Shown: one piece after another, positions 1 through 64,000 of the stretch
Position numbering within the stretch: the first letter of the stretch is position 1
How the letters are laid out: each line of letters begins with the position of its first letter
Origin: Cyclobacteriaceae bacterium
GTDB lineage: Bacteria; Bacteroidota; Bacteroidia; Cytophagales; Cyclobacteriaceae
Length of the DNA stretch: 64,000 bases
Assembly: GCA_035492075.1 (NCBI GenBank)
Contig: DATJJP010000030.1
Span: 4,076-68,075 of the forward strand
Direction: 5' to 3'
Program-made: the position numbers and the translations under genes
The notes under the pieces: generated by a model
What the model saw: only the letters and a program-made list of their open reading frames with translations
Databases searched by the model: none
What the model was told of the DNA's origin: nothing

Positions 1-9
1 ACTCCATCC

Positions 10-17
10 TACTTTTG
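10..17 (+). promoter_or_regulatory. candidate Bacteroidota sigma-A -7 box (TACTTTTG)
   Basis: Exact match to the TAnnTTTG -7 consensus known for Bacteroidetes promoters, 30 nt upstream of the ATG at 47. No clear -33 TTG seen. Confidence 0.3.
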
Positions 18-46
18 GTTTTATTTATTAAGGAAATAGCAACTCA

Positions 47-1144
47 ATGAGCCTGTCAACGCAAAAAAAGTATGAGATGCCTTTCTATGCAAAAGTCGCA
101 TTAATTTTTATTTGTCTTTTTGCATTTGTCATTACAATGAGCATTGGCCAGCAAATAATCATCCCGCTAGTCTATGCTTCAATCTTGGGGATTTTGATAA
201 ACCCAGTCGTCAATTTTTTAATCAGAAAAAGGATAAATAGGATTATCTCCATCTTCATTACTGTGACATTAGCAGTGCTTATCGTCGTTGGTTTTGCTTA
301 CGCGATATCGATTCAACTAACTATGTTTAGCGAGGCCGTTCCACAACTGAGGAAGAAATTTGATGTCACCAGCGCCGAAGCTGTCGGATGGGTATCCCAT
401 AAGCTTAGAATCAGTCAGCTCAAAATCAATACATGGATACGCGACACTGAAATAGACGCAATCAATAATTTCTCCATTGGCGACAAGATCACTAAGGTCG
501 GCGAACTGGTTCTGACATTGGTGTTGTTGCCTGTCTATCTATTCATGATTTTATTTTATAAGCCACTGTTGCTTGAGTTCATCATGAAGTTATTTGACAG
601 AAAGCATCACCTGGCGGTGACAGAAGTATTGATCAACGTAAAAAAACTGATTCAAAGTTACTTGATCGGGTTATTGTTTGAACTCATCATTGTTGCGGGA
701 TTGAATTCAGTCGGGTTACTGCTCATCGGTATCGACTATGCGATTATCCTGGGAATCATCGGAGCCATTCTCAACGTCATTCCTTACATCGGAGGAATAA
801 TCGCAGTATCACTTCCAGTGGCTATTGCATTCATTACAAAAGACTCGTATTCGTATCCATTGATCGTCATTCTGTTATACCTCTGTATTCAATTTATAGA
901 TAATCATTTCATCATGCCTAGGGTGGTCGCATCCAGAGTTCAATTAAATGCGCTCATATCCGTCATCGCAGTTTTGGTTGGTGGAGCCTTATGGGGTATC
1001 CCAGGCATGTTTTTGTCAATTCCCTTAACGGCCATCCTCAAAGTAATATTCGATCACATTGAATCACTAAAGCCCTGGGGATTCTTGTTGGGCAATACAA
1101 TACCTACGGTCTCTGAAGTCTCCATGCCCCCGAAAAAAAATTAA
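47..1144 (+). CDS. AI-2E family transporter (PerM/UPF0118-type permease)
   Basis: 365-aa polytopic membrane ORF. The C-terminal half has family-typical segments LNVIPYIGGIIA and WGIPGMFLSIPLTA. Confidence 0.75.
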   Translation: MSLSTQKKYEMPFYAKVALIFICLFAFVITMSIGQQIIIPLVYASILGILINPVVNFLIRKRINRIISIFITVTLAVLIVVGFAYAISIQLTMFSEAVPQLRKKFDVTSAEAVGWVSHKLRISQLKINTWIRDTEIDAINNFSIGDKITKVGELVLTLVLLPVYLFMILFYKPLLLEFIMKLFDRKHHLAVTEVLINVKKLIQSYLIGLLFELIIVAGLNSVGLLLIGIDYAIILGIIGAILNVIPYIGGIIAVSLPVAIAFITKDSYSYPLIVILLYLCIQFIDNHFIMPRVVASRVQLNALISVIAVLVGGALWGIPGMFLSIPLTAILKVIFDHIESLKPWGFLLGNTIPTVSEVSMPPKKN

Positions 1145-1328
1145 CATTGCACCTTAAGTAACTCAAATGAAATCTAACATCCATAACCATAAAAAGAATC
1201 TGAAAGGCTCGCTTATGATTTCTCTTTGCGATCCCTTCAACGGAAATGACCTTATACTTTAAAACTGGAAAACCGCACTGGAACGTAGCGCATTACGCGA
1301 ATTTGAAAAATAATTTCATCCCTTACTC

Positions 1329-2159
1329 ATGGCACTTGGTTTACGGCTAAAATTAAAGGAAGCGATAGACAAGGTTGTTGTTAAGCCTTCTGAAAATTTA
1401 TACACCGAGGCGCTGCGGGATTTTTTTTACGAAACATCCCGGTTGACTTTGTTTGCCGTTCGCTTTTTTCGTGAAATGACAAGGCCTCCATTTGAGTTTA
1501 AAGAATTTCTAAGGCAGTCGTATCTGGTAGGATACAAATCATTTCCCCTGGTAGGTATTACAGGGTTTATCATGGGGCTTGTTCTCACCATACAATCACG
1601 GCCCACACTCGAAGAGTTTGGAGCCGAGTCGTGGTTGCCTGCCATGGTTGCTATTTCGATAATAAGAGAAATAGGTCCGGTAATCACCGCACTCATATTT
1701 GCAGGAAAAGTCGGATCAGGCATAGGAGCCGAATTGGCGTCCATGAAAGTGACAGAGCAGATCGATGCAATGGAAGTATCAGGACTCAACCCATACAAAT
1801 ACGTTGTCGTCACAAGAATCCTTTCCACCTCTTTAATGCTACCCGCATTGGTAATTGTTGCCGATGCAATAGCCTTGTATGGATCTTATGTCGGTGTCAA
1901 TCTCAAGGGAGACGTAAGTTTTCAACTATTTTTCCTTAAGGTCTTTCAAAAACTCTCTTTTACGGATATCACTCCGGCTATTATCAAAACTGTATTCTTC
2001 GGTTTTGCCGTAGGATTAATTGGATGCTACAAGGGCTATGTCTCCAATAACGGTACCGAAGGCGTAGGAACAGCCGCGAATACTTCCGTAGTCATAGGGT
2101 CGCTAGCCATATTCATAATTGACATGATAGCGGTTCAGATCACCAGCTTATTTACTTGA
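1329..2159 (+). CDS. mlaE: MlaE-family ABC transporter permease
   Basis: Strong MlaE/Ttg2B signature REIGPVITALIFAGKVGSGIGAELASMKVTEQIDAMEVSGLNPYKYVVVTRIL. 4-bp overlap with the downstream ATPase. Confidence 0.9.
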   Translation: MALGLRLKLKEAIDKVVVKPSENLYTEALRDFFYETSRLTLFAVRFFREMTRPPFEFKEFLRQSYLVGYKSFPLVGITGFIMGLVLTIQSRPTLEEFGAESWLPAMVAISIIREIGPVITALIFAGKVGSGIGAELASMKVTEQIDAMEVSGLNPYKYVVVTRILSTSLMLPALVIVADAIALYGSYVGVNLKGDVSFQLFFLKVFQKLSFTDITPAIIKTVFFGFAVGLIGCYKGYVSNNGTEGVGTAANTSVVIGSLAIFIIDMIAVQITSLFT

Positions 2160-2896
2160 TGGAAGGAATGGAAACTCCCGTTGTAGAAATTGAGCATTTG
2201 AAAATGTCATTCGGAGAAAATGCCGTTTTAAAAGATGTCAATATAAAAATCGCAAAAGGAGAAAATCTCATTGTATTTGGCAAATCAGGGAGTGGTAAGT
2301 CAGTACTCATAAAATGTATGGTCGGCTTGCTTTCACCTGACAGCGGCAAGATTGTCATCCTAGGACACAACATGATCGATTTAAAAAACGACGAGCTAAA
2401 TGCGCTAAGAAAGAAAATCGGTTTTCTCTTTCAAAGTGCAGCCTTGTATGACTCCATGACCGTTGGGGAAAACCTCGCATTCCCTTTTCGCGATTTGAAG
2501 GACCAGTCAAAGGAAGAAACCGCAGAATTGGTTAAAGAAGTACTGATCAACGTTGGCCTCGAAGAGGCGATCGACAAAATGCCCTCAGAACTTTCTGGCG
2601 GTATGAGAAAGCGCGTAGGGCTCGCCCGCACATTGATTTTGAAACCCGACATAATTCTCTACGATGAACCCACCACGGGTTTAGATCCTATTACCTCTAA
2701 AGAAATAAGCCAGTTGATTCTCGACGTCCAAAAAAAATACAATACAACTTCAGTAATTATAACGCACGATGTCGAATGCGCCCGCATCACTGGCAACAGA
2801 ATGATAATAATCAAAGATGGTGTCGCTTTTGCAGAAGGAACATTTCAGGAACTGTCGACATCAAAAGATGAGTGGATTCACTCATTCTTTGAATAA
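2156..2896 (+). CDS. mlaF: ABC transporter ATP-binding protein (MlaF-like)
   Basis: Walker A GKSGSGKS, ABC signature LSGGMRKRV, Walker B IILYDEPTTGLD. Translationally coupled to the permease. Confidence 0.92.
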   Translation: MMEGMETPVVEIEHLKMSFGENAVLKDVNIKIAKGENLIVFGKSGSGKSVLIKCMVGLLSPDSGKIVILGHNMIDLKNDELNALRKKIGFLFQSAALYDSMTVGENLAFPFRDLKDQSKEETAELVKEVLINVGLEEAIDKMPSELSGGMRKRVGLARTLILKPDIILYDEPTTGLDPITSKEISQLILDVQKKYNTTSVIITHDVECARITGNRMIIIKDGVAFAEGTFQELSTSKDEWIHSFFE

Positions 2897-2913
2897 TACG
2901 AAAAACCAGAATT

Positions 2914-3657
2914 ATGGAAAAAGCAGCTAAAAATGAAATCAGGCTTGGAATATTTGTTTCTGTTGCTGTCGCTTTTTTTATCATTGGAATCTATTTTGTT
3001 GGACAGCGGCAACATCTATTTAGCAATACATTTCGAATCAGTGGGATATTTTCAGATATCAACGGTCTGCAAGTTGGCGACAACGTGCGTTTCTCAGGAA
3101 TCAACGTAGGTATCATTTCAGAAATCAGACAAGTCACTGATTCCACCGTCAGTGTAGACATGACTATCGCCGAAAGCTCCAGGCAGTTTATGAAAAGAAA
3201 TGTAAAAGCGTTGATAGGCTCAGATGGCCTCATGGGCAACAAAATCATCCAAATAATCCCAGGGACCGCCGATCAAAAAGAACTTTCCGATAATGACGTG
3301 ATAGAAACAACACAGCCGATAAGTATAGATGAAATCATGTTCAAAATAAAAGTCACCGTTGATAACACAGCCCTTATCAGCAACGATTTGTCGGCAATGA
3401 TGCTTAATGTACGCGAGGGGAAAGGAACCATCGGAAAACTTGTAATGGACAGCATTTTTGCCCAGAACGTGGCACAGGCTCTAGTCAATATTAAACAAGG
3501 AGCCGGCGGTTTTAAACAAAATATGGATGCCGCCAGTCATAATTTTCTTCTCAGAGGGTATCTCAAGAAGAAAGAGAAAGAAAAAGAAAAAGAGCTGGAC
3601 AAAGAAAAGTCGAATGGCAAACAGCAAGTGAAAGACAAGCCTAAAGTCAAGAATTAA
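2914..3657 (+). CDS. mlaD: MlaD/MCE family substrate-binding protein
   Basis: N-terminal TM helix followed by an MCE-type beta domain (FSDINGLQVGDNVRFSGINVG) and a Lys/Glu-rich tail. Third gene of the permease-ATPase-MCE triad. Confidence 0.85.
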   Translation: MEKAAKNEIRLGIFVSVAVAFFIIGIYFVGQRQHLFSNTFRISGIFSDINGLQVGDNVRFSGINVGIISEIRQVTDSTVSVDMTIAESSRQFMKRNVKALIGSDGLMGNKIIQIIPGTADQKELSDNDVIETTQPISIDEIMFKIKVTVDNTALISNDLSAMMLNVREGKGTIGKLVMDSIFAQNVAQALVNIKQGAGGFKQNMDAASHNFLLRGYLKKKEKEKEKELDKEKSNGKQQVKDKPKVKN

Positions 3658-3681
3658 TGGACTGTCGCTACATCCGAGTAC

Positions 3682-4065
3682 ATGGGCTCACTTACTTTTA
3701 AAAAAATAAAATTCGAGCATAGAAAGCAAAAGGTAATTCCGATGCGGCATTTTCTCCTTAGGCTCGGCCGTTACTTCCTGTTCTGCGGATTGCTTATCTC
3801 ATTGTCGATATTGATCGGAACACTTGGTTACATGTTCTATGGAAAATTAAATTGGGTAGACAGTTTCTATATGTCGTGCATGATTTTAACAGGCATGGGT
3901 CCCGTCGCGGATATGTCGTCCGCAAACGCCAAACTCTTTTCGTCCTTTTATGCCTTGTACAGTGGCATAGCTTTTCTGAGTACCACCGCCATCTTTTTAG
4001 CGCCGATTTTCCACAGGATGCTGCACATTTTGCAGGTGGAGCCTTCAGATCAGATAACAAACTGA
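3682..4065 (+). CDS. small two-TM membrane protein with ion-channel-like pore loop
   Basis: TM1, then pore-helix-like WVDSFYMSCMILTGMGPV, then TM2. Resembles an Ion_trans_2 pore module, but the TVGYG filter position reads TGMGP. The start is uncertain; an alternative ATG lies at 3742. Confidence 0.5.
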   Translation: MGSLTFKKIKFEHRKQKVIPMRHFLLRLGRYFLFCGLLISLSILIGTLGYMFYGKLNWVDSFYMSCMILTGMGPVADMSSANAKLFSSFYALYSGIAFLSTTAIFLAPIFHRMLHILQVEPSDQITN

Positions 4066-4310
4066 TTTCAACGGCGGATGGCCTCGTATTTCATAAAGTC
4101 GAAAAAAACTACTATCACTTTTTTGTCCACAACTCGCCGAGAACGCTAAATCCTATCCTCTGCCGAAAACAAAAGACCGCTCTCTACTGCAGATACCAAG
4201 TTGTACTAAAAGCATGACCTCCGCTGGCGAATTACTAGATCAGTGACATTCCTCATCATCTCTATCGCTAAAGGCGTGAACATTGCAACGAATTGTTCAG
4301 CTTGTATAAC

Positions 4311-4322
4311 GCATCGTGATGC
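4311..4322. promoter_or_regulatory. dyad site 1 (GCATCGTGATGC, followed by GAATT)
   Basis: Perfect GCAT-N4-ATGC palindrome 39 nt upstream of the ATG at 4361. Confidence 0.5.
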
Positions 4323-4360
4323 GAATTGAGTGACTTTTGTGTACACTAAAACATGAAAAA

Positions 4361-4783
4361 ATGAAAAACAAAATTGTGACAATCGCTATAACAGGAGTTA
4401 TCGCTATGATGGGCATTTCAGTATCAGCCCAACAAGACAAGAAAGCGCAAAAAGCTCGAAAGGAACTTGAGGGAGCCAAGCAGGATCTTAAAGAAGCAAA
4501 GGTAGACTCTGCGGCCGATTTCCATCGATTTAAAAAAGAGGCGGAATTGCAGATCAGCGACAATCAAAAGAAAATTGATGAGCTAAAAGCAAAAAAATCT
4601 GACGAAAGTCAGGCGGTAAGGGAAGAATATGATAAAAAAGTGGCCGCTGTTGAAGTTCAGAATAATGACTTGAAAAAAAGAATCAAGGAATCAAACAATA
4701 CTAAAACAAATATGTGGACGTCCTTCAAACGCGGATTTCATAATGACATGGAAGCATTAGAAAAAGCCATCAGGGATATTTAA
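4361..4783 (+). CDS. secreted Lys/Glu-rich coiled-coil protein (hypothetical)
   Basis: Signal peptide MKNKIVTIAITGVIAMMGISVSAQQ followed by heptad-like charged helices. The track ORF begins at a TTG (4337), so the ATG at 4361 is the more likely start. A terminator follows. Confidence 0.65.
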   Translation: MKNKIVTIAITGVIAMMGISVSAQQDKKAQKARKELEGAKQDLKEAKVDSAADFHRFKKEAELQISDNQKKIDELKAKKSDESQAVREEYDKKVAAVEVQNNDLKKRIKESNNTKTNMWTSFKRGFHNDMEALEKAIRDI

Positions 4784-4805
4784 AATTAATCAAGCATTTT
4801 AAAAA

Positions 4806-4827
4806 AGGCCCGTTATGGGCTTTTTTT
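4806..4827 (+). terminator. rho-independent terminator
   Basis: AGGCCC-gttat-GGGCTT hairpin flanked by an A6 run and a T7 run, 23 nt after the stop at 4783. Confidence 0.7.
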
Positions 4828-4980
4828 GTATCAACTCTTGAAGCAACAGGGACATTGGTTTTACCATTTGGTTTACCAGCTGCCGTCGAGAGTTTCCAGA
4901 ATCGAAAAAAAACAAACTGAAAAATTCAGGATTTCTGATAGCGATAGTCATTCAGGGGCGCGCAACACTTAAGGTGTCTG

Positions 4981-5011
4981 AAAATAAAAAGACCCATCCG
5001 CCTGATGGGCC
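4981..5011 (-). terminator. minus-strand rho-independent terminator without an adjacent annotated gene
   Basis: On the minus strand this reads GGCCCATC-aggcg-GATGGGTC followed by TTTTTATTTT. The nearest upstream minus-strand CDS ends at 5360. Confidence 0.55.
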
Positions 5012-5359
5012 TCTTTATCTAAAATTAACCTAAATTGTAAAACATCTATGAATAGTTTCACTGTACAAAGGTGCTTTAGTAGCCGGATATCATAGTCATT
5101 CTAATGGTGTGAATTTTATCACTCATCTTCAGACTATCAGGATTAATTTTATACCACCAGTTCGCAAATGATGCAAGTCAGACGCGCGAAGCAGTGTCAT
5201 CTCCCTCAGAGTTTCTTATTGCAATGGAAAAGACACAGTAAATAGCTCTCCTTTCTGGAATGGCGCGTCATTTGTGAAAACAATAAGTGGTTTTTTGGAA
5301 GAGATATAAAACGCCAGGTTTTAACCTTCGTAACGGTTCAACCCAAAAATAATCGGGTC

Positions 5360-5986
5360 TTAAATGTATCTACGTCTGTGAGCAAGTTCTATTGCATCGG
5401 CCTTCTTGTTGACGTCCAGCTTGGAATAGATGTTCCTTATGTGTGTTTTCGTGGTGTCCCGTGAAATAAACAGCTGCTGTGAAATTTGAGAAGAACTGTG
5501 GCCTCGAGCCACTAAACCCAGAACTTCAAGCTCACGTCTTGTAAACGGAGTATCTGGATTTCTATGCAGATTTTGGATCACTTTCCGGGCAATTCTTGAA
5601 CTCAACGGGGATCCGCCCCTCACGATCTCCTCGATACCTAAAATTATTTCAACAAAATTTGCGCTTTTCAGAATGTAACCAGAGGCTCCGGCCCTAAGCG
5701 CAGCAATGACAACGCTATCTTCGTCCTGCGACGTCACTATTAATATTTCAACATCAGGAAGCTTTTCTTTTATTACCGAAATCTCGGCTATCCCTTGCCG
5801 GCCTGGTCCAACTATTTCCATAACCACCACATCAGGCTTAATCCTCAAAACATTCGACGACGCTTCATCCCAATCTGCATAGCAACCTCCAACAACAAAT
5901 CTGTCAGTGCCATCGACTAAATGCACGACGGAATTTTGCCAAATCTCGTCATGCTCTATGATTATAACTTTCTTCCTAACAAACAT
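5360..5986 (-). CDS. LuxR/NarL-family response regulator with atypical receiver (Glu at phospho-acceptor position)
   Basis: REC plus GerE-type HTH (RRELEVLGLVARGHSSSQISQQLFISRDTTKTHIRNIYSKL). The acceptor motif reads VVVMEIVGPG instead of LMDIxMPG. Start placed at MFVRKK (5986). Confidence 0.85.
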   Translation of the reverse strand: MFVRKKVIIIEHDEIWQNSVVHLVDGTDRFVVGGCYADWDEASSNVLRIKPDVVVMEIVGPGRQGIAEISVIKEKLPDVEILIVTSQDEDSVVIAALRAGASGYILKSANFVEIILGIEEIVRGGSPLSSRIARKVIQNLHRNPDTPFTRRELEVLGLVARGHSSSQISQQLFISRDTTKTHIRNIYSKLDVNKKADAIELAHRRRYI

Positions 5987-6107
5987 AGCGTTCTTTTTGA
6001 CTTGCTTCCTTTTTATCAAATGACTCCTGCCCCACGCAATTTGCCCTAAGAAGCAACTGTCCAAAATCTTCTTACAATTGTATTATTTGATAAGCAAGAA
6101 GTAAATC

Positions 6108-6119
6108 GCATGTCAATGT
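6108..6119. promoter_or_regulatory. dyad site 2, imperfect (AAATCGCATGTCAATGT)
   Basis: The left half-site AAATCGCAT is identical to sites 3 and 4. The right half is ATGT instead of ATGC. It lies about 120 nt upstream of the regulator start at 5986. Confidence 0.35.
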
Positions 6120-6290
6120 GAAAATAAAGCAGCCCGAGAAGCGAAGCCTCTAATAAAAAAGCATTCTCATTAATGATTAAGGGCGCCTGCATTAGCATTA
6201 ATGTGCTACCTGGCAAAACAATAATCACGCAAGCTTAAGGTCAACCTAACGATTTAAGAATTAAAATCCTTCGAGCTTTATATGCTAATC

Positions 6291-7358
6291 TTATCTGAAT
6301 TTAGCTCGATGAAACTTCGAACCCAATACGCGAGTAATTTTGATTGAAGTAACCATGTAAATATCGTTGTTACGGAAGTTTCCCCGGTTGTTTGTTTTGT
6401 ATTCTCTTCCATACCCATCAATTGTCATATACATTTTTCCGTCACGTCCGATGTACGAAGAAGTGGAATATTTTGAAATGTCTGCGAGTTCGTTCGACCG
6501 ATAAGAGAGCGCCCGGGCTAATGGGTCCTTGATGGCACCAAGATCAACATAGTTCCTGCTTACATCGTCCAGATAATCAGTAAAGCTATATCTAAAACCG
6601 ATGTCAGCCCATAGGTCTAAAAAATCGCTTAATTTAATCCTGGCACCAATTCCAAACGGCACTGCGACTTGTAACAAGCTATACGGTTTGATCCCGTAAT
6701 TGACATCACCGGTTTGCAAATTTGAATATTGCCCTTCAGTTCCGAGTGGCTGCAAGTCAACCCATTGGCCAGCCTTTGGATTAGGGCTTCCATCCAAAAA
6801 GGTCTGGGGTGCGTGGGCTTGCGGGTTGTGCACAAACGCTTCAATTCCCACAAACGCATATGGAGTCCAATTTACCCGATTCATGTAATTAGTACCCGGG
6901 TTCTCAAAGAGGTCGAATACAGCCATCACGGTTAGTTCCTTGATTCGATTTCGAAATGACAAATTTCGCTCATGTCGAAACACCCCATTACCTATATCGG
7001 ACAGATGTGCTGAGTTCGCATCCGATCCGGTAAGGGTGCCGTACATAAACTGAGCGCTCAACGTGTACCGAGGGCCGTAACAGCGAAAAAAAGAAATACC
7101 AAAACCAGGCCTTGTAAAGGATATATCAGTACTGAACTTGTTCGGCAGTGGAGAAAGATCGCCAAAGTAGTTAAGGGCATTGACGGAAAATCCTACACCA
7201 GAGTATTTTTTGAATACGTCTTTTCTTCCTCTGTAGGTGGCAATCCTCTTATTATTTCTCTTGATGGCCCCAACGCTTAACTTCTGACTAAAAGAATCCA
7301 TCGCGATACCTGATCCCAGAATTGATACCAGCAACACAAAGGGTATTTTCATCTTCAT
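6291..7358 (-). CDS. outer-membrane beta-barrel protein (porin-like, DUF6089-type)
   Basis: Signal peptide, alternating aromatic/hydrophilic beta-strand pattern, and C-terminal residue Arg after a Phe-rich terminal strand (KFHRAKFR). Confidence 0.65.
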   Translation of the reverse strand: MKMKIPFVLLVSILGSGIAMDSFSQKLSVGAIKRNNKRIATYRGRKDVFKKYSGVGFSVNALNYFGDLSPLPNKFSTDISFTRPGFGISFFRCYGPRYTLSAQFMYGTLTGSDANSAHLSDIGNGVFRHERNLSFRNRIKELTVMAVFDLFENPGTNYMNRVNWTPYAFVGIEAFVHNPQAHAPQTFLDGSPNPKAGQWVDLQPLGTEGQYSNLQTGDVNYGIKPYSLLQVAVPFGIGARIKLSDFLDLWADIGFRYSFTDYLDDVSRNYVDLGAIKDPLARALSYRSNELADISKYSTSSYIGRDGKMYMTIDGYGREYKTNNRGNFRNNDIYMVTSIKITRVLGSKFHRAKFR

Positions 7359-7528
7359 TTTTTGACAATTATTTTTTTAATCTACGTGCAGAGGCAAATT
7401 TTCTTCCAGATGTTGGTGTCGTAAAACTAAATGCGTCTATAGTGTTCAGTGTACAACATTGAGATCAAATAGTGTAGTAATTGGGTCATGTGGATACTCA
7501 AAACAACTTGCCCGATCGAAACATCCTA

Positions 7529-8866
7529 TTACCTCTTCATTGCAATTTCCTTTAGCGGAATTGTTGGTATCACAATACTAAACGTAGTTCCGAATCCCAC
7601 TTTCGTGTCGTAGGATATACTTCCCCTAATTTTCTCCGCAAAATCTCGGCAAATCAACAGCCCGATGCCTGCCCCCTTTTCACCTTTCGTGCCTTCGCTA
7701 GTTTGTTTAAATCCCCAGTTAAATAATTTTGCTGTAACGTCTTGAGACATCCCTTTACCAGTATCATGTACAGATATCTTCACCTGATGTCCGTTCACTT
7801 CGTCAGTTCTCACCGTGATCAAGCCGTTCTCTGTAAACTTGATCGCGTTGGCTATGAAATTTCTAATGATAAGTTTAATGACCGAATGGTCCGTTTGAAT
7901 TATGGTTTGCGGATTAACTGAATTAATGAGGTTGTTGTTTTTGATTCTGGCAGGCTCTTCGAAAAGGGAAAAAATATCATTTACTACTGTCCTAACATCC
8001 ACTTGGCTTCCAACAGACTTGTTTGCACCGTTGTGAGTGGACCAGCACAATAAATTCTCGAGCAGCAGCGAAGTATTATCGACAGCGCCTATTACTTTTT
8101 TTAAATGAACATCGAATTCGCTCTGCGTAATCTTCTTGAATTGACAAAGCAATAACAATCCTTTAATGCTACTTAAAGGGCCCCTTATATCATGAGAAAT
8201 AATGGTCAGCAATTTATTTTTCATTGAATCAGACACCTCCAGCTCAAGCTTGACTTTTGCTAGTCGATCCTTTTCATCTCGGAGTAATTGATCATTTGAA
8301 TAGTTCCTCCTTAACACTGTTTCAAGCGAAGTCATGTAAACCATTCCCATGACAGCGCTAGAGACGATGAAAAAACCGTTGTTCAATAGCTTTGCTAAAT
8401 ACGTGGTCCCAAATAAACCCAAATGGAAATACGCCCACCATGCGTAGCAGAAAACAACAATTGAGATCACCAAAGAAGCGTGAAATGTTCTCAATCGGAA
8501 GATGGTACTGGTTCCAAACAAACAAAGAATCAAGCCGTTATGATATTCTAGAATTGCCAGCTCGCTATAATTTAATACATAGAGCATACCCAATATTCCA
8601 AATGAAACTGCCAACCCACTAACACAGGCGAGTAACGTAAAATAGTTGAAGATTTTTTTTGAGTACGACAAATACCAGGCTGAATACAAAACAGACACTG
8701 TAACTAGTCTAATGCCCCATATCTTCGGGTAGCTAATAGGGGCAGCATAATAGTCCAAAACCCCAAAAAGAGTATACAAGACAATGGCCAAAATCAATCC
8801 CGATCGGAACGGCCTTAATGATTGCCCAATATAATACGATTCATATCCCTCCATTATTGGTGACAA
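7529..8866 (-). CDS. membrane sensor histidine kinase
   Basis: About 6 N-terminal TM helices, a coiled coil, H-box ISHDIRGPLSSI, and HATPase_c boxes (N: FIANAIKFT; G1: HDTGKGM; G2: GAGIGL). Confidence 0.9.
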   Translation of the reverse strand: MSPIMEGYESYYIGQSLRPFRSGLILAIVLYTLFGVLDYYAAPISYPKIWGIRLVTVSVLYSAWYLSYSKKIFNYFTLLACVSGLAVSFGILGMLYVLNYSELAILEYHNGLILCLFGTSTIFRLRTFHASLVISIVVFCYAWWAYFHLGLFGTTYLAKLLNNGFFIVSSAVMGMVYMTSLETVLRRNYSNDQLLRDEKDRLAKVKLELEVSDSMKNKLLTIISHDIRGPLSSIKGLLLLCQFKKITQSEFDVHLKKVIGAVDNTSLLLENLLCWSTHNGANKSVGSQVDVRTVVNDIFSLFEEPARIKNNNLINSVNPQTIIQTDHSVIKLIIRNFIANAIKFTENGLITVRTDEVNGHQVKISVHDTGKGMSQDVTAKLFNWGFKQTSEGTKGEKGAGIGLLICRDFAEKIRGSISYDTKVGFGTTFSIVIPTIPLKEIAMKR

Positions 8867-8904
8867 CTATATTTGCATTAATGAAAGTGCTGTTGGCGTT
8901 CTTG

Positions 8905-9741
8905 TCAAAATGTAACACAATTGGTTTTACTCATGTCTTCTTTCGGGGTGCACCCATACCTCTTTCTGTACATCTTAATCATGTAAGATGAACTGCAGAA
9001 TCCACACTCAAACGACGCCTCTTTAATCGACTTTCCTCGGCGAATTAGAAACTTCGCTTTCTCCAAACGCCTGATGATCAACCATTGATTCAGCGAAACA
9101 TCAAGCCCTTTTTTGAACCATCTTTTCAAAGTCGAAGGGGAAACACCAAAATTCCTCGCAATCTCGGAAATGGGTTTTCTACTGGAGAGGTCAACTGAGA
9201 TGCTATGAGCTATTGATCGAACACCATGGTGGCCAGAAACTGACTCTTTAACATTCACCTTCTCTGGAAGAATTATGTTTTCAATTGCAAAAAGTATCTC
9301 AAATATCCTAGAGCGGAGAATCCCTTCCGTGATGGAAAGTCTTTGCTGCGAGTACGCTACTAATGAAACAAAGAATTGACCAACATATTCCATGTCGATC
9401 TTGTGAAATTGTGTCAACAATGCCACGATGGATCTTATCTTGCCATCGAAATGAGACTCATAGTCCCATATAATCTCTTCGGTTAAAATGACCGCAACGA
9501 GTCTGCCACGTTGTTTGAAATTGGTGAGTGCGCAAGAAATTTCAGTGGCCTTTGGGAGTAACATCAAACTCGAATTTGATATCTCATATTTTCTATTGTT
9601 GACCGTCACTACCCCACTCCCTTCTGCATAAAAAATCAAGGTGTCGGAAGCCGTGGCATCAAACGAGACTTCGCCCGTGTATTCGCTACACACCACCGCT
9701 GGTTCATTTTGGTATTTCAACACTAATCCATTGGGGAGCAT
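8905..9741 (-). CDS. AraC family transcriptional regulator
   Basis: C-terminal double HTH (ISEIARNFGVSPSTLKRWFKK ... EASFECGFCSSSYMIKMYRKRYGCTP) with a cupin-like N-terminal domain. Confidence 0.88.
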   Translation of the reverse strand: MLPNGLVLKYQNEPAVVCSEYTGEVSFDATASDTLIFYAEGSGVVTVNNRKYEISNSSLMLLPKATEISCALTNFKQRGRLVAVILTEEIIWDYESHFDGKIRSIVALLTQFHKIDMEYVGQFFVSLVAYSQQRLSITEGILRSRIFEILFAIENIILPEKVNVKESVSGHHGVRSIAHSISVDLSSRKPISEIARNFGVSPSTLKRWFKKGLDVSLNQWLIIRRLEKAKFLIRRGKSIKEASFECGFCSSSYMIKMYRKRYGCTPKEDMSKTNCVTF

Positions 9742-9997
9742 AAAGAAATTTTTGATTAAACGGAATATTTAGTATCCGGCCAGCAGAATCAAGGTTGCCC
9801 CCAAGCAACCAAAAAGACCAGAAATGCTAAAAGGTATATAAACACCAGACCACCTAGTCCTAAAAGCAAGAGCACGAGAGAATCGGTTTTGTTTTTCATT
9901 TCGGATGCTATCTATGTTCTCATTCACTTATCAATTCCCGAAGACATCGAACCAAAATTTCCTGCAAAAAAACTCCAGCACGGACACAAATTGGTTT

Positions 9998-10345
9998 TTA
10001 AAAAATCATAAGTTTTAGGGCGTCCAACCCTAATTGATCTGCCAGAAAATCTAAGTTTAAAAACACCAATCCCAAATACCTAGCTGCACGACATGTCAAT
10101 TCTGGGTGCTTCTCCATCACGCAAAAAGAAAACGATAGAGGATTTTCTATCACTCCCAAGTTCGCATCTAAAACTAGCATGTGACGACCATTTTGGATGA
10201 AGACGTTACACGTGCATAAGTTGACACGTTTGTTGTCAACACAATCTATTGCTCTCGTCATTGCACCTATGTCGCAATCTTTGCTCACGAGCTTCCTGTT
10301 TGCCAATTCAAAACTGGGCTCTTTTCTGTTTAAATGAAATCGCAT
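9998..10345 (-). CDS. hypothetical Cys-rich ORF (doubtful)
   Basis: Only an open frame, with no recognisable motif. Its first four codons (MRFH) are part of the 22-bp inverted repeat and dyad site 3. Either the start is further in (M29, 10261) or the ORF is not real. Confidence 0.3.
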   Translation of the reverse strand: MRFHLNRKEPSFELANRKLVSKDCDIGAMTRAIDCVDNKRVNLCTCNVFIQNGRHMLVLDANLGVIENPLSFSFCVMEKHPELTCRAARYLGLVFLNLDFLADQLGLDALKLMIF

Positions 10346-10353
10346 CTACATGC
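10332..10353. repeat. left arm of 22-bp inverted repeat; contains dyad site 3 (GCATCTACATGC, 10342-10353)
   Basis: AAATGAAATCGCATctACATGC. The reverse complement of the right arm is AAATGAAATCGCATgaACATGC (20/22 identical). Confidence 0.8.
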
Positions 10354-10509
10354 TATTTTCGTAAATCGATGCGAGAATTTGTTGTAACCGTTTGCATCGT
10401 GAATACCTCTGCTTTTCCAAGTAAAAAAATGATGTAAGCAATTTCTCAATAAAAACGATTCTGGTTTTCTGAACCCTTTGTCAAGACAAGTGAATGCTTA
10501 ATTAAAAAA

Positions 10510-10531
10510 GCATGTTCATGCGATTTCATTT
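10510..10531. repeat. right arm of 22-bp inverted repeat; contains dyad site 4 (GCATGTTCATGC, 10510-10521)
   Basis: GCATGTTCATGCGATTTCATTT, 48 nt upstream of the CZB ATG at 10569. Confidence 0.8.
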
Positions 10532-10568
10532 GTCACTCGGTGCTACCAACTTTACAAATAAAGTAGGT

Positions 10569-10916
10569 ATGGCAAACTTTGATTTCTTGATGGCAAAACA
10601 AAAACACTTGAGTTGGAAATTTCGTCTCCGTGACTTTTTGGACGGAAGAGAATCTCTGACTTTGGAACAAGCCGTTTCTTATAGGGACTGTGACCTGGGC
10701 AAATGGCTTTACTCGGTAGGTTTTGAAAAATACAAAACCTACCCCGAAATGCAGGAACTAGAGAAAGTCCATATGACTTTACACGAAACTATTCGCCACA
10801 TCGTGGAATTGAAACATCGGGGGGAAGATATCAAGGCCAACGATGCTTTTCAAACAATTGAACCGATTTCCGATAAAATCATCAAGCTCCTGGACACAAT
10901 CAGCATGAAATCATAA
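10569..10916 (+). CDS. stand-alone CZB (chemoreceptor zinc-binding) domain protein
   Basis: KQKHLSWKFRLRDFLDG ... YRDCDLGKWLY ... VHMTLHETIRH reproduces the His/Cys zinc-ligand pattern of CZB four-helix bundles. Start placed at MANFDF. Confidence 0.8.
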   Translation: MANFDFLMAKQKHLSWKFRLRDFLDGRESLTLEQAVSYRDCDLGKWLYSVGFEKYKTYPEMQELEKVHMTLHETIRHIVELKHRGEDIKANDAFQTIEPISDKIIKLLDTISMKS

Positions 10917-11015
10917 GGCTCCTGCGAGCAGGATTAGGGGTTGAACTTTGCTATTGCGAAATCTACACCAATCCTATTATTGATATTAATATTTAAACGC
11001 AAAAACAAAACCTCT

Positions 11016-11399
11016 ATGAAGCTTCTATCAAAAGAAGAAATTACGGCAAAGCCTGAAGCACCACTTCGCGTTAAGTGCAAGCTGATTTCTGTGACATGCT
11101 ACAGGGCATCAGAGCGCGGCGGAGATGAGATTTATTTAAAAATTGAGAATAAGAAAATTTGGCCAGCTCGTCCGTTCGCTAAAATAAAACCGTCAGAAGA
11201 AATCATGATTGATGTTGATGTCTTCTCGGACGAGAGGGGTTTCCTAAGGGTGGATCTCTGGGAAAAAGACTTTTTTTCAGATGATCTCTTGGGCTTTTTT
11301 CAGTTTGTCAGCGTTGGGTCGAATGGGAAATTCTCAACAGATCTCACTCCTTGCAATAAAGACGTTCCTCCAAGATATATCTTAAATTGGGAAAAATAG
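11016..11399 (+). CDS. hypothetical 127-aa all-beta protein with C2-like acidic motifs
   Basis: The ATG at 11016 is preferred over the track's TTG at 10941. ERGGDEIYLKI and VDLWEKDFFSDDLLGFF are spaced about 50 aa apart. This recalls the DxGGxSDPYVKI and DxDxxSxxDxIGxF loops of C2 domains. Confidence 0.55.
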   Translation: MKLLSKEEITAKPEAPLRVKCKLISVTCYRASERGGDEIYLKIENKKIWPARPFAKIKPSEEIMIDVDVFSDERGFLRVDLWEKDFFSDDLLGFFQFVSVGSNGKFSTDLTPCNKDVPPRYILNWEK

Positions 11400-11551
11400 T
11401 AGTCTTCCCGTTATTGGAAGTTCGCCTTCCATTTCTACCGTCCATGAATTGTTCGCCTTCGATAACTTGTAGCTCGAAAAGTATGTGAAGATTAATCGCG
11501 GGCTTCGCGCAAGGGCTGATAATAACTCGCTAGACCTAAACCCTTCACAGC

Positions 11552-12742
11552 CTATTGTTGTTGTTTCGCTATGAATATGAAGTCACTTCCACTTGGCTCG
11601 GGAGCAAAAGAACCGAATCGAGGTGATATTGTCAGCTTCTCTAGATGAGTAATTAGTTCAAACGTAGTAAGTATGCCATCGTCTCCTCCATAGGAAGCGA
11701 GAGATTCTAAAAAGCGCGCAGCGAATGGTGAGTGCTTTCCCGGAACTCCGTCAGAAACATATTCTTTTCCTCCTGACGTTAAGAATTTTCTGGTCCGCAG
11801 GCTTAGCTTACGTGCAATAAATTCGCTGTTGGAAGCCCGGTCAGTATCCTCCGAGCCACGAGTTCGCGAGATTACTGGATCAAGAGTTCCACCGTAACAC
11901 ACATCCATCATCAGAAAAATATGTTCAATGGGGATATTATTAATTACGCCCCGAAGTCGGTTGTGAGATATGTAAGAGTTTCGCGATGGATCTTTCCGTA
12001 AAGAGTTTTTAGTCACCACATAGCCCTCACCAAAAGTCTCGTCGAATTGACCGTGTCCAGCAAAGAACACAAGCAACTGATCTTGTGGTTTAAATTTTTT
12101 GTCATTATATGCTCTGAGTTTTTCCCATACTCGCTCGGTAGTGGCGTTTTCGACAATCTCCACCTCGAATCCGTACTTTTCTTGGAGCACTTTTGCAATT
12201 GCCTTTCCATCCTCAACTGGATTGACAAGATCGTCCCAATTGTCGTACTTGTCTGTAACGAACATCAACGCATGATCCTTTCGATCAATTAAAGCTGTTT
12301 CCGAGGCGAATCCACTACCGACCAAAATATCGCGATGGCTCGAAACTGTTGCCCCCTCAATATTAGAGGCTGTAACCTCCACAAAATTTGACCCCTTGTC
12401 AAGACTAATGGTTTGATGTAAGTGGTAGACACCCTCAACATTTTTAATATTGAACATTTTGCTCGCATAGACAACACCATCGGTACGCCCCCCCAAGCTG
12501 ACCTTTAGCTCCTTTAGGTTCAGCCGTGATTTTATTTCTACGTCAATATCTACCTTGCTTTCAGGGCTGGATGTATATTCCAGCCGTGGACTAACCCATT
12601 TGATCGCTGGAAGTTGATTTGAGTTGGGAAGTACACCTTCCTGTAAATTTAAATGCATTTCATTCGTTGTGCCTGATATCACTTGGCCCAACGAAACGGA
12701 AATTGAAAGCCACAGAATGAAAGCAAAGTTTAACTGTTTCAC
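11552..12742 (-). CDS. secreted caspase-family (peptidase C14) protease with N-terminal Ig-like domain
   Basis: Signal peptide MKQLNFAFILWLSISVSLGQ. Catalytic dyad context LLVFFAGHGQF (His) and IFLMMDVCYGG (Cys) at caspase-typical spacing. Confidence 0.85.
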   Translation of the reverse strand: MKQLNFAFILWLSISVSLGQVISGTTNEMHLNLQEGVLPNSNQLPAIKWVSPRLEYTSSPESKVDIDVEIKSRLNLKELKVSLGGRTDGVVYASKMFNIKNVEGVYHLHQTISLDKGSNFVEVTASNIEGATVSSHRDILVGSGFASETALIDRKDHALMFVTDKYDNWDDLVNPVEDGKAIAKVLQEKYGFEVEIVENATTERVWEKLRAYNDKKFKPQDQLLVFFAGHGQFDETFGEGYVVTKNSLRKDPSRNSYISHNRLRGVINNIPIEHIFLMMDVCYGGTLDPVISRTRGSEDTDRASNSEFIARKLSLRTRKFLTSGGKEYVSDGVPGKHSPFAARFLESLASYGGDDGILTTFELITHLEKLTISPRFGSFAPEPSGSDFIFIAKQQQ

Positions 12743-12763
12743 TTTTGAATGTTTTTTTTGTTA

Positions 12764-15700
12764 TCAATACATAATCAATTTTCCAGAATAAAATTGCGGA
12801 GGAGCGGAACCTGAATTAGTCTCAGCTCTAAAAAAATATAATCCAGGCTGAACCCTTCGTCCATCGGAGGTTTGGCCATCCCATATAATTTTACGGAGCC
12901 CTCGTTCCTTGCTAGTTTGATACAACTCCTTCACAATCATTCCTCTCAGGTCCAAAATTTGTAGTCTGTCTGTTGATGGTTGTTCATCGTTAGTAAAAGC
13001 AATTGGAATTGTAATCTGTCCATTTGACGGGTTAGGATTAGGCACCCCCAGTTGCACTTGGGTCGCCTCCGCCGCTCCCACTGAACTATAATATATTTTG
13101 AATTGTCGATTGTCGCCGTGAAAAGAGTATGCATTTATGGAAAGCATATCTGTTATGATATTCGCTTGCAGATCATGCAAAATCAATTCGCATCCACGCC
13201 GTTTTAATTGTTGCGAATCCCAGCTAATGTTGATACGTCCAGACTCTCCAGAATTCAATGAAAAAGTCCAAGTAAAAGAGTCTTGTGTTGGAACAATGTC
13301 TCGAGTGAATTTTGGAGTGAAATACTCTGGGTGATACGAATTCCATTCTAGGTAATTTAGAAATCGCGGCACGGTTAGATCATCAAACTCATCCTTACCT
13401 GCTTTAGCTTTAGGGTGCATACCCAATGCTCCAAGGGAGTTTTGAATTCCATTTTGTTCCACGGTGATCGGCATAACCCATGCGCCTTGTTCAACGAACT
13501 TATCGTCGCCTTTTTTAGTCATTCGTCCTCCTGGAATTATCTTGCTGGTCAAAGGTATCTTCAAACTCACGGCTTTATCTGCATGAACGAAGGCTCCGCT
13601 ATATTTTTCAAGACGAGTGGTGTCTTTAAATCCCCCCGTCTTCGGATTAAACACTTTTAATTGTCCAACTGAAGTCAAACTATTGAAATCCAGTATCTTA
13701 CTCCAATCAACATCAAACGGATATGGTGTTGCAATCTGATTCCAGCCTTGGTCGAGTTGAAGGACAAATTCGTTGCCTTGATAATTGTCAGGAGAAATCT
13801 GAGAACCGAACTTCAAATCTACTTGCTTCTTAGTGAGGAGCCAATAACTTTTCCCTCGTATAAACCCCGATTTGGAAAGCCCCTGATCTAGGTAATCTAC
13901 GTTTTCATTATTTTGATAGTGAACAAACCTCCACTTTTTAGGGTCATAGGTGCCAAGATCAGGGTTTGCTTCTAGAATTGCACCAATAGTGCCAGCTAAG
14001 TCATAAGGACTGGAAATCATCGTGTAATCCTTGACCGAAGCTCCAAACGAAGTACGGTTGATTGCAAAATTGTTTTGCTGTCGAATCCTATAGGTTGTAT
14101 TTACATCTGCTGGGCTTCTCTTTGACTTACCAGACTTATCCTGAACAGTTAAGTAAAATTCCAGCCCCATCTCGTCAAGCATGCTGGGATCCACGGTCCA
14201 TTGCGCTTGGCTCGTTTGGGGTCCTGAAAGGACTTTTGTCGCTTGTGAATAAGTAGGTTCAGCTATTTTCCTGTAAAATAGGGTTGCTGTGAGTGGGTAA
14301 AAATATCCCGCAACTGCTGCCGAAATCTGATCATTTGATACTGGAACACTTGGGGTTCCCAGTAAAATATCAAAAGGATTGGGACCGCCGTTGATCGGGC
14401 CGGTTGAAAATGGCTGCGTGTCTGAATAGGCTGAAACCCCGTTGGAATTTCCAGCACTTAGTCTCCAATAGTACGCTGTCCCAGGAGTCAATCCGGTGAG
14501 GTCCTGCCCTACGTAGCCATTAATTACTTTCGGCTTATAACCAACGAGTAAACTTGCATCCCCAAATGTATCATCGATGGAAACCTCAAGCCCGTAGTGA
14601 TCGGCACCAGTTACGGCCTCCCAGTCGAGATGAGCAGTAGTGGTAGTAGCGGTATTAGTTAAGTTAGTAGGAACATCTGGGATCGTAGTCCTCGACAAAC
14701 CCGCTGAGTAAGGAGAGTAAGTTCCATTAAATGCACGTACTTGAAAATCGTAAGATGTTGCAGATAATAGGCCTAAAACGGGACAATCTGTGGCAGTGGT
14801 ACCTGTACACGCATCGGTCCATGAAGCTTCTGTGCTCTTTTTAAACTGAATATCATACTTTGTAGCGGTTGGCACGCTCGGCCAAGTGATTGTAACCTGA
14901 TTTGCCGAAAAGCCCGCCGGAGAAATTCCTACCGGTGTCGCAGGGCTGGTAAGAATTGAGATTGAAGGATTCTCGGAGGAGTAAGGAGAAGAACCACTTG
15001 TGTTGATTGCGCTCACTCTATAATAGTAGATCGTGCCTGGACTCAAGCTCGAGATGACGGCATTCGCTCCAGTTCCACCAGGAATAGTTTGAGTTGACCC
15101 ACCAGGGAAACTGCTGTCGCTGGATAATTGAACTGAGTAATTGAGCACACCATCCGAACCACCCGAGGGAGCCGACCAGTTCGCAGTGAACTGTGTCTGG
15201 CCAATTGTCGCTGACGAAACGGCTGTTGCTGTAGGCGTTCCAGGAAGGGACAAAATTGTAGCAGGCGAAGAGAATGGCGAGTTGGTTCCATTGAAAGCAC
15301 TTACCTGAACATCATACTGTGTATTACTCATCAGTCCCGTAAGGGTGCAAGTTGTGGCTGATGTACGCGAGCATCCAGTTGACCATGTTCCCGAACCAAT
15401 AATCCGGTATCCGACATCGTATCCTGTCGCTGTCGCAATGCTCGCCCAACCGACAGTAGCTTGATTGGCGGAAAATGTCGTGGTGGAAATTCCCATCGGT
15501 GTAACAGGGCTGGTGAGCACCGAGATCGGAGGAGTTTCAGTAGAATAAGGTGAGGAGCCGCTCGTGTTGGCGGCGCTTACACGATAGTAATACACGGTAC
15601 CAGGAATCAGGCCTGTAATAGGTGTACTGGTACTTGTCCCCGCTGGAATTAGTTGTACTCCAGTTGTGAAAGCATTATCAGTTGCCGTCTGAACGGTATA

Positions 15701-17434
15701 AGTGAGCACTCCATTGCCCGAAGCCGCGAGCCAGTTAGCAGTAAAATGATCCTGGCCTATCGTCCCCAAGGAAGCAGCTGTTGCTGTGGGTGCGCTAGGA
15801 ACGGTGAGTGCACTATTCGAGATTGAAGAAGGTGAAACATTTCCATTGACATTGGCCGCTCGTACTCTGTAGTAGTAGATGGTATTAGGCTGCAGCCCAG
15901 CGCTTATTGTTATTGGGTAAGTAACGACATTTCCAACATCTAAATTATTGTATCCAGCGAGGAACGAAGCAAAACCTGGATCAGTGGAAACGTCAAGGTA
16001 ATATTTGGTTGCGCCCGTAGATGTTGACCAGCTTGCTACGAATGAGGTTTGAGTGACCGAAGAGGGTCCGTTGGCCGTGGGCGTTGCCGGGGTGGTGATG
16101 AACGACACGGAAGGACTGGTATAACTTGACGAGCCAGTCACATTATTCGCTTTTACATGGTAGTAATAAGTTGTGCCGGGGGTCAGGGTCGATATGGTGG
16201 TACTTAAACCACTCACTGTGGCGGACAGTACGGACGCACTGAAATCGCTCAGTGGCGATACCTGGGCTGTATAGCTGGCAGCACCGCCAACGGGGGCCGA
16301 CCAGTTTGCAGTGAACTGTGCCTGACCGATCGCCGAGGCCGATGGTGAAGTGGGTGCGTCAGGAAGCGTTAAGACTGTAGTGTAGCCAATGGAGTACGGA
16401 GACGAACCCGTCCCATTGGTCGCCAATACACGGTAGTAATAGCTGGTATTTGAGCTCAGGGTCGTAAAAAGTGCGCTTAGAGTGGAGATAGTTTGTGTTG
16501 ACCCGCTCGAGAAGGTGTTGTCTGGAGAAAGTTGGACTGTGTAGGAAGTGATTGCTCCGTTGCCCGAGGCGGCCGGCCAGTTGGCCGTCAATTGCGTCTG
16601 ACCGATTGACGACCCGGGCGATGGCGTTGGTGCACCGGGCAGTGTCAGTACTGTCGTGTATGTGCCCGAGTACGGTGAAGGCCCGCTGTTGTTGGTCGCC
16701 AATACGCGGTAATAATAGTTGGTATTTGAACTCAGGCCTCCAATAGTTGTACTGGTACTACTCACAGGGGTAACCGTTAGTAGACCTGTGGTGAAACCAT
16801 TATCCGTGGCTACTTGAACAGTGTAAGAGAGCGTACCATCCAAACCTCCAGCAGGAGCCAACCAGTTTGCAGTAAACTGTGTCGTACCGATTGCATTAGC
16901 ACTCAAAGGAGTGGGTACGCCAGGCCTCGTCAAGATATTAACCAAACCAGAATTTGAAGCCGTTGTCGTCGACTGCTCTTGAAAACCCGTGGGTGTACTA
17001 GGAGGCGGTTGTTGGGGACCCAGGGCCTGATAACATGTCACCAAGCCATCTACGCTCAAATAGTAGCGTGTGTTAGGAGTTAAACCCGTAAGACTGCAGT
17101 TGGTGGCGATGGACGTTGAAGTTCCATTTCCGACAGTACAGTCTTTGGTCAACGGCCCAGTCGAAGTGTTGTACCAGCCATAATAGGTATCTGCTTTTAA
17201 AGAACTGGACCAAGTGAGGTCGATCGATGTTGAATTTGGTGAGTTATATGCCGTAATACTGAAACTGCCAGGTGGAGGAAGAGGATCTTCATACATAAGA
17301 TCGCCTCCGTTCCAAAGGCACCGCGCTTGCGAAAAAGATGGCGGTGCAAGGGCAACGGAGAGTGCAAAACACGCAAGCACGATCCTAGTAATCTTAACAA
17401 CCTTAATGGGCATCAACTTGTTTTGGGCAGTCAT
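12764..17434 (-). CDS. giant cell-surface protein: about 11 fibronectin type III modules, a ~450-aa unknown domain and a T9SS C-terminal sorting domain
   Basis: Signal peptide, then repeated ...FTANW...YTVQ...T.YYYRV... FN3 units. The last ~85 aa (NPSNGQITIP...LQILDLRGMIVKEL...GLYFFRAET...GKLIMY) match the type A Por/T9SS CTD pattern. An alternative start is M8 (17413). Confidence 0.9.
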   Translation of the reverse strand: MTAQNKLMPIKVVKITRIVLACFALSVALAPPSFSQARCLWNGGDLMYEDPLPPPGSFSITAYNSPNSTSIDLTWSSSLKADTYYGWYNTSTGPLTKDCTVGNGTSTSIATNCSLTGLTPNTRYYLSVDGLVTCYQALGPQQPPPSTPTGFQEQSTTTASNSGLVNILTRPGVPTPLSANAIGTTQFTANWLAPAGGLDGTLSYTVQVATDNGFTTGLLTVTPVSSTSTTIGGLSSNTNYYYRVLATNNSGPSPYSGTYTTVLTLPGAPTPSPGSSIGQTQLTANWPAASGNGAITSYTVQLSPDNTFSSGSTQTISTLSALFTTLSSNTSYYYRVLATNGTGSSPYSIGYTTVLTLPDAPTSPSASAIGQAQFTANWSAPVGGAASYTAQVSPLSDFSASVLSATVSGLSTTISTLTPGTTYYYHVKANNVTGSSSYTSPSVSFITTPATPTANGPSSVTQTSFVASWSTSTGATKYYLDVSTDPGFASFLAGYNNLDVGNVVTYPITISAGLQPNTIYYYRVRAANVNGNVSPSSISNSALTVPSAPTATAASLGTIGQDHFTANWLAASGNGVLTYTVQTATDNAFTTGVQLIPAGTSTSTPITGLIPGTVYYYRVSAANTSGSSPYSTETPPISVLTSPVTPMGISTTTFSANQATVGWASIATATGYDVGYRIIGSGTWSTGCSRTSATTCTLTGLMSNTQYDVQVSAFNGTNSPFSSPATILSLPGTPTATAVSSATIGQTQFTANWSAPSGGSDGVLNYSVQLSSDSSFPGGSTQTIPGGTGANAVISSLSPGTIYYYRVSAINTSGSSPYSSENPSISILTSPATPVGISPAGFSANQVTITWPSVPTATKYDIQFKKSTEASWTDACTGTTATDCPVLGLLSATSYDFQVRAFNGTYSPYSAGLSRTTIPDVPTNLTNTATTTTAHLDWEAVTGADHYGLEVSIDDTFGDASLLVGYKPKVINGYVGQDLTGLTPGTAYYWRLSAGNSNGVSAYSDTQPFSTGPINGGPNPFDILLGTPSVPVSNDQISAAVAGYFYPLTATLFYRKIAEPTYSQATKVLSGPQTSQAQWTVDPSMLDEMGLEFYLTVQDKSGKSKRSPADVNTTYRIRQQNNFAINRTSFGASVKDYTMISSPYDLAGTIGAILEANPDLGTYDPKKWRFVHYQNNENVDYLDQGLSKSGFIRGKSYWLLTKKQVDLKFGSQISPDNYQGNEFVLQLDQGWNQIATPYPFDVDWSKILDFNSLTSVGQLKVFNPKTGGFKDTTRLEKYSGAFVHADKAVSLKIPLTSKIIPGGRMTKKGDDKFVEQGAWVMPITVEQNGIQNSLGALGMHPKAKAGKDEFDDLTVPRFLNYLEWNSYHPEYFTPKFTRDIVPTQDSFTWTFSLNSGESGRINISWDSQQLKRRGCELILHDLQANIITDMLSINAYSFHGDNRQFKIYYSSVGAAEATQVQLGVPNPNPSNGQITIPIAFTNDEQPSTDRLQILDLRGMIVKELYQTSKERGLRKIIWDGQTSDGRRVQPGLYFFRAETNSGSAPPQFYSGKLIMY
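14400..17281 (-). repeat. intragenic tandem FN3-coding repeats (about 270-300 bp units)
   Basis: Repeated peptide blocks such as LTLPGAPTP..IGQTQ(L/F)TANW and SSNT(N/S)YYYRVLATN recur along the ORF. Boundaries are approximate. Confidence 0.8.
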
Positions 17435-17447
17435 GTTATATGGCTAA

Positions 17448-18191
17448 TCATTTAGGTAAAATGGGACCAGGCAAATCGGGTTCAGTATTTTTCGAACTCA
17501 AAGCAAAAATCCCAGTGCTGATAATCGCGCCAGCAGCAAATTTGAATACCAGTGGAATCCGTCGGCGAATTGAAAAGATACCGGTGTAGACAACCTCATC
17601 ACTGTTTTTGGTATCGCTTACACGCAACCGATAGTTTTCCCCTACGCGCACGTGAGCAGGGAACTTCAGACCATGGTGCCCAACGTTGGCAATGTTGGGA
17701 AAAGAGGTCACTACCTTGTCGTTTTGAAGCAGTTCAAAATTCAGTATGTTTTGTGCAGAGCCCCCGCTCCAGAGAATATTATAGTTGCGCCCGCGAACAA
17801 CAGATTTGTATTTTTCAAACCCATTTAGCTTTAAAAACGGAACAAACACCGTCGCTCGCAATTCGACAGATACTTTTCCATTGAAAGAGCCACCAAGTTC
17901 TTTCCTGGGGTTCCATATGATTTTTTTGTCACGCCCTGGGCGTACCTCGAATCCTAGGTCTCCGCTTATGTTAATTAAAGGGGCGAGAAAATTGTCCTGC
18001 GAAAAATAGGCGCGGACGACATACAATCGGCCTGGCGTAGAGTCTGTTAAACTATAATGAATTATTACGAGATCATTGTTGTATTCGATTTGACCGATAA
18101 TAATACGTTGCTGCGCCGAGCAACCTTCCATGGCAAGAAGTAAAGAAGCAGTAAAAAGAATAAGTGCTTGAATCCAGAACTTAATATCCAT
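17448..18191 (-). CDS. hypothetical type I membrane protein (signal peptide, two beta-rich domains, C-terminal TM anchor)
   Basis: MDIKFWIQALILFTASLLLAMEGCSA signal/lipobox-like N-terminus, and a C-terminal helix LVFKFAAGAIISTGIFALS. Lies 13 nt upstream of the FN3 gene. The track start at 18200 is a TTG, so the ATG at 18191 is preferred. Confidence 0.7.
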   Translation of the reverse strand: MDIKFWIQALILFTASLLLAMEGCSAQQRIIIGQIEYNNDLVIIHYSLTDSTPGRLYVVRAYFSQDNFLAPLINISGDLGFEVRPGRDKKIIWNPRKELGGSFNGKVSVELRATVFVPFLKLNGFEKYKSVVRGRNYNILWSGGSAQNILNFELLQNDKVVTSFPNIANVGHHGLKFPAHVRVGENYRLRVSDTKNSDEVVYTGIFSIRRRIPLVFKFAAGAIISTGIFALSSKNTEPDLPGPILPK

Positions 18192-18197
18192 TGAATA

Positions 18198-18205
18198 CAA
18201 AACTA
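18198..18205 (-). promoter_or_regulatory. candidate -7 box TAGTTTTG
   Basis: Exact TAnnTTTG on the minus strand, 6 nt before the ATG at 18191. This implies a very short leader. Confidence 0.3.
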
Positions 18206-18230
18206 CCCGAAGGTTAAAAAGCAGGTAATC

Positions 18231-18242
18231 GCATATTCATGC
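18231..18242. promoter_or_regulatory. dyad site 5 (AATCGCATATTCATGCGGTT)
   Basis: Perfect GCAT-N4-ATGC core, with near-perfect 20-bp symmetry. Sits between the response regulator stop (18296) and the start of the anchored-protein/FN3/caspase operon (18191). Confidence 0.55.
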
Positions 18243-18295
18243 GGTTTATTTGTTCGAAATGCGTGTGGGTTGAATGAATCGAGCTGAACTTCAGT

Positions 18296-18928
18296 TCATC
18301 GCTTCCTTAATGCCTTTGAGATTGCTTCTGCCTTCGAATTAACGTGCAATTTCTCGTAGATTTTTCTAATGTGTGAACGGACAGTGTCAATGGATATGAA
18401 AAGTTTGTCACCAATCATCTTATAACTGTGGCCTTCAATTATAAGATTAAGCACATCTTGTTCCCTTGCCGAAATGAGGCTCATGGTACTCGTATTTTCC
18501 TTTGGTAGGGAAAACGATGACAGGACTTTTTTAGCCACACTTGGGGTCATCGGTGCACCGCCGTCTATGGCATCCTTAATAAATTCTACAATTTTGGGTG
18601 GAGGTGTTTTTTTTAGAATATAGCCATCTGCCCCGTATTTCAAGGCGTCAAATATTTTCTCGTTGTCTTCAAAGACGGTCAGCATCAATACTTTGATGTT
18701 ATCGCCCATCGTCTCTTTTGCTATTCTAAGTCCTTCAAGCCCATCAGTGCCTGGCATCTCGATATCCATCAGCAGCACTTGCGGTTTCAACCTTTGCAAT
18801 TCGTTCTCAATGTTATCACAGTTCCCAAACATACCAACGACCCTAAAGTCGTTTGAGACATGTAGCAAGAGCCTTAGGCCTTCGGCCAACTCATTATTAT
18901 CTTCGTATATAACTATTTCAGTCATCAA
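18296..18928 (-). CDS. NarL/LuxR-family response regulator (canonical receiver)
   Basis: REC with YEDNNE acidic pocket, LLMDIEMPGTDG phospho-acceptor, LTVFED and YILKK. GerE-type HTH REQDVLNLIIEGHSYKMIGDKLFISIDTVRSHIRKIYEKL. Confidence 0.92.
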   Translation of the reverse strand: MMTEIVIYEDNNELAEGLRLLLHVSNDFRVVGMFGNCDNIENELQRLKPQVLLMDIEMPGTDGLEGLRIAKETMGDNIKVLMLTVFEDNEKIFDALKYGADGYILKKTPPPKIVEFIKDAIDGGAPMTPSVAKKVLSSFSLPKENTSTMSLISAREQDVLNLIIEGHSYKMIGDKLFISIDTVRSHIRKIYEKLHVNSKAEAISKALRKR

Positions 18929-18984
18929 TTATTAAAGATAATTGAAATAAAAACTGAAGTTACATAAAAGGTTTGACAGTGTGC

Positions 18985-20028
18985 TTATTTCGGCAAAATC
19001 ACCTTTATCGTGGTACCCATTCCCATTTCAGATATTATAGAAAAGTTGGCATGTAATTGCTCACAGCGAGATTTGATAATACGTAATCCACTGCCTGGGT
19101 AGCTCGATTCAACTTCAAAGCCAGCGCCATCATCCGCGACTGAGAGAGCAATGTGTTCTGACAAAGACAATTTTGCGTTCACGTTTTTGCAGTATGCGTG
19201 CTTTTGAATATTGGTCACGATTTCTTTTAGGATCGCAAAAATGTGATTTCTGGTTTCCATGTCAAACTTGTGCTTCGCGATATCACCTTCAATTTCAAAT
19301 TTAAAATTTATTCCATCGTCCTCGAATCGGCTTCCCAATAATCTTATCCTTTTTGAGACCTCTTCAATAGAATTGTTTTTGGGGTCAATTGACCACGAGA
19401 TCTCTTCCGTGGTTTCCATAACGTCATTAGAGAGTGTCCTTATTTTTTTGAGGAATTCACGTGCATCTGTTGCGCCCTCCATACTTCTCAAAGCCATATC
19501 TGTCACGGAGGCCAGAACAGCAATTGCACTTGCACTTGATCCTATATCACTATGCAAATCGTGAACAATCTTTTTTATGACTTTTGTGGCCGCGTTCGCT
19601 CGATTTACTTTTATACGGTAGATGGTATAGCAAATTACGACCGCGGCTGCCAACGCCAACCCCTTGAACATTGCTTTTTGGGATTGTGGCATGAATGATT
19701 CTCCCTCTACCCCGTCCTTTTCAAGCGTTCGTTCGGCTATGGTTTGAAAAAAAAACGCTGATTCATTCATTTGGTCGTTCATTATCGTCATTACGTATGA
19801 TACATGGCCTTTCTCTATTCTCAAACGGGATCGGGTGTTATGCCAGGAAACCCATGGACAAACCGAATCTTCGAGCACGCCGCCTGCATTAGTATCATTT
19901 GAAGTTATATTGTTTTCGGTTGGGTAGGCTTGACATTTCAAAGGGACCGCTTGGTGCAAGATCAAAATTGTCACCATGTGTCGTAGCCATGTAACTCGGG
20001 TCAGGGACTTCGGATTGAATAAAGTCAT
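18985..20028 (-). CDS. membrane sensor histidine kinase, HisKA_3 (NarX/DesK-like) type
   Basis: N-terminal signal/TM, ~100-aa extracytoplasmic segment, second TM (GLALAAAVVICYTIY), H-box HDLHSDIGSSASA, and HATPase_c (ILKEIVTNIQKHA ... DDGAGF ... GSGL). Confidence 0.85.
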   Translation of the reverse strand: MTLFNPKSLTRVTWLRHMVTILILHQAVPLKCQAYPTENNITSNDTNAGGVLEDSVCPWVSWHNTRSRLRIEKGHVSYVMTIMNDQMNESAFFFQTIAERTLEKDGVEGESFMPQSQKAMFKGLALAAAVVICYTIYRIKVNRANAATKVIKKIVHDLHSDIGSSASAIAVLASVTDMALRSMEGATDAREFLKKIRTLSNDVMETTEEISWSIDPKNNSIEEVSKRIRLLGSRFEDDGINFKFEIEGDIAKHKFDMETRNHIFAILKEIVTNIQKHAYCKNVNAKLSLSEHIALSVADDGAGFEVESSYPGSGLRIIKSRCEQLHANFSIISEMGMGTTIKVILPK

Positions 20029-20157
20029 GTCGTGTCTTTTTATTCAACGCTCCATGTTTCAAATTCAAAAGCCACAACCTGCAATTGCAGCCGCCAACCA
20101 AGCCTAACCTCTTATTATTAATACAAACTATCAAGCCATAGTTCTTGTCTATTTTTA

Positions 20158-21633
20158 TCAACCAAATTGCATCTGTCGATTTGGCACGACAACTTTGAAT
20201 TGAGTGCCCTCCCCCATTTTCGATTCTACATAAATTTTGCCGTCAACCCGGTCAACCATTGCTTTAACAATATATAAACCGAGGCCATGTCCCTCGGTAG
20301 AATGTACGTGGGCTTTGTAAAACATTTGAAAGACATTTCGAAGGTATTTTTCATCTATGCCGATCCCGTTGTCAGCAATGACAATACTGGCATGATTCTC
20401 GTCTGAATGAACCTGTATTTTCACTCTCGCATTTATACCATGGGGGTTTTGGTATTTGTATGCATTCGAAAGGAGGTTCTTTATGATGATTTTGATTCGA
20501 TTTTCATCGCCTATGAAGACTCCCACTTGGTTAACTTCGCACTCTACCGCAACATTTTTTTCGTTAAAAATTGTGCCGTCGCGAAGGCATGAGTTCATCA
20601 ATCCATTCCACTCGATGTTTTCCTTGGAGGTTTCTACTCTATTGTTATAGGCGATAGCGACGATGCTTTTCAACAAGCTATCCAGTTTGTTGACTTTTTG
20701 TTCCATGAGCCCGGTGTAGTCTTTTGGAAAAATACAGCTTGAGTCCTGCCTCATTAAATTAATTAACCCGAGCATAGAAGTGAGCGGCGATCGCAGTTCA
20801 TGTGATGCGTGATAAATCAACTGATCTAACTCCTGATTCAAGCGAGCAATTTCATTTTCCTTTTTAACAAGATCGGTTACGTCCAAAAGAATTCCTTCCG
20901 CAAATTCCTCGTTACTGAAATAGCGAAGCGAAACCATCAAAAATGCATTGCTCTTCCGCAGCTTGAACTGAAAGCCTTCCACCTTCTTTTCAGTCTTTAG
21001 GCGTTTTATCAGCTCGGCGAATTCTTCCTGGGATTCAAATATCTGATCAAAGTGGTCCCTGGGTTGGCTTTCGACTGAATTCAGCATCTTCAACCCCTTT
21101 TCATTGATCATGAAAATAGTGAAATCGCTCATGTTAAATTTGAGAATCCCGACGAAAGAATTGTTGAACAAATTCAAGTATTCGTCTTTAAACTTCTTTA
21201 TCTTCTGGCTGCTCACTGCTTTATGGGTTGCGTCTTGCAACAGTAATTTATAGCCGATGAGCAATCCGTGTTCTTTGATGGGTGTGAGTTTGATTTTTGC
21301 CAGAAAAGAAGAAGACCTTTTTTTCATCCAGACGCAAGTAAAAACGATGGTTCCGTTTTTTTCACACCGCATCAAGTCAGAGGCGGGCTTTCCTGTAATT
21401 TGATCTTCCGTTGAATAGAAAATCGAGATTTCTTTTCCGATGACTTCCCATTCCTCATACCCTGTAATGTTGACCGCTTCTAGATTAGAGCTTATTATTA
21501 TACCATTTGCGTCTAATGTGTATTCTTCAAATCCTTTTAAGATGTTTATTACCGATAGATATTTGTTTAACTCACTATTTTTGCTCCGCCTGCCCACCTG
21601 AAATTCAGCCAAAGGAATAGAGTTTCTTTTCAT
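20158..21633 (-). CDS. cytoplasmic PAS-domain sensor histidine kinase
   Basis: No TM helix. Two PAS-like modules, H-box ASHELRSPLTSMLGL, and HATPase_c (LLSNAYKY, DNGIGI, GHGLGL). Confidence 0.88.
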   Translation of the reverse strand: MKRNSIPLAEFQVGRRSKNSELNKYLSVINILKGFEEYTLDANGIIISSNLEAVNITGYEEWEVIGKEISIFYSTEDQITGKPASDLMRCEKNGTIVFTCVWMKKRSSSFLAKIKLTPIKEHGLLIGYKLLLQDATHKAVSSQKIKKFKDEYLNLFNNSFVGILKFNMSDFTIFMINEKGLKMLNSVESQPRDHFDQIFESQEEFAELIKRLKTEKKVEGFQFKLRKSNAFLMVSLRYFSNEEFAEGILLDVTDLVKKENEIARLNQELDQLIYHASHELRSPLTSMLGLINLMRQDSSCIFPKDYTGLMEQKVNKLDSLLKSIVAIAYNNRVETSKENIEWNGLMNSCLRDGTIFNEKNVAVECEVNQVGVFIGDENRIKIIIKNLLSNAYKYQNPHGINARVKIQVHSDENHASIVIADNGIGIDEKYLRNVFQMFYKAHVHSTEGHGLGLYIVKAMVDRVDGKIYVESKMGEGTQFKVVVPNRQMQFG

Positions 21634-21759
21634 GGGGTCTTTTTTACATTAGCTAAAGGGTGTGCGATTAATTTCAAACGACTCGTAGCGGGAAACTCTT
21701 GAACAGCATTTGAAACGAATACAGAACAAAGCTGCCTAAAGTACAGGTTCTGCTCAATA

Positions 21760-21771
21760 GCATATTCATGC
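21760..21771. promoter_or_regulatory. dyad site 6 (GCATATTCATGC)
   Basis: Perfect palindrome 127 nt upstream of the PAS kinase start (21633). Confidence 0.45.
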
Positions 21772-21948
21772 TGTTTCCGTGTTCTTGCTTTCCATTTAAT
21801 CACTGAATATGCTTTTCAAGCAAGGTTATTTGGACGTTTGCTATACCTTTTTGGGGAGGCGGTGCACATCGGATGGTGTGAGTCTATTTGGCAACCATCA
21901 ACTATTTATTCCTTATCACATTAGTTCGCTCAGACGTGACCAAAAAGC

Positions 21949-21960
21949 GCATCGTCATGC
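21949..21960. promoter_or_regulatory. dyad site 7 (GCGCATCGTCATGC)
   Basis: Perfect GCAT-N4-ATGC in the 693-bp divergent intergenic region. Confidence 0.45.
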
Positions 21961-22321
21961 TATTTAGGTTAACCATTGATTCCCCCAATTTTGTTTTGCA
22001 TGGTGTACCTTTAGTCAGGTTTTATTTGTTTGGGTGCCGAGTCTAGTTAAAGATTCGGCACTTCACTTCGATTTACAGTTTTGGTACCCAAAAATCTTTT
22101 CACTGAATCATGGGTAACAGAGTCGTCAGTTTTTTGCTAACCACGACTTGCTTGGCGATCGGAATTGTGCTGATTGTGGCCGTAGGCTTGTCGATTATGC
22201 TAATGTTCGTTTTAGACAGGATAAAGACCAGACAATTTTCGTTGGCACAACACGAAAAGACCTAGACGATCCGCGAGGGTCGTGGAAAAGCCCGTTGTCA
22301 AAACATAATCGAACTAGGTAG

Positions 22322-22329
22322 TATATTTG
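22322..22329 (+). promoter_or_regulatory. candidate -7 box TATATTTG
   Basis: Exact TAnnTTTG 3 nt before the ATG at 22333. This would give a leaderless or near-leaderless mRNA. Confidence 0.3.
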
Positions 22330-22332
22330 ATT

Positions 22333-23634
22333 ATGAACAGGCAATTGCTTTTTTGGTCCGCCACGGTGAGCTTGGGTGGTTTTCTTTTTGGGATGGATGT
22401 TGCTGTGATTTCGGGCGCGGAGCAAAATATTCAGAAACTCTGGAGTCTCACTACGCTGGAGCATGGTTTGGCGGTTGCGATTGCCCTTTATGGGACAGTC
22501 ATCGGGGCAGCTCTTGGGGGTATCCCCTGCGACAGGTTGGGGCGAAAGCGCACCCTACAATGGATCGCCTTGCTTTTCTTTGTTTCGTCAATTGGAGCGG
22601 CTGTTGCTGGAGGGATCGGTTGGTTTATGTTCTTCCGATTCCTTGGAGGTTTAAGTATTGGGGCATCGTCGGTCGTGGCTCCTGTTTATATTTCGGAAAT
22701 TGCCCCACCTAAGTTCCGTGGCCGAATGGGCATCTCCTTCCAACTTAACATTGTCATTGGTATTCTCGCGGCTTACATTTCAAATTACTTTCTCAGCGGC
22801 GGAGACAACGATTGGCGGTTGATGTTGGGAGTTGTGGCGGTGCCTGCCGTTTTGTTCATGATTTTGCTGGTGTTTACGCCCGAAACTCCGCGGTGGCTCA
22901 TTTTGTGGAAAGGGAAAATTGAAGAGGCTAAAAAAATTATCGCGTTGGCTGATCCGGATGTAGACAAAGCGGTGACCGATATTCTAAATTCAAAATCAGG
23001 TGACCGTCGCGAAAGGCTTTTCTCAAAAAAATTTGCGTGGCCTATCTTCCTTGCCTTTCTATTCGCTCTTTTCAATCAGCTCTCGGGGATTAACGCCATC
23101 ATCTATTACTCGCCACGTATTTTTGAAATGACGGGCCTTGGAAAAGAAAGTGCGTTGCTTTCTTCGGCCGGGATTGGTATCGCCAATTTGGTATTCACTG
23201 TTTTAGGCTGGGTGTTCATTGATCGACTCGGGCGAAAGGTGCTAATGTATATTGGATCAATTGGCTACATTCTTTCGTTGACGATGATTGCCATCTCGTT
23301 TTTCAATGCATCATTTGGTGCCGTCCCTGTTTACATTTTTTCGTTTATTGCGGCCCATGCGATTGGGCAAGGCTCGGTGATTTGGGTTTTTATTTCTGAA
23401 ATATTTCCAAACGAAGTACGGGCGGCAGGGATGGCTTGCGGGGCTTTAACACATTGGGTATTTGCCGCTGTGATTGCGAACGTATTTCCTTTTTTCTCAG
23501 AGCAGTTTGGAGGGGGAATCATCTTCTTATTTTTTGCTGTCATGATGGTATTTCAATTATTGTATGTGTGGCTTATTATGCCTGAGACAAAAGGCACATC
23601 ACTCGAACAGCTCCAACGACAAATCGTGCATTGA
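22333..23634 (+). CDS. sugar porter family MFS transporter
   Basis: 12-TM MFS with sugar-porter motifs GRKRTL, PETPRWL and PETKG. The track start at 22327 is a TTG; the ATG is at 22333. Confidence 0.9.
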   Translation: MNRQLLFWSATVSLGGFLFGMDVAVISGAEQNIQKLWSLTTLEHGLAVAIALYGTVIGAALGGIPCDRLGRKRTLQWIALLFFVSSIGAAVAGGIGWFMFFRFLGGLSIGASSVVAPVYISEIAPPKFRGRMGISFQLNIVIGILAAYISNYFLSGGDNDWRLMLGVVAVPAVLFMILLVFTPETPRWLILWKGKIEEAKKIIALADPDVDKAVTDILNSKSGDRRERLFSKKFAWPIFLAFLFALFNQLSGINAIIYYSPRIFEMTGLGKESALLSSAGIGIANLVFTVLGWVFIDRLGRKVLMYIGSIGYILSLTMIAISFFNASFGAVPVYIFSFIAAHAIGQGSVIWVFISEIFPNEVRAAGMACGALTHWVFAAVIANVFPFFSEQFGGGIIFLFFAVMMVFQLLYVWLIMPETKGTSLEQLQRQIVH

Positions 23635-23636
23635 CA

Positions 23637-24527
23637 ATGACGTCAGAGAAATATGTTTGCTGCTATGGCGAAATCCTCTGGGACGTGTTGCCTTCAGGAA
23701 AGCAGCCTGGCGGTGCCCCTATGAATGTAGGATTTCATTTGAAGAATCTGGGGCTTGAAGTAGCCATGATAAGCAGAGTGGGCGACGACGACCTAGGCGT
23801 TGAGATAAAATCGTACGTGAGTGAAAAAAAATGTTCTGTGGCATGGATCCAAAATGACGTCAATTTTCCTACGGGCAGGGTTCTTGCAGATGTGTCCAAT
23901 CAAAGTGCAGTGAAGTATGAAATTCTGAAGCCCGTGGCTTGGGATTTTATCGAAGCAACGTCGGAGGCACTAAAGATTGCGAGCCAGGCGGCGGTATTTG
24001 TCTACGGGTCGCTTGCCTGCAGAAGCGATGTGTCAAAGAACTCGTTGATGACCCTGTTGGAATCAACGAGGGCCATAAAAGTTTGCGATGTCAATTTTAG
24101 GCCACCGCACTTCACCAAGCAACTTATAGATGATTTATTGAAATCAGCCGATGTCGTTAAAATGAATCAGGACGAGTTAGAAATAATTAAGTCGTGGCAT
24201 CCCGTCAACGGCACTCAGCAACAAATCGCTGAAGAGCTGAAAAGAAGGTATGGTATAAAACTGCTCATTGTTACTCTTGGTGCGGACGGAGCTCTTCTTG
24301 TAGGTGATGAAGGAACATACCAATCAAAAATTTATCGTGTTCAAGTAAAAGATACGATTGGCAGCGGGGATTCGTTCCTGGCTGGGATCATAAAGAATCT
24401 ACTTTTGAAGACACCCCCTCAAGAAATGCTCGACTACGCATGTGCCTTGGGTGCGTTGGTTGCACAACACGATGGTGCAAATCCTTTGATAAGGGAAAAA
24501 GAGATTTTGGATTTAATGAAGAAATAA
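23637..24527 (+). CDS. PfkB-family carbohydrate kinase (fructokinase-like)
   Basis: N-terminal GEILWDV...GGAPMNV and C-terminal DTIGSGDSFLAG PfkB signature. The ATG lies 2 nt after the transporter stop. Confidence 0.88.
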   Translation: MTSEKYVCCYGEILWDVLPSGKQPGGAPMNVGFHLKNLGLEVAMISRVGDDDLGVEIKSYVSEKKCSVAWIQNDVNFPTGRVLADVSNQSAVKYEILKPVAWDFIEATSEALKIASQAAVFVYGSLACRSDVSKNSLMTLLESTRAIKVCDVNFRPPHFTKQLIDDLLKSADVVKMNQDELEIIKSWHPVNGTQQQIAEELKRRYGIKLLIVTLGADGALLVGDEGTYQSKIYRVQVKDTIGSGDSFLAGIIKNLLLKTPPQEMLDYACALGALVAQHDGANPLIREKEILDLMKK

Positions 24528-25766
24528 TCACTCAAACCTGAGCGACTCTATTGGATCTAACTTGGACGCCTTGTGGGCGGGGTAGTAGCCTGATAACAAA
24601 CCGACGACAATACACACGACCATACCTATCATGATCCACATCCATGGCATCACAAATGCTTGGATTTTGAAAACAAAGCGAGAGAGTACGTTTCCAAGAG
24701 TGATACCCAGTAATACACCCACAATTCCGCCGAGCACACACACCACGATCGCCTCAATCACGAATTGTTGCCGGATGCGCAAAGGAGTTGCTCCCAATGC
24801 TTTGCGAACCCCTACTTCTCGTGTTCTCTCCGTGACAGACACGAGCATGATATTCATCAAGGCAATAGAAGCTCCCAGAAGTGTAATGAATCCCACCCCG
24901 AAACCACCGAATCTCAAACCGCTGGTAATGCTTTCCATTTCTTGTGCCAGCGATTCGCTTTTCTCGATTTCGAAGGAATTGGGGTGTCCAACTTCATCTC
25001 GTCTGATTTTTCTCATCAAACCCGTAGCTTCTCCCATGGCAAAATCCATTTGATTCGGATCTGCAATGCCAACGTTCAGTCGATAGTTGAGCCCGGCACC
25101 AGAGGCCAGTTGGTTGGCAACTATGATCGGGATGATCATCATATTGTCGAAATTGTTTTCGGACAACGACCCTTTTTCTTTGAGTTTCCCAACTACTTTG
25201 AATTGAGCTCCCTTAAATGAAACGATGCTATTGACAGGGTCTTTGCCCTCTCCGTATAGAATTTTGCTGAGTTCATGACCGATAATTGCTACCCTTCCTC
25301 CGTGCTGGATTTCAAAAACTGAAAAATTTCGACCGAACTCTAGATTCAATCCTTTAATACCCAGGTACTCTTCGTTGGCCCCAGTGATATTCACATTCGG
25401 GTTTGTTTTTTCGGAGCCATGCTTCACTTCTCCCAATATTGTAAGCCTTGCCGACAAGCTGATCGAAGCTGGGTAAGTGTATTGTTGTATAAATTTTTGG
25501 GCTTCGTTCAACTGAATGGGTGTGTAGTTTTTTTCTTTGACGCCATCTTGAGCCGACCCACGGTTCCATTTCGAATACATGTCAAAGGAGTTCGCGCCAA
25601 GCGAGGAAAGACTTTCGTTGACGGAATATTCGATCCCGTCTATTGCGGTAAGGATCCCCACTAGGGACGTGATCCCTATCGCTACAATGAGGGCTGTAAG
25701 CACAGAACGGAGGAGATTGGCCTTTACGGAACGAAGCCCTTCCCTAATATTCTCTAGTAGATTCAT
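24528..25766 (-). CDS. MacB/FtsX-type ABC transporter permease
   Basis: N-terminal TM, large MacB-like periplasmic domain, and C-terminal FtsX 3-TM module with REVGVRKALGA motif. Confidence 0.88.
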   Translation of the reverse strand: MNLLENIREGLRSVKANLLRSVLTALIVAIGITSLVGILTAIDGIEYSVNESLSSLGANSFDMYSKWNRGSAQDGVKEKNYTPIQLNEAQKFIQQYTYPASISLSARLTILGEVKHGSEKTNPNVNITGANEEYLGIKGLNLEFGRNFSVFEIQHGGRVAIIGHELSKILYGEGKDPVNSIVSFKGAQFKVVGKLKEKGSLSENNFDNMMIIPIIVANQLASGAGLNYRLNVGIADPNQMDFAMGEATGLMRKIRRDEVGHPNSFEIEKSESLAQEMESITSGLRFGGFGVGFITLLGASIALMNIMLVSVTERTREVGVRKALGATPLRIRQQFVIEAIVVCVLGGIVGVLLGITLGNVLSRFVFKIQAFVMPWMWIMIGMVVCIVVGLLSGYYPAHKASKLDPIESLRFE

Positions 25767-25880
25767 AGACGCTCAAATTCAAATATTAATCCGTGCGATT
25801 ACAGGATCAAAAGTATATCTTTATTCGTTGAATCAAGACTGTATATTCTTGATTTTGTTACAAACCAGTAGACTTTTACG

Positions 25881-27143
25881 ATGAGTGCAAGGATTTTGTT
25901 GTTGTTGGCGGCCGTTCTCTTGTCTGCTACGTGCAAATGCAATTCTATTTTCATTCCGATGGATGAAAAGCAAACCAACCACCTGAAGGCGTATGGTATT
26001 GCCTATTGGATCTTAAAATCTGATCTTGAGGTCGACTGGTTACTGAATTACCGCGGGGGAAGCTTTATGTGCAAGTACAGTTCAAAGATTCAGAATGAGC
26101 TAGTAATCCGGGGCGTTAGCTATGAAATCATTTCGGAAGCCCAAGTGAACTCGATCGTGAATGAGATCGCCAGTCCAGCCGTAAATTATGACCTCATGAA
26201 GTTGGAGAAGGCTCCAAAAATTGCGGTTTATTCGCCGAAGTCGAAACAACCATGGGACGATGCCGTCACCTTGGCGCTCACTTATGCTGAAATTCCTTAC
26301 GATGTGATTTTTGACGATGAAGTATTGAACGAGGGTTTGCCAAAATATGATTGGCTTCATTTGCATCATGAAGATTTTACTGGGCAATACGGAAAATTCT
26401 ATTCGGCCTATGCCAACTATCCGTGGTATATCGAGCAACAACGGGAGGCGGAAGAAACAGCGCGCAAATTTGGATTCCATAAGGTGTCACAGTTAAAGCT
26501 TGCCGTCGCAAAGAGGATCAAGACGTTTGTTGCCGGTGGTGGATTTTTGTTTGCGATGTGTTCGGCGACGGATTCGTTTGACATTGCTCTCGCGGCCGAC
26601 GGAGTAGACATTTGCGAACATATGTATGATGGGGATCCTGCCGACCCTAGAGCGCAGGAAAAATTGAATTTTGACAACTCTTTGGCGTTCACCAACTTCC
26701 GTTTGTCGAGAGATCCATATATGTATGAGTTTTCAGACATCGATAACAACGCGCCGGAGCGAGGGCTTGCTCCGAATAATGATTACTTCTCCCTTTTCCA
26801 ATTTTCGGCCAAGTGGGACCCGATTCCAACAATGTTGACGCAAAATCACACGAAGCAGATCAAAGGTTTTTATGGTCAAACGACAGGCTTCAAGAAGCGG
26901 TTGATCAAGCCCGAAGTTGTCATCATGGCGGAGACCAAATCGATTGGGGAAGCAAAATATCTGCATGGCGTTTTAGGCAAAGGTTTTTGGACGTTTTATG
27001 GGGGACATGACCCTGAGGACTACCAACATAATGTTTATGAAGAACCGACGGACCTTAATCTCCACCCCAATTCTGCGGGCTATCGGTTGATCTTGAACAA
27101 CATTCTTTTTCCTGCGGCGAAGAAAAAGAAACAAAAAACATGA
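25881..27143 (+). CDS. conserved secreted hypothetical protein, possibly with a class I glutamine-amidotransferase-like (ThuA/DJ-1-like) fold
   Basis: Signal peptide. PKIAVYSP ... WLHLHHEDF ... GGGFLFAMCSATD resembles the nucleophile-elbow layout of GATase1-like folds. From memory, relatives are often labelled asparagine synthetase B in databases, and nothing in this sequence supports that label. Confidence 0.6.
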   Translation: MSARILLLLAAVLLSATCKCNSIFIPMDEKQTNHLKAYGIAYWILKSDLEVDWLLNYRGGSFMCKYSSKIQNELVIRGVSYEIISEAQVNSIVNEIASPAVNYDLMKLEKAPKIAVYSPKSKQPWDDAVTLALTYAEIPYDVIFDDEVLNEGLPKYDWLHLHHEDFTGQYGKFYSAYANYPWYIEQQREAEETARKFGFHKVSQLKLAVAKRIKTFVAGGGFLFAMCSATDSFDIALAADGVDICEHMYDGDPADPRAQEKLNFDNSLAFTNFRLSRDPYMYEFSDIDNNAPERGLAPNNDYFSLFQFSAKWDPIPTMLTQNHTKQIKGFYGQTTGFKKRLIKPEVVIMAETKSIGEAKYLHGVLGKGFWTFYGGHDPEDYQHNVYEEPTDLNLHPNSAGYRLILNNILFPAAKKKKQKT

Positions 27144-27508
27144 GAGCTATTGCGGTCTTAATTTTTTTATTCGCCTGCAAGCCATCGTCCCAAACCCTCT
27201 CGCAAAACGATGATCCTCTGCAAAAACTAGTGCAACGGGAAATTGGAGGTAACTCGACGATTACAAAAAATCAATCGAAGACATTTGCCCTCGCCATTGC
27301 AAAAAAAGATGAATCCGTTCGGTATGTTGTTGTACGTCTGTCCGACAACAAAGCAGTTTTCAAAAATAATATCCGCGGCACGATAACCTGGAGCGACGAC
27401 CTGAGGCTCAACGAGACGAGAACGCCGGGGATTGTCAAAAAGGATTCGAAACCGGACGACTACTCCAGAGCGATTGATTTGAGACAGTTTATTAAACAAG
27501 CCCAATAA
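27140..27508 (+). CDS. small lipoprotein (hypothetical)
   Basis: Lipobox LIFLFAC. ATGA overlap with the upstream gene. Confidence 0.6.
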   Translation: MRAIAVLIFLFACKPSSQTLSQNDDPLQKLVQREIGGNSTITKNQSKTFALAIAKKDESVRYVVVRLSDNKAVFKNNIRGTITWSDDLRLNETRTPGIVKKDSKPDDYSRAIDLRQFIKQAQ

Positions 27509-27608
27509 ACCTCCGCCCCCAAAGCTCATCCAAATACCTTTTAAAGGAACCCTTGCTATTTGAAACCTAGCACTCTTACCTATCTTTGATTTCTATTATT
27601 AATACTCG

Positions 27609-30600
27609 ATGAAGAAAATTACCGCATTGACGTTGCTTTTCATGGGAGCCCTGTTCATAGGGGTTCATTTGAGAAATTTCACTGAATTTAGGGAGGAGAA
27701 GGAATACGGGGCAGAGTCCCGAATGGACGGGCCGCAGGAATTTGTGAAATTCCATCAGGGAATCCGAACGCGGTCGGATCAAGATAAACCTGGCTACCCT
27801 GCCAACTATCGATTGGCCGAATTGCATAAAGCGATCGCGTCAGCCGCCAAAAAATCGAACACGTCGAAGACATTGAGCAATCAAAATGGAGTGTCATCAT
27901 TCAAGGAACGAGGTCCAGGGAACGTCCCTGGGAGGACTAGAGGCCTGCTTGTAGATCCCGATGATGCGACTCACAACACGTGGTATGCGGGTTCTGCCTC
28001 AGGTGGAATTTGGAAAACAGCGGATGGAGGAACTACTTGGGCCTGGCTCACACCTAACGTTCCTAATATGGCAACCACCTGCTTTGCGATGGCGGAGTCC
28101 AACCATAATACAATCTACGCCGGTACCGGCGAAGGCTACGGTTCATTGGATGGTGTAGACGGGATGGGCGTGTTCAAGAGTACAGACAGAGGCGCCACTT
28201 GGAGCGTGCTCCCTAATTCGTCTACGCTCCTGAATGTAAACCGAATTCTAGTTGATCCAGCCAATGAGAACCACGTTATCGCCGCGTGCAACGGTGGCAT
28301 CTTTTCGACAAATGATGGTGGTAATAGCTGGGCCAACGTGTACACAGGAGTGGTTCAAGATATTCGCGCAACACCGGGAAATTTTTCCGTTTTATATGGC
28401 GGTGAAAATAGAGTAGGTGTCATTAAGTCGGTGAATGCTGGAGCCACATGGTCAAAGTCCAATGTTGCGATGGCTCCAACGGGACGAGTAGAGATAGCCG
28501 TGTCGCCTGTTAAGACAGATCGGATTGTAGCTTCCGCTGAAGGAAATTTGTCGGGAACAAGCAACAACCTTACAGGCTCTTCTGATCTTTATTTGTCGGA
28601 TGATGCTGGGCTTACTTGGAGCCTGGTCACTTTGGTTCAAAATAATATCACGGTTGACTATTTGGGGGACCAAGGTTGGTATGACAACACGGTGGCATTT
28701 AGTCCTTACAACAAAGATGTCGTTTATGTTGGTGGAGTCAACGCATTTCAAGTGACCTTGGGTGCCCCTGCGACGGGAAGTAACGGGGTTTACTCGGTGA
28801 ATGAGTCAGGCACAACTTCGTTTTTGACACTTGTTAATTTTGGTGCGTCTGGTTATGGAGGAAAACTCGATATCGGAAGCAATGCCACACACGACACGGT
28901 TGAGGTTCGCTACGGACCGAGCTTAACGCAAAAGGCTCATCGATTTTTAGTTCCCGCTGGCTCAACGTCAGGTGTGCCTGATGCGAGCTATACTTATCAA
29001 GACTATGTGGATGTTCCTTTTCAAGTGTGGGATATTAAAAACAATCAGCAATTGATGGTGTCGTTTCGCGACCAAGGCCGTAACGGTGTATTTGATCTCT
29101 TGGCCCAGAATACCGATGCTACGGATGCGACCCAACAGAGTAGAGAATATGTCTTTATCAACAATGTTCCCTACAGTACCACCCCGAGCGCATCCATTGC
29201 TGTGGCCGGCGGTCAAAGATTTCAAGAGATGTATTTCTATTGGCCTGTCTTGACGAGCGGCGCTACCTGGAATCCTTCGTCTCTTCCTTCTTCAAAATTT
29301 CAAATTGTGTACTCAACTCTTGGCAGTTATTCGAGCACCGTAAAAACAGTGGCCGATGCCTATGGCGGTTATGATGGGGTTAATAACCGATTAGTCGTCC
29401 ATCCAGATCACCACAACATCTACCCGATCAAACAAAATGACGCTTCGCAACAATTTCAACTACTCTTGGCCAACGACGGGGGAATCTTCCTCTCAAGTAT
29501 CTCTGCGTCACCAGGCACAACGCAGGGCGAATGGAAGAGAGTGGCTACAGGTTACAACACGAGTCAAGTTTACGGTGCAGACAAGAAGCCAGGGGCTCAA
29601 GAATATTTTGCGGGTATGCAAGACAACTCCACGTATTTCACTCCTACGGGGACAGTCTCATCGGCAAGTTCTAACTTCAACACAAACACCAAATTGACCG
29701 GCGACGGTTTTGAAGTGTTGTGGCATACTGGCGACGGAAACAAAATGATCGGTGGTTCTCAGAGTAATAATTTCTCGCGGTCGCTTGATGGAGGAACGAC
29801 GTGGAGTTCTGCAACCTCCGGTTTTCCTATGAGTAACGGCGCCCCGACCGCCAACAAGTTTCCGTTTATTTCAAAATTGGAATGTTCCAAACAGACGCCC
29901 GATAACATTTACACTGTGGGTGCAGATGGAGTATGGCGGTCTACCAATTTCGGAGCGAATTGGACTTTAACGTCGATTGGGACGGGGTGGGGTACAATGA
30001 CATCATTTACGGATGTTGAGGTATCAAGAGCAAATCCAAATATTGTCTGGGCGGGCTCAGGGCAATTTGGTACAACGACACTGTTTGTGTCAACGAATGC
30101 TGGACAGACTTTCACGTCGGTGCCAAATCCTGCCGGCTATACGCTTGGAAACATCACGCGGATTGCTACTCATCCTCTAGAACCAAACACGGCATACGCC
30201 CTCTACTCCTTTGCGAAAACTGCCAAGATATTGAAGACCACCGATCTTGGTCAAACGTGGACAGACATCAGCGGGTTTGGGACGGGGTCAACCAGCACAA
30301 CTGGTTTTCCGGATGTAGCGGTTTACTCCTTGTACGTACGGCTGGACGACCCCAACATTATTTGGGCGGGAACTGAAATCGGTATTGCTGAGTCACTTGA
30401 CGGCGGAGCGACTTGGGCCATGTTGACGTCTTTCCCGGCGGTTGGTGTTTGGGATATGAAGGGTCAGGATAAAGAAATAGTAATCGGCACACATGGTCGT
30501 GGCATTTGGACTGCCTCTATCGGAACGGATCAAATAGGTGTTTCAAAAATTATTGCATCTGGAACGACTCCTCAATCAAAATTTGCTGTTCTTATTAACG

Positions 30601-31601
30601 CTCCGTATAAATATGATTCAATAATGATATCATTCAACCCGGGTGGTTTGTTGAAATTCACTCCGCCCGATTCAGGAACATATGCTTTGCAAATCTCCAA
30701 CGTACCCATTGGCGCCCTGTCAATACAGACATTTAGTTATAGAAATGGGGTCTCTGCGACATCACCATCGTTCAGCGGAACAAATCTTAAGTTGAATGCT
30801 TACCAGCAAAAATACTATGACTACATGATCGACTTGAGCAAGTTCAGCCTGAATGGATTTAGCCTGGCATCGTTTGGCCAATCGAATAGCAGTCTTCAGA
30901 GTCAACACAACTACCCTGCAAACAGCTCGGAGACGGCGACATTGCTTGTTCCCATTATTGTTTCGGCTGCGACAAGTTCTTTTATTTATGATGATGTCGC
31001 CATCGTTCAGCCCACTACCACGGGAGCCGTTTTCGGGCAACCCGGATTCAACGACTATGTAATTGCAGAAGCCACCAAAGACGGCCTTACTTGGGTGCCG
31101 ATTGCAAACGGATATAATGCATCGGCGAACGCAGATTGGAATTCTGCTTATCAATTCAATAAGGCGGGCGACATATCCATGACAAAGACTGAGAATTTCG
31201 ATTTGAAGACCCATTTTACGGCGGGAGATACTCTGTTGATTCGATTTAGATTGACTGCCAACAACGATAATACAGTCAGTTGGGGATGGTCGATAGACAA
31301 CCTATACATCCAACAGCCTCCTACCGCGGTGGAGCCATCGGGCCTTGTGGGTTTGACGATTTCCCCAAATCCATCTTCCGGCAAATTTCTTGTCAGTTAC
31401 TCTTTGACACAGGAAAGCGACGTCACCCTTGCTGCCTGGGACATTACCGGAAGGAAAGTTATCAGTCAAGATTTCGGAATACAGTTGCCTGGAAAAAATC
31501 AGGCTGAGTTTGATCTTGAGGGAATGGCGGATGGCGTGTACTTTGCTCGCCTAAAAACTTCGGATGGTGAAAAGACGGTAAAACTGCTTCTCAAAAAATA
31601 G
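27609..31601 (+). CDS. BNR/Asp-box (sortilin/VPS10-like) beta-propeller protein with T9SS C-terminal sorting domain
   Basis: Many S/T-x-D-x-G-x-T-W boxes (KTADGGTTW, KSTDRGATW, STNDGGNSW, SVNAGATW, SDDAGLTW, RSLDGGTTW, TTDLGQTW, ESLDGGATW). C-terminus ISPNPSSGKFLVSY...WDITGRKV...GVYFARLKT...KLLLKK. Confidence 0.88.
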   Translation: MKKITALTLLFMGALFIGVHLRNFTEFREEKEYGAESRMDGPQEFVKFHQGIRTRSDQDKPGYPANYRLAELHKAIASAAKKSNTSKTLSNQNGVSSFKERGPGNVPGRTRGLLVDPDDATHNTWYAGSASGGIWKTADGGTTWAWLTPNVPNMATTCFAMAESNHNTIYAGTGEGYGSLDGVDGMGVFKSTDRGATWSVLPNSSTLLNVNRILVDPANENHVIAACNGGIFSTNDGGNSWANVYTGVVQDIRATPGNFSVLYGGENRVGVIKSVNAGATWSKSNVAMAPTGRVEIAVSPVKTDRIVASAEGNLSGTSNNLTGSSDLYLSDDAGLTWSLVTLVQNNITVDYLGDQGWYDNTVAFSPYNKDVVYVGGVNAFQVTLGAPATGSNGVYSVNESGTTSFLTLVNFGASGYGGKLDIGSNATHDTVEVRYGPSLTQKAHRFLVPAGSTSGVPDASYTYQDYVDVPFQVWDIKNNQQLMVSFRDQGRNGVFDLLAQNTDATDATQQSREYVFINNVPYSTTPSASIAVAGGQRFQEMYFYWPVLTSGATWNPSSLPSSKFQIVYSTLGSYSSTVKTVADAYGGYDGVNNRLVVHPDHHNIYPIKQNDASQQFQLLLANDGGIFLSSISASPGTTQGEWKRVATGYNTSQVYGADKKPGAQEYFAGMQDNSTYFTPTGTVSSASSNFNTNTKLTGDGFEVLWHTGDGNKMIGGSQSNNFSRSLDGGTTWSSATSGFPMSNGAPTANKFPFISKLECSKQTPDNIYTVGADGVWRSTNFGANWTLTSIGTGWGTMTSFTDVEVSRANPNIVWAGSGQFGTTTLFVSTNAGQTFTSVPNPAGYTLGNITRIATHPLEPNTAYALYSFAKTAKILKTTDLGQTWTDISGFGTGSTSTTGFPDVAVYSLYVRLDDPNIIWAGTEIGIAESLDGGATWAMLTSFPAVGVWDMKGQDKEIVIGTHGRGIWTASIGTDQIGVSKIIASGTTPQSKFAVLINAPYKYDSIMISFNPGGLLKFTPPDSGTYALQISNVPIGALSIQTFSYRNGVSATSPSFSGTNLKLNAYQQKYYDYMIDLSKFSLNGFSLASFGQSNSSLQSQHNYPANSSETATLLVPIIVSAATSSFIYDDVAIVQPTTTGAVFGQPGFNDYVIAEATKDGLTWVPIANGYNASANADWNSAYQFNKAGDISMTKTENFDLKTHFTAGDTLLIRFRLTANNDNTVSWGWSIDNLYIQQPPTAVEPSGLVGLTISPNPSSGKFLVSYSLTQESDVTLAAWDITGRKVISQDFGIQLPGKNQAEFDLEGMADGVYFARLKTSDGEKTVKLLLKK

Positions 31602-31613
31602 CACAACCCACTT

Positions 31614-31997
31614 ATGAGTCAGAAATTTACATTGATCACGGGCGCCCTATTGGGAGCACTCGGCGTGGGAATTGGGGCATTTGGCGCGCACGCCTTAAAA
31701 GATTTGTTAACACAAAATGGCAGGCAAGAAACTTATGAGCTTGCAGTGCGCTATCAGTTCTATCATGCCCTGGGAATGTTGCTCATCGGTTTGCTCATGG
31801 AAAAATATCCATCTGCGTCCACACAGTGGTCATCGTTACTGATGCTGCTCGGAGTTATTTTTTTCAGCGGAAGCCTTTACATCTATTCGTTAACAAACGC
31901 TAAAGGCTTTGCTATGGTGACACCTGTTGGGGGGCTATTTTTACTCGCCGGTTGGTTAATGTTATTGTACACGATAGCGTCGAACAAAGGCATCTAG
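31614..31997 (+). CDS. DUF423 (YgdD-like) membrane protein
   Basis: Four TM helices with GAFGAHAL and YQFYHAL motifs. Confidence 0.8.
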   Translation: MSQKFTLITGALLGALGVGIGAFGAHALKDLLTQNGRQETYELAVRYQFYHALGMLLIGLLMEKYPSASTQWSSLLMLLGVIFFSGSLYIYSLTNAKGFAMVTPVGGLFLLAGWLMLLYTIASNKGI

Positions 31998-32386
31998 GGC
32001 TTCTTCTTCTCAAGAACATTCACGGAAAATGTGATTTGACTATTTCCGGCAGGCGCATTCGATATCACGGTAGCCACTTTATTCTGCCGACCTATCTTGT
32101 GCGTGCTATCAAACTGCACAGTGATCTCTCCTTTCCCTCCAGGATTGATTGGGTCACGAGGCCAGCCTTTGGGTATGGTGCAACCACACGTTACTTCCAC
32201 ATTGGTGATGACCAAAGGCTCCGAACCAGTATTTGTGAACTTGAAAGTGTGTTCCACTTTTTCGCCTTGCACAATATCTCCAAAGTCATGTGTATTTTTA
32301 TCCCAGGCAATGCCTGGCCCCTGCTTTGATTGGCCTGACGAAAAAAAAGAAATCAGGACCAGGAGAAACGGCGCGGAAATTTTCAT
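31994..32386 (-). CDS. DUF1573 domain protein
   Basis: Signal peptide plus HDFGDIVQGEKVEHTFKFTNTGSEPLVITNVEVTCGCT, the hallmark of DUF1573. Confidence 0.85.
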   Translation of the reverse strand: MKISAPFLLVLISFFSSGQSKQGPGIAWDKNTHDFGDIVQGEKVEHTFKFTNTGSEPLVITNVEVTCGCTIPKGWPRDPINPGGKGEITVQFDSTHKIGRQNKVATVISNAPAGNSQITFSVNVLEKKKP

Positions 32387-32429
32387 AGATGTTTATTAGG
32401 AATAACTAGTTCACTTTAAAAACGCAAAA

Positions 32430-32903
32430 ATGCAAGATGAAGTTCAGCAATATTACGGAAACAAGGTTAGGGCTCGGGTGTGCGGCATTTGCATTGTTGA
32501 TGAAAGAATTTTGCTGATCAATCACACCGGAATCACCAAAACCAATTTTTGGTCACCTCCCGGAGGCGGGCTGAATTTTGAAGAACCCGCAGAGGCAGGT
32601 GTAAAACGAGAGTTCTTGGAAGAAACAGGCCTTCAGATAGAAGTTGGAGATTTTCTCTTTGCGTGTGAATTCATAAACCCACCGTTGCATGCTATCGAAT
32701 TGTTTTTTCAAGTGCAGCCGCTCACTCCTACGTTAAGGACCGGTGGCGATCCAGAGACAGGCAGCCCATCCATCATACGCGAGGTCAAATACAAATCATG
32801 GGCTGAAGTTGCAAATATCCCCCACAACGAGCTGCACGGAATTTTTCGATTCACAGATCACCCTGCAGAGATCGGTAGGTTGAGGGGCTTTTTTAAGCTT
32901 TAG
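32430..32903 (+). CDS. NUDIX hydrolase
   Basis: Nudix box GGGLNFEEPAEAGVKREFLEETGL. Confidence 0.88.
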   Translation: MQDEVQQYYGNKVRARVCGICIVDERILLINHTGITKTNFWSPPGGGLNFEEPAEAGVKREFLEETGLQIEVGDFLFACEFINPPLHAIELFFQVQPLTPTLRTGGDPETGSPSIIREVKYKSWAEVANIPHNELHGIFRFTDHPAEIGRLRGFFKL

Positions 32904-32959
32904 ACAGTCAAAATTCAGGCTCAAAAATATTTATATTGCGTAAGTAAAACCACACTCAC

Positions 32960-33841
32960 TTGCAGACTTTAGCAGCGAACTACAAGCTCATCAAGAAAGT
33001 CAAAGACGACCGGTTTGACGATGAGCGCTTGAACGATCATTCGTTGTTAATTCAAACGGGCCCAAAAGATTTTCAACTGGCCGTCATTGATTCTGAAAAC
33101 AGGCTGATGTTGCTTGAAGATTACGCCATGGGCAACGTCATGTCTCATGAAGAACTGCTCATCGCTTTGCAAGACCTTTTTGATGCACATGCTATTCTTA
33201 AAGCCGGTTTTTGGAAGGAAGTTAAAATCGGGATCAAGAATGGCAAATTTTGCCAAGTGCCTACGGAGTTGTTTGTAGAAGCAAGTGCAGAATCCTATCT
33301 CAAGCAAAATGCAACGATAGATACCAGCAAAGAAAAAGTGTTGTGCTGCACGAATCAACGACCCAATTCGACCACCGTTTTTGCCATTCAAAACGAGTTG
33401 CATCATTGGCTCACCAACATTTACAAAAACACGGCATTCAACATTTATCATCAGTCGACTGCTTTAATAGAAGGTGTGGTCAACGAATCGAAAATGGGTG
33501 CCAACACGCTGTTCGTTTACGTGGACCGGTTTAAGTTGCACGTGCTGTCTGCCCAACAGGGAAATCTTGTTTACTACAATCAGTTCCCTATCAAGCAATT
33601 TGCTGACTATGTAAAATACATCATGCTTGTGCTCAAAGGGTTGAATATGGATCAACAAAACAGTGAGATTGTACTGTGGGGCTACATTGGCAAAAATTCT
33701 CCCCACTCGCAAGAGCTCGTCAAGTACATTCGCAATGTTTCTTTTGGTGGCCGACCAAAGAACATTCAGTTCAGTTATCTGTTCGATGAAATTCAAGATC
33801 ACCATTTCTTTGACCTCCTTTCTTTGCATTTACTCAAATGA
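32960..33841 (+). CDS. DUF3822 family protein
   Basis: Conserved Bacteroidota partner located immediately upstream of and overlapping coaD. The predicted start is a TTG, so the exact start is uncertain. Confidence 0.7.
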   Translation: MQTLAANYKLIKKVKDDRFDDERLNDHSLLIQTGPKDFQLAVIDSENRLMLLEDYAMGNVMSHEELLIALQDLFDAHAILKAGFWKEVKIGIKNGKFCQVPTELFVEASAESYLKQNATIDTSKEKVLCCTNQRPNSTTVFAIQNELHHWLTNIYKNTAFNIYHQSTALIEGVVNESKMGANTLFVYVDRFKLHVLSAQQGNLVYYNQFPIKQFADYVKYIMLVLKGLNMDQQNSEIVLWGYIGKNSPHSQELVKYIRNVSFGGRPKNIQFSYLFDEIQDHHFFDLLSLHLLK

Positions 33842-34293
33842 AACGTATCGCTATTTTTCCTGGGTCTTTCGATCCGTTCACCAAGGGACATGAAGACATT
33901 GTACTTCGAGGACTGAAATTATTTGATGAGATCATTATCGCCATTGGGTATAACAGCGGCAAGAGTCAACGCTACTTTCCTGTTGACTTCATGATTGGAA
34001 AGATAAACGAGACGTTCAAAGGGCTTCCGCAGATCAGCGTGCAAACTTATGCCGAACTGACTGCAGATTTTGCGAAAAGGAACGGCTCAAAGTATTTGTT
34101 GCGTGGGCTGCGCAACACTACTGACTTTGAATACGAAAACAGCATTGCCCAAGTGAACCGTCATTTGAACACGGAGCTTGAATCGGTGTTTTTAATTACC
34201 TCACCACAATTTGCTTCGATCAACTCGTCGATCATTCGGGAAGTGCACCGGTACAAAGGTGATGTATCCGGTTTGCTGCCTTATACGCTTTAA
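33838..34293 (+). CDS. coaD: pantetheine-phosphate adenylyltransferase
   Basis: IAIFPGSFDPFTKGHEDIV (nucleotidyltransferase T/HxGH motif), ~150 aa, and C-terminal ISSSxIRE-like SINSSIIRE. Confidence 0.93.
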   Translation: MKRIAIFPGSFDPFTKGHEDIVLRGLKLFDEIIIAIGYNSGKSQRYFPVDFMIGKINETFKGLPQISVQTYAELTADFAKRNGSKYLLRGLRNTTDFEYENSIAQVNRHLNTELESVFLITSPQFASINSSIIREVHRYKGDVSGLLPYTL

Positions 34294-34309
34294 TAAATTC
34301 CAGACTGAG

Positions 34310-34990
34310 TCAATACTTGACCTTCTCGTTCTTATAGTATTCCTCGAAAACAAAGCGGATGGATTTGTAAGAATTTTCGAGTGCGTGATACACTTCTTTT
34401 TCTGTCATCCAGCGGAGTTCTTCAATATCTTCTTCAACGGCCGGTTTCATTTTTGAGTCATCGACCAAGTCCATGACGTACCAACTCGTCTTTTTGATCA
34501 TATTGTTTTTGTTCATGGTGTAGGTGTGCCACGTGGTGCAGATTTTTTTTCCCAGTTTCACCTCAACACCACATTCTTCTCCCACCTCACGCACCGCAGT
34601 TTCTTTCGAACGTTCGCCACTGTCTTTTTTACCTTTTGGAAGGTCCCATTTCTTCATGCGGTAAATCATCAGGAACTTCTCTTTTTTTCTTACCAAACCG
34701 CCAGCCGCCTTCACTACTTTAAACTTCCTTTTCAAATAGGTCTTTACGGCGCCGTAGTCATTGATGGTAATGCAAAGCGAGATGAGGTTGATCGGCACCT
34801 TGGAATTGATAAGGTCGAGAATCAGATCAATATCGGCTAGGCTGGCATTATTTACCCACACATGGTTGATGAGCTTTGCCTTGGTGACGGGTTCGCTTGA
34901 TGCATTGATGGCGTGGTTGAAATCGCCAGATTGAGGCTTGTGGCCTGCTTTCAAAATCCTTACGGGGATATCGTTTACGAAAAGATTCAT
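34310..34990 (-). CDS. NUDIX hydrolase with ~90-aa N-terminal extension
   Basis: Nudix box LPKGKKDSGERSKETAVREVGEECGV. Start placed at MNLFVN (34990). Confidence 0.8.
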   Translation of the reverse strand: MNLFVNDIPVRILKAGHKPQSGDFNHAINASSEPVTKAKLINHVWVNNASLADIDLILDLINSKVPINLISLCITINDYGAVKTYLKRKFKVVKAAGGLVRKKEKFLMIYRMKKWDLPKGKKDSGERSKETAVREVGEECGVEVKLGKKICTTWHTYTMNKNNMIKKTSWYVMDLVDDSKMKPAVEEDIEELRWMTEKEVYHALENSYKSIRFVFEEYYKNEKVKY

Positions 34991-35093
34991 TCGGAGTCCA
35001 ACTATTGTGCAAAAAGTTAAAATATTTGCAATCAACCAACACGGTGTAAGATTTAAAGCAAAAAAATCGCTGAAATCATTCTAATTTGCGCGC

Positions 35094-35741
35094 ATGAGTT
35101 TTGTTATCATCGAAAATTCTACAGCTAGGCCAGTGGCGTCCATGCTCCTAGACATTGGCGCGATCAAACTAAATCATAAAAACCCATTTACGTGGAGTTC
35201 GGGTTGGAAGTCACCGGTTTACTGCGACAATCGCCTTGCTCTCTCCTATCCCGAAATCAGGTCTTTTGTAAAGGATTCCCTTGCAAATACAGTCAAGAAA
35301 AAATTCCCCGAGGCAGAATACATCGCCGGCGTTGCAACAGCGGGAATCCCACAGGGAGCGCTGGTAGCGGACGTTCTGGGCCTGCCCTTTGTGTACGTGC
35401 GGCCCAAGCCAAAGGACCATGGGATGGGTAATCTGATTGAAGGCAAAATTGATCCCGGCAAGAAAGCCGTGATGATCGAAGACTTGATTTCTACCGGTGG
35501 AAGCTCGTTGAAGGCCGCACAAGCCATGCGAGAAGCGGGGTTCAATGTCATCGGGATGGTGGCTATTTTTACATACGGTTTTGACGTCGCCGATAAGAGC
35601 TTTGAACAGGCCAAGACACCGTTGGTTTGTTTGAGCAACTTCGACTATCTACTTGAAGAAGCTGTGGCAAAGAAATATTTAGACGAAAGCCAACTTGCGC
35701 ATGTAAAAAGCTGGCGACAAGACCCTTCCAACTGGAAGTAG
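35094..35741 (+). CDS. pyrE: orotate phosphoribosyltransferase
   Basis: PRPP-binding motif KAVMIEDLISTGGS, and SGWKSPVYCDNR, which is typical of PyrE. Confidence 0.92.
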   Translation: MSFVIIENSTARPVASMLLDIGAIKLNHKNPFTWSSGWKSPVYCDNRLALSYPEIRSFVKDSLANTVKKKFPEAEYIAGVATAGIPQGALVADVLGLPFVYVRPKPKDHGMGNLIEGKIDPGKKAVMIEDLISTGGSSLKAAQAMREAGFNVIGMVAIFTYGFDVADKSFEQAKTPLVCLSNFDYLLEEAVAKKYLDESQLAHVKSWRQDPSNWK

Positions 35742-35782
35742 TTTGACCTTATGACTCTGTAAGACGAGTTTATTTCCCTCCA

Positions 35783-38347
35783 TTAGCTTTCCTTTCTCAG
35801 AGCTTGCAGCGGTGATGTATTGATCACGTCTCTGGAATTGAACCAGCCGATAAAAGCGGTCAACACGACGACCCCTAGGCTGATGAGCAAAAGCTCTCCA
35901 TAGTTGACGGCAAATTGAACCTCAAAGAAAAATTTTGTGAGCAACCATCCTCCACCGATGGACAGAATCATCGCCGTGAGAGAACTGAACAATCCTAAGT
36001 AGCCGTATTCAATCAAGGTAATTTTTACGATCTGGCTAGTTCGTGCGCCCACCGTTCGCAACAAGACATTTTCCTTGATGCGAACAAATTTGCTGTTGAT
36101 AACGGCACCTGCCAATACGATCAGGCCTGTAATGATGCTAAAGAACGCGAGAAAACGCACGACTAAGCTGATGCGTTCGAATAGTTCATTTACCGTGCTA
36201 AGCACCAATCGCAAATCAATGAGCGACACATTGGGAAACGAGGTCACTAATTCCTTTTGAAATTTTGCGGCTTGTTGATCTTCTATTTTTGTAGCGACTA
36301 CCCAAATTTGTGGTGCATCGGCAAGAGCTTTGGGTGGAAAGACAAAAATAAAATTGGGTGGGTCTTTTGGCCAATCGACTTTACGCACGCCGCCGATGAT
36401 CGTTTTCATTGGCACTCCTTGTACATCAAATTCCACAGAGTCGCCCACTTTTAGGAGAAGACGCTCGCCGATGTCTTCAGAAACGGTAACAAAAATCGAG
36501 TCTGTTTTGCCCGACGAATACCGTTGGAGTTTGCCTTTTGCCAGTTCTTCAGAACGGATTAAGCTATCGCGGTAAGTGACACGATACTCTCGAGTAAGCA
36601 GACCGTCGCTGATTCTTATTGTGTCCTTTCGTATTTCTTCGATCGTTTTTCCTTTTAGCTTGTTGATCCTGCAAGTGACAATCGGAACCACCTGGTTGAG
36701 AGGCAAATTGTGCTTCTTGACTAAGTCCACGACTCCGTTTTTCTGGCTGGATTGAATATCAAACAAGATCGTGTTTGACTGATTCGAATTCCCCTTGAAC
36801 TCCACTTGATTCAGTAAACTGTGTTGAATGATATTTAGGACAGAGATAATAAATGCACCGAGGCCAATCGACACCATCAGCATCCGCGTTTGGTTGTTGG
36901 GTCGAAACAAATTCGACAGCGCATGTCTGAAAATAAAAGATGCTTTGGACGGGAAAAATCGGCGAATCAAAAACAAAAGGCCGCTGGCCACCAACACCAA
37001 ACAGCCAAGGGCTACGGCAATTCCAGCGGAAAATGTGGCTCCAGATATCACACTTTTGGTTTGATAGGCAGCCGCGAGAATCGGAAACAAAACAATCAAA
37101 ATGATGGCAGCCAATCGGGTTCTGGAGAAAATCTTGCCTGGCAAAAAATCACTGCGCAACACCGTAAGTGGTGGCACAAATCGCACCGAAACCAAAGGCA
37201 AAATGGTGAACAATGTTGACACTATTGCCCCGGTCAAAACACCCTCTGCTATCGCACGCCATGACAGGGCAAATTGGATATTTCCGGGAAGGTAGTCTTT
37301 GAACACGATCGGAATCAGTTGGTGTATTCCAACACCCAGCAGTGCTCCGACCAAACTGCCCGCAATTCCCAGCACAAAGACTTGGATGAAATAGATGTTA
37401 AAAGCTTGCCATCCCGATGAGCCCACGCAACGTAGCATCGCCACTTCGTCGCGTTTTTCACGCGCATAAATATGAACTGAACTCGCAACACCAATGCAAC
37501 CAAGGATCAACGCGATAAATGCCAATAAGGAAAAGAACTGATATATACCACGAAAAGTCCGGCCAAGTCCTTCTTTTCGCCTCTCCACTGTTTCGATCGA
37601 GTTTCCTAGTCGCTTCGCCAACGGCCGCACCTTGGTTAAAAGTGACTTTGTTTCCTGTTCATCTTTTGTCTTCACATAAATGCTGTAACCTACTCGGCTT
37701 CCATATTGAATAAGTCCTGTGGAATCCAATGCGGAAAGGGAAATATAAATAGCGGGAGCGATCGTGGCAGTGATTGCACCACCACCCGGGATTTTTGTGA
37801 CCACCCCAGCCATCAAGAATTTCTTCGTTCCGACCTTGATCGAGTCGCCAACTTTTACATTGAATTGCACCGCCAGCAATTCATCGAGCATAATGTAGTC
37901 TCCGATCTGCGTTTTGAGATAGGCGTCGGTGGGGCGGGTAACCATCTTCCCATAAAACGGAAACTCTCCCTGCAGTCCTGTCACCTTCACTAAACGAGAA
38001 TTCCCGGAATTCATGAACAATACCATAGAAGCCATATCGGCATCTTTAGCGACTTTCACTTTGGCACTATCAAGGAATTCCTTCCAGGCAGAATCAAATT
38101 TCTTATTTCCATTGATGACGAAATCGGCACCAAGCAATTCCTTTGCATTCCGATCGAGTTCATTTTGGAAGGAGTAGTTAAGAGAGCTGATGGCCACAAT
38201 GGCAGCGATGCCAGTGACGAGAGCCGCCATAAACAGCGACAACCTTGAGAAATTGTGACGACCATCGCGCCAAGCCATTTTCCAAACCCATCGATCTTGA
38301 AAAATGTTTTTTGTCTTCCTCTTTATTTTGATGATGTATTCTATCAT
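35783..38347 (-). CDS. FtsX-family ABC transporter permease, duplicated (YbbP-like, ~10 TM)
   Basis: Two FtsX modules separated by extracytoplasmic domains. Downstream of its cognate ATPase. A possible later start is MAWRDGRHNF (38278). Confidence 0.85.
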   Translation of the reverse strand: MIEYIIKIKRKTKNIFQDRWVWKMAWRDGRHNFSRLSLFMAALVTGIAAIVAISSLNYSFQNELDRNAKELLGADFVINGNKKFDSAWKEFLDSAKVKVAKDADMASMVLFMNSGNSRLVKVTGLQGEFPFYGKMVTRPTDAYLKTQIGDYIMLDELLAVQFNVKVGDSIKVGTKKFLMAGVVTKIPGGGAITATIAPAIYISLSALDSTGLIQYGSRVGYSIYVKTKDEQETKSLLTKVRPLAKRLGNSIETVERRKEGLGRTFRGIYQFFSLLAFIALILGCIGVASSVHIYAREKRDEVAMLRCVGSSGWQAFNIYFIQVFVLGIAGSLVGALLGVGIHQLIPIVFKDYLPGNIQFALSWRAIAEGVLTGAIVSTLFTILPLVSVRFVPPLTVLRSDFLPGKIFSRTRLAAIILIVLFPILAAAYQTKSVISGATFSAGIAVALGCLVLVASGLLFLIRRFFPSKASFIFRHALSNLFRPNNQTRMLMVSIGLGAFIISVLNIIQHSLLNQVEFKGNSNQSNTILFDIQSSQKNGVVDLVKKHNLPLNQVVPIVTCRINKLKGKTIEEIRKDTIRISDGLLTREYRVTYRDSLIRSEELAKGKLQRYSSGKTDSIFVTVSEDIGERLLLKVGDSVEFDVQGVPMKTIIGGVRKVDWPKDPPNFIFVFPPKALADAPQIWVVATKIEDQQAAKFQKELVTSFPNVSLIDLRLVLSTVNELFERISLVVRFLAFFSIITGLIVLAGAVINSKFVRIKENVLLRTVGARTSQIVKITLIEYGYLGLFSSLTAMILSIGGGWLLTKFFFEVQFAVNYGELLLISLGVVVLTAFIGWFNSRDVINTSPLQALRKES

Positions 38348-38385
38348 GGGTGATTCAGAGATTCAAGGTGATGTACATCATCGTC

Positions 38386-39087
38386 CTAAATCTGATTTTT
38401 AATTTGAACTCTTGAATCTTGAATCAAATGTCCGCCTTTCATTTGCAGGATACGCTCCGTTTTTTGGGCAAGCTCAAGGTTGTGGGTCACTAAAACGAGC
38501 GTTGTCTTCTCCTGGCGATTCATTTCGAAGATTAGATCGGTGATCTGTTTGGCGTTCTCCTCGTCGAGATTGCCGGTGGGCTCATCGGCAAACAAGATTT
38601 TAGGTGACGCAATGAATGCCCTGGCAATTGCCACACGTTGCTGTTCACCGCCGGAAAGCTGTGACGGGTAGTGTTGCAACCGGTCCGTCAGCCCTACTCG
38701 ACTTAATAGTTCTTTCGCGCGTGCAGAGATGTTCTTTTCCCCGCGAAGCTCCAGTGGCACCATGACGTTTTCGAGCGCGGTCAACGTAGAAAGAAGTTGG
38801 AAATTCTGAAAAACAAAACCCACAAATTGATTTCGGACGTACGCCCGATCATCTTCGCTCATCGCATTTAACTTGAACCCCATCAGAGAAACTGATCCGC
38901 TCGTAGGTACGTCAAGCCCGGCACATAGGCCAAGTAATGTTGTTTTTCCGCTCCCCGACGGCCCGATGATCGAAAGGCTCGTGCCTTGTTCGGCTTGAAA
39001 GGAAACTTGATCTAGAACCGTTAATTTTTTATCAGCGGAGGAATAGGTTTTCGTCAGCTGTTCCGCTTGCAATACGACTTCGGGCAT
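38386..39087 (-). CDS. ABC transporter ATP-binding protein (LolD/YbbA-like)
   Basis: Walker A GPSGSGKTT, signature LSGGEQQRVAIARA, Walker B ILFADEPTGNLD. Confidence 0.92.
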   Translation of the reverse strand: MPEVVLQAEQLTKTYSSADKKLTVLDQVSFQAEQGTSLSIIGPSGSGKTTLLGLCAGLDVPTSGSVSLMGFKLNAMSEDDRAYVRNQFVGFVFQNFQLLSTLTALENVMVPLELRGEKNISARAKELLSRVGLTDRLQHYPSQLSGGEQQRVAIARAFIASPKILFADEPTGNLDEENAKQITDLIFEMNRQEKTTLVLVTHNLELAQKTERILQMKGGHLIQDSRVQIKNQI

Positions 39088-39151
39088 GCTATAGGTTAAT
39101 CTTTGTTCTTAAAGATAGTCGCAATTCCCTAAAAAATATTGCTCAATTATA

Positions 39152-39925
39152 TCAGCCCTTAATATCCTTTACAAATTTGTGTATTCCGTCGCCTAGGTTC
39201 TTGCTGGCCTTCAACATTTGAATGAAGGCGCTACCAACAATCGCACCTGACGCAAAACGACAGGCTACATCGAAAGCGGCTGCATTGGAGATACCGAAAC
39301 CGATGAGCCATGGGTTTTTCAGTTTCAGCAAACGAAGCTTTTCAAAGTACCCTATCTGTTCATTGGAAAACTCCCCTTTCGCACCTGTCGTGCTTGATGA
39401 CGAGACGGCATAAACAAATCCGCTGGATGCGTGGTCGATGTCTCGGATGCGCGACTCTGCCGTTGTGGGCGAAATCAAGAATATGGCTCGAAGATTCTTT
39501 TTCTCAAAAAAATGTCGGTATTCATTTTCGAATTCTGTCAGGGGAAGATCAGGAAGGATGACACCGTCAACGCCCGCTTTTGCCGCATCTGTGCAGAATT
39601 CCTCGACGCCATATTGAACAACCGGGTTCAAATAACCCATTAAAATGATCGGGAGTTTAACGTCCTTTCTTATTTCTGTCACTTGTTGCAACAGAAGTCT
39701 TACGTTCATCCCATTGTCGAGTGCAGTCTTATTGCTTTCTTGGATGACAGGTCCGTCGGCCACGGGGTCTGAAAAGGGGATTCCAATCTCGATCATGTCA
39801 GCCCCGGCACTTTCCAGTTCTTTGGCGACAAGGACAGTATCGTTCAACTTTGGAAATCCCGCCGTAAAAAATACGGAAAGAATATTTTGTTTTTTCCTCT
39901 TAAACAACTCGTCTATTCGATTCAT
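39152..39925 (-). CDS. trpA: tryptophan synthase alpha chain
   Basis: ADMIEIGIPFSDPVADGPVIQ and GFGIS motifs. Last gene of the trp operon. Confidence 0.95.
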   Translation of the reverse strand: MNRIDELFKRKKQNILSVFFTAGFPKLNDTVLVAKELESAGADMIEIGIPFSDPVADGPVIQESNKTALDNGMNVRLLLQQVTEIRKDVKLPIILMGYLNPVVQYGVEEFCTDAAKAGVDGVILPDLPLTEFENEYRHFFEKKNLRAIFLISPTTAESRIRDIDHASSGFVYAVSSSSTTGAKGEFSNEQIGYFEKLRLLKLKNPWLIGFGISNAAAFDVACRFASGAIVGSAFIQMLKASKNLGDGIHKFVKDIKG

Positions 39926-39994
39926 ATTGATGTTTTAATTCTGCGATATGTTGATTGCGTGTTGAGGTCATCCGTACATTAAGGAAACTGCCAA

Positions 39995-41176
39995 TCAGTA
40001 CTTCCCCCACTTGATATACGTTTCGAGATCTTTGTCGCCTCTTCCCGAAAGGTTTACTACGACGATGTCTTCTTCATTCAACTCGAGTTTGGCGAGCGCG
40101 GCCACGGCATGGGCGCTCTCTATGGCGGGAATGATCCCCTCTAGGCGGCTCAGTTCAATGCCCGCATGCATGGCTTCCTCGTCAGTCGCATTTAAAAACT
40201 GTACACGGCCTGTATCAAACAAATGCGAATGCAGTGGACCAATACCGGGATAATCCAATCCAGCCGAAATAGAATAAGGCTCGATCACTTGTCCATCCGC
40301 CGTTTGCATGAGTAGTGATTTGCTTCCATGAAGTATGCCAATTCGGCCAAGCACGGTCGTCGCCGCAGATTCATTGGTGTCAACTCCTTTACCGGCTGCT
40401 TCCACCCCGATTAAATTGACATGTTCGCTTTCCAGGAAATGGTAAAAAGCACCGGCGGCGTTACTTCCACCTCCAACACAGGCAATCACATAATCGGGAA
40501 ATGGGTTTCCGTTTTCAAGTGTCAGCTGACTTTTTATCTCTTCACTGATGACCGATTGAAATCGTGCGACCATATCGGGGTAAGGATGCGGACCCACGAC
40601 CGACCCAATAATATAGTGTGTATCTGTGGGGTTATTAATCCAGTGGCGCATCGCTTCGTTTGTAGCATCTTTTAAAGTCATGTTTCCCGAAGTTGCCGGG
40701 ATCACTTTTGCGCCTAAAATTCGCATCCGCTCCACGTTGGGTCTCTGGCGGTCCATATCCAATTTTCCCATGTAGACAACACATTCCATCCCCATCAGCG
40801 CGCATACCGTTGCAGTAGCCACGCCATGTTGACCGGCACCCGTTTCAGCAATTATTTTTTGTTTGCCCAGCCTTTTGGCCAATAAAATTTGACCTATCGT
40901 GTTGTTGATTTTGTGCGCCCCCGTGTGGCACAAGTCTTCTCTTTTCAAATAAATCTTCGCCTTGAATTTGTTCGAAAGGCGGTTGGCCGCAAACAACGGG
41001 GTCGGTCGCCCCACGTAGTTGCGGAGCAGATCATCAAACTCTTTTATGAACTCTGCCGACCGGATGATGCTCAAATAATTTTGACGCAGCTCTTCCACAT
41101 TTGGGTAGAGCATTTCTGGAATGAACGCGCCGCCAAACTTGCCGTAGTACCCGCGCTCGTCAACAGTATATTTCAT
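39995..41176 (-). CDS. trpB: tryptophan synthase beta chain
   Basis: [14 protein letters not shown]-lysine context [16 protein letters not shown], and GGGSNAAG. Confidence 0.97.
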
Positions 41177-41805
41177 GAGGAATAATTTAGTATTTGTAAC
41201 ATCGAACTCAGCACGATTGGGTCTTTCTTTCCTGGTGACGTCTCTGCGCCGCTATTGATATCCAAAGCGAAAAACTTTGCATGTTTTATAGACATTGCTT
41301 GGCTGAAATTCTCGGTGTTGATACCTCCGCTTAGAAAAAATGGAGTTGATCCGTTATAGCCATTTAATAGACTCCAATCGAAACTTTTTCCCGACCCACC
41401 ATACGCGGTCGTTTTGGCATCGAACAGAAAATAATCGGCTGCGTCTTTAAAATCTTTCGTTTGGCGGAAATCAAAATCATTGTCAACCCGAAAAACTTTT
41501 ATCACTTTGATTTTTTTTCTCAATGCCGCACAGAAATGAACGGCCTCATCACCGTGCAGTTGCACAAAATCCAGTTGATGCATCCGCACTAATTCTAAAA
41601 CGCGATCAAGGTTTTCATTAACAAAAACCCCTACCTTCTTAATGTAGCGCGGGAAACCTTTCGGTATTGTAAAATTAGTTCCCACGAATCGGTTTGATTG
41701 ATCATAGAAAATAAAACCCATAAAATCGGGTTGCACCGCAGCAACATCCAAGATATTCGTCGCGTCGCGCATACCACAAACTTTGAGTCTCCGTTTTTCC
41801 ATCAC
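41173..41805 (-). CDS. trpF: phosphoribosylanthranilate isomerase
   Basis: KVCGM...DFMGFIFY...VQLHGDE pattern. ATGA overlap with trpB. Confidence 0.92.
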
Positions 41806-42605
41806 AACAATTCAATAAATTCCTTTGCCGCAAGTTCCGGTCGGTCATGTTTCATAAAATTCTCTCCCATCAAAAATCCTTCGTAGCCAAATTTCCTAAG
41901 TTCTACAACAGCTTCAGGGTAGGCAATTCCGCTTTCGGAAATTTTTATGAATTCGTTCGGGATCAGAGTGGATAGCTCCCTCGATAATCCGAGATTTACT
42001 TCAAATGTTTTCAAGTCGCGGTTGTTGACGCCAACAAGATCGATATTTGAAGACAAGTTCGCCTCTAGTTCCGGAGCTGAATGCACTTCGAGCAACACCT
42101 CTAGATGAAGTGAGCGTGCAAACTTGGCGAGCGTCTGTAATTTCTCTGGAGACAAGCCAGCTGCGATCAGCAGAATTACGTCAGCGCCGATCGACTTGGC
42201 CTCGACCACTTGATACTCGTCAACAATAAAATCCTTTCGGAGGATGGGGCATTGGTTCACGGATCGTGCGCCGATCAAATCAACGTTGCTTCCGCCAAAA
42301 AAATCCTTGTCGGTCAGAACAGACAGGGCCGTGGCCCCCGCAACTACGTATCCTTTTGTCGTTTGAAGCACGTCAGCGTCAGCGTTGATGACTCCCTTAG
42401 AGGGTGATTGCCTCTTAAACTCTGCAATGATTCCCGATCGACTATTTTCCTTGAGTGCCCGCTTCAGAGAAATCACTTGTCTTGAAAAGAAAATACTCTG
42501 TTCCAATAGTTTGACTGGGTAGAGATTTTTTCTTTCTGCTACCTCTTTTTTCTTGTGATGGATGATTTGCTCAAGAATGTCCATTATAAAAATTTCAATG
42601 TTCAA
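41802..42605 (-). CDS. trpC: indole-3-glycerol phosphate synthase
   Basis: IAEFKRQSPSKG, ILRKDFIVDEYQ, LEVH and VGVNNRDL motifs. The start may be MDILEQ (42584). Confidence 0.95.
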   Translation of the reverse strand: MNIEIFIMDILEQIIHHKKKEVAERKNLYPVKLLEQSIFFSRQVISLKRALKENSRSGIIAEFKRQSPSKGVINADADVLQTTKGYVVAGATALSVLTDKDFFGGSNVDLIGARSVNQCPILRKDFIVDEYQVVEAKSIGADVILLIAAGLSPEKLQTLAKFARSLHLEVLLEVHSAPELEANLSSNIDLVGVNNRDLKTFEVNLGLSRELSTLIPNEFIKISESGIAYPEAVVELRKFGYEGFLMGENFMKHDRPELAAKEFIELL

Positions 42606-43584
42606 TCAATCTTTTAAAAGCGGTATATGCCTTTCCCGACTGCAAAGCGTCTTTTGCTTTTCCCAGTGCGTTACCTAAGCCTTCCTTTTGATTTGCACAA
42701 TAAAGGGCCATACCTGCGTTTGCTACCACTACTGCATTTTGCTGTGCAGAACCATTTCCTTTTAGTACCTCAATGAAAATCTTTGCGGACTCGTCCATGG
42801 TACTCCCGCCGGCTAGGTCTGATGGACTAAGCTGCGGCAAGCCCAGTGAAGGGGCTGAACACATTTCTTCACCCCCATTATAAAAATATTTGAAAGGGCT
42901 CGTGAGTGAAATCTCGTCGTACCCCCCCAGGGAATGCAAAATCAGAAACTCCTTTTCCGTTTGCTGATATAGATACCCGTATTGTCGTGCCAATTCCAAG
43001 GAAAATACACCCACCAGTTGACGTTTTGGGAAAGCGGGATTTACCATCGGACCGAGCATATTAAAAAATGTCTTCACTCCTAGTTCTTTTCGAATCGGTG
43101 CTACGTTTTTCATAGCGGGGTGAAAAAGTGGCGCGTGCATAAAACAAATATTGGCCCGCTCAATGCACCGCTTCAACTCCTCCTTGTCGTTGGTGAATTT
43201 ATAACCGAAATACTCGAGAATGTTTGATGATCCTGACAAAGAGGACACGCCATAGTTTCCGTGCTTTGCCACTGGCTGTCCTGCGGCTGCCACTACGAAT
43301 GACGAGAGTGTCGAGATATTGAACGTGTTTTTTGCGTCACCGCCTGTTCCACATACATCCATAACGGGTTCGTCAAATTTCACGGCAATGCAGAGCTCAA
43401 GCATGGCATCACGAAAGCCGGCCAGTTCGTCAACGGTAATGCCGCGCATCATGTAAACCGTCATGAACGCCGACGTCTGACTTGCATTGAATTTCCCCGA
43501 AGCCAGATCGATCAGTACTTCACGCGCTTTTTCCTTTGACAAAGCTTTGTGTTCAATTAATTCTGTTAATACCTCTTTCATCAT
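42595..43584 (-). CDS. trpD: anthranilate phosphoribosyltransferase
   Basis: DVCGTGGDAKNTFNIST and KHGNYGVSSLSGSSN motifs. Confidence 0.95.
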   Translation of the reverse strand: MMKEVLTELIEHKALSKEKAREVLIDLASGKFNASQTSAFMTVYMMRGITVDELAGFRDAMLELCIAVKFDEPVMDVCGTGGDAKNTFNISTLSSFVVAAAGQPVAKHGNYGVSSLSGSSNILEYFGYKFTNDKEELKRCIERANICFMHAPLFHPAMKNVAPIRKELGVKTFFNMLGPMVNPAFPKRQLVGVFSLELARQYGYLYQQTEKEFLILHSLGGYDEISLTSPFKYFYNGGEEMCSAPSLGLPQLSPSDLAGGSTMDESAKIFIEVLKGNGSAQQNAVVVANAGMALYCANQKEGLGNALGKAKDALQSGKAYTAFKRLIEH

Positions 43585-43612
43585 TTTTCAATTCAACGTT
43601 CAACATTTCGAA

Positions 43613-44179
43613 TCAACTTCGCAACCAGTTTTCGATCATCTTCGGTCCTTCCGGGGTCATAACAGATTCGGGGTGGAACTGAAGTCCTTTGACATCATAT
43701 TTTACATGGCGGATCGCCATAACTAATCCCTCTTCATTGGTAGAAGTGACCTTCAGGTCAGAGGGTATACTCTCAGGCAATACCGCCCATGAGTGATAAT
43801 GAGTGGATTGAAATTCACCTGGCACGCTATTGAAAATGATTTCAGAGCGGTCTATGACCAACGATTTCGAGGTCACACCATGTAACACATCGGGAATGTT
43901 GTACAACTTTGCCCCGAACACTTCCGCTATCCCCTGATGACCAAGACAAATACCCAGAATGCTTTTTGATGGCGAATATGTTTTTACGACTTGCTTCATG
44001 ATACCTGCTTCATCAGGGATACCGGGTCCCGGCGACAGCAAGATCTTGTCATAGTTTTTAACTTGATCCAAATCTATCTTATCATTCCTAAAAATATCGG
44101 GTTGATGACCCAACGCCCGAAGGATGTGGACGAGATTGTAAGTAAACGAATCGTAATTATCGAGCACTAGAATTTTCAT
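43613..44179 (-). CDS. trpG: anthranilate synthase component II (glutamine amidotransferase)
   Basis: MKILVLDNYDSFTYNL, catalytic GICLGHQ, and LQFHPES. Start placed at the conserved MKILVLDNYDSF. Confidence 0.95.
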   Translation of the reverse strand: MKILVLDNYDSFTYNLVHILRALGHQPDIFRNDKIDLDQVKNYDKILLSPGPGIPDEAGIMKQVVKTYSPSKSILGICLGHQGIAEVFGAKLYNIPDVLHGVTSKSLVIDRSEIIFNSVPGEFQSTHYHSWAVLPESIPSDLKVTSTNEEGLVMAIRHVKYDVKGLQFHPESVMTPEGPKMIENWLRS

Positions 44180-44210
44180 TTTCAAATCTTTAATCTTCAA
44201 ATTTTCAATC

Positions 44211-45602
44211 TTAAATCGTTTCAGCGGCCCGAATCGCCTTCCGTAATGCTTCCAGCTTATTGTTCACCTCTTGCAGTTCTTTTTCCTTTTCCGATTTCGA
44301 GACAATGCCTGCGCCCGCTTGGTAAATCAACTGGTTGCCTTTGCTCAAAAAAGTCCTGATCATGATCGCTTTGTTCAATGAACCATCGAATCCGATTCCG
44401 CCAATCGCTCCGCCATAATACGTTCTGTTCACATTTTCATACTTACTGATCAAGTTCATCGCCATCACCTTAGGGGCACCTGACAACGTGCCTGCCGGAA
44501 AAGTATCTGCGAACATTTGAACAGTGGACGACTTTTCAGCGAGTTGCCCAGATACTTTCGATACCAAATGAATTACGTGAGAATAATATTGAATCTCCTT
44601 GAAAACCTCCACGGTCACCTGCGCCGCATTTCTGCTCATATCATTCCGCGCCAGGTCGACCAACATCACGTGCTCGGCATTTTCTTTTTCATCAGCGCAC
44701 AGGCGTTCAGCGGTTGCCGCGTCTTCTTGATCGTTACCACTTCTTCTAAACGTGCCCGCAATTGGGTAGATAAATGCTTGCCCATTTTTTACTTGCAGTT
44801 GGGCCTCTGGGGATGAGCCGAAAAGTTTGAAGCTCCCATAATCAAAGTAAAATAAATAAGGAGACGGGTTGATCGATCGAAGGGAACGGTACACATTAAA
44901 CTCATCCCCTTTAAATGATTTTGAAAATCTTCGTGACAGCACCATCTGGAAAACATCTCCGCGAAAGCAGTGTTGTTTTGCCTTTTCCACGGACTCCATG
45001 AACTCTTCGTCGGTGACATTGGATGTTTCAGTATCACTTGCCTGAAATTTGAAGGTAGAAAAACGGTTGCTGAAAATAATTTGTTCCACTTTATCCAATG
45101 TGCTAACGGGGCTTCCAAACCCAAACTCATGCAGTTTCAGTTCATTAAAAAAATGGTCAACGACGATCACGTAGCGATAAAGTTTGTAAATCATGTCAGG
45201 AATTGTTGACGATGAGTTGATCTGGACGTCCTCGAAATAGCGGACGGCGTCGTACGTAGTATAACCAAACAAGCCCAGTGATTTCAGCTTGGAGTCATCG
45301 TCAACAATGAATGCGTTTTTAAAGTCATCAAACAGCGTTACGAGATTGGTTTTGCCTGCGTGAATTTCAAGTTCGCTCCTCTTCCCATCGGGAAACTGGA
45401 TGTTCACCTTTCCTTCGTGAACCTCAAACGAGGCGATTGGATCACAACAAATGAGAGACAAACTGTTCTCTCGACCGTGATAATCGGAGCTTTCCAGTAA
45501 AATGCTCCCGGCGAAAATATCGCGGACTTTAAGGTAGATGTTCACGGGAGTGAGTGTATCGGCCAATAGTTTCTTATAGTGTGTGTCAAGTCTGTATTTC
45601 AT
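44211..45602 (-). CDS. trpE: anthranilate synthase component I
   Basis: LLESS...; chorismate-binding C-terminus PAGTLSGAPKVMAM and YGGAIG. Confidence 0.96.
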   Translation of the reverse strand: MKYRLDTHYKKLLADTLTPVNIYLKVRDIFAGSILLESSDYHGRENSLSLICCDPIASFEVHEGKVNIQFPDGKRSELEIHAGKTNLVTLFDDFKNAFIVDDDSKLKSLGLFGYTTYDAVRYFEDVQINSSSTIPDMIYKLYRYVIVVDHFFNELKLHEFGFGSPVSTLDKVEQIIFSNRFSTFKFQASDTETSNVTDEEFMESVEKAKQHCFRGDVFQMVLSRRFSKSFKGDEFNVYRSLRSINPSPYLFYFDYGSFKLFGSSPEAQLQVKNGQAFIYPIAGTFRRSGNDQEDAATAERLCADEKENAEHVMLVDLARNDMSRNAAQVTVEVFKEIQYYSHVIHLVSKVSGQLAEKSSTVQMFADTFPAGTLSGAPKVMAMNLISKYENVNRTYYGGAIGGIGFDGSLNKAIMIRTFLSKGNQLIYQAGAGIVSKSEKEKELQEVNNKLEALRKAIRAAETI

Positions 45603-45620
45603 GCGAATTCGAAATTTTGG

Positions 45621-45657
45621 TAAAACAAAAAGCCCGCTCGATTTGATCGGGCGGGCT
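45621..45657 (-). terminator. trp attenuator terminator (3:4 hairpin plus U-run)
   Basis: Minus strand reads AGCCCGCCCGAU-caa-AUCGAGCGGGCU (12-bp stem, one C-A mismatch), then UUUUUGUUUU. It ends 18 nt before the trpE ATG. Confidence 0.8.
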
Positions 45658-45683
45658 TTCTCGTTTGAGAATTATTTGTTCTT

Positions 45684-45758
45684 TCAACAAAGCACAGCAC
45701 TGCACCGATCAGTTTTTGATCTGTGCCACCACCATGCGCTGTTTGAAAATTGATTCAT
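45684..45758 (-). CDS. trpL: trp operon leader peptide MNQFSNSAWWWHRSKTDRCSAVLC
   Basis: 24-codon ORF with three consecutive UGG codons (45726-45734), located between the bTHX stop and the attenuator hairpin. Absent from the ORF track because it is under 60 aa. Confidence 0.75.
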   Translation of the reverse strand: MNQFSNSAWWWHRSKTDRCSAVLC

Positions 45759-45760
45759 GT

Positions 45761-45940
45761 TTAGTCTTCTTTCTTCTTTGTTACTTTACGCGCTTTGGGC
45801 TTTGCATCACCCGCTGCTTTAACCGTTTTTTTGCTCGCTGTTCTCTTCAGTCTTGCCTTGATGGCTTTGCGGTTTCTTGAGTTGCCATAAGAGCCCTTTG
45901 AGCGCTTCCCTTTTGTCGATTTTTTGTCTCCTCTTCCCAT
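45761..45940 (-). CDS. 30S ribosomal protein bTHX
   Basis: 59-aa highly basic ORF MGRGDKKSTKGKRSKGSYGNSRNRK... The N-terminus matches the MGKGDxKxxKGK..GSYG pattern of Thx proteins of Thermus and Bacteroidota. Absent from the ORF track, which instead lists a spurious antisense ORF at 45665-45880. Confidence 0.8.
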   Translation of the reverse strand: MGRGDKKSTKGKRSKGSYGNSRNRKAIKARLKRTASKKTVKAAGDAKPKARKVTKKKED

Positions 45941-46002
45941 TAAATGTGAAAATTATGTCGCAAGTATAAGGATGATTTTCGGAGATACAAAAATCGTTTC
46001 AA

Positions 46003-47142
46003 CTATTTTTTGCTAACAACCGCTCGCAAACAAAGCACACCGACGATGGCGGAAATGAGTGAACCAGTGAGTACGGCAACCTTTGAACTGTGTATGAGCT
46101 CCTCATCACCGAACGCCAGCAGTGCTATAAAAATTGACATGGTGAAGCCAATGCCTGCGAGAGTTCCCACGGCAAAAATGTGTTTGAGCTTCAAGGTGTG
46201 GGGCAACACACACCATCCCGCCTTTAGCCCAAGCCAGGAAAACAAAAGTATACCAACGGGCTTCCCCAGTACAAGGCCGATAATTATTCCCAAACTGTTG
46301 CGCGCGGTCTCTTCCGAAAATGTAGTGTGTTGGAACTGTACAGCCGTGTTGGCCAGCGCAAACAGCGGCAGAATGACGAACGTAACAGGCCAGTGAAGCC
46401 GATGCTGTAAGAGAGTAGAAGGTGAGGCCTCATTGCCCGATTTGAAGGGTATGGTAAACGCCAATAAAACGCCTGTAATCGTCGGATGAACTCCCGAACG
46501 TTGCATGCAAAACCACATGACACAACCCGGCAGCACATAAACCCAAAGCGACTGCACAGCTGATCGGTTGAGCGCAATCAGCAGCACGAAAATCCCCAAG
46601 GCAAAACCCAAGTACATCCATGAAATGTCGGAGGAATAGAAAATGGCGATCAGAAGAATGGCTCCGAGGTCGTCGATAATGGCGAGGGCGGTCAGGAATA
46701 TCTTCAGTGAAAGTGGCACGCGGTTGCCGAGCAAAGACAAGACTCCCAGAGAAAATGCAATGTCTGTGGCCATGGGTATTCCGTAGCCGCTTTGCGATGC
46801 AATTCCGTGGTTGAACGCGAAATGAATAGCCGCAGGCGCAAGCATTCCTCCGACAGCAGCCAACATGGGAAGCAACGCACTTTTGATGTGTTTGAGCTCA
46901 CCCACGTAAACCTCCCTTTCAATCTCCAGGCCGACTTGCAAAAAGAAAATGGTCATCAGGCCATCATTAACCCAAAATTCAATTGGCTTTGAGAATAATT
47001 TAAGGTGCCAGAAATGTGAATAGGTGCCATCAAACATGACATTTGCCAAAACCAATGACAGAACCGTGCAACACGCGAGAATGATGCCTCCCGATTTCTC
47101 GCTGTCCAAAAATGCCAGTGAGTGCCGCGCCCAAGTTTTCAT
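46003..47142 (-). CDS. nhaA: Na+/H+ antiporter NhaA
   Basis: FLDSEKSGGIIL N-terminus, LAIIDDLGAILLIA (the DD pair), and 12 TM helices. Start placed at MKTWARHS. Confidence 0.93.
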   Translation of the reverse strand: MKTWARHSLAFLDSEKSGGIILACCTVLSLVLANVMFDGTYSHFWHLKLFSKPIEFWVNDGLMTIFFLQVGLEIEREVYVGELKHIKSALLPMLAAVGGMLAPAAIHFAFNHGIASQSGYGIPMATDIAFSLGVLSLLGNRVPLSLKIFLTALAIIDDLGAILLIAIFYSSDISWMYLGFALGIFVLLIALNRSAVQSLWVYVLPGCVMWFCMQRSGVHPTITGVLLAFTIPFKSGNEASPSTLLQHRLHWPVTFVILPLFALANTAVQFQHTTFSEETARNSLGIIIGLVLGKPVGILLFSWLGLKAGWCVLPHTLKLKHIFAVGTLAGIGFTMSIFIALLAFGDEELIHSSKVAVLTGSLISAIVGVLCLRAVVSKK

Positions 47143-47242
47143 CGAATGATGTTTCTGTTCCAAACGACAAATAACGAGCAACTGCTTTGAGGAAAGAAAA
47201 ATATTTGAGACAATTGTAATCAAGTTCCTCTCCAATCCTGTG

Positions 47243-48553
47243 ATGAAAGAAATCTTTTCCGCCCTTTTCGTTCTCTTTCTCTTTACGAATTCCTTTTCTC
47301 AGTTCAAGAACATAAAATTGGCCGAGCAAACAGACGACTCCTATCCGCCCGTCGAGCCGTCCATTGCCATCAATAAACTTAACCCAAATAATATTGTCGC
47401 AGGAATTGTGCTCAACCGAGTGGTGGTCAGCAATGATGGGGGCCAAACGTGGAAATCCACTGAGTTAACGTCACCGTTTGGAGTGTATGGTGACCCGGCC
47501 GTGATTTCAAACTCCAAGGGGAACTTGTTTTATTTTCATTTGGCCGACCCGAGCGGCAAGGGCCGTGGCAATGATTCTTGGCTTGACCGAATTGTATGCC
47601 ACACGTCATTGGATCAAGGGGCCACATGGAATAGTGGTGTTTCCATTGGAAACAATCCTCCCACCGATCAAGACAAAGCATGGCCTGCCGTTCACCCCAA
47701 GAAAAATGAAGTCGTCGTCACATGGACACAGTTTGACACTTACGGAAGTAAGGAAGAAGGTTGTCAGTCCAATATTCAGTTCAGCAGGTCGGGTGGCGGC
47801 AGCCGTTTCTCGAAAGCGGTTCAGGTCAATGAGATCCCCGGCGACTGCCTTGATGACGACAATACGGCGATGGGTGCCATGGCCGCCATTGGCAACGACG
47901 GGAAAATCTACGTGACCTGGGCCAATAAGGGAGCTATCTACATGGATCGTTCCTATGACGACGGAAGTACCTGGCTGTCCAGCGACATCGTCGTGACCAA
48001 GCAACTTGCGGGATGGAATCTTTCGGTCGACGGAATTCAACGCAGCAACGGGCTTCCCGTATTAGCCATTGACAACAGTCCGAGCAGGTTCCAAGGCACG
48101 CTGCATCTCCTGTGGGCAGACCAAACCAATGGACCTGACGACACGGATATTTGGATGATTAATTCACGTTCACGAGGGGACCTTTGGTCAAAGCCGTTGC
48201 GGGTGAATAAGGACGAAACCGGGACCCACCAGTTTCTCCCATGGATGACGGTAGATCAAACCAATGGCAATGTTTATGTGGTTTATTACGATCGCAGAAA
48301 TAGCAGCGACCTTCAGACCGATCTTTATCTGGCCTACTCTTTTGATGGAGGAAACAATTTCAGCGAAGTAAAAATAAGCGAGACCCCATTCACACCCGAC
48401 GCCACCAAATTTTTTGGCGATTACACCAACATCGATGCACACGCCGGTATCATCACTCCCATTTGGACTCGGATGGACAATGGAAAAACAAGCGTATGGA
48501 CGGCGATCATTAAAGAAAGTGATTTGCCGAAGCCTGCCCCAGTAAAAAAGTAA
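47243..48553 (+). CDS. secreted BNR/sialidase-fold (exo-alpha-sialidase-like) protein
   Basis: Signal peptide and four Asp-boxes (SNDGGQTW, SLDQGATW, SYDDGSTW, SFDGGNNF). Confidence 0.8.
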   Translation: MKEIFSALFVLFLFTNSFSQFKNIKLAEQTDDSYPPVEPSIAINKLNPNNIVAGIVLNRVVVSNDGGQTWKSTELTSPFGVYGDPAVISNSKGNLFYFHLADPSGKGRGNDSWLDRIVCHTSLDQGATWNSGVSIGNNPPTDQDKAWPAVHPKKNEVVVTWTQFDTYGSKEEGCQSNIQFSRSGGGSRFSKAVQVNEIPGDCLDDDNTAMGAMAAIGNDGKIYVTWANKGAIYMDRSYDDGSTWLSSDIVVTKQLAGWNLSVDGIQRSNGLPVLAIDNSPSRFQGTLHLLWADQTNGPDDTDIWMINSRSRGDLWSKPLRVNKDETGTHQFLPWMTVDQTNGNVYVVYYDRRNSSDLQTDLYLAYSFDGGNNFSEVKISETPFTPDATKFFGDYTNIDAHAGIITPIWTRMDNGKTSVWTAIIKESDLPKPAPVKK

Positions 48554-48592
48554 ATCTTTATTGACGATTCATTGAGTTAACTTGGATGTGAT

Positions 48593-49720
48593 ATGTCGCC
48601 GTCGCGCCTAGCTGTCAAAATTATTTTCTTCCTCAACGGGTTCGTTCATGCGAACTATTTCTCAAGATTACCAAGGATACAAGATCAATTTGCCATCGAC
48701 AACGGTGTGGTAGGATTGGTGCTTCTCTCATCCTCAATTGGAGCCATTCTAGCAATGCCTTTCACGGGGTGGCTGATCATTCGCAACGGAAGCAGAAAGA
48801 TCACCATTTTTGCCGCGTACTTTTATTGTTCACTCATTCCGTTTGTGCCTTGGATGCCCTCCTTGTGGAGTCTTGTCATTCTGTTTTTCCTACTCGGAGT
48901 TTCCGCCGGCATGCTCGACGTAGCCATGAATTCGCAAGCCGTAATGGTTGAAAAACAACTTCAAAAGCCGATCATGACGTCATTTCACGCGTTGTTCAGT
49001 ATCGGTATGGCGGCCGGTGGATTTGCAGGAGCGCTTTTCACCAAATTAGAAGTGGGGTTGTTCGTTCACTTCGCAATAGTATCTGGGATTAGCTTGGTAG
49101 TGGTGTTGATTGCGCGCTATTATCTCATTCACGACAGGCCCGCGATGAAGACCACGGAAGAGCCGGCCTTTCGTTTGCCAAACGCAGCAATGGTGAGCAT
49201 CGGCGTGATCGCCTTCTGTAGCATGCTTGGAGAAGGTGCAATGGCCGACTGGAGCACCAACTTTATGGAGAATATATCGCACGCGGATAAAGCACTCGCT
49301 CCCATCGGCCTTTCGGCATTTGCCGTGGCCATGACACTCGGCAGAGCTCTCGGCGATAGTGCCAGAGTGAAATTTGGGGACCGCCGTTTAATGGGTGTTT
49401 GTGGAATTATTGCTTTCATTGGAATAGCTATCGCAGTTCTGTTCACTGATCCATCAGCGGTGATCGTTGGATTTTTTGTGGTGGGGATTGGCCTTTCAGC
49501 CATCGTTCCAATCGCTTACAGTATTGCGGGTCACACAAAGGATTTGCCCCCAGGTGTAGGGCTAGCGATGGTAACCACGGTTGGTTATTCGGGGTTTTTG
49601 TTCGGTCCACCGATCATTGGGCTTATCGCACAATGGCAAAATCTTCGCGTCGCTCTCGGCTTCGTAGCAATTCTATTTTTGGTGATGACGTTCTTGAGTT
49701 TTCAGCGCAGGGGAACTTGA
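48593..49720 (+). CDS. MFS transporter
   Basis: 12 predicted TM helices with a two-fold repeat. No substrate-specific motif recognised. Confidence 0.8.
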   Translation: MSPSRLAVKIIFFLNGFVHANYFSRLPRIQDQFAIDNGVVGLVLLSSSIGAILAMPFTGWLIIRNGSRKITIFAAYFYCSLIPFVPWMPSLWSLVILFFLLGVSAGMLDVAMNSQAVMVEKQLQKPIMTSFHALFSIGMAAGGFAGALFTKLEVGLFVHFAIVSGISLVVVLIARYYLIHDRPAMKTTEEPAFRLPNAAMVSIGVIAFCSMLGEGAMADWSTNFMENISHADKALAPIGLSAFAVAMTLGRALGDSARVKFGDRRLMGVCGIIAFIGIAIAVLFTDPSAVIVGFFVVGIGLSAIVPIAYSIAGHTKDLPPGVGLAMVTTVGYSGFLFGPPIIGLIAQWQNLRVALGFVAILFLVMTFLSFQRRGT

Positions 49721-49722
49721 CC

Positions 49723-50409
49723 TCAGCACTCCTTCGAATCGGTATCACAGGTATCAGCCACCATCGTCTCACCACCAATCTCCGTTAACGCGTTAACAAA
49801 AACTTCTGCGGGCTGCGCGCCAGACACTCCATACTTATTGTTGATAATATAAAACGGAACTCCTGAGATGCCACGTTGATAATTGAGTTGTTCTTCTAGT
49901 CTCACTTCAGCCGCTAAACTGTCGCTATTCAGAAATTGTTCGGTCACCTCTGGATCCAATCCGTGTTCGCTCGCAATGCTGATCAAATTCTGAGTTTTGG
50001 TCAGGTCGATTCCCTTTTCGAAGTAAGCACTCATCAACGCTTCTTTCAACTCGGCCTGTTTGCCCTTGGTTTTTGCGAATGCGATAAGGCGATGAGATTG
50101 AAACGTGTTTGGCGAAGTCGTCTGCTTGCTGAAATCAAAGTTCAAGCCTTCTTGAGCAGCTGTCTTTGCCGTGCGGTCGGTGATTTGATGATATTGTTCT
50201 TCTCCTCCAAATTTTGCCGCCAAATACTCCTTTTGATTACGCCCTTCGGCCGGCATCGTTGGATTTAGCTCAAAGGGGTGATACTCCACTTCAAAATCGA
50301 AGTCATTTTTTAGTTTATCGATCGCCTTTTCAATCCTGCGCTTGCCGATATAACACCAGGGGCACACCACATCAGAAACTACGTCTATTTTTATCAACGG
50401 TTTTGTCAT
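49723..50409 (-). CDS. DsbA-family oxidoreductase (FrnE-like)
   Basis: IDVVSDVVCPWCYIGKRR thioredoxin-fold CPxC motif and GVPFYIIN C-terminal motif. Confidence 0.88.
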   Translation of the reverse strand: MTKPLIKIDVVSDVVCPWCYIGKRRIEKAIDKLKNDFDFEVEYHPFELNPTMPAEGRNQKEYLAAKFGGEEQYHQITDRTAKTAAQEGLNFDFSKQTTSPNTFQSHRLIAFAKTKGKQAELKEALMSAYFEKGIDLTKTQNLISIASEHGLDPEVTEQFLNSDSLAAEVRLEEQLNYQRGISGVPFYIINNKYGVSGAQPAEVFVNALTEIGGETMVADTCDTDSKEC

Positions 50410-50520
50410 TTTTCGCGTTTGCGCTAAAAAACACTCGTTTGCATGGGAAGGTTCAAATTATCCCATGACAACTTCCACGTTAAACAAATGTTAGCCCCTT
50501 CCCGCGCACCCGTTTTGCCT

Positions 50521-50528
50521 TATCTTTG
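50521..50528 (+). promoter_or_regulatory. candidate -7 box TATCTTTG
   Basis: Exact TAnnTTTG 29 nt upstream of the ahcY ATG. Confidence 0.35.
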
Positions 50529-50557
50529 CATCACTCAAGAAATAAAACACACAAAAT

Positions 50558-51862
50558 ATGGTAGCAGAGAAAGTTGCTTACAAGGTAAAAGACATGTCGC
50601 TGGCCGCTTGGGGCCGCAAGGAAATTAAATTGGCGGAGGCAGAAATGCCAGGTTTGATGGCCATCCGCGAGGAGTTTGGCGCAAAGAAGCCCCTGAAAGG
50701 CGCTCGCATCGCCGGATGCTTGCACATGACTATCCAAACTGCAGTACTGATAGAAACCTTGAAAGAGCTTGGCGCTGAAGTGAGCTGGAGCTCATGCAAT
50801 ATTTTTTCAACACAGGATCACGCGGCCGCTGCGATTGCCGCTGCCGGAACACCTGTTTACGCTTGGAAAGGCATGAACGAGAAGGAATTTGACTGGTGTA
50901 TAGAACAGACCATGCATGCATTTGAAGGCAGCAAGCCTTTGAACATGATTTTGGATGACGGCGGCGACCTCACCAACATGGTACTCGATCGCTTTCCTGA
51001 GTTGGTTGCCGGTATCAAGGGGATTTCGGAAGAGACCACGACCGGCGTTCACCGCTTGATCGAACGCAGCCATAACGGCAAACTCCCGTTGCCTGCGATC
51101 AACATCAACGACTCTGTAACAAAATCGAAATTCGATAACAAATACGGTTGCAAAGAATCCCTGGTGGACGCGATCCGCAGAGCTACCGACGTTATGATGG
51201 CTGGTAAAATTGCTGTTGTTGCTGGTTATGGTGATGTAGGTAAAGGTTCTGCTGCTTCATTGCGTGGGGCTGGTGCTCGCGTGATCGTGACTGAAATCGA
51301 CCCGATCTGTGCGCTGCAGGCTGCCATGGATGGATTCGCCGTGAAGAAAATGGACGACGCTGTGAAAGAAGCCGACATCGTTGTAACAGCCACCGGCAAC
51401 TTCGGAATCGTGCTCGACCGTCACTTCTTGAACATGAAAGACAAAGCGATCGTTTGTAACATCGGTCACTTCGACAACGAAATCGATGTGGCGTGGTTGA
51501 ACAAAAACGCAACGAAAGATGAAGTAAAACCACAAGTTGACCTTTACACATTGAAAAATGGTCGTCAGGTTATTTTGTTGGCAGAAGGACGCTTGGTGAA
51601 CTTGGGCTGTGCTACTGGGCACCCTTCGTTTGTGATGAGCAATTCGTTCACCAACCAAACGCTGGCTCAATTGGAGCTTTGGACAAACAGCGGAAAATAC
51701 GAAAACAAAGTCTACATGCTGCCTAAGCACTTGGATGAAAAAGTAGCCCAGTTGCATTTGAAGAAAATTGGTGTTGAGTTGGATACACTTACCACCGACC
51801 AAGCGAAATATATAGGCGTGGAAGTGAAAGGGCCGTTCAAGCCTGACTACTACCGCTATTAA
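50558..51862 (+). CDS. ahcY: adenosylhomocysteinase
   Basis: [19 protein letters not shown]-binding [12 protein letters not shown], and GHFDNEID. Confidence 0.97.
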
Positions 51863-51901
51863 TCTCGAGAGAGCTTCACTCTCTGCTTGCAAATAGAGAG
51901 T

Positions 51902-51929
51902 CCCCAAGGTAAAAGCCTTGGGGTTTTTT
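51902..51929 (+). terminator. rho-independent terminator of ahcY
   Basis: CCCCAAGG-taaaag-CCTTGGGG followed by T6. Confidence 0.85.
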
Positions 51930-51940
51930 ATTTTATGGAG

Positions 51941-52630
51941 TTACGGCTTTTCTTTGACCCCCATGATCAGCAGCCACAAACAAATTCCTATCTCGCCCAA
52001 GCTACCCGGAACGGTGATCGCTTTCGAAAGGACAGAGCCTTCATAATCTGTGAAAAAGAAGTTACCTATAAAGTTGATGAGGTAGCCAAAACAGCCGAAC
52101 ATCAAGAAAACTCCTATTGCTTTTGGGAGAAACCCTGACTTGTACACCAAATAGCCAAAAGGGAAGAGCCATAGTCCCCAAAAAATGGAAGCGAGCAGGT
52201 TGCCGTTGCCATAGTAATCAAGGTGCAATAAAATCTGTGTGTGCACTTGAGCAACGTCAACACCGTTGAGGTAGTTTGCATTACTGAGCAACGTGAGCAC
52301 GGCAAACTTGTGAAGTATATTGGTTAAGGAAATGGGCACACTCAATACGGCAAAGGATACCATCAATATCGCCTGCATCTTATTCACTGGGCTTAATAGC
52401 TTGTACAATACCAATGGCAATAGACCAAAAAAAAGGTAGCCAAAAAAAGCCACGAATATCCCCAGGCGGAATAATGTCTCATGAGCAATAATGTTGCTGA
52501 TCATCTGTTCGGGGTTGTTCCAATCCGACAACTGTTTGGGAACATACATCAGAGAAAAAAGTCCGCTAAGAACAACGAGCAGGTACAACGCGCCGGCTAC
52601 TCGCGCAGTTTGTTTCGGTGATTCCATCAT
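51941..52630 (-). CDS. DUF4386 family membrane protein
   Basis: Start at MMESPKQTARVAGALYLLVV. Six TM helices, typical of DUF4386. Confidence 0.7.
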   Translation of the reverse strand: MMESPKQTARVAGALYLLVVLSGLFSLMYVPKQLSDWNNPEQMISNIIAHETLFRLGIFVAFFGYLFFGLLPLVLYKLLSPVNKMQAILMVSFAVLSVPISLTNILHKFAVLTLLSNANYLNGVDVAQVHTQILLHLDYYGNGNLLASIFWGLWLFPFGYLVYKSGFLPKAIGVFLMFGCFGYLINFIGNFFFTDYEGSVLSKAITVPGSLGEIGICLWLLIMGVKEKP

Positions 52631-52719
52631 GATGGATTTGGTGTTTAATTTGAAAAGACGCTCCCAAAAGGCAAACGTTACGACCAGACATAGCATCCTG
52701 AAAACCAGGAATGGATTCT

Positions 52720-55344
52720 CTATTCTACCTTCAGGCCATCCACGGGATTCATCTTCTGCACTTTTCTGATTTGGGCGAACACGGTTGACAGAAGGATCAA
52801 AATCAAAATCACTACCGCCAATATACTAGAAGAAAATCCCACGGGCATGTGATACGGGAATGACGTTTCAAACAACATTTTTGTTAAGACAAAACCGAGA
52901 GGGGCACCCACGATAAGCGCTAATACGAACAAAACAAGATATTGGTTGATAATGTTGGCCGCTATGCTCTTAATGCCCGCACCCATTACCTTACGAATAC
53001 TGAATTCTCTAATTCGACCGGCTACATTGAGTGTGATGAGACCATATAATCCCAGCACGGCAAGTGACACTGCAATGAATGTGAACACGCTCCACACGAT
53101 TTTATATATGCGATTTGCTTCGAAGTAGCCAGCCCACACATCTTCTTGAAATCCACCTTCAAAAGGAATCTCCGGGAACAGTTTTGCCCAATTCGCTTGC
53201 ATTGCCTTGAAGGTTTCAACTTCCGACCCCTCTCTCACCTTTAGCGTTAAGAAACGATAATCATTTTTATCGGCAACGGTAAAAATGGTTGGCTTGATGG
53301 GTTTTGAAAAACTGTAGCTGTGAAAATCCTTAACTACACCAATCACTTCATATTGCACGCTGTCGATTTGAAAATGCTGATCCACGGCGTTTGCCCACGC
53401 CATGTTCTTGGCCATAAGTTCATTGATGATGACAGCATGCTTGTCGGCATTGTCATGATTCTTAAACAACCTCCCCTGCTCGATTTTCAACCCCATCGTT
53501 TCAAAATAGTGTGCATCTACCATCATCTGATCAACTTCCACTTCTCTTTCCGGAAAGTGTAACACAACGGTTCCGTTGGTTTTACCGAGGTGATGACTTG
53601 AGCCAGAGATGGAGACAATATCTTTGTTTCGCAACATCAACGCGTATAATTCTTCGTATCCGTCTTTATCTGGAATTTGAGCGTACATGGTCTGCGCGTG
53701 ATCGTAGCCCCAGCTTCTCTTCGCCATGTATGAATTGTTTTGTGTGAACATGACCGACATCGTAATGAAGACACAAGCCAACGCCAACTGCGCACACAAG
53801 AAAATTTTTGTCATGGAATTCCGCTGCCCAAATTTTATCGATCCCTTTAAAATTCCCACCACTTGAAATCGGGAAATATATAATGATGGATATATTCCGG
53901 ACGCAACACTCGTCATGACTAGAATGATCGGTAGATAAATCCAAAGATTAGGATCGGTGAGTTTGAAGCCCATGTTGAAATGCCACATTTGCTCGAAGCC
54001 CGGAATGAAAAACGTCATACCCAAAGTGACCCCAACGATCAACGCAAAGAAGGTGACTACTACATTTTCAGCCAAGAACTGGAATATGACCAGTCCTCTC
54101 GTTGCTCCGATGGTCTTTCTCAATCCAATTTCCTTTAATCTTTTCGCGGCCGTGGCAATTGCAATATTGATATAATTGAAACACGCCAATGCCATTATCA
54201 ACACTGCAATGATGCACATGTAGACGATCGAGGCATAGTTGCTGGACGAACTCCTTGAAATATCATCTCGAATAAACTCAGACCTTTTGTGCAGTGTGGC
54301 GAGCGGCTCGAAAGCAAAAGAGGAAAGTGCCCAATCCTTTTGCACTGCTTCGTTTTGCACCTTCCTGTACTTCTCCATGCTCTGCTCGATAATTTTCAAG
54401 TCGTTCGGTTCGTTCAGTTGCACGAATGTCGCGTTGACAAATGCATTCCAGTCATGAAAATCATAATTCGGATCAGTGGTACGTAAATTGTCGTAGTTGA
54501 TCAAAAAATCGAAGCTGATAGTGCGGGCTTGCGGGAATTCCTTCGCCACTCCCGTGACCTTAAAAGACTTGCTCAACGACTCGCCATGGGCACCTGTTCC
54601 GAAAATCATAAGGATGTCCAAGCCTACCGGATTGGCCGCACCAAAATATTTGGTCGCCATATCTTCGCTAAGCACGATGCTGCTCACATCTTTGAGTGAA
54701 TTCGTGGTTCCCCATTTTAACGGGAACGTAAACATCTCCAAAAACGCGGGATCAACGTACCTGACGCGCTCGTGAAAAACATAATCTTTGTACTTCATCA
54801 CCACGTTGCGGTCTTCCACTCTACACATGTTACGGACCTGCGCAAAGTCTTCTTTTATCATCTCGCCCAAAGGTCTGGGACTGCGGCCAAACTGCTGCGG
54901 CACACCGTCACGGTTGGCAAAAAAAGTAATGAGATAAACTTCGCTCTTGTGCTCGTGAAATTGATCCGTGCCGAACGTCCAGGCGGCAAAGGCGTAGGCA
55001 AAAACACAAATGCCAATGGCGGCCGACAAACCAAAAACGTTGATGAAAGAGTTCAGCGGGTTCTTCATCAACCCTCTGAGCGAGACTTTGAAGTAGTTTT
55101 TCAGCATGGCATATTGATTTATTTTTTCAAGCACCTCCAAGTTCCTCACCAGAATCGGCCGCCACAGTTTGAGCATCTCCCACGTGTAAATTCTCCGCGC
55201 TCTTCTCGCCGATAGTTGCTCTACGTTGTCGTAGAATATTTCCTCCATGTCTCCTTCAATCTCTTCAAGGTATCTTTCTTTCACGAACAGGCGCAAAAGT
55301 CGCAAAGGCCACCGAGGCGGAACTATAGGTTTCGGTTCGATCAT
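52720..55344 (-). CDS. FtsX/MacB-type ABC transporter permease with N-terminal permease-prefix domain
   Basis: Two FtsX modules (KEIGLRKTIGA, REFSIRKVMGA) and two MacB-like periplasmic domains. N-terminal PPRWPLRLLRLF..EEIEGDMEE prefix. Start placed at MIEPKP, giving an ATGA overlap with the padR stop. Confidence 0.88.
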   Translation of the reverse strand: MIEPKPIVPPRWPLRLLRLFVKERYLEEIEGDMEEIFYDNVEQLSARRARRIYTWEMLKLWRPILVRNLEVLEKINQYAMLKNYFKVSLRGLMKNPLNSFINVFGLSAAIGICVFAYAFAAWTFGTDQFHEHKSEVYLITFFANRDGVPQQFGRSPRPLGEMIKEDFAQVRNMCRVEDRNVVMKYKDYVFHERVRYVDPAFLEMFTFPLKWGTTNSLKDVSSIVLSEDMATKYFGAANPVGLDILMIFGTGAHGESLSKSFKVTGVAKEFPQARTISFDFLINYDNLRTTDPNYDFHDWNAFVNATFVQLNEPNDLKIIEQSMEKYRKVQNEAVQKDWALSSFAFEPLATLHKRSEFIRDDISRSSSSNYASIVYMCIIAVLIMALACFNYINIAIATAAKRLKEIGLRKTIGATRGLVIFQFLAENVVVTFFALIVGVTLGMTFFIPGFEQMWHFNMGFKLTDPNLWIYLPIILVMTSVASGIYPSLYISRFQVVGILKGSIKFGQRNSMTKIFLCAQLALACVFITMSVMFTQNNSYMAKRSWGYDHAQTMYAQIPDKDGYEELYALMLRNKDIVSISGSSHHLGKTNGTVVLHFPEREVEVDQMMVDAHYFETMGLKIEQGRLFKNHDNADKHAVIINELMAKNMAWANAVDQHFQIDSVQYEVIGVVKDFHSYSFSKPIKPTIFTVADKNDYRFLTLKVREGSEVETFKAMQANWAKLFPEIPFEGGFQEDVWAGYFEANRIYKIVWSVFTFIAVSLAVLGLYGLITLNVAGRIREFSIRKVMGAGIKSIAANIINQYLVLFVLALIVGAPLGFVLTKMLFETSFPYHMPVGFSSSILAVVILILILLSTVFAQIRKVQKMNPVDGLKVE

Positions 55345-55682
55345 CGGACTGATCTGAGTTCGTAGGCAAGTTTGGGAATGGCGCTCCACAAACCCGCTCT
55401 GATTTCCTTCATGTCGGCAAGTACTTTGTGCCCATGTGATGTAGTAGTGTAAATGCGTTTGCGTTTCCCTCCCCTGCGCTGGGTTGCTTCGCCAAATTCG
55501 GAAGTAAGAAATCCCTTTTCTTCCATACGTTTGAGCGCCGACTGAATGGACCCAACACTCAACCTCTCCTTCAAGCGTTTTTCTAGTTCGCGTTTGATCT
55601 CCACCCCGTAAGCATCCTTGTGGAGCGCAGCCACAGCCAACAAAACCAACTCCTCAAACTCTCCGAGCTTAGTAATCTTCAT
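55341..55682 (-). CDS. PadR family transcriptional regulator
   Basis: Winged-helix EELVLLAV...DAYGVEIKRELE...SVGSIQSALKRMEEKGFL. Confidence 0.9.
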   Translation of the reverse strand: MKITKLGEFEELVLLAVAALHKDAYGVEIKRELEKRLKERLSVGSIQSALKRMEEKGFLTSEFGEATQRRGGKRKRIYTTTSHGHKVLADMKEIRAGLWSAIPKLAYELRSVR

Positions 55683-55691
55683 GTGTTATTA

Positions 55692-55739
55692 TTCGTAATT
55701 GCAGTAAATATAGTTGCATATTTTGTTCGTAATTGCAGT
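55692..55739. promoter_or_regulatory. two 14-bp direct repeats TTCGTAATTGCAGT (55692-55705, 55726-55739): probable PadR operator
   Basis: Perfect 14-mer repeated with a 34-bp period, 10-57 nt upstream of the padR ATG. A -7-like TATATTTA lies between the copies on the minus strand. Confidence 0.55.
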
Positions 55740-55794
55740 TTTTATTGAAAATTTTAGAAGCACATTGATTTTAAGCCTGAAACAAAGGTTTTTG

Positions 55795-56607
55795 TTAGGC
55801 CTTTTTTCCCACCGCCATGATGTGAAGGCTCATGGCCATAAGGTCCTGGTTATCTTCCACCAGTCGGATTGTCGAAATCAGTCGGTCCATGTAGGACGCA
55901 TCCTTGGTCTTCTCTTTGAAGTTCTTTACAATCCACCCAAAGCTTTCGATCGCAACGAGCTTGTCAAATCCTAAGCCGCTGTCAATGACTTCAGACTGAA
56001 TCTCTGCGGGTGTGTGAAAATAGGCCGTGGTAAAATAGTCTAACTTGTTGGTCTCGTTTCGATGAACTCCCTTGTCAATATCATCTGTCATCAACTTGAA
56101 AAATTGATCATCAATTACGAGATCGCGCTGAAAGCCGTCGAATACTGAGGCATAACGCGAAATCACTGCTGCCAACAAAAATCCTCCTTGTTTCAAGACG
56201 CGTTTCGCTTCTGCAAGCGCCTTCACCCTCGCACTTCGATCTGTCAAATGGTAGAGAGGACCAAGGAGTAACACCAAGTCAAAATGATTGTCGGGAAACG
56301 GGAGGTTGACAGCGTCGCCCACTTTAGTGTCTGACAATTTTATCCCTGTGGCGTTCGAATGCAGTTGAGCCAGCTCAATATTTCGCGGCGTCAAATCAAG
56401 TAGGGTGACTTGGTGTCCTTTGCTTTGAAGCCAAAACGAATAGTAACCTGCACCACCGCCGACATCCAGAATTTGAAGGTTGCCCTTTGATAGATACCTC
56501 TCGATGATTTCCTTCGTCCTTATTCCTTCCAACAAAAAAAACTCTGAGTCCAGCCTATTTGCTTCGATGTCTTTGGCATAATAGTCTTTGATCTTGTCCT
56601 GCTCCAT
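55795..56607 (-). CDS. class I SAM-dependent methyltransferase
   Basis: Motif I ILDVGGGAGYYS and post-I acidic LLDL. Confidence 0.85.
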   Translation of the reverse strand: MEQDKIKDYYAKDIEANRLDSEFFLLEGIRTKEIIERYLSKGNLQILDVGGGAGYYSFWLQSKGHQVTLLDLTPRNIELAQLHSNATGIKLSDTKVGDAVNLPFPDNHFDLVLLLGPLYHLTDRSARVKALAEAKRVLKQGGFLLAAVISRYASVFDGFQRDLVIDDQFFKLMTDDIDKGVHRNETNKLDYFTTAYFHTPAEIQSEVIDSGLGFDKLVAIESFGWIVKNFKEKTKDASYMDRLISTIRLVEDNQDLMAMSLHIMAVGKKA

Positions 56608-56616
56608 TTGCTAAGG

Positions 56617-57084
56617 TCATTGTTTCAATCTTACATACTTCTCGATATTGATCCTATTGACGCCCACTTTTTCGACTTTCTCCACTCCGCTTTGAATCAA
56701 CGTGTCATTTTTTATTTTGACAACAAACGTAAAATCGTTGCCTTCCCACTGTCGGTCGCTGCAGTACTCGAGATGTTCCATGTACAAACTGTCGTGCAAC
56801 GAATAACTTCCGCCCCCTGAACCAAATACCGGGTCTCTCCCCTCTCCTTTTGTTAAATCATGGTGCAAAAAAGTAAAATGAGTATTGTTGATTACCTTGA
56901 TGAAAGACGTATTGCGGGTGTAGTCGGTGACCGTAGTGTCATTTTTTTCAATCAGTATCCCTTCCAACAACTTCCACGTTCCGACAATAGGAATCACGCC
57001 AGGTCGATCTTCCTTTTTCTGCTCGCAAGCCACAAACGCCACGAAGGCAGTCAGGATTAATGTGTTAGCTGTAAAGAATTTCAT
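56617..57084 (-). CDS. lipoprotein with lipocalin-like domain (hypothetical)
   Basis: Lipobox FVAC, then GTWKLLEG, which is typical of lipocalin-like beta-barrels. Confidence 0.6.
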   Translation of the reverse strand: MKFFTANTLILTAFVAFVACEQKKEDRPGVIPIVGTWKLLEGILIEKNDTTVTDYTRNTSFIKVINNTHFTFLHHDLTKGEGRDPVFGSGGGSYSLHDSLYMEHLEYCSDRQWEGNDFTFVVKIKNDTLIQSGVEKVEKVGVNRINIEKYVRLKQ

Positions 57085-57091
57085 TATCGTA

Positions 57092-57502
57092 TTACCCTAC
57101 TCTTTTTGCTTTGTACCCTTCCTTCGTCAGCGCTTGCACTACTTTATCTCTCAAATCGCCCTGCAAAATAATCTCTCCGTCTTTTGCCGAACCGCCGACG
57201 CCGCATTTTGTCTTCAACAATTTCGTCAGTGTTTCCAAGTCGCTTGTTTTCCCCACAAAACCCGTGACCAGCGTGACTTGCTTCCCCGCCCTTCCACTTT
57301 TATCTAAAATTACACGCAAGTTCTGCTGCTGTTTGGGCGCAGTTTCAGCTTCATGTGACCCTTGCAACTCGTATTGAAAATCGGTGTTGGTAGAATAAAC
57401 TACGCCTTCTCGATTTTTCCATTCATTTTTTTTACCCATGTGTGAACTATGATTTTTTCCGTTGTCAACTTGGTCCGCTAGCTGATTCGCCATGCTTTGC
57501 AA
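57092..57502 (-). CDS. SUI1/eIF1-family translation initiation factor (YciH-like)
   Basis: RAGKQVTLVTGF...LKTKCGVGGSAKDGEIILQGDLRDKV matches the SUI1 domain. Confidence 0.85.
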   Translation of the reverse strand: MQSMANQLADQVDNGKNHSSHMGKKNEWKNREGVVYSTNTDFQYELQGSHEAETAPKQQQNLRVILDKSGRAGKQVTLVTGFVGKTSDLETLTKLLKTKCGVGGSAKDGEIILQGDLRDKVVQALTKEGYKAKRVG

Positions 57503-57596
57503 AACTAATGATTCGAATGAATCCCTAAACGCGGACCTCGCATAAATTGTATTCCTGAGGAATCATCCAAATCAAAAATGCAGGGAGCAAGACAGG

Positions 57597-58385
57597 TCAG
57601 AACTTATGTACCTGCAAGAAAACCAACGTGAGAATAAACAGAATGAAATTGACAATGGCCACATTGAACCGAAACTCCACCCCTTTCCAATAAAATGTCC
57701 CGGCTAAGGAAGTAAGCAAAAGTACCACAGGCCAAAAGATGAAACTCCCGTAAATCGATAGATCAATCGACGTACGAAAGTGTGTGCGCTCATCTTCCAA
57801 CATGCGAGGCACTGAAAACCAGGCCGACCTGTAGATCGTTAGTTGGGTTGCGCGCCTCAATTTCTTTGCCGCCTCCCGTGAAACATTTACGGATTTACCA
57901 TCGCGCAGCTGCAATTTGAAACTGGATCCTCTTGTCGGGTTTTCGTTAATCACATTGGTTTGAGTCTTTACCGGTGGCAATGAATAATCGGCAATCAATA
58001 CGATCGAGAACAGCAGCGTTAACCTGGAAACCATCAATGCATAGCGAAGGTTTTCGGCCATCATTGCCAAAATCTCTTCGCGGTGGGTTGGCTTTTTAGG
58101 TCCTGTTGGTTTAGGTTTCGGCCGATAACGGGGATCGCGGTGCTTGGGTGGCTCTGATGGCTGCTCCACCACTTCCTCCCCCCGAAGCATCTGATCATAG
58201 ATCGACTTTTTAACAGGATCGCCAAGCACTTCGTATGCCTCGTTTACTTCTTTGAAAATCTCCTCTGCTTCGGGTGAGTTATTCTTATCGGGGTGGAATT
58301 GAACGGCGAGCTTGCGATACGCTCGTTTTACCTCTGCTTCGCTGGCGTAGATGTTGAGGCTCAGTATGAAATAGTAGTTTTTCAA
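57597..58385 (-). CDS. membrane-anchored J-domain protein
   Basis: J domain KNYYFILSL...[14 protein letters not shown]...YEVLGDP followed by TM helices. The track start (58442) lies inside the usp terminator hairpin, so the TTG at 58385 (MKNYY...) is proposed as the start. Confidence 0.7.
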
Positions 58386-58410
58386 TAGCAGCAGGTCAAA
58401 AACCCAGGAA

Positions 58411-58457
58411 CAAAAATAAATAATAAAGCCCGCCTTCGTCAAGACGTCGGCGGGCTT
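58411..58457 (-). terminator. rho-independent terminator of the usp gene
   Basis: Minus strand reads AAGCCCGCC-gacgtcttgacgaa-GGCGGGCTT followed by a T-rich tract. Confidence 0.75.
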
Positions 58458-58478
58458 GTTTCTTTAAGCTGCTATTTA

Positions 58479-59327
58479 TTAGTGTCGAACCACAAAAGTC
58501 AAAACCGGACGTTTGGCGTGCCCTACTACATCTTCCGCTATACTTCCGGCCATCACGTGGGCAAATCCCGTGCGACCATGGGTAGCCATTGCAATCATAT
58601 CTGCATTGATGCTTTCCGCGAAATAGATAATTCCTTCTTCCTCTCCCACGTCGTTGTACACATTGATCGTATAGTTCTTCAGCCCTAGCTTCTTGGCAAA
58701 CTTGTACAGGTTGTCTTTCGAAACCCTGTCACGTTGGAAGTTAGACGGTGTGTTGACGCGCAACAGGTGAATCGTAGAGTCATAAACCTGCTGTGTGCGT
58801 TTGACGATACGAGAAAAGACTTCTTCCTCTGGCGACATGGCGGTGGCATACACCACGTTCTTGAAATCCAAGACGGTGGGTTTCTTGTGCACCGTCAGCA
58901 CAGGGCATCGGGACAGCCTTACCACTTTTTCGGTGTTGGTACCAATCACCATTTCATCCAATTTGGTATGACCTCGTGTGCCCATCACCACCAAATCCAC
59001 TTTCTTTTCAGTGATAATCGTCGTGATCCCATGATAAGGATTACCCACACGCAGCTCACCGGTGATCTTCACCGCCTCATACCTGGGATCTTTCACCAGC
59101 TTCTCCAACTGCGCACTCGATTTTTTCAATAGTTCATAGGTATAGATCCGGTCTTCCCAATTGGACTTGTGCCACTCGCCCGTAATGCGATACGACTCTG
59201 TCGTAATTTCCTCCACCACATTCATTGCAACAATTTCAGCCCCATACTTTTTTGCAATCTCAAACGCAACATCAAAGGCGGTCATTGATGCTTTTGAAAA
59301 ATCGACAGGAATCAAAATTTTTTTCAT
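58479..59327 (-). CDS. universal stress protein, tandem Usp domains
   Basis: Two UspA modules, each ending in a G-x2-G-x9-G(S/T)-type ATP motif (MGTRGHT..., MATHGRTGF...GSIAEDV). Confidence 0.88.
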   Translation of the reverse strand: MKKILIPVDFSKASMTAFDVAFEIAKKYGAEIVAMNVVEEITTESYRITGEWHKSNWEDRIYTYELLKKSSAQLEKLVKDPRYEAVKITGELRVGNPYHGITTIITEKKVDLVVMGTRGHTKLDEMVIGTNTEKVVRLSRCPVLTVHKKPTVLDFKNVVYATAMSPEEEVFSRIVKRTQQVYDSTIHLLRVNTPSNFQRDRVSKDNLYKFAKKLGLKNYTINVYNDVGEEEGIIYFAESINADMIAMATHGRTGFAHVMAGSIAEDVVGHAKRPVLTFVVRH

Positions 59328-59555
59328 AGAATTAACTTTTGTGTGTTAAGTGACTCAAGTTAATAAGAATTGACAATTCAAATGCTATTTACTGACTAAT
59401 GTCAGCTTATCCACGAATGAAAAGAATAGTCCCTTGTACTAAAAATAAGTAGCGGCCCCATCGCGGCGGATGCCCCCTGGATGATGCCCGAACGTTCGCC
59501 TTTCAAATGCAAAACCATGGATCCAAGGGAACGAAAGTCACGTCGGCTGCCCTGA

Positions 59556-60452
59556 CTAAGCCAGCAAATTCCCGATCCCGAAAAGCAACACAAATAACAA
59601 CGTTGACAACGCCATCTGCTTTAGCATCGGATCAAGTTTCTCGGACGGCAAAGTCGACACCTTTATTCCATTGACGAAAAGTAAGGGTGCAGACAATAAA
59701 AAGAGGAATTGAATCGGAGAACGATAGTTCATCCCCACAAAAAACGAGGCAAACAAAATACCGCTTATCAAAAGAACCCAATGATAAACTCTGGCTTTGT
59801 CTCTTCCGATCCGCACAGGAATAGAAAATTTTCCTGCCGTTCGATCTGATTCGATGTCGCGTATGTTGTTAATGTTAAGCACCGCGATAGAGAAAAAACC
59901 GCAGCTAAGTGCAGGCAACGCGAAACTCCAGTCAAAAACTTTGGTGAAAAGATAAAGCGATCCCATCACACCAACCAACCCAAAAAATATCAACACGGAA
60001 AGATCACCAAGCCCGATGTAGCCATAGGGTTTTCTACCGACGGTGTAGGCAATCGCGGCGACAATAGAAAGCAAGCCCAGCCCAAAAAAATACAGAAGGG
60101 GTTTCAGTTCAAGGCCAAAAGAAATGTACAACAACGACAGTCCGCTCGCCAAGCAAAGGACTATGAAAATGAAAATCGCTTTTTTCATCTGGTCCGCGGA
60201 AATTGCGCCCGACTGCACGGCACGTTGTGGACCCACTCGCTCTGCGTGGTCGGCACCGTTGACGGTATCGCCATAGTCATTTGAAAGATTGGAAAGTATC
60301 TGGAGGAATATGGTCGTGGCACAGCAGAGGAAAAAAATCGCCCCGTTGAATTTGTTCTGCGAGGCGGCGAGAAACCCGCCCATCCCAATGCAAGACAAGG
60401 AAAGCGGAAGAGTGCGGAGACGAAAGGCCGACAGCCAGATTTTTACGTTCAT
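59556..60452 (-). CDS. menA: 1,4-dihydroxy-2-naphthoate polyprenyltransferase
   Basis: UbiA-fold protein with NDYGD...D motif and NNIRDIESD second Asp-rich motif. Confidence 0.9.
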   Translation of the reverse strand: MNVKIWLSAFRLRTLPLSLSCIGMGGFLAASQNKFNGAIFFLCCATTIFLQILSNLSNDYGDTVNGADHAERVGPQRAVQSGAISADQMKKAIFIFIVLCLASGLSLLYISFGLELKPLLYFFGLGLLSIVAAIAYTVGRKPYGYIGLGDLSVLIFFGLVGVMGSLYLFTKVFDWSFALPALSCGFFSIAVLNINNIRDIESDRTAGKFSIPVRIGRDKARVYHWVLLISGILFASFFVGMNYRSPIQFLFLLSAPLLFVNGIKVSTLPSEKLDPMLKQMALSTLLFVLLFGIGNLLA

Positions 60453-60466
60453 ACTTGTGAAGCAGA

Positions 60467-60994
60467 TTAATTCACAATTTTATCAATAATTTTTCGACTT
60501 TCAGGATCAATCCCTGCTTTAAAAAAAAACACTTCTCGACCGTCTTCGCTGACGAGATACTTCGCAAAATTCCAGTCCGGTTTTTGGCCTGTCTTTGCTT
60601 CGAGCCATTGGTACAACGGATGCTGATCCTTTCCCTTAACAGAAATCTTTTCGAACATGGGAAAGGTGACACCATAATTAATTTCGCAGAATTCAGCAAT
60701 CTCCTTATTGCTGCCCGGCTCTTGATGAAGGAAATTATTTGCAGGGAATCCGAGCACAGTCACTTTGTCGCGAAACTGCTCGTGGACTTTCTCAAGTCCC
60801 TCGTACTGCGGCGTGAACCCGCATTTAGACGCCGTATTTACCAACAAAAGTTTTTTTCCCCGAAATTGAGCAAAGTCAACCTCCTTGCCTGCAAGGCTGT
60901 TGACTTTGAAATCATAAATTGAATTGGAAACGCTCCTTTTTTCCGAGGACGAGAAAAGCCCCGTGAAAAAGGAAACGAGATGAGCCAGATTCAT
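60467..60994 (-). CDS. glutathione peroxidase (Cys type), paralog 2
   Basis: NTASKCGFTPQY, LGFPANNF and WNFAKYLV motifs. Confidence 0.92.
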   Translation of the reverse strand: MNLAHLVSFFTGLFSSSEKRSVSNSIYDFKVNSLAGKEVDFAQFRGKKLLLVNTASKCGFTPQYEGLEKVHEQFRDKVTVLGFPANNFLHQEPGSNKEIAEFCEINYGVTFPMFEKISVKGKDQHPLYQWLEAKTGQKPDWNFAKYLVSEDGREVFFFKAGIDPESRKIIDKIVN

Positions 60995-61491
60995 TTCAGC
61001 TCGCTCACGATCTGGTCATCCAGTGGCTTTACTTTTGAATTGAAGAATTTCACCGTACCGTCGGGCTTCACTAAATATTTACAGAAATTCCAGGTAGGCT
61101 CCTGGCCCGTCTTTTCTTTCAACCAAGCATACAGCGGATGTTGATCTTCGCCTTTCACAGAAATCTTTTCGAACATCTGAAAAGTAACGCCGTACTTGGA
61201 TTTGCAGAAATCACTGATCTCGGCAGCGGTGCCGGGCTCTTGTTGTCCAAAATTATTTGCGGGGAATCCAAGCAACGTCACCTTGTTGCCGTACAGTTCA
61301 TGCAATTTTTGAAGATCTGTGTATTGAGGTGTGTAACCGCACTTGGAGGCGACGTTCACGATCAATAGGGTCTTTCCTTTATATTGTGAAAAGTCGATCT
61401 CTTTTCCGTCGAGAGAATTCATCTTCATATCATAGAGAGATGAAGATGCGGATGCCAACATCGCTATGAAAAGGGCTGCAATTAGTTTCAT
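60991..61491 (-). CDS. glutathione peroxidase (Cys type) with signal peptide, paralog 1
   Basis: MKLIAALFIAMLASASS signal, NVASKCGYTPQY, LGFPANNF and WNFCKYLV. 4-bp overlap with paralog 2. Confidence 0.92.
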   Translation of the reverse strand: MKLIAALFIAMLASASSSLYDMKMNSLDGKEIDFSQYKGKTLLIVNVASKCGYTPQYTDLQKLHELYGNKVTLLGFPANNFGQQEPGTAAEISDFCKSKYGVTFQMFEKISVKGEDQHPLYAWLKEKTGQEPTWNFCKYLVKPDGTVKFFNSKVKPLDDQIVSELK

Positions 61492-61576
61492 AAGTGGATA
61501 GGTTTATTTTGATACGAACACAAATAAATGAAAAAAGTTTGCGTTTGCGAATCAAAAAGGGACAGGTGGCTGTGAC

Positions 61577-62128
61577 TTACGGATCAATCTCTTGTAATTG
61601 AGTCCATTCCCGTAGGGTGATTCTAAAAATATTGACTTGGTTCCCCTTATATACGGTAGCTTTCGCTAGGTTCATTCCGTTCTTCCGGGCAACATTTTCA
61701 GATGGATAGTTACTTAGGCTGATGATTGAAATCAAGGATTCAGAAAAGCGATTTCGGAAAGCCGAATCACGGCAGAGCGTCGCCGCTTCACTCGCGTACC
61801 CTTTACCCCAAAACCTTGGCAGCAGTGAATATCCGATTTCCAGCTCCTGAATTTCGTCTACCGTTTGCACCAACAAGCCGCAATGGCCAACGAGCCTGCC
61901 GCTATGCTTTTCCAATACCGCATTCATTCCGCCTCGCCCATCCTTATAACGACCGAATTGTTTTTCATACCATTTGGTACATTCTTTCTCCGCACTTTCT
62001 TTCTCCTCAATCCAGTGAATAGACGTGGATGGGTCCTTAAAGAACTCCAGCCAATCCACAAAATCTGATTCCTGAATCTTTCGGAAGACCAAACGCTCCG
62101 TTTCACTACCATCGAGAAGAAATTTCAT
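61577..62128 (-). CDS. GNAT family N-acetyltransferase (RimJ/RimL-like)
   Basis: LVFRKI...; acetyl-CoA motif RFWGKGYASEA. Start placed at MKFLLDG. Confidence 0.82.
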   Translation of the reverse strand: MKFLLDGSETERLVFRKIQESDFVDWLEFFKDPSTSIHWIEEKESAEKECTKWYEKQFGRYKDGRGGMNAVLEKHSGRLVGHCGLLVQTVDEIQELEIGYSLLPRFWGKGYASEAATLCRDSAFRNRFSESLISIISLSNYPSENVARKNGMNLAKATVYKGNQVNIFRITLREWTQLQEIDP

Positions 62129-62211
62129 GAAATACTTTTTAGGTACAGGTATGGGAATCAAGTGTCAAATTTAAACGTCGTTACTAATGCCTAAAAACTC
62201 ATTTCTTAATC

Positions 62212-62440
62212 CCACGCGCACTGAACTCTAGGGTGGCACTCATAATGCCACGCGCTTTTTTCCATTCCGCAAAGCGCGTCTCGCGTACTAAGGACTTAAC
62301 GTTACTTTTCACGAGGTCAGACGTGCCAATCCCCATAAATCGAGGTAAAGATGAAATCAATTTTCGCATGTTCATGCGATAGATTTATAAAATCTCTACG
62401 GTTTTTTTTGCGAAAAGGATGTCCCCAAAAATCCACGCGC
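62212..62440 (+). promoter_or_regulatory. three copies of CCACGCGC (62212-62219, 62248-62255, 62433-62440) in the TonB-receptor leader region
   Basis: The identical 8-mer occurs three times within 230 bp. Each copy is preceded by A/T-rich sequence (aatC-, aatG-, aaat-). Confidence 0.4.
62376..62387. promoter_or_regulatory. dyad site 8 (TTCGCATGTTCATGCGAT)
   Basis: The 15-nt string GCATGTTCATGCGAT (62376-62390) is identical to that of site 4 (10510-10524). It lies 150 nt upstream of the TonB-dependent receptor ATG. Confidence 0.5.
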
Positions 62441-62536
62441 AAAACCATTCAGATAGCTATCAATAACCACCGCTAAAATATGGCTCGACCCAATTCTTTG
62501 GGCCATTGAACCAACCCCGACATTAATTATTTAAAC

Positions 62537-64000
62537 ATGAAATACATTTTTACTCTCGCTGTGATCCTTGCTTTCTTTCAATCCTACGGGCAAGTTGACA
62601 CCACTTCCACCGCTCCACTTGAAATGTCGTTGGAAGAATTGATGAACATTAAAATTGTTGCTTCAAAGACCAATCTCACCGCACGCGAGACACCATCAAT
62701 TGTTTCGGTTATCAGTCGGGAAGAAATTAAAAATATGGGGGCGCGTGATCTCATGGACGTACTCAACCAAGTGCCTGGATTTAGTTTTGGTAGCGATGTT
62801 CAAAACACCGCCGGGCTTGGTGCGCGCGGCAACTGGGGTCATGAAGGAAAGATTCTTTTATTGATTGATGGCATTGAGATGAATGAGATATTATATGCCA
62901 CCACTCAGTTTGGCCAGCACTATGATATATCCAACATAGATAGAATTGAAATTATCCGCGGGCCAGGCTCGAGCATTTATGGAGGGTATGCCGAACTAGG
63001 TGTGATCAACATCATTTCACGCACAGGGCAACAAATGAAGGGCGCGTCGGTGTCAGGCATGTATGGCAATTCAGGTGGAGTTACCTCGCGTGAAAACATG
63101 AATCTTAGCTTGGGCAATGGCAACGATCGAATGAATTATTCCTTCAGTGGAATGATTGGCAATGGCATAAGGTCGAACAAAACATATTACGACATCTATG
63201 GAAATCAGACAGACATGGTTAAAACATCTGCACTGAAGCCGTTCCTACTGAACGGCGGTCTCAATGTAGGGCGACTTTCTGTAAACCTGATGTATGACGG
63301 ATATAGCACCAACACGGCCGATCAATACGACCAGATCACAAATCTCCCCTCCGGCGACCCTGACAGGATTTACTTCAACAATTTTTACGCGTCCATAAAA
63401 TACAATTTGAAAGCTGGATCAAAAGTGACGATCACACCGCGGCTTAACTATAAGACAGGCACTCCTTGGAAGACGGCATTGGAATCTCCCTTTGCTTACT
63501 CGGTGGATGCTTCTCGCATGGCCCCCGCTGTAAATATCAACTTTGTTCCCAATCAGGTGATAAACCTGTCTCTTGGTGTTGATTCCTATTTTGATAACGC
63601 GCGGTACACGGGCGCCGACAACGGCTATTTCTCGTCGCTGGGAAAAGACAATTCCGTTTCGTTTAGCAACGTGGGGGCATTTGCCCAGGGCGTATTCAAA
63701 ACCAACTTTGCCAATTTCACCATTGGTGCACGTGCGGACCATCACAGTCAGTTTGGTTCAGCTTTTTCGCCCCGATTGGGAATCACGAAAGCGTGGCCAA
63801 ATTTCCACATCAAAGCGCTGTACAGTAGATCATTCAAATCTCCTGCCATAGAAAACATAAACTACAACCCGGAAATCAAGCCCGAACGCACGGGAGTGGC
63901 GGAATTGGAACTCGGATACAAGTTGAACGAGCACATGTTTGTCACGGTAAACGGATTTGAAATTATCATTAGCGACCCCATCGTGTTTACAGTGGATGCT
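62537..64000 (+). CDS. TonB-dependent receptor (3'-truncated by window end)
   Basis: The frame is open from the ATG at 62537 to the window end (488 codons, translated by hand). It has a signal peptide MKYIFTLAVILAFFQSYGQ and plug-domain motifs ETPSIVSVISREEI, VPGF, LIDGIEMN, IDRIEIIRGPGSSIYG. It is not in the ORF track because no stop codon falls within the window. Confidence 0.88.
   Translation, partial: MKYIFTLAVILAFFQSYGQVDTTSTAPLEMSLEELMNIKIVASKTNLTARETPSIVSVISREEIKNMGARDLMDVLNQVPGFSFGSDVQNTAGLGARGNWGHEGKILLLIDGIEMNEILYATTQFGQHYDISNIDRIEIIRGPGSSIYGGYAELGVINIISRTGQQMKGASVSGMYGNSGGVTSRENMNLSLGNGNDRMNYSFSGMIGNGIRSNKTYYDIYGNQTDMVKTSALKPFLLNGGLNVGRLSVNLMYDGYSTNTADQYDQITNLPSGDPDRIYFNNFYASIKYNLKAGSKVTITPRLNYKTGTPWKTALESPFAYSVDASRMAPAVNINFVPNQVINLSLGVDSYFDNARYTGADNGYFSSLGKDNSVSFSNVGAFAQGVFKTNFANFTIGARADHHSQFGSAFSPRLGITKAWPNFHIKALYSRSFKSPAIENINYNPEIKPERTGVAELELGYKLNEHMFVTVNGFEIIISDPIVFTVDA

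Follow-up and report, generated by a model that had tools for sequence, protein, structure and literature searches.

LuxR and TraR bind as dimers, through their LuxR-type helix-turn-helix (HTH) domains, to an 18-20 bp inverted repeat (the lux and tra boxes) centred about 42-44 bp before the transcription start and overlapping the upstream promoter element, and they activate by contacting RNA polymerase. Both proteins are switched by the binding of an acyl-homoserine lactone. ComA of Bacillus subtilis (Firmicutes), a NarL-family activator, binds TTGCGG-N4-CCGCAA abutting the promoter on its upstream side, at sites that include an additional third half-site, and NarL binds 7-2-7 pairs of heptamers that are scattered at variable distances from the promoter.

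The window considered here, a 64-kb stretch of Bacteroidota DNA, contains a dyad, ATC[G/A]CAT-N4-ATG[C/T]GAT, that is the putative operator of RR2, a NarL/FixJ-family response regulator; we give this reading a probability of about 70%. The proposed site resembles the lux and tra boxes in being a class-II-type inverted repeat for a LuxR-type HTH dimer, but RR2 has a phospho-receiver domain in place of the lactone switch, the dyad sequence differs, and the window promoters are of the Bacteroidota sigma-A -33/-7 type rather than the -35/-10 type. With the ComA system it shares a NarL-family regulator and an inverted repeat with a 4-bp spacer upstream of the promoter, whereas the half-sites differ in sequence and are 7 bp long instead of 6 bp; to our knowledge, an exact 22-bp spacing to the -7 box has not been described as a feature of ComA sites. 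The 7-bp half-sites arranged as an inverted repeat are also found with NarL, although the spacer is 4 bp here and 2 bp there, the half-sites are unrelated and the RR2 dyad is locked at one position. RR2 matches NarL of E. coli (structure 1A04) at E = 3e-24 with the same domain architecture, and its closest solved structure is VraR (5HEV, E = 6e-26). VraR, likewise a NarL-family regulator, turns on its own operon by way of an inverted repeat upstream of it, as is proposed for RR2, but systems of the VraR/LiaR type are three-component envelope-stress systems of Firmicutes with a different motif, and nothing seen here points to an envelope-stress signal. The switch proposed for RR2 would be of an ordinary bacterial kind, yet it is apparently undescribed so far for these Bacteroidota regulators.

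A recurring palindrome outside genes

The recurring 18-bp palindrome is a genuine signal. A scan of both strands for GCAT-N4-ATGC (GCATNNNNATGC) yields seven exact matches in the window, at 4311, 10342, 10510, 18231, 21760, 21949 and 62366, the same number as in the original prediction. Six of the positions given there are correct, and the last is shifted: the match lies at 62366-62377 (18-mer 62363-62380) and not at 62376-62387. Similarly, the example of extended symmetry, AATCGCATATTCATGCGGTT, is present as written (18227-18246) but belongs to the fourth listed site rather than the fifth, and the reported 15-nt identity between the sites at 10510 and 62366, GCATGTTCATGCGAT, is found. The dyads at 10339 and 10507 have ATGCGATTTCATTT in common.

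All seven matches are non-coding according to a generous ORF map, which leaves 5,460 nt (8.5%) of the window outside genes; the sites at 10342 and 10510 overlap just two ORF calls, at 5' ends that are over-extended. The probability that seven of seven randomly placed matches land within 8.5% of the sequence is about 3e-8. Dinucleotide-preserving shuffles contain on average 1.27 matches (sd 1.28), and seven were attained in 1 of 100 shuffles. The computed count upholds the enrichment outside genes that had been claimed by eye. No other of the 2,304 palindromes of the form 4-N(0-8)-4 occurs as often between genes as GCAT-N4-ATGC (6-7 times; the runner-up has 3), and GC-matched control palindromes average 1.09 matches in total and 0.14 between genes. 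When the extended dyad ATCGCAT-N4-ATGCGAT is sought with up to three mismatches, the window gives nine matches against 3.6 expected. Eight of these are the sites listed originally, among them the copy at 6108, which is imperfect as claimed; the ninth, at 52836, lies within coding sequence. The half-sites listed at 10369 and 10394 find no support, each being without a partner half-site and without an in-register -7 box. The sites and neighbouring features are given in Table 1.

Table 1. Dyads, -7 boxes and relevant genes of the window, in order of position.
Feature	Positions	Strand	Remarks
Dyad AACGCATCGTGATGCGAA	4308..4325	+	Out of register
RR1, atypical NarL-type regulator, helix SRDTTKTHIRNIYSKL	5360..5986	-	Glu replaces phospho-accepting Asp
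Imperfect dyad TTCACATTGACATGCGAT (- strand reading)	6105..6122	-	Upstream of RR1
-7 box CAGTTTTG	10309..10316	-	Predicted start ~10304; doubtful ORF 9998-10345 (no Pfam match)
Dyad ATAGCATGTAGATGCGAT (- strand reading)	10339..10356	-	Canonical geometry, divergent from CZB promoter
Dyad AAAGCATGTTCATGCGAT	10507..10524	+	Canonical geometry, toward CZB gene; -7 box exactly 22 nt downstream
-7 box CAACTTTA	10547..10554	+	Predicted start ~10559, 10 nt before ATG at 10569
Small CZB (chemoreceptor zinc-binding) domain protein	10569..10916	+	Predicted target
Gene run: caspase-domain protein 11552-12742, FN3-repeat protein 12764-17434, lipoprotein 17448-18191	11552..18191	-	Predicted target
-7 box TAGTTTTG	18198..18205	-	Predicted start ~18193, 2 nt before ATG at 18191
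Dyad ACCGCATGAATATGCGAT (- strand reading)	18228..18245	-	Canonical geometry, toward lipoprotein/FN3 T9SS/caspase gene run
RR2, NarL/FixJ-family response regulator (REC + GerE HTH), recognition helix SIDTVRSHIRKIYEKL	18296..18925	-	Proposed cognate regulator
Histidine kinase, UhpB/NarQ-like catalytic core	18985..20028	-	
PAS histidine kinase	20158..21633	-	First gene of run ending in RR2
-7 box CAGCTTTG	21727..21734	-	Predicted start ~21722, 89 nt before ATG at 21633
Dyad ACAGCATGAATATGCTAT (- strand reading)	21757..21774	-	Canonical geometry, upstream of PAS-kinase/kinase/RR2 run
Dyad AGCGCATCGTCATGCTAT	21946..21963	+	Canonical geometry, toward + strand
-7 box CAATTTTG	21986..21993	+	Predicted start ~21998
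Dyad TTCGCATGTTCATGCGAT	62363..62380	+	Closest to consensus; toward TonB-dependent receptor gene at 62537

Promoter spacing and the recognition helix

At five of the eight window sites (10339, 10507, 18228, 21757 and 21946) a Bacteroidota sigma-A -7 box (nAnnTTT[G/A]) follows the dyad downstream, always at a distance of exactly 22 bp. The composite pattern, CAT-N4-ATG followed by 4 nt, 22 nt and the box, has exactly five matches on both strands of the window, all at sites of the original prediction, while shuffles average 0.19 and never exceed 3. The -7 box of Bacteroidota sigma-A, TAnnTTTG, occupies positions -12 to -5 (PMC9723704), and the predicted transcription starts rest on this placement. 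A dyad that ends 22 bp before the box would therefore lie between about -52 and -35, centred near -43.5, a class-II activator geometry that points to activation. Read toward the box, the dyads here and in related loci invariably have ATGCGAT or ATGCTAT as their proximal half-site; the distal one is more degenerate.

The other three sites deviate. At 62363 and 6105 the -7 boxes are weaker: at 22 nt the former shows no more than TTTTTTTG (62403-62410), where the A of the box is missing, and the latter has TACAATTG (6075-6082) at the same distance with one mismatch. The dyad at 4308 has a -7 box, GACTTTTG (4332-4339), just 6 nt off and would thus extend over roughly -36 to -19 of the promoter in question; in this overlap with a core promoter it would repress, if it functions at all.

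The comparative set consisted of 160 loci of other Bacteroidota encoding RR2 homologues with 42-54% identity; the best reached 52-54%, and a close relative of the source lineage was not found. The same dyad recurs in a subset of these loci. The spacing to the box is exactly 22 nt in about 46 of 52 sites from genome loci, and in a test blind to the sequence of the dyad, 30 of the 60 near-perfect 7-4-7 palindromes had spacing 22, with hardly any at the other spacings from 10 to 35. The 80 metagenome loci reproduced the result: spacing 22 accounted for 39 composites, the other spacings tested for 3-13 each. In 72 of 80 genome loci, the gene for the RR2 homologue is preceded by one for a homologue of the 18985-20028 kinase. 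In the closest genome homologue (L002), the kinase-regulator pair is preceded by ATAGCATGAATATGCTAT, nearly identical to the dyad at 21757. Genome loci from Chryseolinea, Cyclobacteriaceae and Ohtaekwangia carry ATCGCATGAnnATGCGAT about 70-73 nt upstream of the regulator ATG, overlapping the stop codon of the preceding kinase gene, and additional dyad copies in related loci lie 35-72 nt before the start codons of downstream operons. Unlike these Cytophagales loci, the window has no dyad at the kinase-RR2 junction, so autoregulation of RR2 would rest on a site 2.8 kb upstream.

What ties the dyad to this particular regulator? The recognition helix of RR2 carries DTVR, as do the regulators of related loci in which the dyad reads ATC[G/A]CAT-N4-ATG[C/T]GAT. 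Of the 72 loci with a DTVR helix, 35 contain the composite of dyad and -7 box; of the 88 others, none does (Fisher p = 1.8e-15). About half of the DTVR loci are without the strict composite, many of them being contigs of 1-3 kb or members of a DTVRG subclass. Other helix classes have different 7-4-7 dyads at the same position. Regulator-adjacent half-sites are ATCGCAT (42), ATCACAT (5) and ATAGCAT (3) for helix class D-R-S-R, to which RR2 belongs, GTCATTG or TTCATTG for class A-N-T-S, and ACTACTA, CTCACTA or ATCACCA for other classes. The helix residues that vary (R183, S184 and R187 in RR2) align with K188, V189 and K192 of NarL, which we take to be the base-contacting positions in the NarL-DNA structure. 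The original proposal of an operator for a dimeric HTH regulator thus finds support in three results that, like the motif enrichment, were computed directly: the dyad is conserved alongside the regulator family, it covaries with the recognition helix, and its distance to the -7 box is fixed.

Proposed activation by RR2 and its rivals

In alignments with VraR and NarL, RR2 retains the phospho-accepting Asp, and it would be phosphorylated by the kinases encoded directly upstream. The phosphorylated dimer would bind the dyad with one LuxR-type HTH per 7-bp half-site, and in the five window promoters the dyad would replace the -33 element. Through its promoter-proximal subunit the dimer would then touch RNA polymerase and, in the manner of class-II activators, stimulate transcription, switching on the RR2 operon and several neighbouring genes. 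Binding, its dependence on phosphorylation, the transcription starts and the sign of regulation are what we infer from sequence in this scheme.

Both GerE/LuxR-type regulators, the only proteins with a GerE-type HTH within the window, had been named as candidates; RR2 holds up well, and RR1 is the weaker of the two. RR2 is preferred because the helix of RR1 is different and a Glu stands in for its phospho-accepting Asp. It is rather unlikely that the dyad is bound mainly by the non-phosphorylatable RR1, or by both proteins in competition. The RR1 helix, of the related class D-K-T-R, has D, T, H, I and R in common with the RR2 helix at several positions and could bind the same sites, and an imperfect dyad lies upstream of its own gene. 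However, RR1 is just 34% identical to RR2, its helix class was not seen among the 160 loci examined for the dyad, and the conserved association concerns RR2-type regulators with a helix exactly like that of RR2. RR1 may instead be a target or a competitor of RR2.

An unrelated regulator, be it for instance the AraC-type protein at 8905-9741 or some global factor whose gene lies beyond the window, is an improbable owner of the sites. The window does encode other regulators, and the visible part of the genome is 64 kb, but in other genomes the dyad accompanies the kinase-regulator pair and varies along with the recognition helix of that regulator. No AraC homologue was found in the RR2-homologue loci, and the usual targets of AraC-type proteins are direct or asymmetric repeats. 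Could the palindromes act as RNA, in terminators or regulatory stem-loops? They can fold into a 7-bp stem closed by a 4-nt loop, and the copy at 18227-18246 is flagged as terminator-like on the + strand; that strand, however, has no gene end there, and the other copies are unflagged. Moreover, the predicted starts lie downstream of the dyads, which would thus be untranscribed from those promoters, and a base-pair-exact spacing to the -7 box is a property of DNA. Half-sites also vary independently (ATCACAT with ATGCGAT), producing A-C mismatches in the sense RNA, and Rfam gave no match, so that a hairpin function is very improbable. That the copies arose by chance, or are left over from a small repeated or mobile element, is scarcely credible: the one shuffle in 100 with seven matches and the 12-15 identical bases shared within two site pairs speak for this, but every copy is intergenic, the likeness ends at the dyad and -7 box save for a short flank common to 10339 and 10507, and the same composite recurs in distant genera beside a homologous regulator.

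If RR2 acts at the dyad as proposed, its predicted targets are its own PAS-kinase/kinase/regulator run (positive autoregulation), the lipoprotein/FN3 T9SS/caspase run and the CZB-domain gene, together with the transcript divergent from the latter and a transcript that begins near 21998 on the + strand. Probable further targets are the TonB-dependent receptor gene and RR1. Within the second of these runs, the 12764-17434 gene product has 1,556 aa, with FN3 repeats and a T9SS C-terminal sorting domain, and the mRNA from the 18198 promoter would be nearly leaderless, as its predicted start almost abuts the ATG. The -7 box at 21986 is followed by a structured stretch of 130 nt, and a gene for an MFS sugar transporter begins about 330 nt downstream.

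Recurrence and placement of the dyad

A scan of the window for the core GCATNNNNATGC returned seven exact matches (4311, 10342, 10510, 18231, 21760, 21949 and 62366), against a mean of 1.27 core matches in dinucleotide-preserving shuffles, where a count of seven was reached in 1 of 100. All seven lie in non-coding DNA, which under a deliberately generous ORF map comes to only 5,460 nt (8.5% of the window); two of them merely touch the starts of over-extended ORF calls. The enrichment of the motif in non-coding DNA, claimed in the original prediction from reading by eye, is thus borne out. With an intergenic count of 6-7, GCAT-N4-ATGC ranks first among all 2,304 4-N(0-8)-4 palindromes, the runner-up having three, and matched-GC control palindromes average 0.14 intergenic matches. 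The inverted repeat expected of a site for an HTH dimer is present as a 7-4-7 dyad at eight sites. When up to three mismatches to ATCGCAT-N4-ATGCGAT are allowed, the matches are the seven core sites, the imperfect copy at 6105-6122 and a single coding match at 52836. The latter, ATCCCACGGGCATGTGAT at 52836-52853 (+), is followed exactly 22 nt 3' by CATTTTTG and falls within an 889-aa gene on the opposite strand; this weak look-alike is probably a chance match.

Some details needed correction. The last core, placed at 62376-62387, was off by ten and lies at 62366-62377; the 20-mer AATCGCATATTCATGCGGTT, assigned to site 5, belongs to the site at 18231; and the additional half-sites proposed at 10369 and 10394 have neither a partner half-site nor a -7 box in register.

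Promoter geometry and the individual sites

When the sites are oriented, an nAnnTTT[G/A] octamer matching the Bacteroidota sigma-A -7 box (TAnnTTTG) is found exactly 22 nt past the 18-mer. This spacing is kept at five window sites, listed as canonical in the table, and at about 46 of 52 sites in the genome loci. These loci come from a set of 160 (80 genome, 80 metagenome) in other Bacteroidota that encode homologues of RR2, the NarL/FixJ-type response regulator of the window. No RR2 relative exceeded 54% identity (best 52% in genomes, 54% in metagenomes), so the set represents distant homologues across the phylum. The composite of dyad and -7 box at 22-nt spacing has exactly five matches on both strands of the window, all at sites of the original prediction, while shuffled windows average 0.19 matches and never exceed 3. 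A PWM built from the regulator-upstream sites of other genomes likewise has five of these sites, all intergenic, as its top five window matches. The matrix is over-fitted, with a shuffled-window maximum score averaging 7.3; its individual scores therefore carry little weight and the composite pattern was relied on instead.

The same spacing emerges from a sequence-blind test, in which only the palindromicity of the 18-mer was scored, spacing by spacing, relative to -7 boxes close to the start of the regulator gene. Near-perfect palindromes occurred in 30 of 60 cases at spacing 22, in four at 21, in one at 28 and otherwise in none (spacings 10-35). The 80 metagenome loci bear this out: they have 39 composites at spacing 22, and the other spacings examined gave 3-13.

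Given that the Flavobacterium -7 box covers -12 to -5 (PMC9723704), the dyad would extend from about -52 to about -35 and be centred near -43.5. This predicted position is where the -33 element would otherwise sit, and the sequence at -36 to -33, read directly from the sites, is ATTT, ATTA, ATTG or ATAC, not TTTG. A spacing fixed to the base pair would be expected of an activator that touches RNA polymerase, whereas a repressor would have no such requirement. In the window and the related loci, the half-site nearest the -7 box is always ATGCGAT or ATGCTAT and the distal one is looser, an asymmetry that fits an activator contacting the polymerase. The operator assignment, the transcription starts and the sign of regulation are all computational predictions.

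LuxR and TraR act as class-II activators at lux and tra boxes, which are dyads of 18-20 bp centred near -42 to -44, and ComA binds an inverted repeat whose spacer is 4 bp. The predicted RR2 arrangement resembles the lux/tra-box layout and shares the 4-bp spacer with ComA. Differently to these systems, it combines a phospho-receiver input with Bacteroidota -33/-7 promoters and another half-site sequence.

Dyad sites of the window (named by 18-mer start; canonical, -7 box at 22-nt spacing), with predicted transcription starts, and the associated signalling genes
Feature	Position	Strand	Dyad and -7 box	Predicted start	Faces
Dyad	4308	+	out of register, box 6 nt away	~4344	secreted protein, ATG 4361
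RR1 gene	5360-5986	-			
Dyad	6105	-	imperfect dyad, box TACAATTG	~6070	RR1
Dyad	10339	-	canonical	~10304	product without assignment
Dyad	10507	+	canonical	~10559	CZB gene, ATG 10569
Dyad	18228	-	canonical	~18193	lipoprotein run, ATG 18191, nearly leaderless
RR2 gene	18296-18925	-			
Kinase gene	18985-20028				
Dyad	21757	-	canonical	~21722	PAS-kinase / kinase / RR2 run (predicted autoregulation)
Dyad	21946	+	canonical	~21998	structured leader or small RNA; MFS transporter 330 nt on
Dyad	62363	+	best dyad, weak box TTTTTTTG	~62415	TonB-dependent receptor

The dyad at 4308 would overlie its promoter from about -36 to about -19 and could be repressing or may be non-functional. In several dyad promoters the predicted start lies 2-10 nt before the ATG, giving nearly leaderless mRNAs (18189-18205 (-) in the window and the regulator genes of Cytophagales loci). 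The divergent sites 10339-10356 and 10507-10524 have ATGCGATTTCATTT in common, in inverted orientation. Because of this shared inverted repeat, the ORFs called mechanically at 9998-10345 (-) and 10512-10916 (+) both have MRFHL as their first residues; these N-termini are repeat artefacts, and the CZB gene in fact starts with the ATG at 10569. The doubtful ORF 9998-10345 contains a terminator-like hairpin of 12 pairs with a T-run behind it (10128-10157 (-)), which suggests that this ORF is not real and that the 10339 (-) transcript is short. A small RNA from this promoter was considered and rejected, as the predicted 190-nt transcript (10115-10304) is not unusually structured (z = +0.38). Downstream of the 21946 (+) promoter, the stretch 21998-22130 (+) folds unusually stably, at -36.4 kcal/mol (z = -3.0), and contains a 13-bp hairpin at about 22032-22064. 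It has no match in Rfam and may act as a small RNA or as the structured leader of the MFS transporter and PfkB kinase genes. The 62363 dyad is immediately followed by another perfect palindrome, AGATTTATAAAATCT (62381-62395), and then by eight T in a row.

Recognition helix and candidate regulators

Which protein would bind the dyad? RR1 and RR2, the two candidates named in the original prediction, are the only GerE/LuxR HTH proteins in the window. RR2 is a generic NarL/FixJ-family regulator (Response_reg, 5e-20; GerE, 8e-16) whose closest solved structures are VraR, NarL and DesR, and the Asp of its LLMDIEMPG motif coincides in alignment with the one that accepts phosphate in VraR and NarL, which would allow switching by a kinase. 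In RR1 this residue is replaced by Glu (VVVMEIVGPG), and RR1 is probably an atypical response regulator that acts independently of phosphorylation. Both proteins have receiver domains, and the N-terminal autoinducer-binding domain of quorum-sensing LuxR-type regulators was found in neither. In NCBIfam, no named family scores above its cut-off for RR2, the kinases or the targets, and no equivalog reaches the cut-off for RR2.

The recognition helix of RR2 is SIDTVRSHIRKIYEKL. Loci whose regulator carries the helix S[I/L]DTVR[S/T]HIRKIYEKL have the dyad ATC[G/A]CAT-N4-ATG[C/T]GAT, whereas regulators with other helices have different 7-4-7 dyads in the same position. Thus, helix SYATVNTHVSHIY goes with GTCATTGGaaCCAATGAC, SFPTVNFHLKNIY with ACTACTAAnnTTAGTAGT, SYDTVHSHIRKIY with ATCACCATaaATGGTGAT and SYYTVNTHVKNIY with CTCACTAAATTTAGTGAG. 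Each of these alternative dyads has its own helix and lies 22 bp from a -7 box; the loci concerned are L053, L061-L063, L075 and L154-L159; L054 and L066; L028; and L015. Of the 160 loci, 72 have DTVR in the helix and 35 of these carry the strict composite; none of the remaining 88 does (Fisher p = 1.8e-15). When classes are defined by four helix positions, class D-R-S-R, to which RR2 belongs, has the regulator-proximal half-sites ATCGCAT (42), ATCACAT (5) and ATAGCAT (3), and class A-N-T-S has GTCATTG (16) and TTCATTG (4), with no crossover from one class to another among the 160 loci. The varying residues of RR2, R183, S184 and R187, align with K188, V189 and K192 of NarL, the residues that make base contacts in the NarL-DNA complex.

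The only serious alternative is binding by RR1, either as a competitor of RR2 or as an additional binder. The helix of RR1 (SRDTTKTHIRNIYSKL) differs from that of RR2, the two proteins share 34% identity, and RR1 carries Glu where the phospho-accepting Asp should be, which makes RR2 the better candidate. Binding by another regulator does not fit, since it conflicts with the covariation of helix and dyad. A repeat element or chance does not explain why the same composite recurs beside a homologous regulator in distant genera. As to an RNA hairpin or terminator, only one of the eight dyads is flagged as terminator-like. That one lies on a strand where no gene ends, the dyads are upstream of the predicted transcription starts and the two half-sites vary independently; this reading was rejected on strand, position and spacing. 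Rfam gave no match at gathering score anywhere in the window. The covariation of dyad and helix and the co-occurrence with RR2 homologues support the proposal that the dyad is the operator of a local LuxR-type response regulator, here predicted to be the NarL/FixJ-type RR2.

Related loci and a possible shared grammar

Of the 80 genome loci, 72 have a homologue of the kinase at 18985-20028 immediately before the regulator gene. Only this kinase-regulator pair is kept: tblastn of the window proteins against the 80 genome loci found none of the window target genes conserved. In Chryseolinea, Cyclobacteriaceae and Ohtaekwangia loci, ATCGCATGAnnATGCGAT stands 70-73 nt upstream of the regulator ATG, its left half-site overlapping the final codons and stop of the kinase gene (…P-I-A-TGA). 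In Cytophagales, one stretch of DNA would thus provide C-terminal codons, stop codon and operator, and the spacer often starts with GA at these sites because the left half-site runs into the kinase stop codon. The reading CCC ATC GCA TGA (P-I-A-stop) is seen in L009, L010, L013, L018, L019, L021, L041 and other Cytophagales loci; in L041 the overlapping dyad is at 9928-9945, about 70 nt upstream of the regulator start.

Further copies in the related loci lie 35-72 nt before the start codons of downstream operons, whose products are lipoproteins, a YARHG-domain protein and large proteins of the TIG, FG-GAP or SBBP type; one of the large proteins has a T9SS sorting domain. This is the same theme as the lipoprotein / FN3 / caspase run of the window. 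In L002, the locus of the closest genome homologue (Chitinophagaceae, 52%), ATAGCATGAATATGCTAT sits between the divergent kinase-regulator pair and a lipoprotein operon, and is almost identical to window site 21757 (ACAGCATGAATATGCTAT on the - strand). The result is a concrete predicted regulon for an uncharacterised two-component system of an uncultured Bacteroidota lineage, and the targets predicted in the window and related genomes are for the most part lipoproteins and large adhesin-like substrates of the type IX secretion system.

A response-regulator dimer on a palindrome beside a promoter is a textbook mechanism, and the apparent family-wide promoter grammar and specificity code would be more interesting by-products than the operator itself. 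We see about an even chance that a large Bacteroidota NarL-type subfamily shares one rigid grammar, in which an 18-bp dyad of 7-4-7 form precedes the sigma-A -7 box by exactly 22 bp and the half-sites of each branch are set by helix residues. The stop codon of the partner kinase may often form part of the dyad, and three or four helix residues may set the branch half-sites (ATCGCAT, GTCATTG, ACTACTA, ATCACCA and others). If true, the specificity of these regulators would be readable as a code, and the subfamily would offer naturally orthogonal activator-promoter pairs in a phylum whose mechanisms of transcription activation are poorly understood. The fixed 22-bp spacing would be a simple rule for recognizing activator-dependent promoters of this kind in Bacteroidota, and the covariation of helix and half-site suggests a route to re-targeting regulators or building orthogonal switches there. 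The literature searched holds no account of a shared dyad / 22-bp promoter grammar in Bacteroidota, and no relevant account of the motif, of a Bacteroidota NarL-type operator or of RR2-subfamily operators, although its incomplete coverage makes this weak evidence of novelty; matches to the half-site strings were primer sequences.

The window belongs to a Bacteroidota metagenome contig; it has promoters of the -7 type and encodes a TonB-dependent receptor and a T9SS C-terminal sorting domain. The RR2 gene is on record only in a JGI metagenome contig of 9.8 kb. At least six of the eight dyad sites lie within its first 22 kb, amid signalling genes: RR1, a histidine kinase, an AraC-type regulator and the CZB-domain gene, then the run of lipoprotein, FN3-repeat T9SS protein and caspase-domain protein, and the run of PAS-kinase, kinase and RR2. 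Tandem glutathione peroxidase genes overlapping by 4 nt (60467-61491 (-)) adjoin a GNAT acetyltransferase gene. Over the FN3-repeat gene (14001-18000) the GC content is 0.48-0.50, compared with about 0.41 in the flanking signalling genes.

Follow-up and report, generated by a model that had tools for sequence, protein, structure and literature searches.

The trpL attenuator of E. coli, as explained by the Yanofsky model, has a leader peptide of 14 codons, two of which specify Trp. Several of its features recur in the locus described here: tandem Trp codons in a leader peptide, four RNA segments with exclusive 1:2, 2:3 and 3:4 pairings, and an intrinsic terminator just before trpE. In both systems the antiterminator is weaker than the terminator, and the decision between them is therefore a kinetic one. 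The two leaders differ in that the one described here has three Trp codons rather than two and 24 codons rather than 14, and in that what precedes it is another cistron, where E. coli has a promoter and operator. The Rfam model of the E. coli-type leader (RF00513, Trp_leader) scored 23.3 bits (E = 0.15, threshold 41) in the 64-kb stretch of DNA analysed (hereafter the window), a match owed to the UGG run and the terminator, and homology of sequence or structure is thus not indicated.

Elements of a related kind, named Bacteroid-trp (RF01692), were predicted for Bacteroidetes in 2010 (Weinberg et al., PMC2864571); the original description, which speaks of no more than "a loosely conserved hairpin", gives no antiterminator model. 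Like the element in the window, Bacteroid-trp is located upstream of trpE in Bacteroidota, and contains a short ORF in which a His codon (CAY) comes directly after consecutive UGG codons; the 5' arm of a hairpin holds these UGG codons, and a terminator comes next. In mycobacteria, leaderless polycysteine short ORFs are described as Cys-responsive attenuators in a preprint (bioRxiv 10.1101/834739). They resemble the present element in being rich in one amino acid, heading a biosynthetic operon and starting without a Shine-Dalgarno sequence; the mycobacterial ORFs are leaderless and the non-THX relatives of the trp leader appear nearly so, whereas the copy in the window is an internal cistron.

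We describe herein, in a Cyclobacteriaceae bacterium, a predicted ribosome-mediated attenuator of trpEGDCFBA transcription, a divergent Cytophagales relative of the Bacteroid-trp leader that lies within the bTHX transcription unit. We put the probability of this reading at roughly 0.85. A ribosome-mediated trp attenuator had been proposed at this site in a first-pass annotation made from the sequence, and the analysis supports that proposal, in that the leader ORF, the terminator and the mutually exclusive pairings were all found.

When the window was scanned with cmscan, RF01692 aligned over its full length (model positions 1-131), and its UGG run fell in register with that of the window, at a score of 30.9 bits (E = 0.98) that is below its threshold of 49; no Rfam family reached its curated threshold in the window. 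In an RF01692 scan of 20 loci, those that passed were eight Flavobacteriaceae only (51.6-71.8 bits), in each of which the element is directly upstream of a trpE orthologue, at the same position as in the window. All of the 15 metagenome relatives searched fell short of the RF01692 threshold, as did every Cytophagales locus for which the gathering threshold was applied; the THX-linked Cytophagales loci, scanned in E-value mode, gave no RF01692 match at E <= 10. The element in the window differs from Bacteroid-trp in its antiterminator/terminator module (GAUCGG:CCGAUC in the window), in having no promoter of its own and in being fused to the bTHX cistron. The window lacks the pairing of the stop codon with the loop (GUGA:UCAC) that occurs in the three passing loci inspected (L029, L043 and L061) and in subtype A, and its ORF has 24 codons instead of about 18 because a stop that followed the D-R codons was lost. 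The trp leader in the window thus belongs to a kind of element already known, as a divergent variant.

The leader peptide and the terminator

The trp genes are on the minus strand. The first gene of the operon, trpE (44211..45602), encodes anthranilate synthase component I (Pfam Chorismate_bind, 2.7e-77; Anth_synt_I_N, 2.9e-24), and trpG, trpD, trpC, trpF, trpB and trpA follow as contiguous or overlapping ORFs (39152..44200; Pfam GATase, Glycos_transf_3, IGPS, PRAI, PALP and Trp_syntA).

The leader peptide ORF (MNQFSNSAWWWHRSKTDRCSAVLC; 45758-45684, minus strand) has 24 codons, starting with ATG and ending with the stop codon UGA (45686-45684). It reads exactly as first annotated, and is also present in the program-made ORF list as a 24-aa frame with an ATG start. 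Three consecutive Trp codons, UGG UGG UGG (45734-45726, minus strand), can be read directly from its sequence and align to UGGuGGUGg of the RF01692 consensus. TGGTGGTGG occurs a single time in the 64-kb window with both strands counted, where 0.36 occurrences are expected, and at least one was found somewhere in 30 of 100 shuffles; a single run of this kind somewhere in the window is therefore nothing unusual. Chance does not account for where the run sits, in frame within a mini-ORF that is 132 nt before trpE, or for its retention among relatives. The leader lacks a Shine-Dalgarno sequence, an absence that is usual in Bacteroidota (PMC6847099).

An intrinsic terminator hairpin (45628..45660, minus strand), representing the 3:4 pairing, has the core GCCCGCCCGAU-CAA-AUCGAGCGGGC with an A:U extension, and the U-run UUUUUGUUUU (45622..45631, minus strand) was read from the sequence at its 3' side. 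Its folding energy is -20.3 kcal/mol (z = -5.3), and none of 200 shuffles was equally stable. The arms had been correctly placed at 45657-45646 and 45642-45631, but the stem, taken to be 12 perfect pairs, is composed of 11 pairs and one C.A mismatch (C45650/A45638), with A:U pairs extending it to 45660/45628. Two smaller details also had to be corrected: the U-run ends at 45622, leaving 19 nt, not 18, to the trpE ATG at 45602, and U45631 had been counted twice in the run as quoted. A simple terminator scan of the window did not pick up this hairpin because of its internal mismatch. Between the leader stop codon and the terminator, a small spacer hairpin, UUCUC-AAAC-GAGAA (45658..45671, minus strand), is part of every predicted conformer of the window and has a counterpart in only one relative (L081). 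The region 45603-45790 as a whole is strongly structured (z = -4.2).

Alternative pairings of the leader RNA

Segment 1 (45717..45742, minus strand), the 5' arm of the 1:2 hairpin, holds the UGG codons and CAC-AGAUCA. Segment 2 (45687..45711, minus strand), the 3' arm of the same hairpin, includes the antiterminator strand as its core (45711-45696, UGAUCGGUGCAGUGCU), and segment 3 (45643..45659, minus strand; AAAGCCCGCCCGAUCAA), made up of the 5' arm and loop of the terminator, can have either segment 2 or segment 4 as its partner. The 1:2 hairpin (45742-45687) has a folding energy of -23.4 kcal/mol (z = -2.7). The coordinates originally assigned to the alternative pairings (45725-45718 with 45710-45703, and 45711-45705 with 45650-45644) were each checked against the sequence and are correct. 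The 2:3 helix is larger than the 7 bp first drawn: UGAUCGG:CCGAUCA is joined by GC:GC, G:C and GCU:AGC, giving 12-13 pairs that cover the whole 5' arm and loop of the terminator.

With the full terminator transcribed and a stall constraint imposed, the terminator was the minimum-energy structure in 15/15 type-B leaders. Keeping the UGG region unpaired during folding, a check suggested in the first pass, thus reveals no switch, since the terminator persists in all 15. Equilibrium folds cannot show the switch, and truncated nascent-RNA folds are therefore required; as the terminator wins at equilibrium even under stall, any switching must depend on kinetics, which is also how the classical model has it. 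The antiterminator folds were computed on a nascent RNA that ends before the 3' arm of the terminator, with a ribosome parked on UGG. Without a ribosome, segment 3 of the window made 0 pairs with the upstream RNA and the 1:2 hairpin formed; with a stall at the first or the third UGG, it made 12. The stalled conformer has an energy of -22.7 kcal/mol (z = -4.2), which none of 200 shuffles equalled, and the 2:3 antiterminator was the minimum-energy stalled nascent fold in 35/35 close relatives. Across 137 loci, segment 3 made 10.2 pairs with the upstream RNA, as against 6.2 when the upstream sequence was shuffled, and at least seven such pairs were made in 96% of loci versus 28% of the shuffled controls. 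As modelled by these folds, the exclusive 1:2, 2:3 and 3:4 pairings are present, and 2:3 is favoured when the ribosome is on segment 1.

With the ribosome placed at the stop codon, the minimum-energy folds still paired segment 3 with upstream RNA in 13/15 type-B and 16/20 type-A leaders; this was often a pairing of the G-rich UGG run across the ribosome, which makes the outcome ambiguous. Thermodynamics alone, as modelled, does not reproduce the "off" state, and in the 24-codon leader of the window GAUCGG is not covered by a ribosome at the stop codon. The 1:3-type pairings that these at-stop folds predict in many relatives would suit an attenuator wired otherwise than by 1:2, 2:3 and 3:4, for example one in which the UGG run pairs with the C-rich terminator arm, one that relies on ribosome-polymerase uncoupling with Rho-type polarity, or one with a pause hairpin. 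The retention of the terminator under stall in equilibrium folds is compatible with such wiring as well, as are the modest 2:3 covariation described below and the "loosely conserved hairpin" of the RF01692 authors.

The bearing of conservation on this point was assessed from pair counts on a spacer-deleted alignment (A2) and an anchored table. A MAFFT alignment of the whole leader (A1) was left out of the counts because the terminators of the window and L081 were shifted by one column in it. In 15 relatives, 87.9% of cells in the upper 1:2 stem and the lower terminator stem were paired, compared with 30-45% in slid controls, and the covariation score of the two stems (0.261 vs 0.152) was reached by 0/500 shuffles. 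Taken separately, the upper 1:2 stem was 80% paired and the lower terminator stem 98%, with both sides changed at three pairs of the latter. For the 2:3 helix, 85% of cells were paired on A2 versus 17-47% in slid controls, a figure that slightly understates the pairing, since A2 misplaces CCGAUC in L081, L082, L016 and L088. Its covariation score, 0.144 vs 0.119, was reached by 16/500 shuffles, with double changes at three pairs among the 15 sequences; the pairs are mostly invariant, and the helix was derived from the very sequences used in the scoring.

GAUCGG:CCGAUC has become GAAUCGG:CCGAUUC in L009, L054 and L092 (one G:C pair replaced by A:U and the adjoining U:A by G:C), while L016, the sister of L092 on the TrpE tree, retained GAUCGG. 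Moreover, CCGAUC is conserved even inside the terminator loop (L016, L081, L082, L088 and L092), where formation of the terminator does not depend on it. In a comparison of duplexes that used one fixed window for segment 2, the cognate 2:3 duplex of the window reached -16.6 kcal/mol, against -6.0 +/- 3.2 for segment 2 of other terminator classes, and outdid every one of the latter (z = -2.8; shuffle fraction 0.006); in the Flavobacteriaceae classes the same test gave no advantage to the cognate duplex (z about +0.2 to +0.6). Segment 3 of type B pairs at -15.7 kcal/mol with segment 2 of type B, and at -7.3 with that of type A. The terminator has co-evolved with segment 2, and the module they form exists in two subtypes whose terminators are unrelated. 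The matching segment 2 in each subtype, the compensatory changes, the conserved loops and the 2:3 fold that stalled nascent RNA takes in every close relative all argue against another wiring, which we regard as unlikely.

Predicted translation of the leader, and the upstream bTHX gene

The relatives comprised 161 Bacteroidota loci with 55-85% TrpE identity, the nearest of which by TrpE are Cytophagales metagenome-assembled genomes (Chryseolinea, Ohtaekwangia and "Cyclobacteriaceae"). The first-pass annotation had held that a lack of a W-run mini-ORF and hairpin in orthologous trpE leaders would speak against the attenuator; a W-run mini-ORF with a terminator was present in 140 of the 161. The start codon, the frame, the in-frame UGG run and the stop codon are kept in these 140 loci, and other codons drift. 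In 107/137 loci the W-run begins 8 codons after the ATG, with variable N-terminal residues, and this fixed spacing of about 8 codons points to selection on translation. If the leader RNA were instead recognised by a TRAP-like protein, by an uncharged tRNA in the manner of a T-box or by a small molecule, with no part played by translation and the mini-ORF incidental, the strong structure of the region would be accounted for, but the constancy of start, frame, UGG run, stop and spacing would not. In addition, no T-box or riboswitch family of Rfam was matched at E <= 1 in 44000-47500, and, with one GAG and no UAG from the UGG run to the terminator, a TRAP-type repeat array is lacking. Sensing of this kind appears very improbable.

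A gene for the 30S ribosomal protein bTHX (45761..45940, minus strand; 59 aa with a Lys-rich C-terminal tail) precedes the leader, and matches NCBIfam TIGR04560 (ribo_THX) with E = 2.6e-10 and 40.1 bits, compared with a cut-off of 26. The leader ATG is located 2 nt beyond the bTHX stop codon with no promoter box between them, an arrangement first noted here. In 35/35 THX-linked loci the leader ATG is found at -4 to +20 nt from the bTHX stop codon (median 3), ATGA and TAATG overlaps included. Readthrough or frameshifting from bTHX into the leader was considered and rejected, because the gap and the frame differ among loci.

Of the THX-linked loci, 0/35 have an exact TAnnTTTG box in the 60 nt that precede the leader ATG, versus 93/102 other loci. 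The leader carries no promoter motif of its own; this, like its position just after bTHX, had been missed earlier. Upstream of bTHX, a putative -7 box, TATACTTG (45961..45968, minus strand), deviates at one position from the Bacteroidota sigma-A consensus TAnnTTTG, and a putative -33-like TTTG (45988..45991, minus strand) can be read 19 nt 5' of it. A -7-type box, mostly TATACTTG or TATTATTG, occurs 24-37 nt before the bTHX ATG in 35/35 THX-linked loci, and a TTTG is seen at a comparable place in most of the 35 upstream sequences when judged by eye and unscored. In Flavobacterium a TAnnTTTG-type box occupies -12 to -5 relative to the start site (PMC9723704), and transcription is therefore predicted to start near 45956. 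A sigma-70 promoter scan was discarded as not meaningful for Bacteroidota. Judging from these motifs, the trp operon is probably transcribed from the putative bTHX promoter.

A more specific scenario, to which we give slightly less than an even chance, is that the trp attenuator of this Cytophagales lineage was deprived of a separate promoter and became the second cistron of the bTHX transcript, that ribosomes finishing bTHX re-start on the leader, and that the attenuator doubles as the bTHX terminator. The least probable reading of all is that the hairpin is merely a bTHX terminator, the WWW mini-ORF a chance occurrence and trp controlled elsewhere: the hairpin is the first after bTHX and no second terminator precedes trpE, but a mini-ORF and terminator are also found before trpE in 102 loci without an upstream bTHX, TGGTGGTGG is unique in the window, and the window sequence contains no promoter box between the terminator and trpE. 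In the literature searched, no link between bTHX and trp, and no leader coupled to an upstream cistron, was found; PMC4833913 describes the opposite coupling, from a leader to a structural gene.

A predicted course of attenuation and its implications

Computation shows that the locus contains the ORF, the hairpins and the exclusive pairings, that these are conserved and that a separate promoter motif is lacking; leader translation, stalling, kinetic competition, bTHX co-transcription and a hand-over of ribosomes are what we infer in addition. Transcription would start at the bTHX promoter, near 45956. After translation of bTHX, the same ribosomes, or fresh ones that make use of the A-rich context, would begin the leader 2 nt past the stop codon. 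When charged tRNA-Trp is plentiful, UGG-UGG-UGG would be passed and the ribosome would continue to the stop codon, located at the foot of the 1:2 hairpin, with segment 2 then covered or back on segment 1, leaving segment 3 free to form the 3:4 terminator, and RNA polymerase would halt at the U-run, yielding a short bTHX-leader transcript. When tRNA-Trp is scarce, a ribosome stalled on the UGG codons would hide CAC-AGAUCA of segment 1, and the freed segment 2 (UGAUCGG-U-GC-A-G-U-GCU) could pair with the emerging 5' arm and loop (AGC-C-GC-CCGAUCA) before the 3' arm appears, so that polymerase would continue into trpE.

Leader-peptide attenuation has been predicted in Bacteroidota since 2010, and no dissection of it was found in the literature searched. 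For annotation, the present results mean that an entire clade of such leaders is missed at the Rfam threshold. The locus and its 35 close relatives provide a testable four-segment model in which individual bases are named. They also allow three arrangements to be compared: the nearly leaderless leader mRNA of Flavobacteriaceae, the Algoriphagus-type leader with its own promoter, and the leader of this lineage as a cistron after bTHX. This three-way comparison bears on how fast ribosome loading for attenuation is attained in a phylum without Shine-Dalgarno pairing. If the scenario of a bTHX-coupled leader is true, the re-start of ribosomes after bTHX would guarantee tight coupling between ribosome and polymerase in such a phylum; initiation at the trp operon would be slaved to the expression of a ribosomal protein, and specificity for Trp would come wholly from the attenuator.

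Layout of the element upstream of trpE

The first-pass annotation, made from sequence alone, had placed a ribosome-mediated trp attenuator directly before trpE, and the present analysis supports that interpretation, subject to corrections. All features lie on the minus strand. nhaA (47235-46003) is followed by a 62-nt intergenic spacer (45941-46002), a 59-codon ORF for the 30 S ribosomal protein bTHX (45940-45761; NCBIfam TIGR04560, E = 2.6e-10) and, after a gap of 2 nt, a 24-codon leader ORF, MNQFSNSAWWWHRSKTDRCSAVLC (45758-45684). The leader contains a UGG-UGG-UGG run, and TGGTGGTGG occurs nowhere else in the 64-kb window, whichever strand is read. A 26-nt spacer, containing a small hairpin, separates the leader stop from a terminator hairpin (45660-45628) and its U-run (45631-45622), and trpE (45602-44211) begins after a further spacer, with trpG, D, C, F, B and A following to 39152. 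Every coordinate quoted earlier was correct, including those of the terminator arms; the stem, however, consists of 11 pairs plus a C.A mismatch rather than 12 pairs, one U had been entered twice, as stem and as U-run, and the spacer between U-run and trpE ATG measures 19 nt, not 18. The hairpin around the UGG run had a folding energy of -23.4 kcal/mol (z = -2.7) and the terminator one of -20.3 kcal/mol (z = -5.3).

Loci of related Bacteroidota (denoted by L and a number) were fetched with TrpE, 80 in species-representative genomes and the same number in metagenomes; the top matches were metagenome-assembled Cytophagales genomes, with TrpE identity of up to 85% (L081). Far from being absent from orthologous leaders, which the first-pass annotation had named as grounds for rejecting its proposal, the element, a short W-run ORF followed by a GC-rich hairpin and a U-run, was found upstream of trpE in 140 of the 161 loci.

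Alternative pairings and their conservation

Four segments are distinguished below: the UGG-bearing 5' arm (1), the antiterminator strand (2), the terminator 5' arm and loop (3), and the terminator 3' arm (4). Folding with the UGG region held single-stranded, the check suggested earlier, did not flip the structure: in each of the 15 close leaders, the terminator was still the fold of lowest energy. More informative was a nascent-RNA test, in which the ribosome masks RNA to 13 nt beyond the A-site UGG and transcription has reached only the terminator loop. In the stalled nascent window RNA, UGAUCGG (45711-45705) paired with CCGAUCA (45650-45644), and pairing continued from there into the terminator 5' arm, as GC:GC, G:C and GCU:AGC, giving a 2:3 antiterminator of 12-13 pairs that sequesters the whole of segment 3. 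None of 200 shuffles was as stable as this conformer (-22.7 kcal/mol, z = -4.2). Without a ribosome, the nascent RNA formed the 1:2 hairpin and left segment 3 wholly free. All 35 close relatives formed a 2:3 structure in the stalled fold, and across 137 loci segment 3 made 10.2 pairs with upstream RNA, versus 6.2 with the upstream part shuffled; at least seven such pairs occurred in 96% of loci versus 28% after shuffling. At -22.7 versus -28.8 kcal/mol, the antiterminator falls short of the terminator state by about 6 kcal/mol, and the switch is workable only kinetically. The same is true of the textbook trpL of E. coli, where the antiterminator is likewise weaker than the terminator and the decision is kinetic. 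Leader translation, stalling and pausing are all events that we infer.

The long ORF of the window is such that a ribosome at the stop codon leaves GAUCGG uncovered; in the non-stalled state, the model would need local re-pairing, CAC-AGAUCA:UGAUC-GGUG, behind the ribosome. Folding does not cleanly reproduce this state: in many relatives, the lowest-energy structure joins the G-rich UGG run to C-rich segment 3, spanning the ribosome, a 1:3 pairing that we consider sterically unlikely and that may be real, as a fourth alternative, or an artefact of composition. Partial complementarity between the UGG run (45734-45726) and the C-rich terminator 5' arm (45656-45646) is visible in the window, as it is in L001, L008, L010, L012 and L081. 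That the same attenuator operates here but is wired differently appears improbable.

The 2:3 pairing itself takes two forms in the close clade, type A (20 loci) and type B (15 loci, one of them the window), and loci of both types are interspersed on a neighbour-joining tree of TrpE. Type A ORFs end in ...D-M/L/W-stop, with the UGA stop inside segment 2, UGUGAACAGCC, and the arm and loop of their terminator, GAAGGCCYGCUG-UUCA-CAGYRGGCCUUC, are complementary to that segment; this GUGA:UCAC logic is shared by the three Flavobacteriaceae members of the Rfam family RF01692 inspected (L029, L043 and L061). In type B, segment 2 reads GAUCGG-N-GC..GGCU and the terminator AGCCCGCYCCGAUC..., so that segment 2 imperfectly repeats the terminator 3' arm. 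Three type B loci (L012, L088 and L097) stop at GAUCGG-UGA, giving an 18-codon form; most others have UGC (45704-45702 in the window) or another sense codon there, and the ORF runs to the hairpin base at 23-24 codons. Long and short type B leaders are otherwise alike downstream of this codon, and ORF length beyond the D-R codons seems free to vary.

Mean duplex energies with type B segment 3 were -15.7 kcal/mol for type B segment 2 versus -7.3 kcal/mol for type A segment 2; with type A segment 3 they were -13.3 kcal/mol for type A versus -11.7 kcal/mol for type B. In the type B core helix, 12 loci have G:C as the sixth pair and three (L009, L054 and L092) have A:U; these three carry G:C as the seventh pair, for which the window and L081 have U:A. 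On the TrpE tree, L016, the sister of L092, retains GAUCGG, and L009 and L054 are placed elsewhere, so the compensatory change arose more than once. CCGAUC is retained even in loci whose terminator carries it in the loop and has no need of it. In the terminator state, 87.9% of cells were paired (slid controls, 30-45%), with a covariation score of 0.261 versus 0.152 that none of 500 shuffles reached; the corresponding values for the 2:3 helix were 85%, 17-47%, 0.144 versus 0.119, and 16 of 500. Judged from these alignments, conserved complementarity offers good evidence for the 2:3 helix, and covariation modest evidence.

Leader codons and linkage to bTHX

The leader ATG and its frame are kept, and the W-run lies 8 codons from the ATG in 107 of 137 loci, while the residues N-terminal of the run vary freely; this is the pattern predicted by selection on translation. 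A translation-independent sensor of tryptophan status is unlikely, since such codon-level conservation argues the opposite way, no T-box or riboswitch family matched 44000-47500 at E <= 1, and no TRAP-type signal accompanies the element. That the hairpin is solely a bTHX terminator next to a chance ORF is excluded in practice, as 102 loci that lack bTHX upstream also have this leader-terminator combination before trpE.

The attenuator of the close clade has a feature absent from the earlier account: its leader lacks a promoter box of its own and is fused to bTHX. bTHX lies immediately 5' of the leader in 35 of 35 close-clade loci (the window and loci within L001-L016, L018, L044, L045, L054, L081-L097 and L145), with -4 to +20 nt (median 3) between bTHX stop and leader ATG, including some ATGA or TAATG overlaps. 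Readthrough or frameshifting from bTHX into the leader was ruled out because the frame relation differs among loci. A putative Bacteroidota-type promoter occurs 24-37 nt before the bTHX ATG in all 35, with the box TATACTTG or TATTATTG in most and TTTG usually visible upstream; the putative window copy, read from the sequence, comprises TTTG at 45991-45988 and a box at 45968-45961. In the 60 nt that precede the leader ATG, an exact TAnnTTTG was found in none of the 35 bTHX-linked loci and in 93 of the 102 loci without bTHX upstream. On the simplest reading, the trp operon here would be transcribed from the bTHX promoter, and the attenuator terminator would double as the end of the bTHX transcript. 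A scan found no terminator-like hairpin in the 62 nt between nhaA stop (46003) and bTHX ATG, and transcription may read from nhaA into bTHX and the leader.

The arrangement suggests co-transcription of bTHX and leader, and possibly translational coupling of the trp leader to a ribosomal-protein cistron. A residues are probably the favourable nucleotides upstream of start codons in Bacteroidota, and the Lys-rich bTHX tail (AAG AAG AAA GAA...) forms an A-rich context upstream of the leader ATG. One study reports that initiation in these Shine-Dalgarno-less bacteria is tuned by upstream nucleotide identity (PMC6847099). Ribosomes may possibly be handed over from bTHX to the leader. No report of a leader behind bTHX was found in the literature searched.

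Other relatives are arranged differently. Among loci without bTHX, the -7 box most often starts at -13 from the leader ATG (28 loci, mostly Flavobacteriaceae; e.g., L029, L030 and L032). Boxes of this type occupy -12 to -5 relative to the start site in Flavobacterium (PMC9723704), so the mRNA would begin about 1 nt before the AUG, and the trp leader peptide would be nearly leaderless. In L028 and L098 (Roseivirgaceae-like), a bTHX homologue, in L028 of ~200 aa with a long Ala/Lys/Thr-rich tail, ends ~41 nt before the leader, with a TATATTTA box in the gap; these loci look intermediate between the fused and separate-promoter arrangements. L022 (2580-2945) carries two complete attenuators in tandem before trpE, one made up of a promoter box, MRNNTINNAWWWHFPN and a terminator, followed by another with MKNRMNKNWWWHFTKLRD and a different terminator; L099 likewise has two terminator-like hairpins. 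L008 and L088 have ~195-200 nt extra between attenuator terminator and trpE, versus 25-65 nt elsewhere; this sequence is GC-rich, with palindromes such as cccttctcccgtgggagaagg (L008) and cctctccgaagcggagaggg (L088), and looks like small repeat elements.

Relation to the Bacteroid-trp family

RF01692 (Bacteroid-trp) aligns full length to 45781-45650, with the UGG run and the next CAY codon in register. The window copy scores 30.9 bits versus a gathering score of 49, and no Rfam family reaches its curated threshold anywhere in the window. Eight Flavobacteriaceae loci pass the RF01692 threshold at the orthologous position (51.6-71.8 bits), and every Cytophagales locus tested misses it. Weinberg et al. 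2010 (PMC2864571) presented the motif as a presumed peptide leader that senses low tryptophan, termed "a loosely conserved hairpin", with no antiterminator drawn. A Flavobacterium transcriptome gave "strong clues" for leader-peptide attenuation before amino-acid operons (PMC9723704). This kind of element is already known, as a prediction only, and the window copy is a divergent relative of RF01692 overlooked by the curated threshold. The element belongs to a known, though only computationally predicted, family, of which it is a divergent variant joined to the bTHX cistron; it is not a new kind of system. Its value lies in providing a concrete, mutable model of attenuation in Bacteroidota, and in its unusual siting behind a ribosomal-protein cistron.
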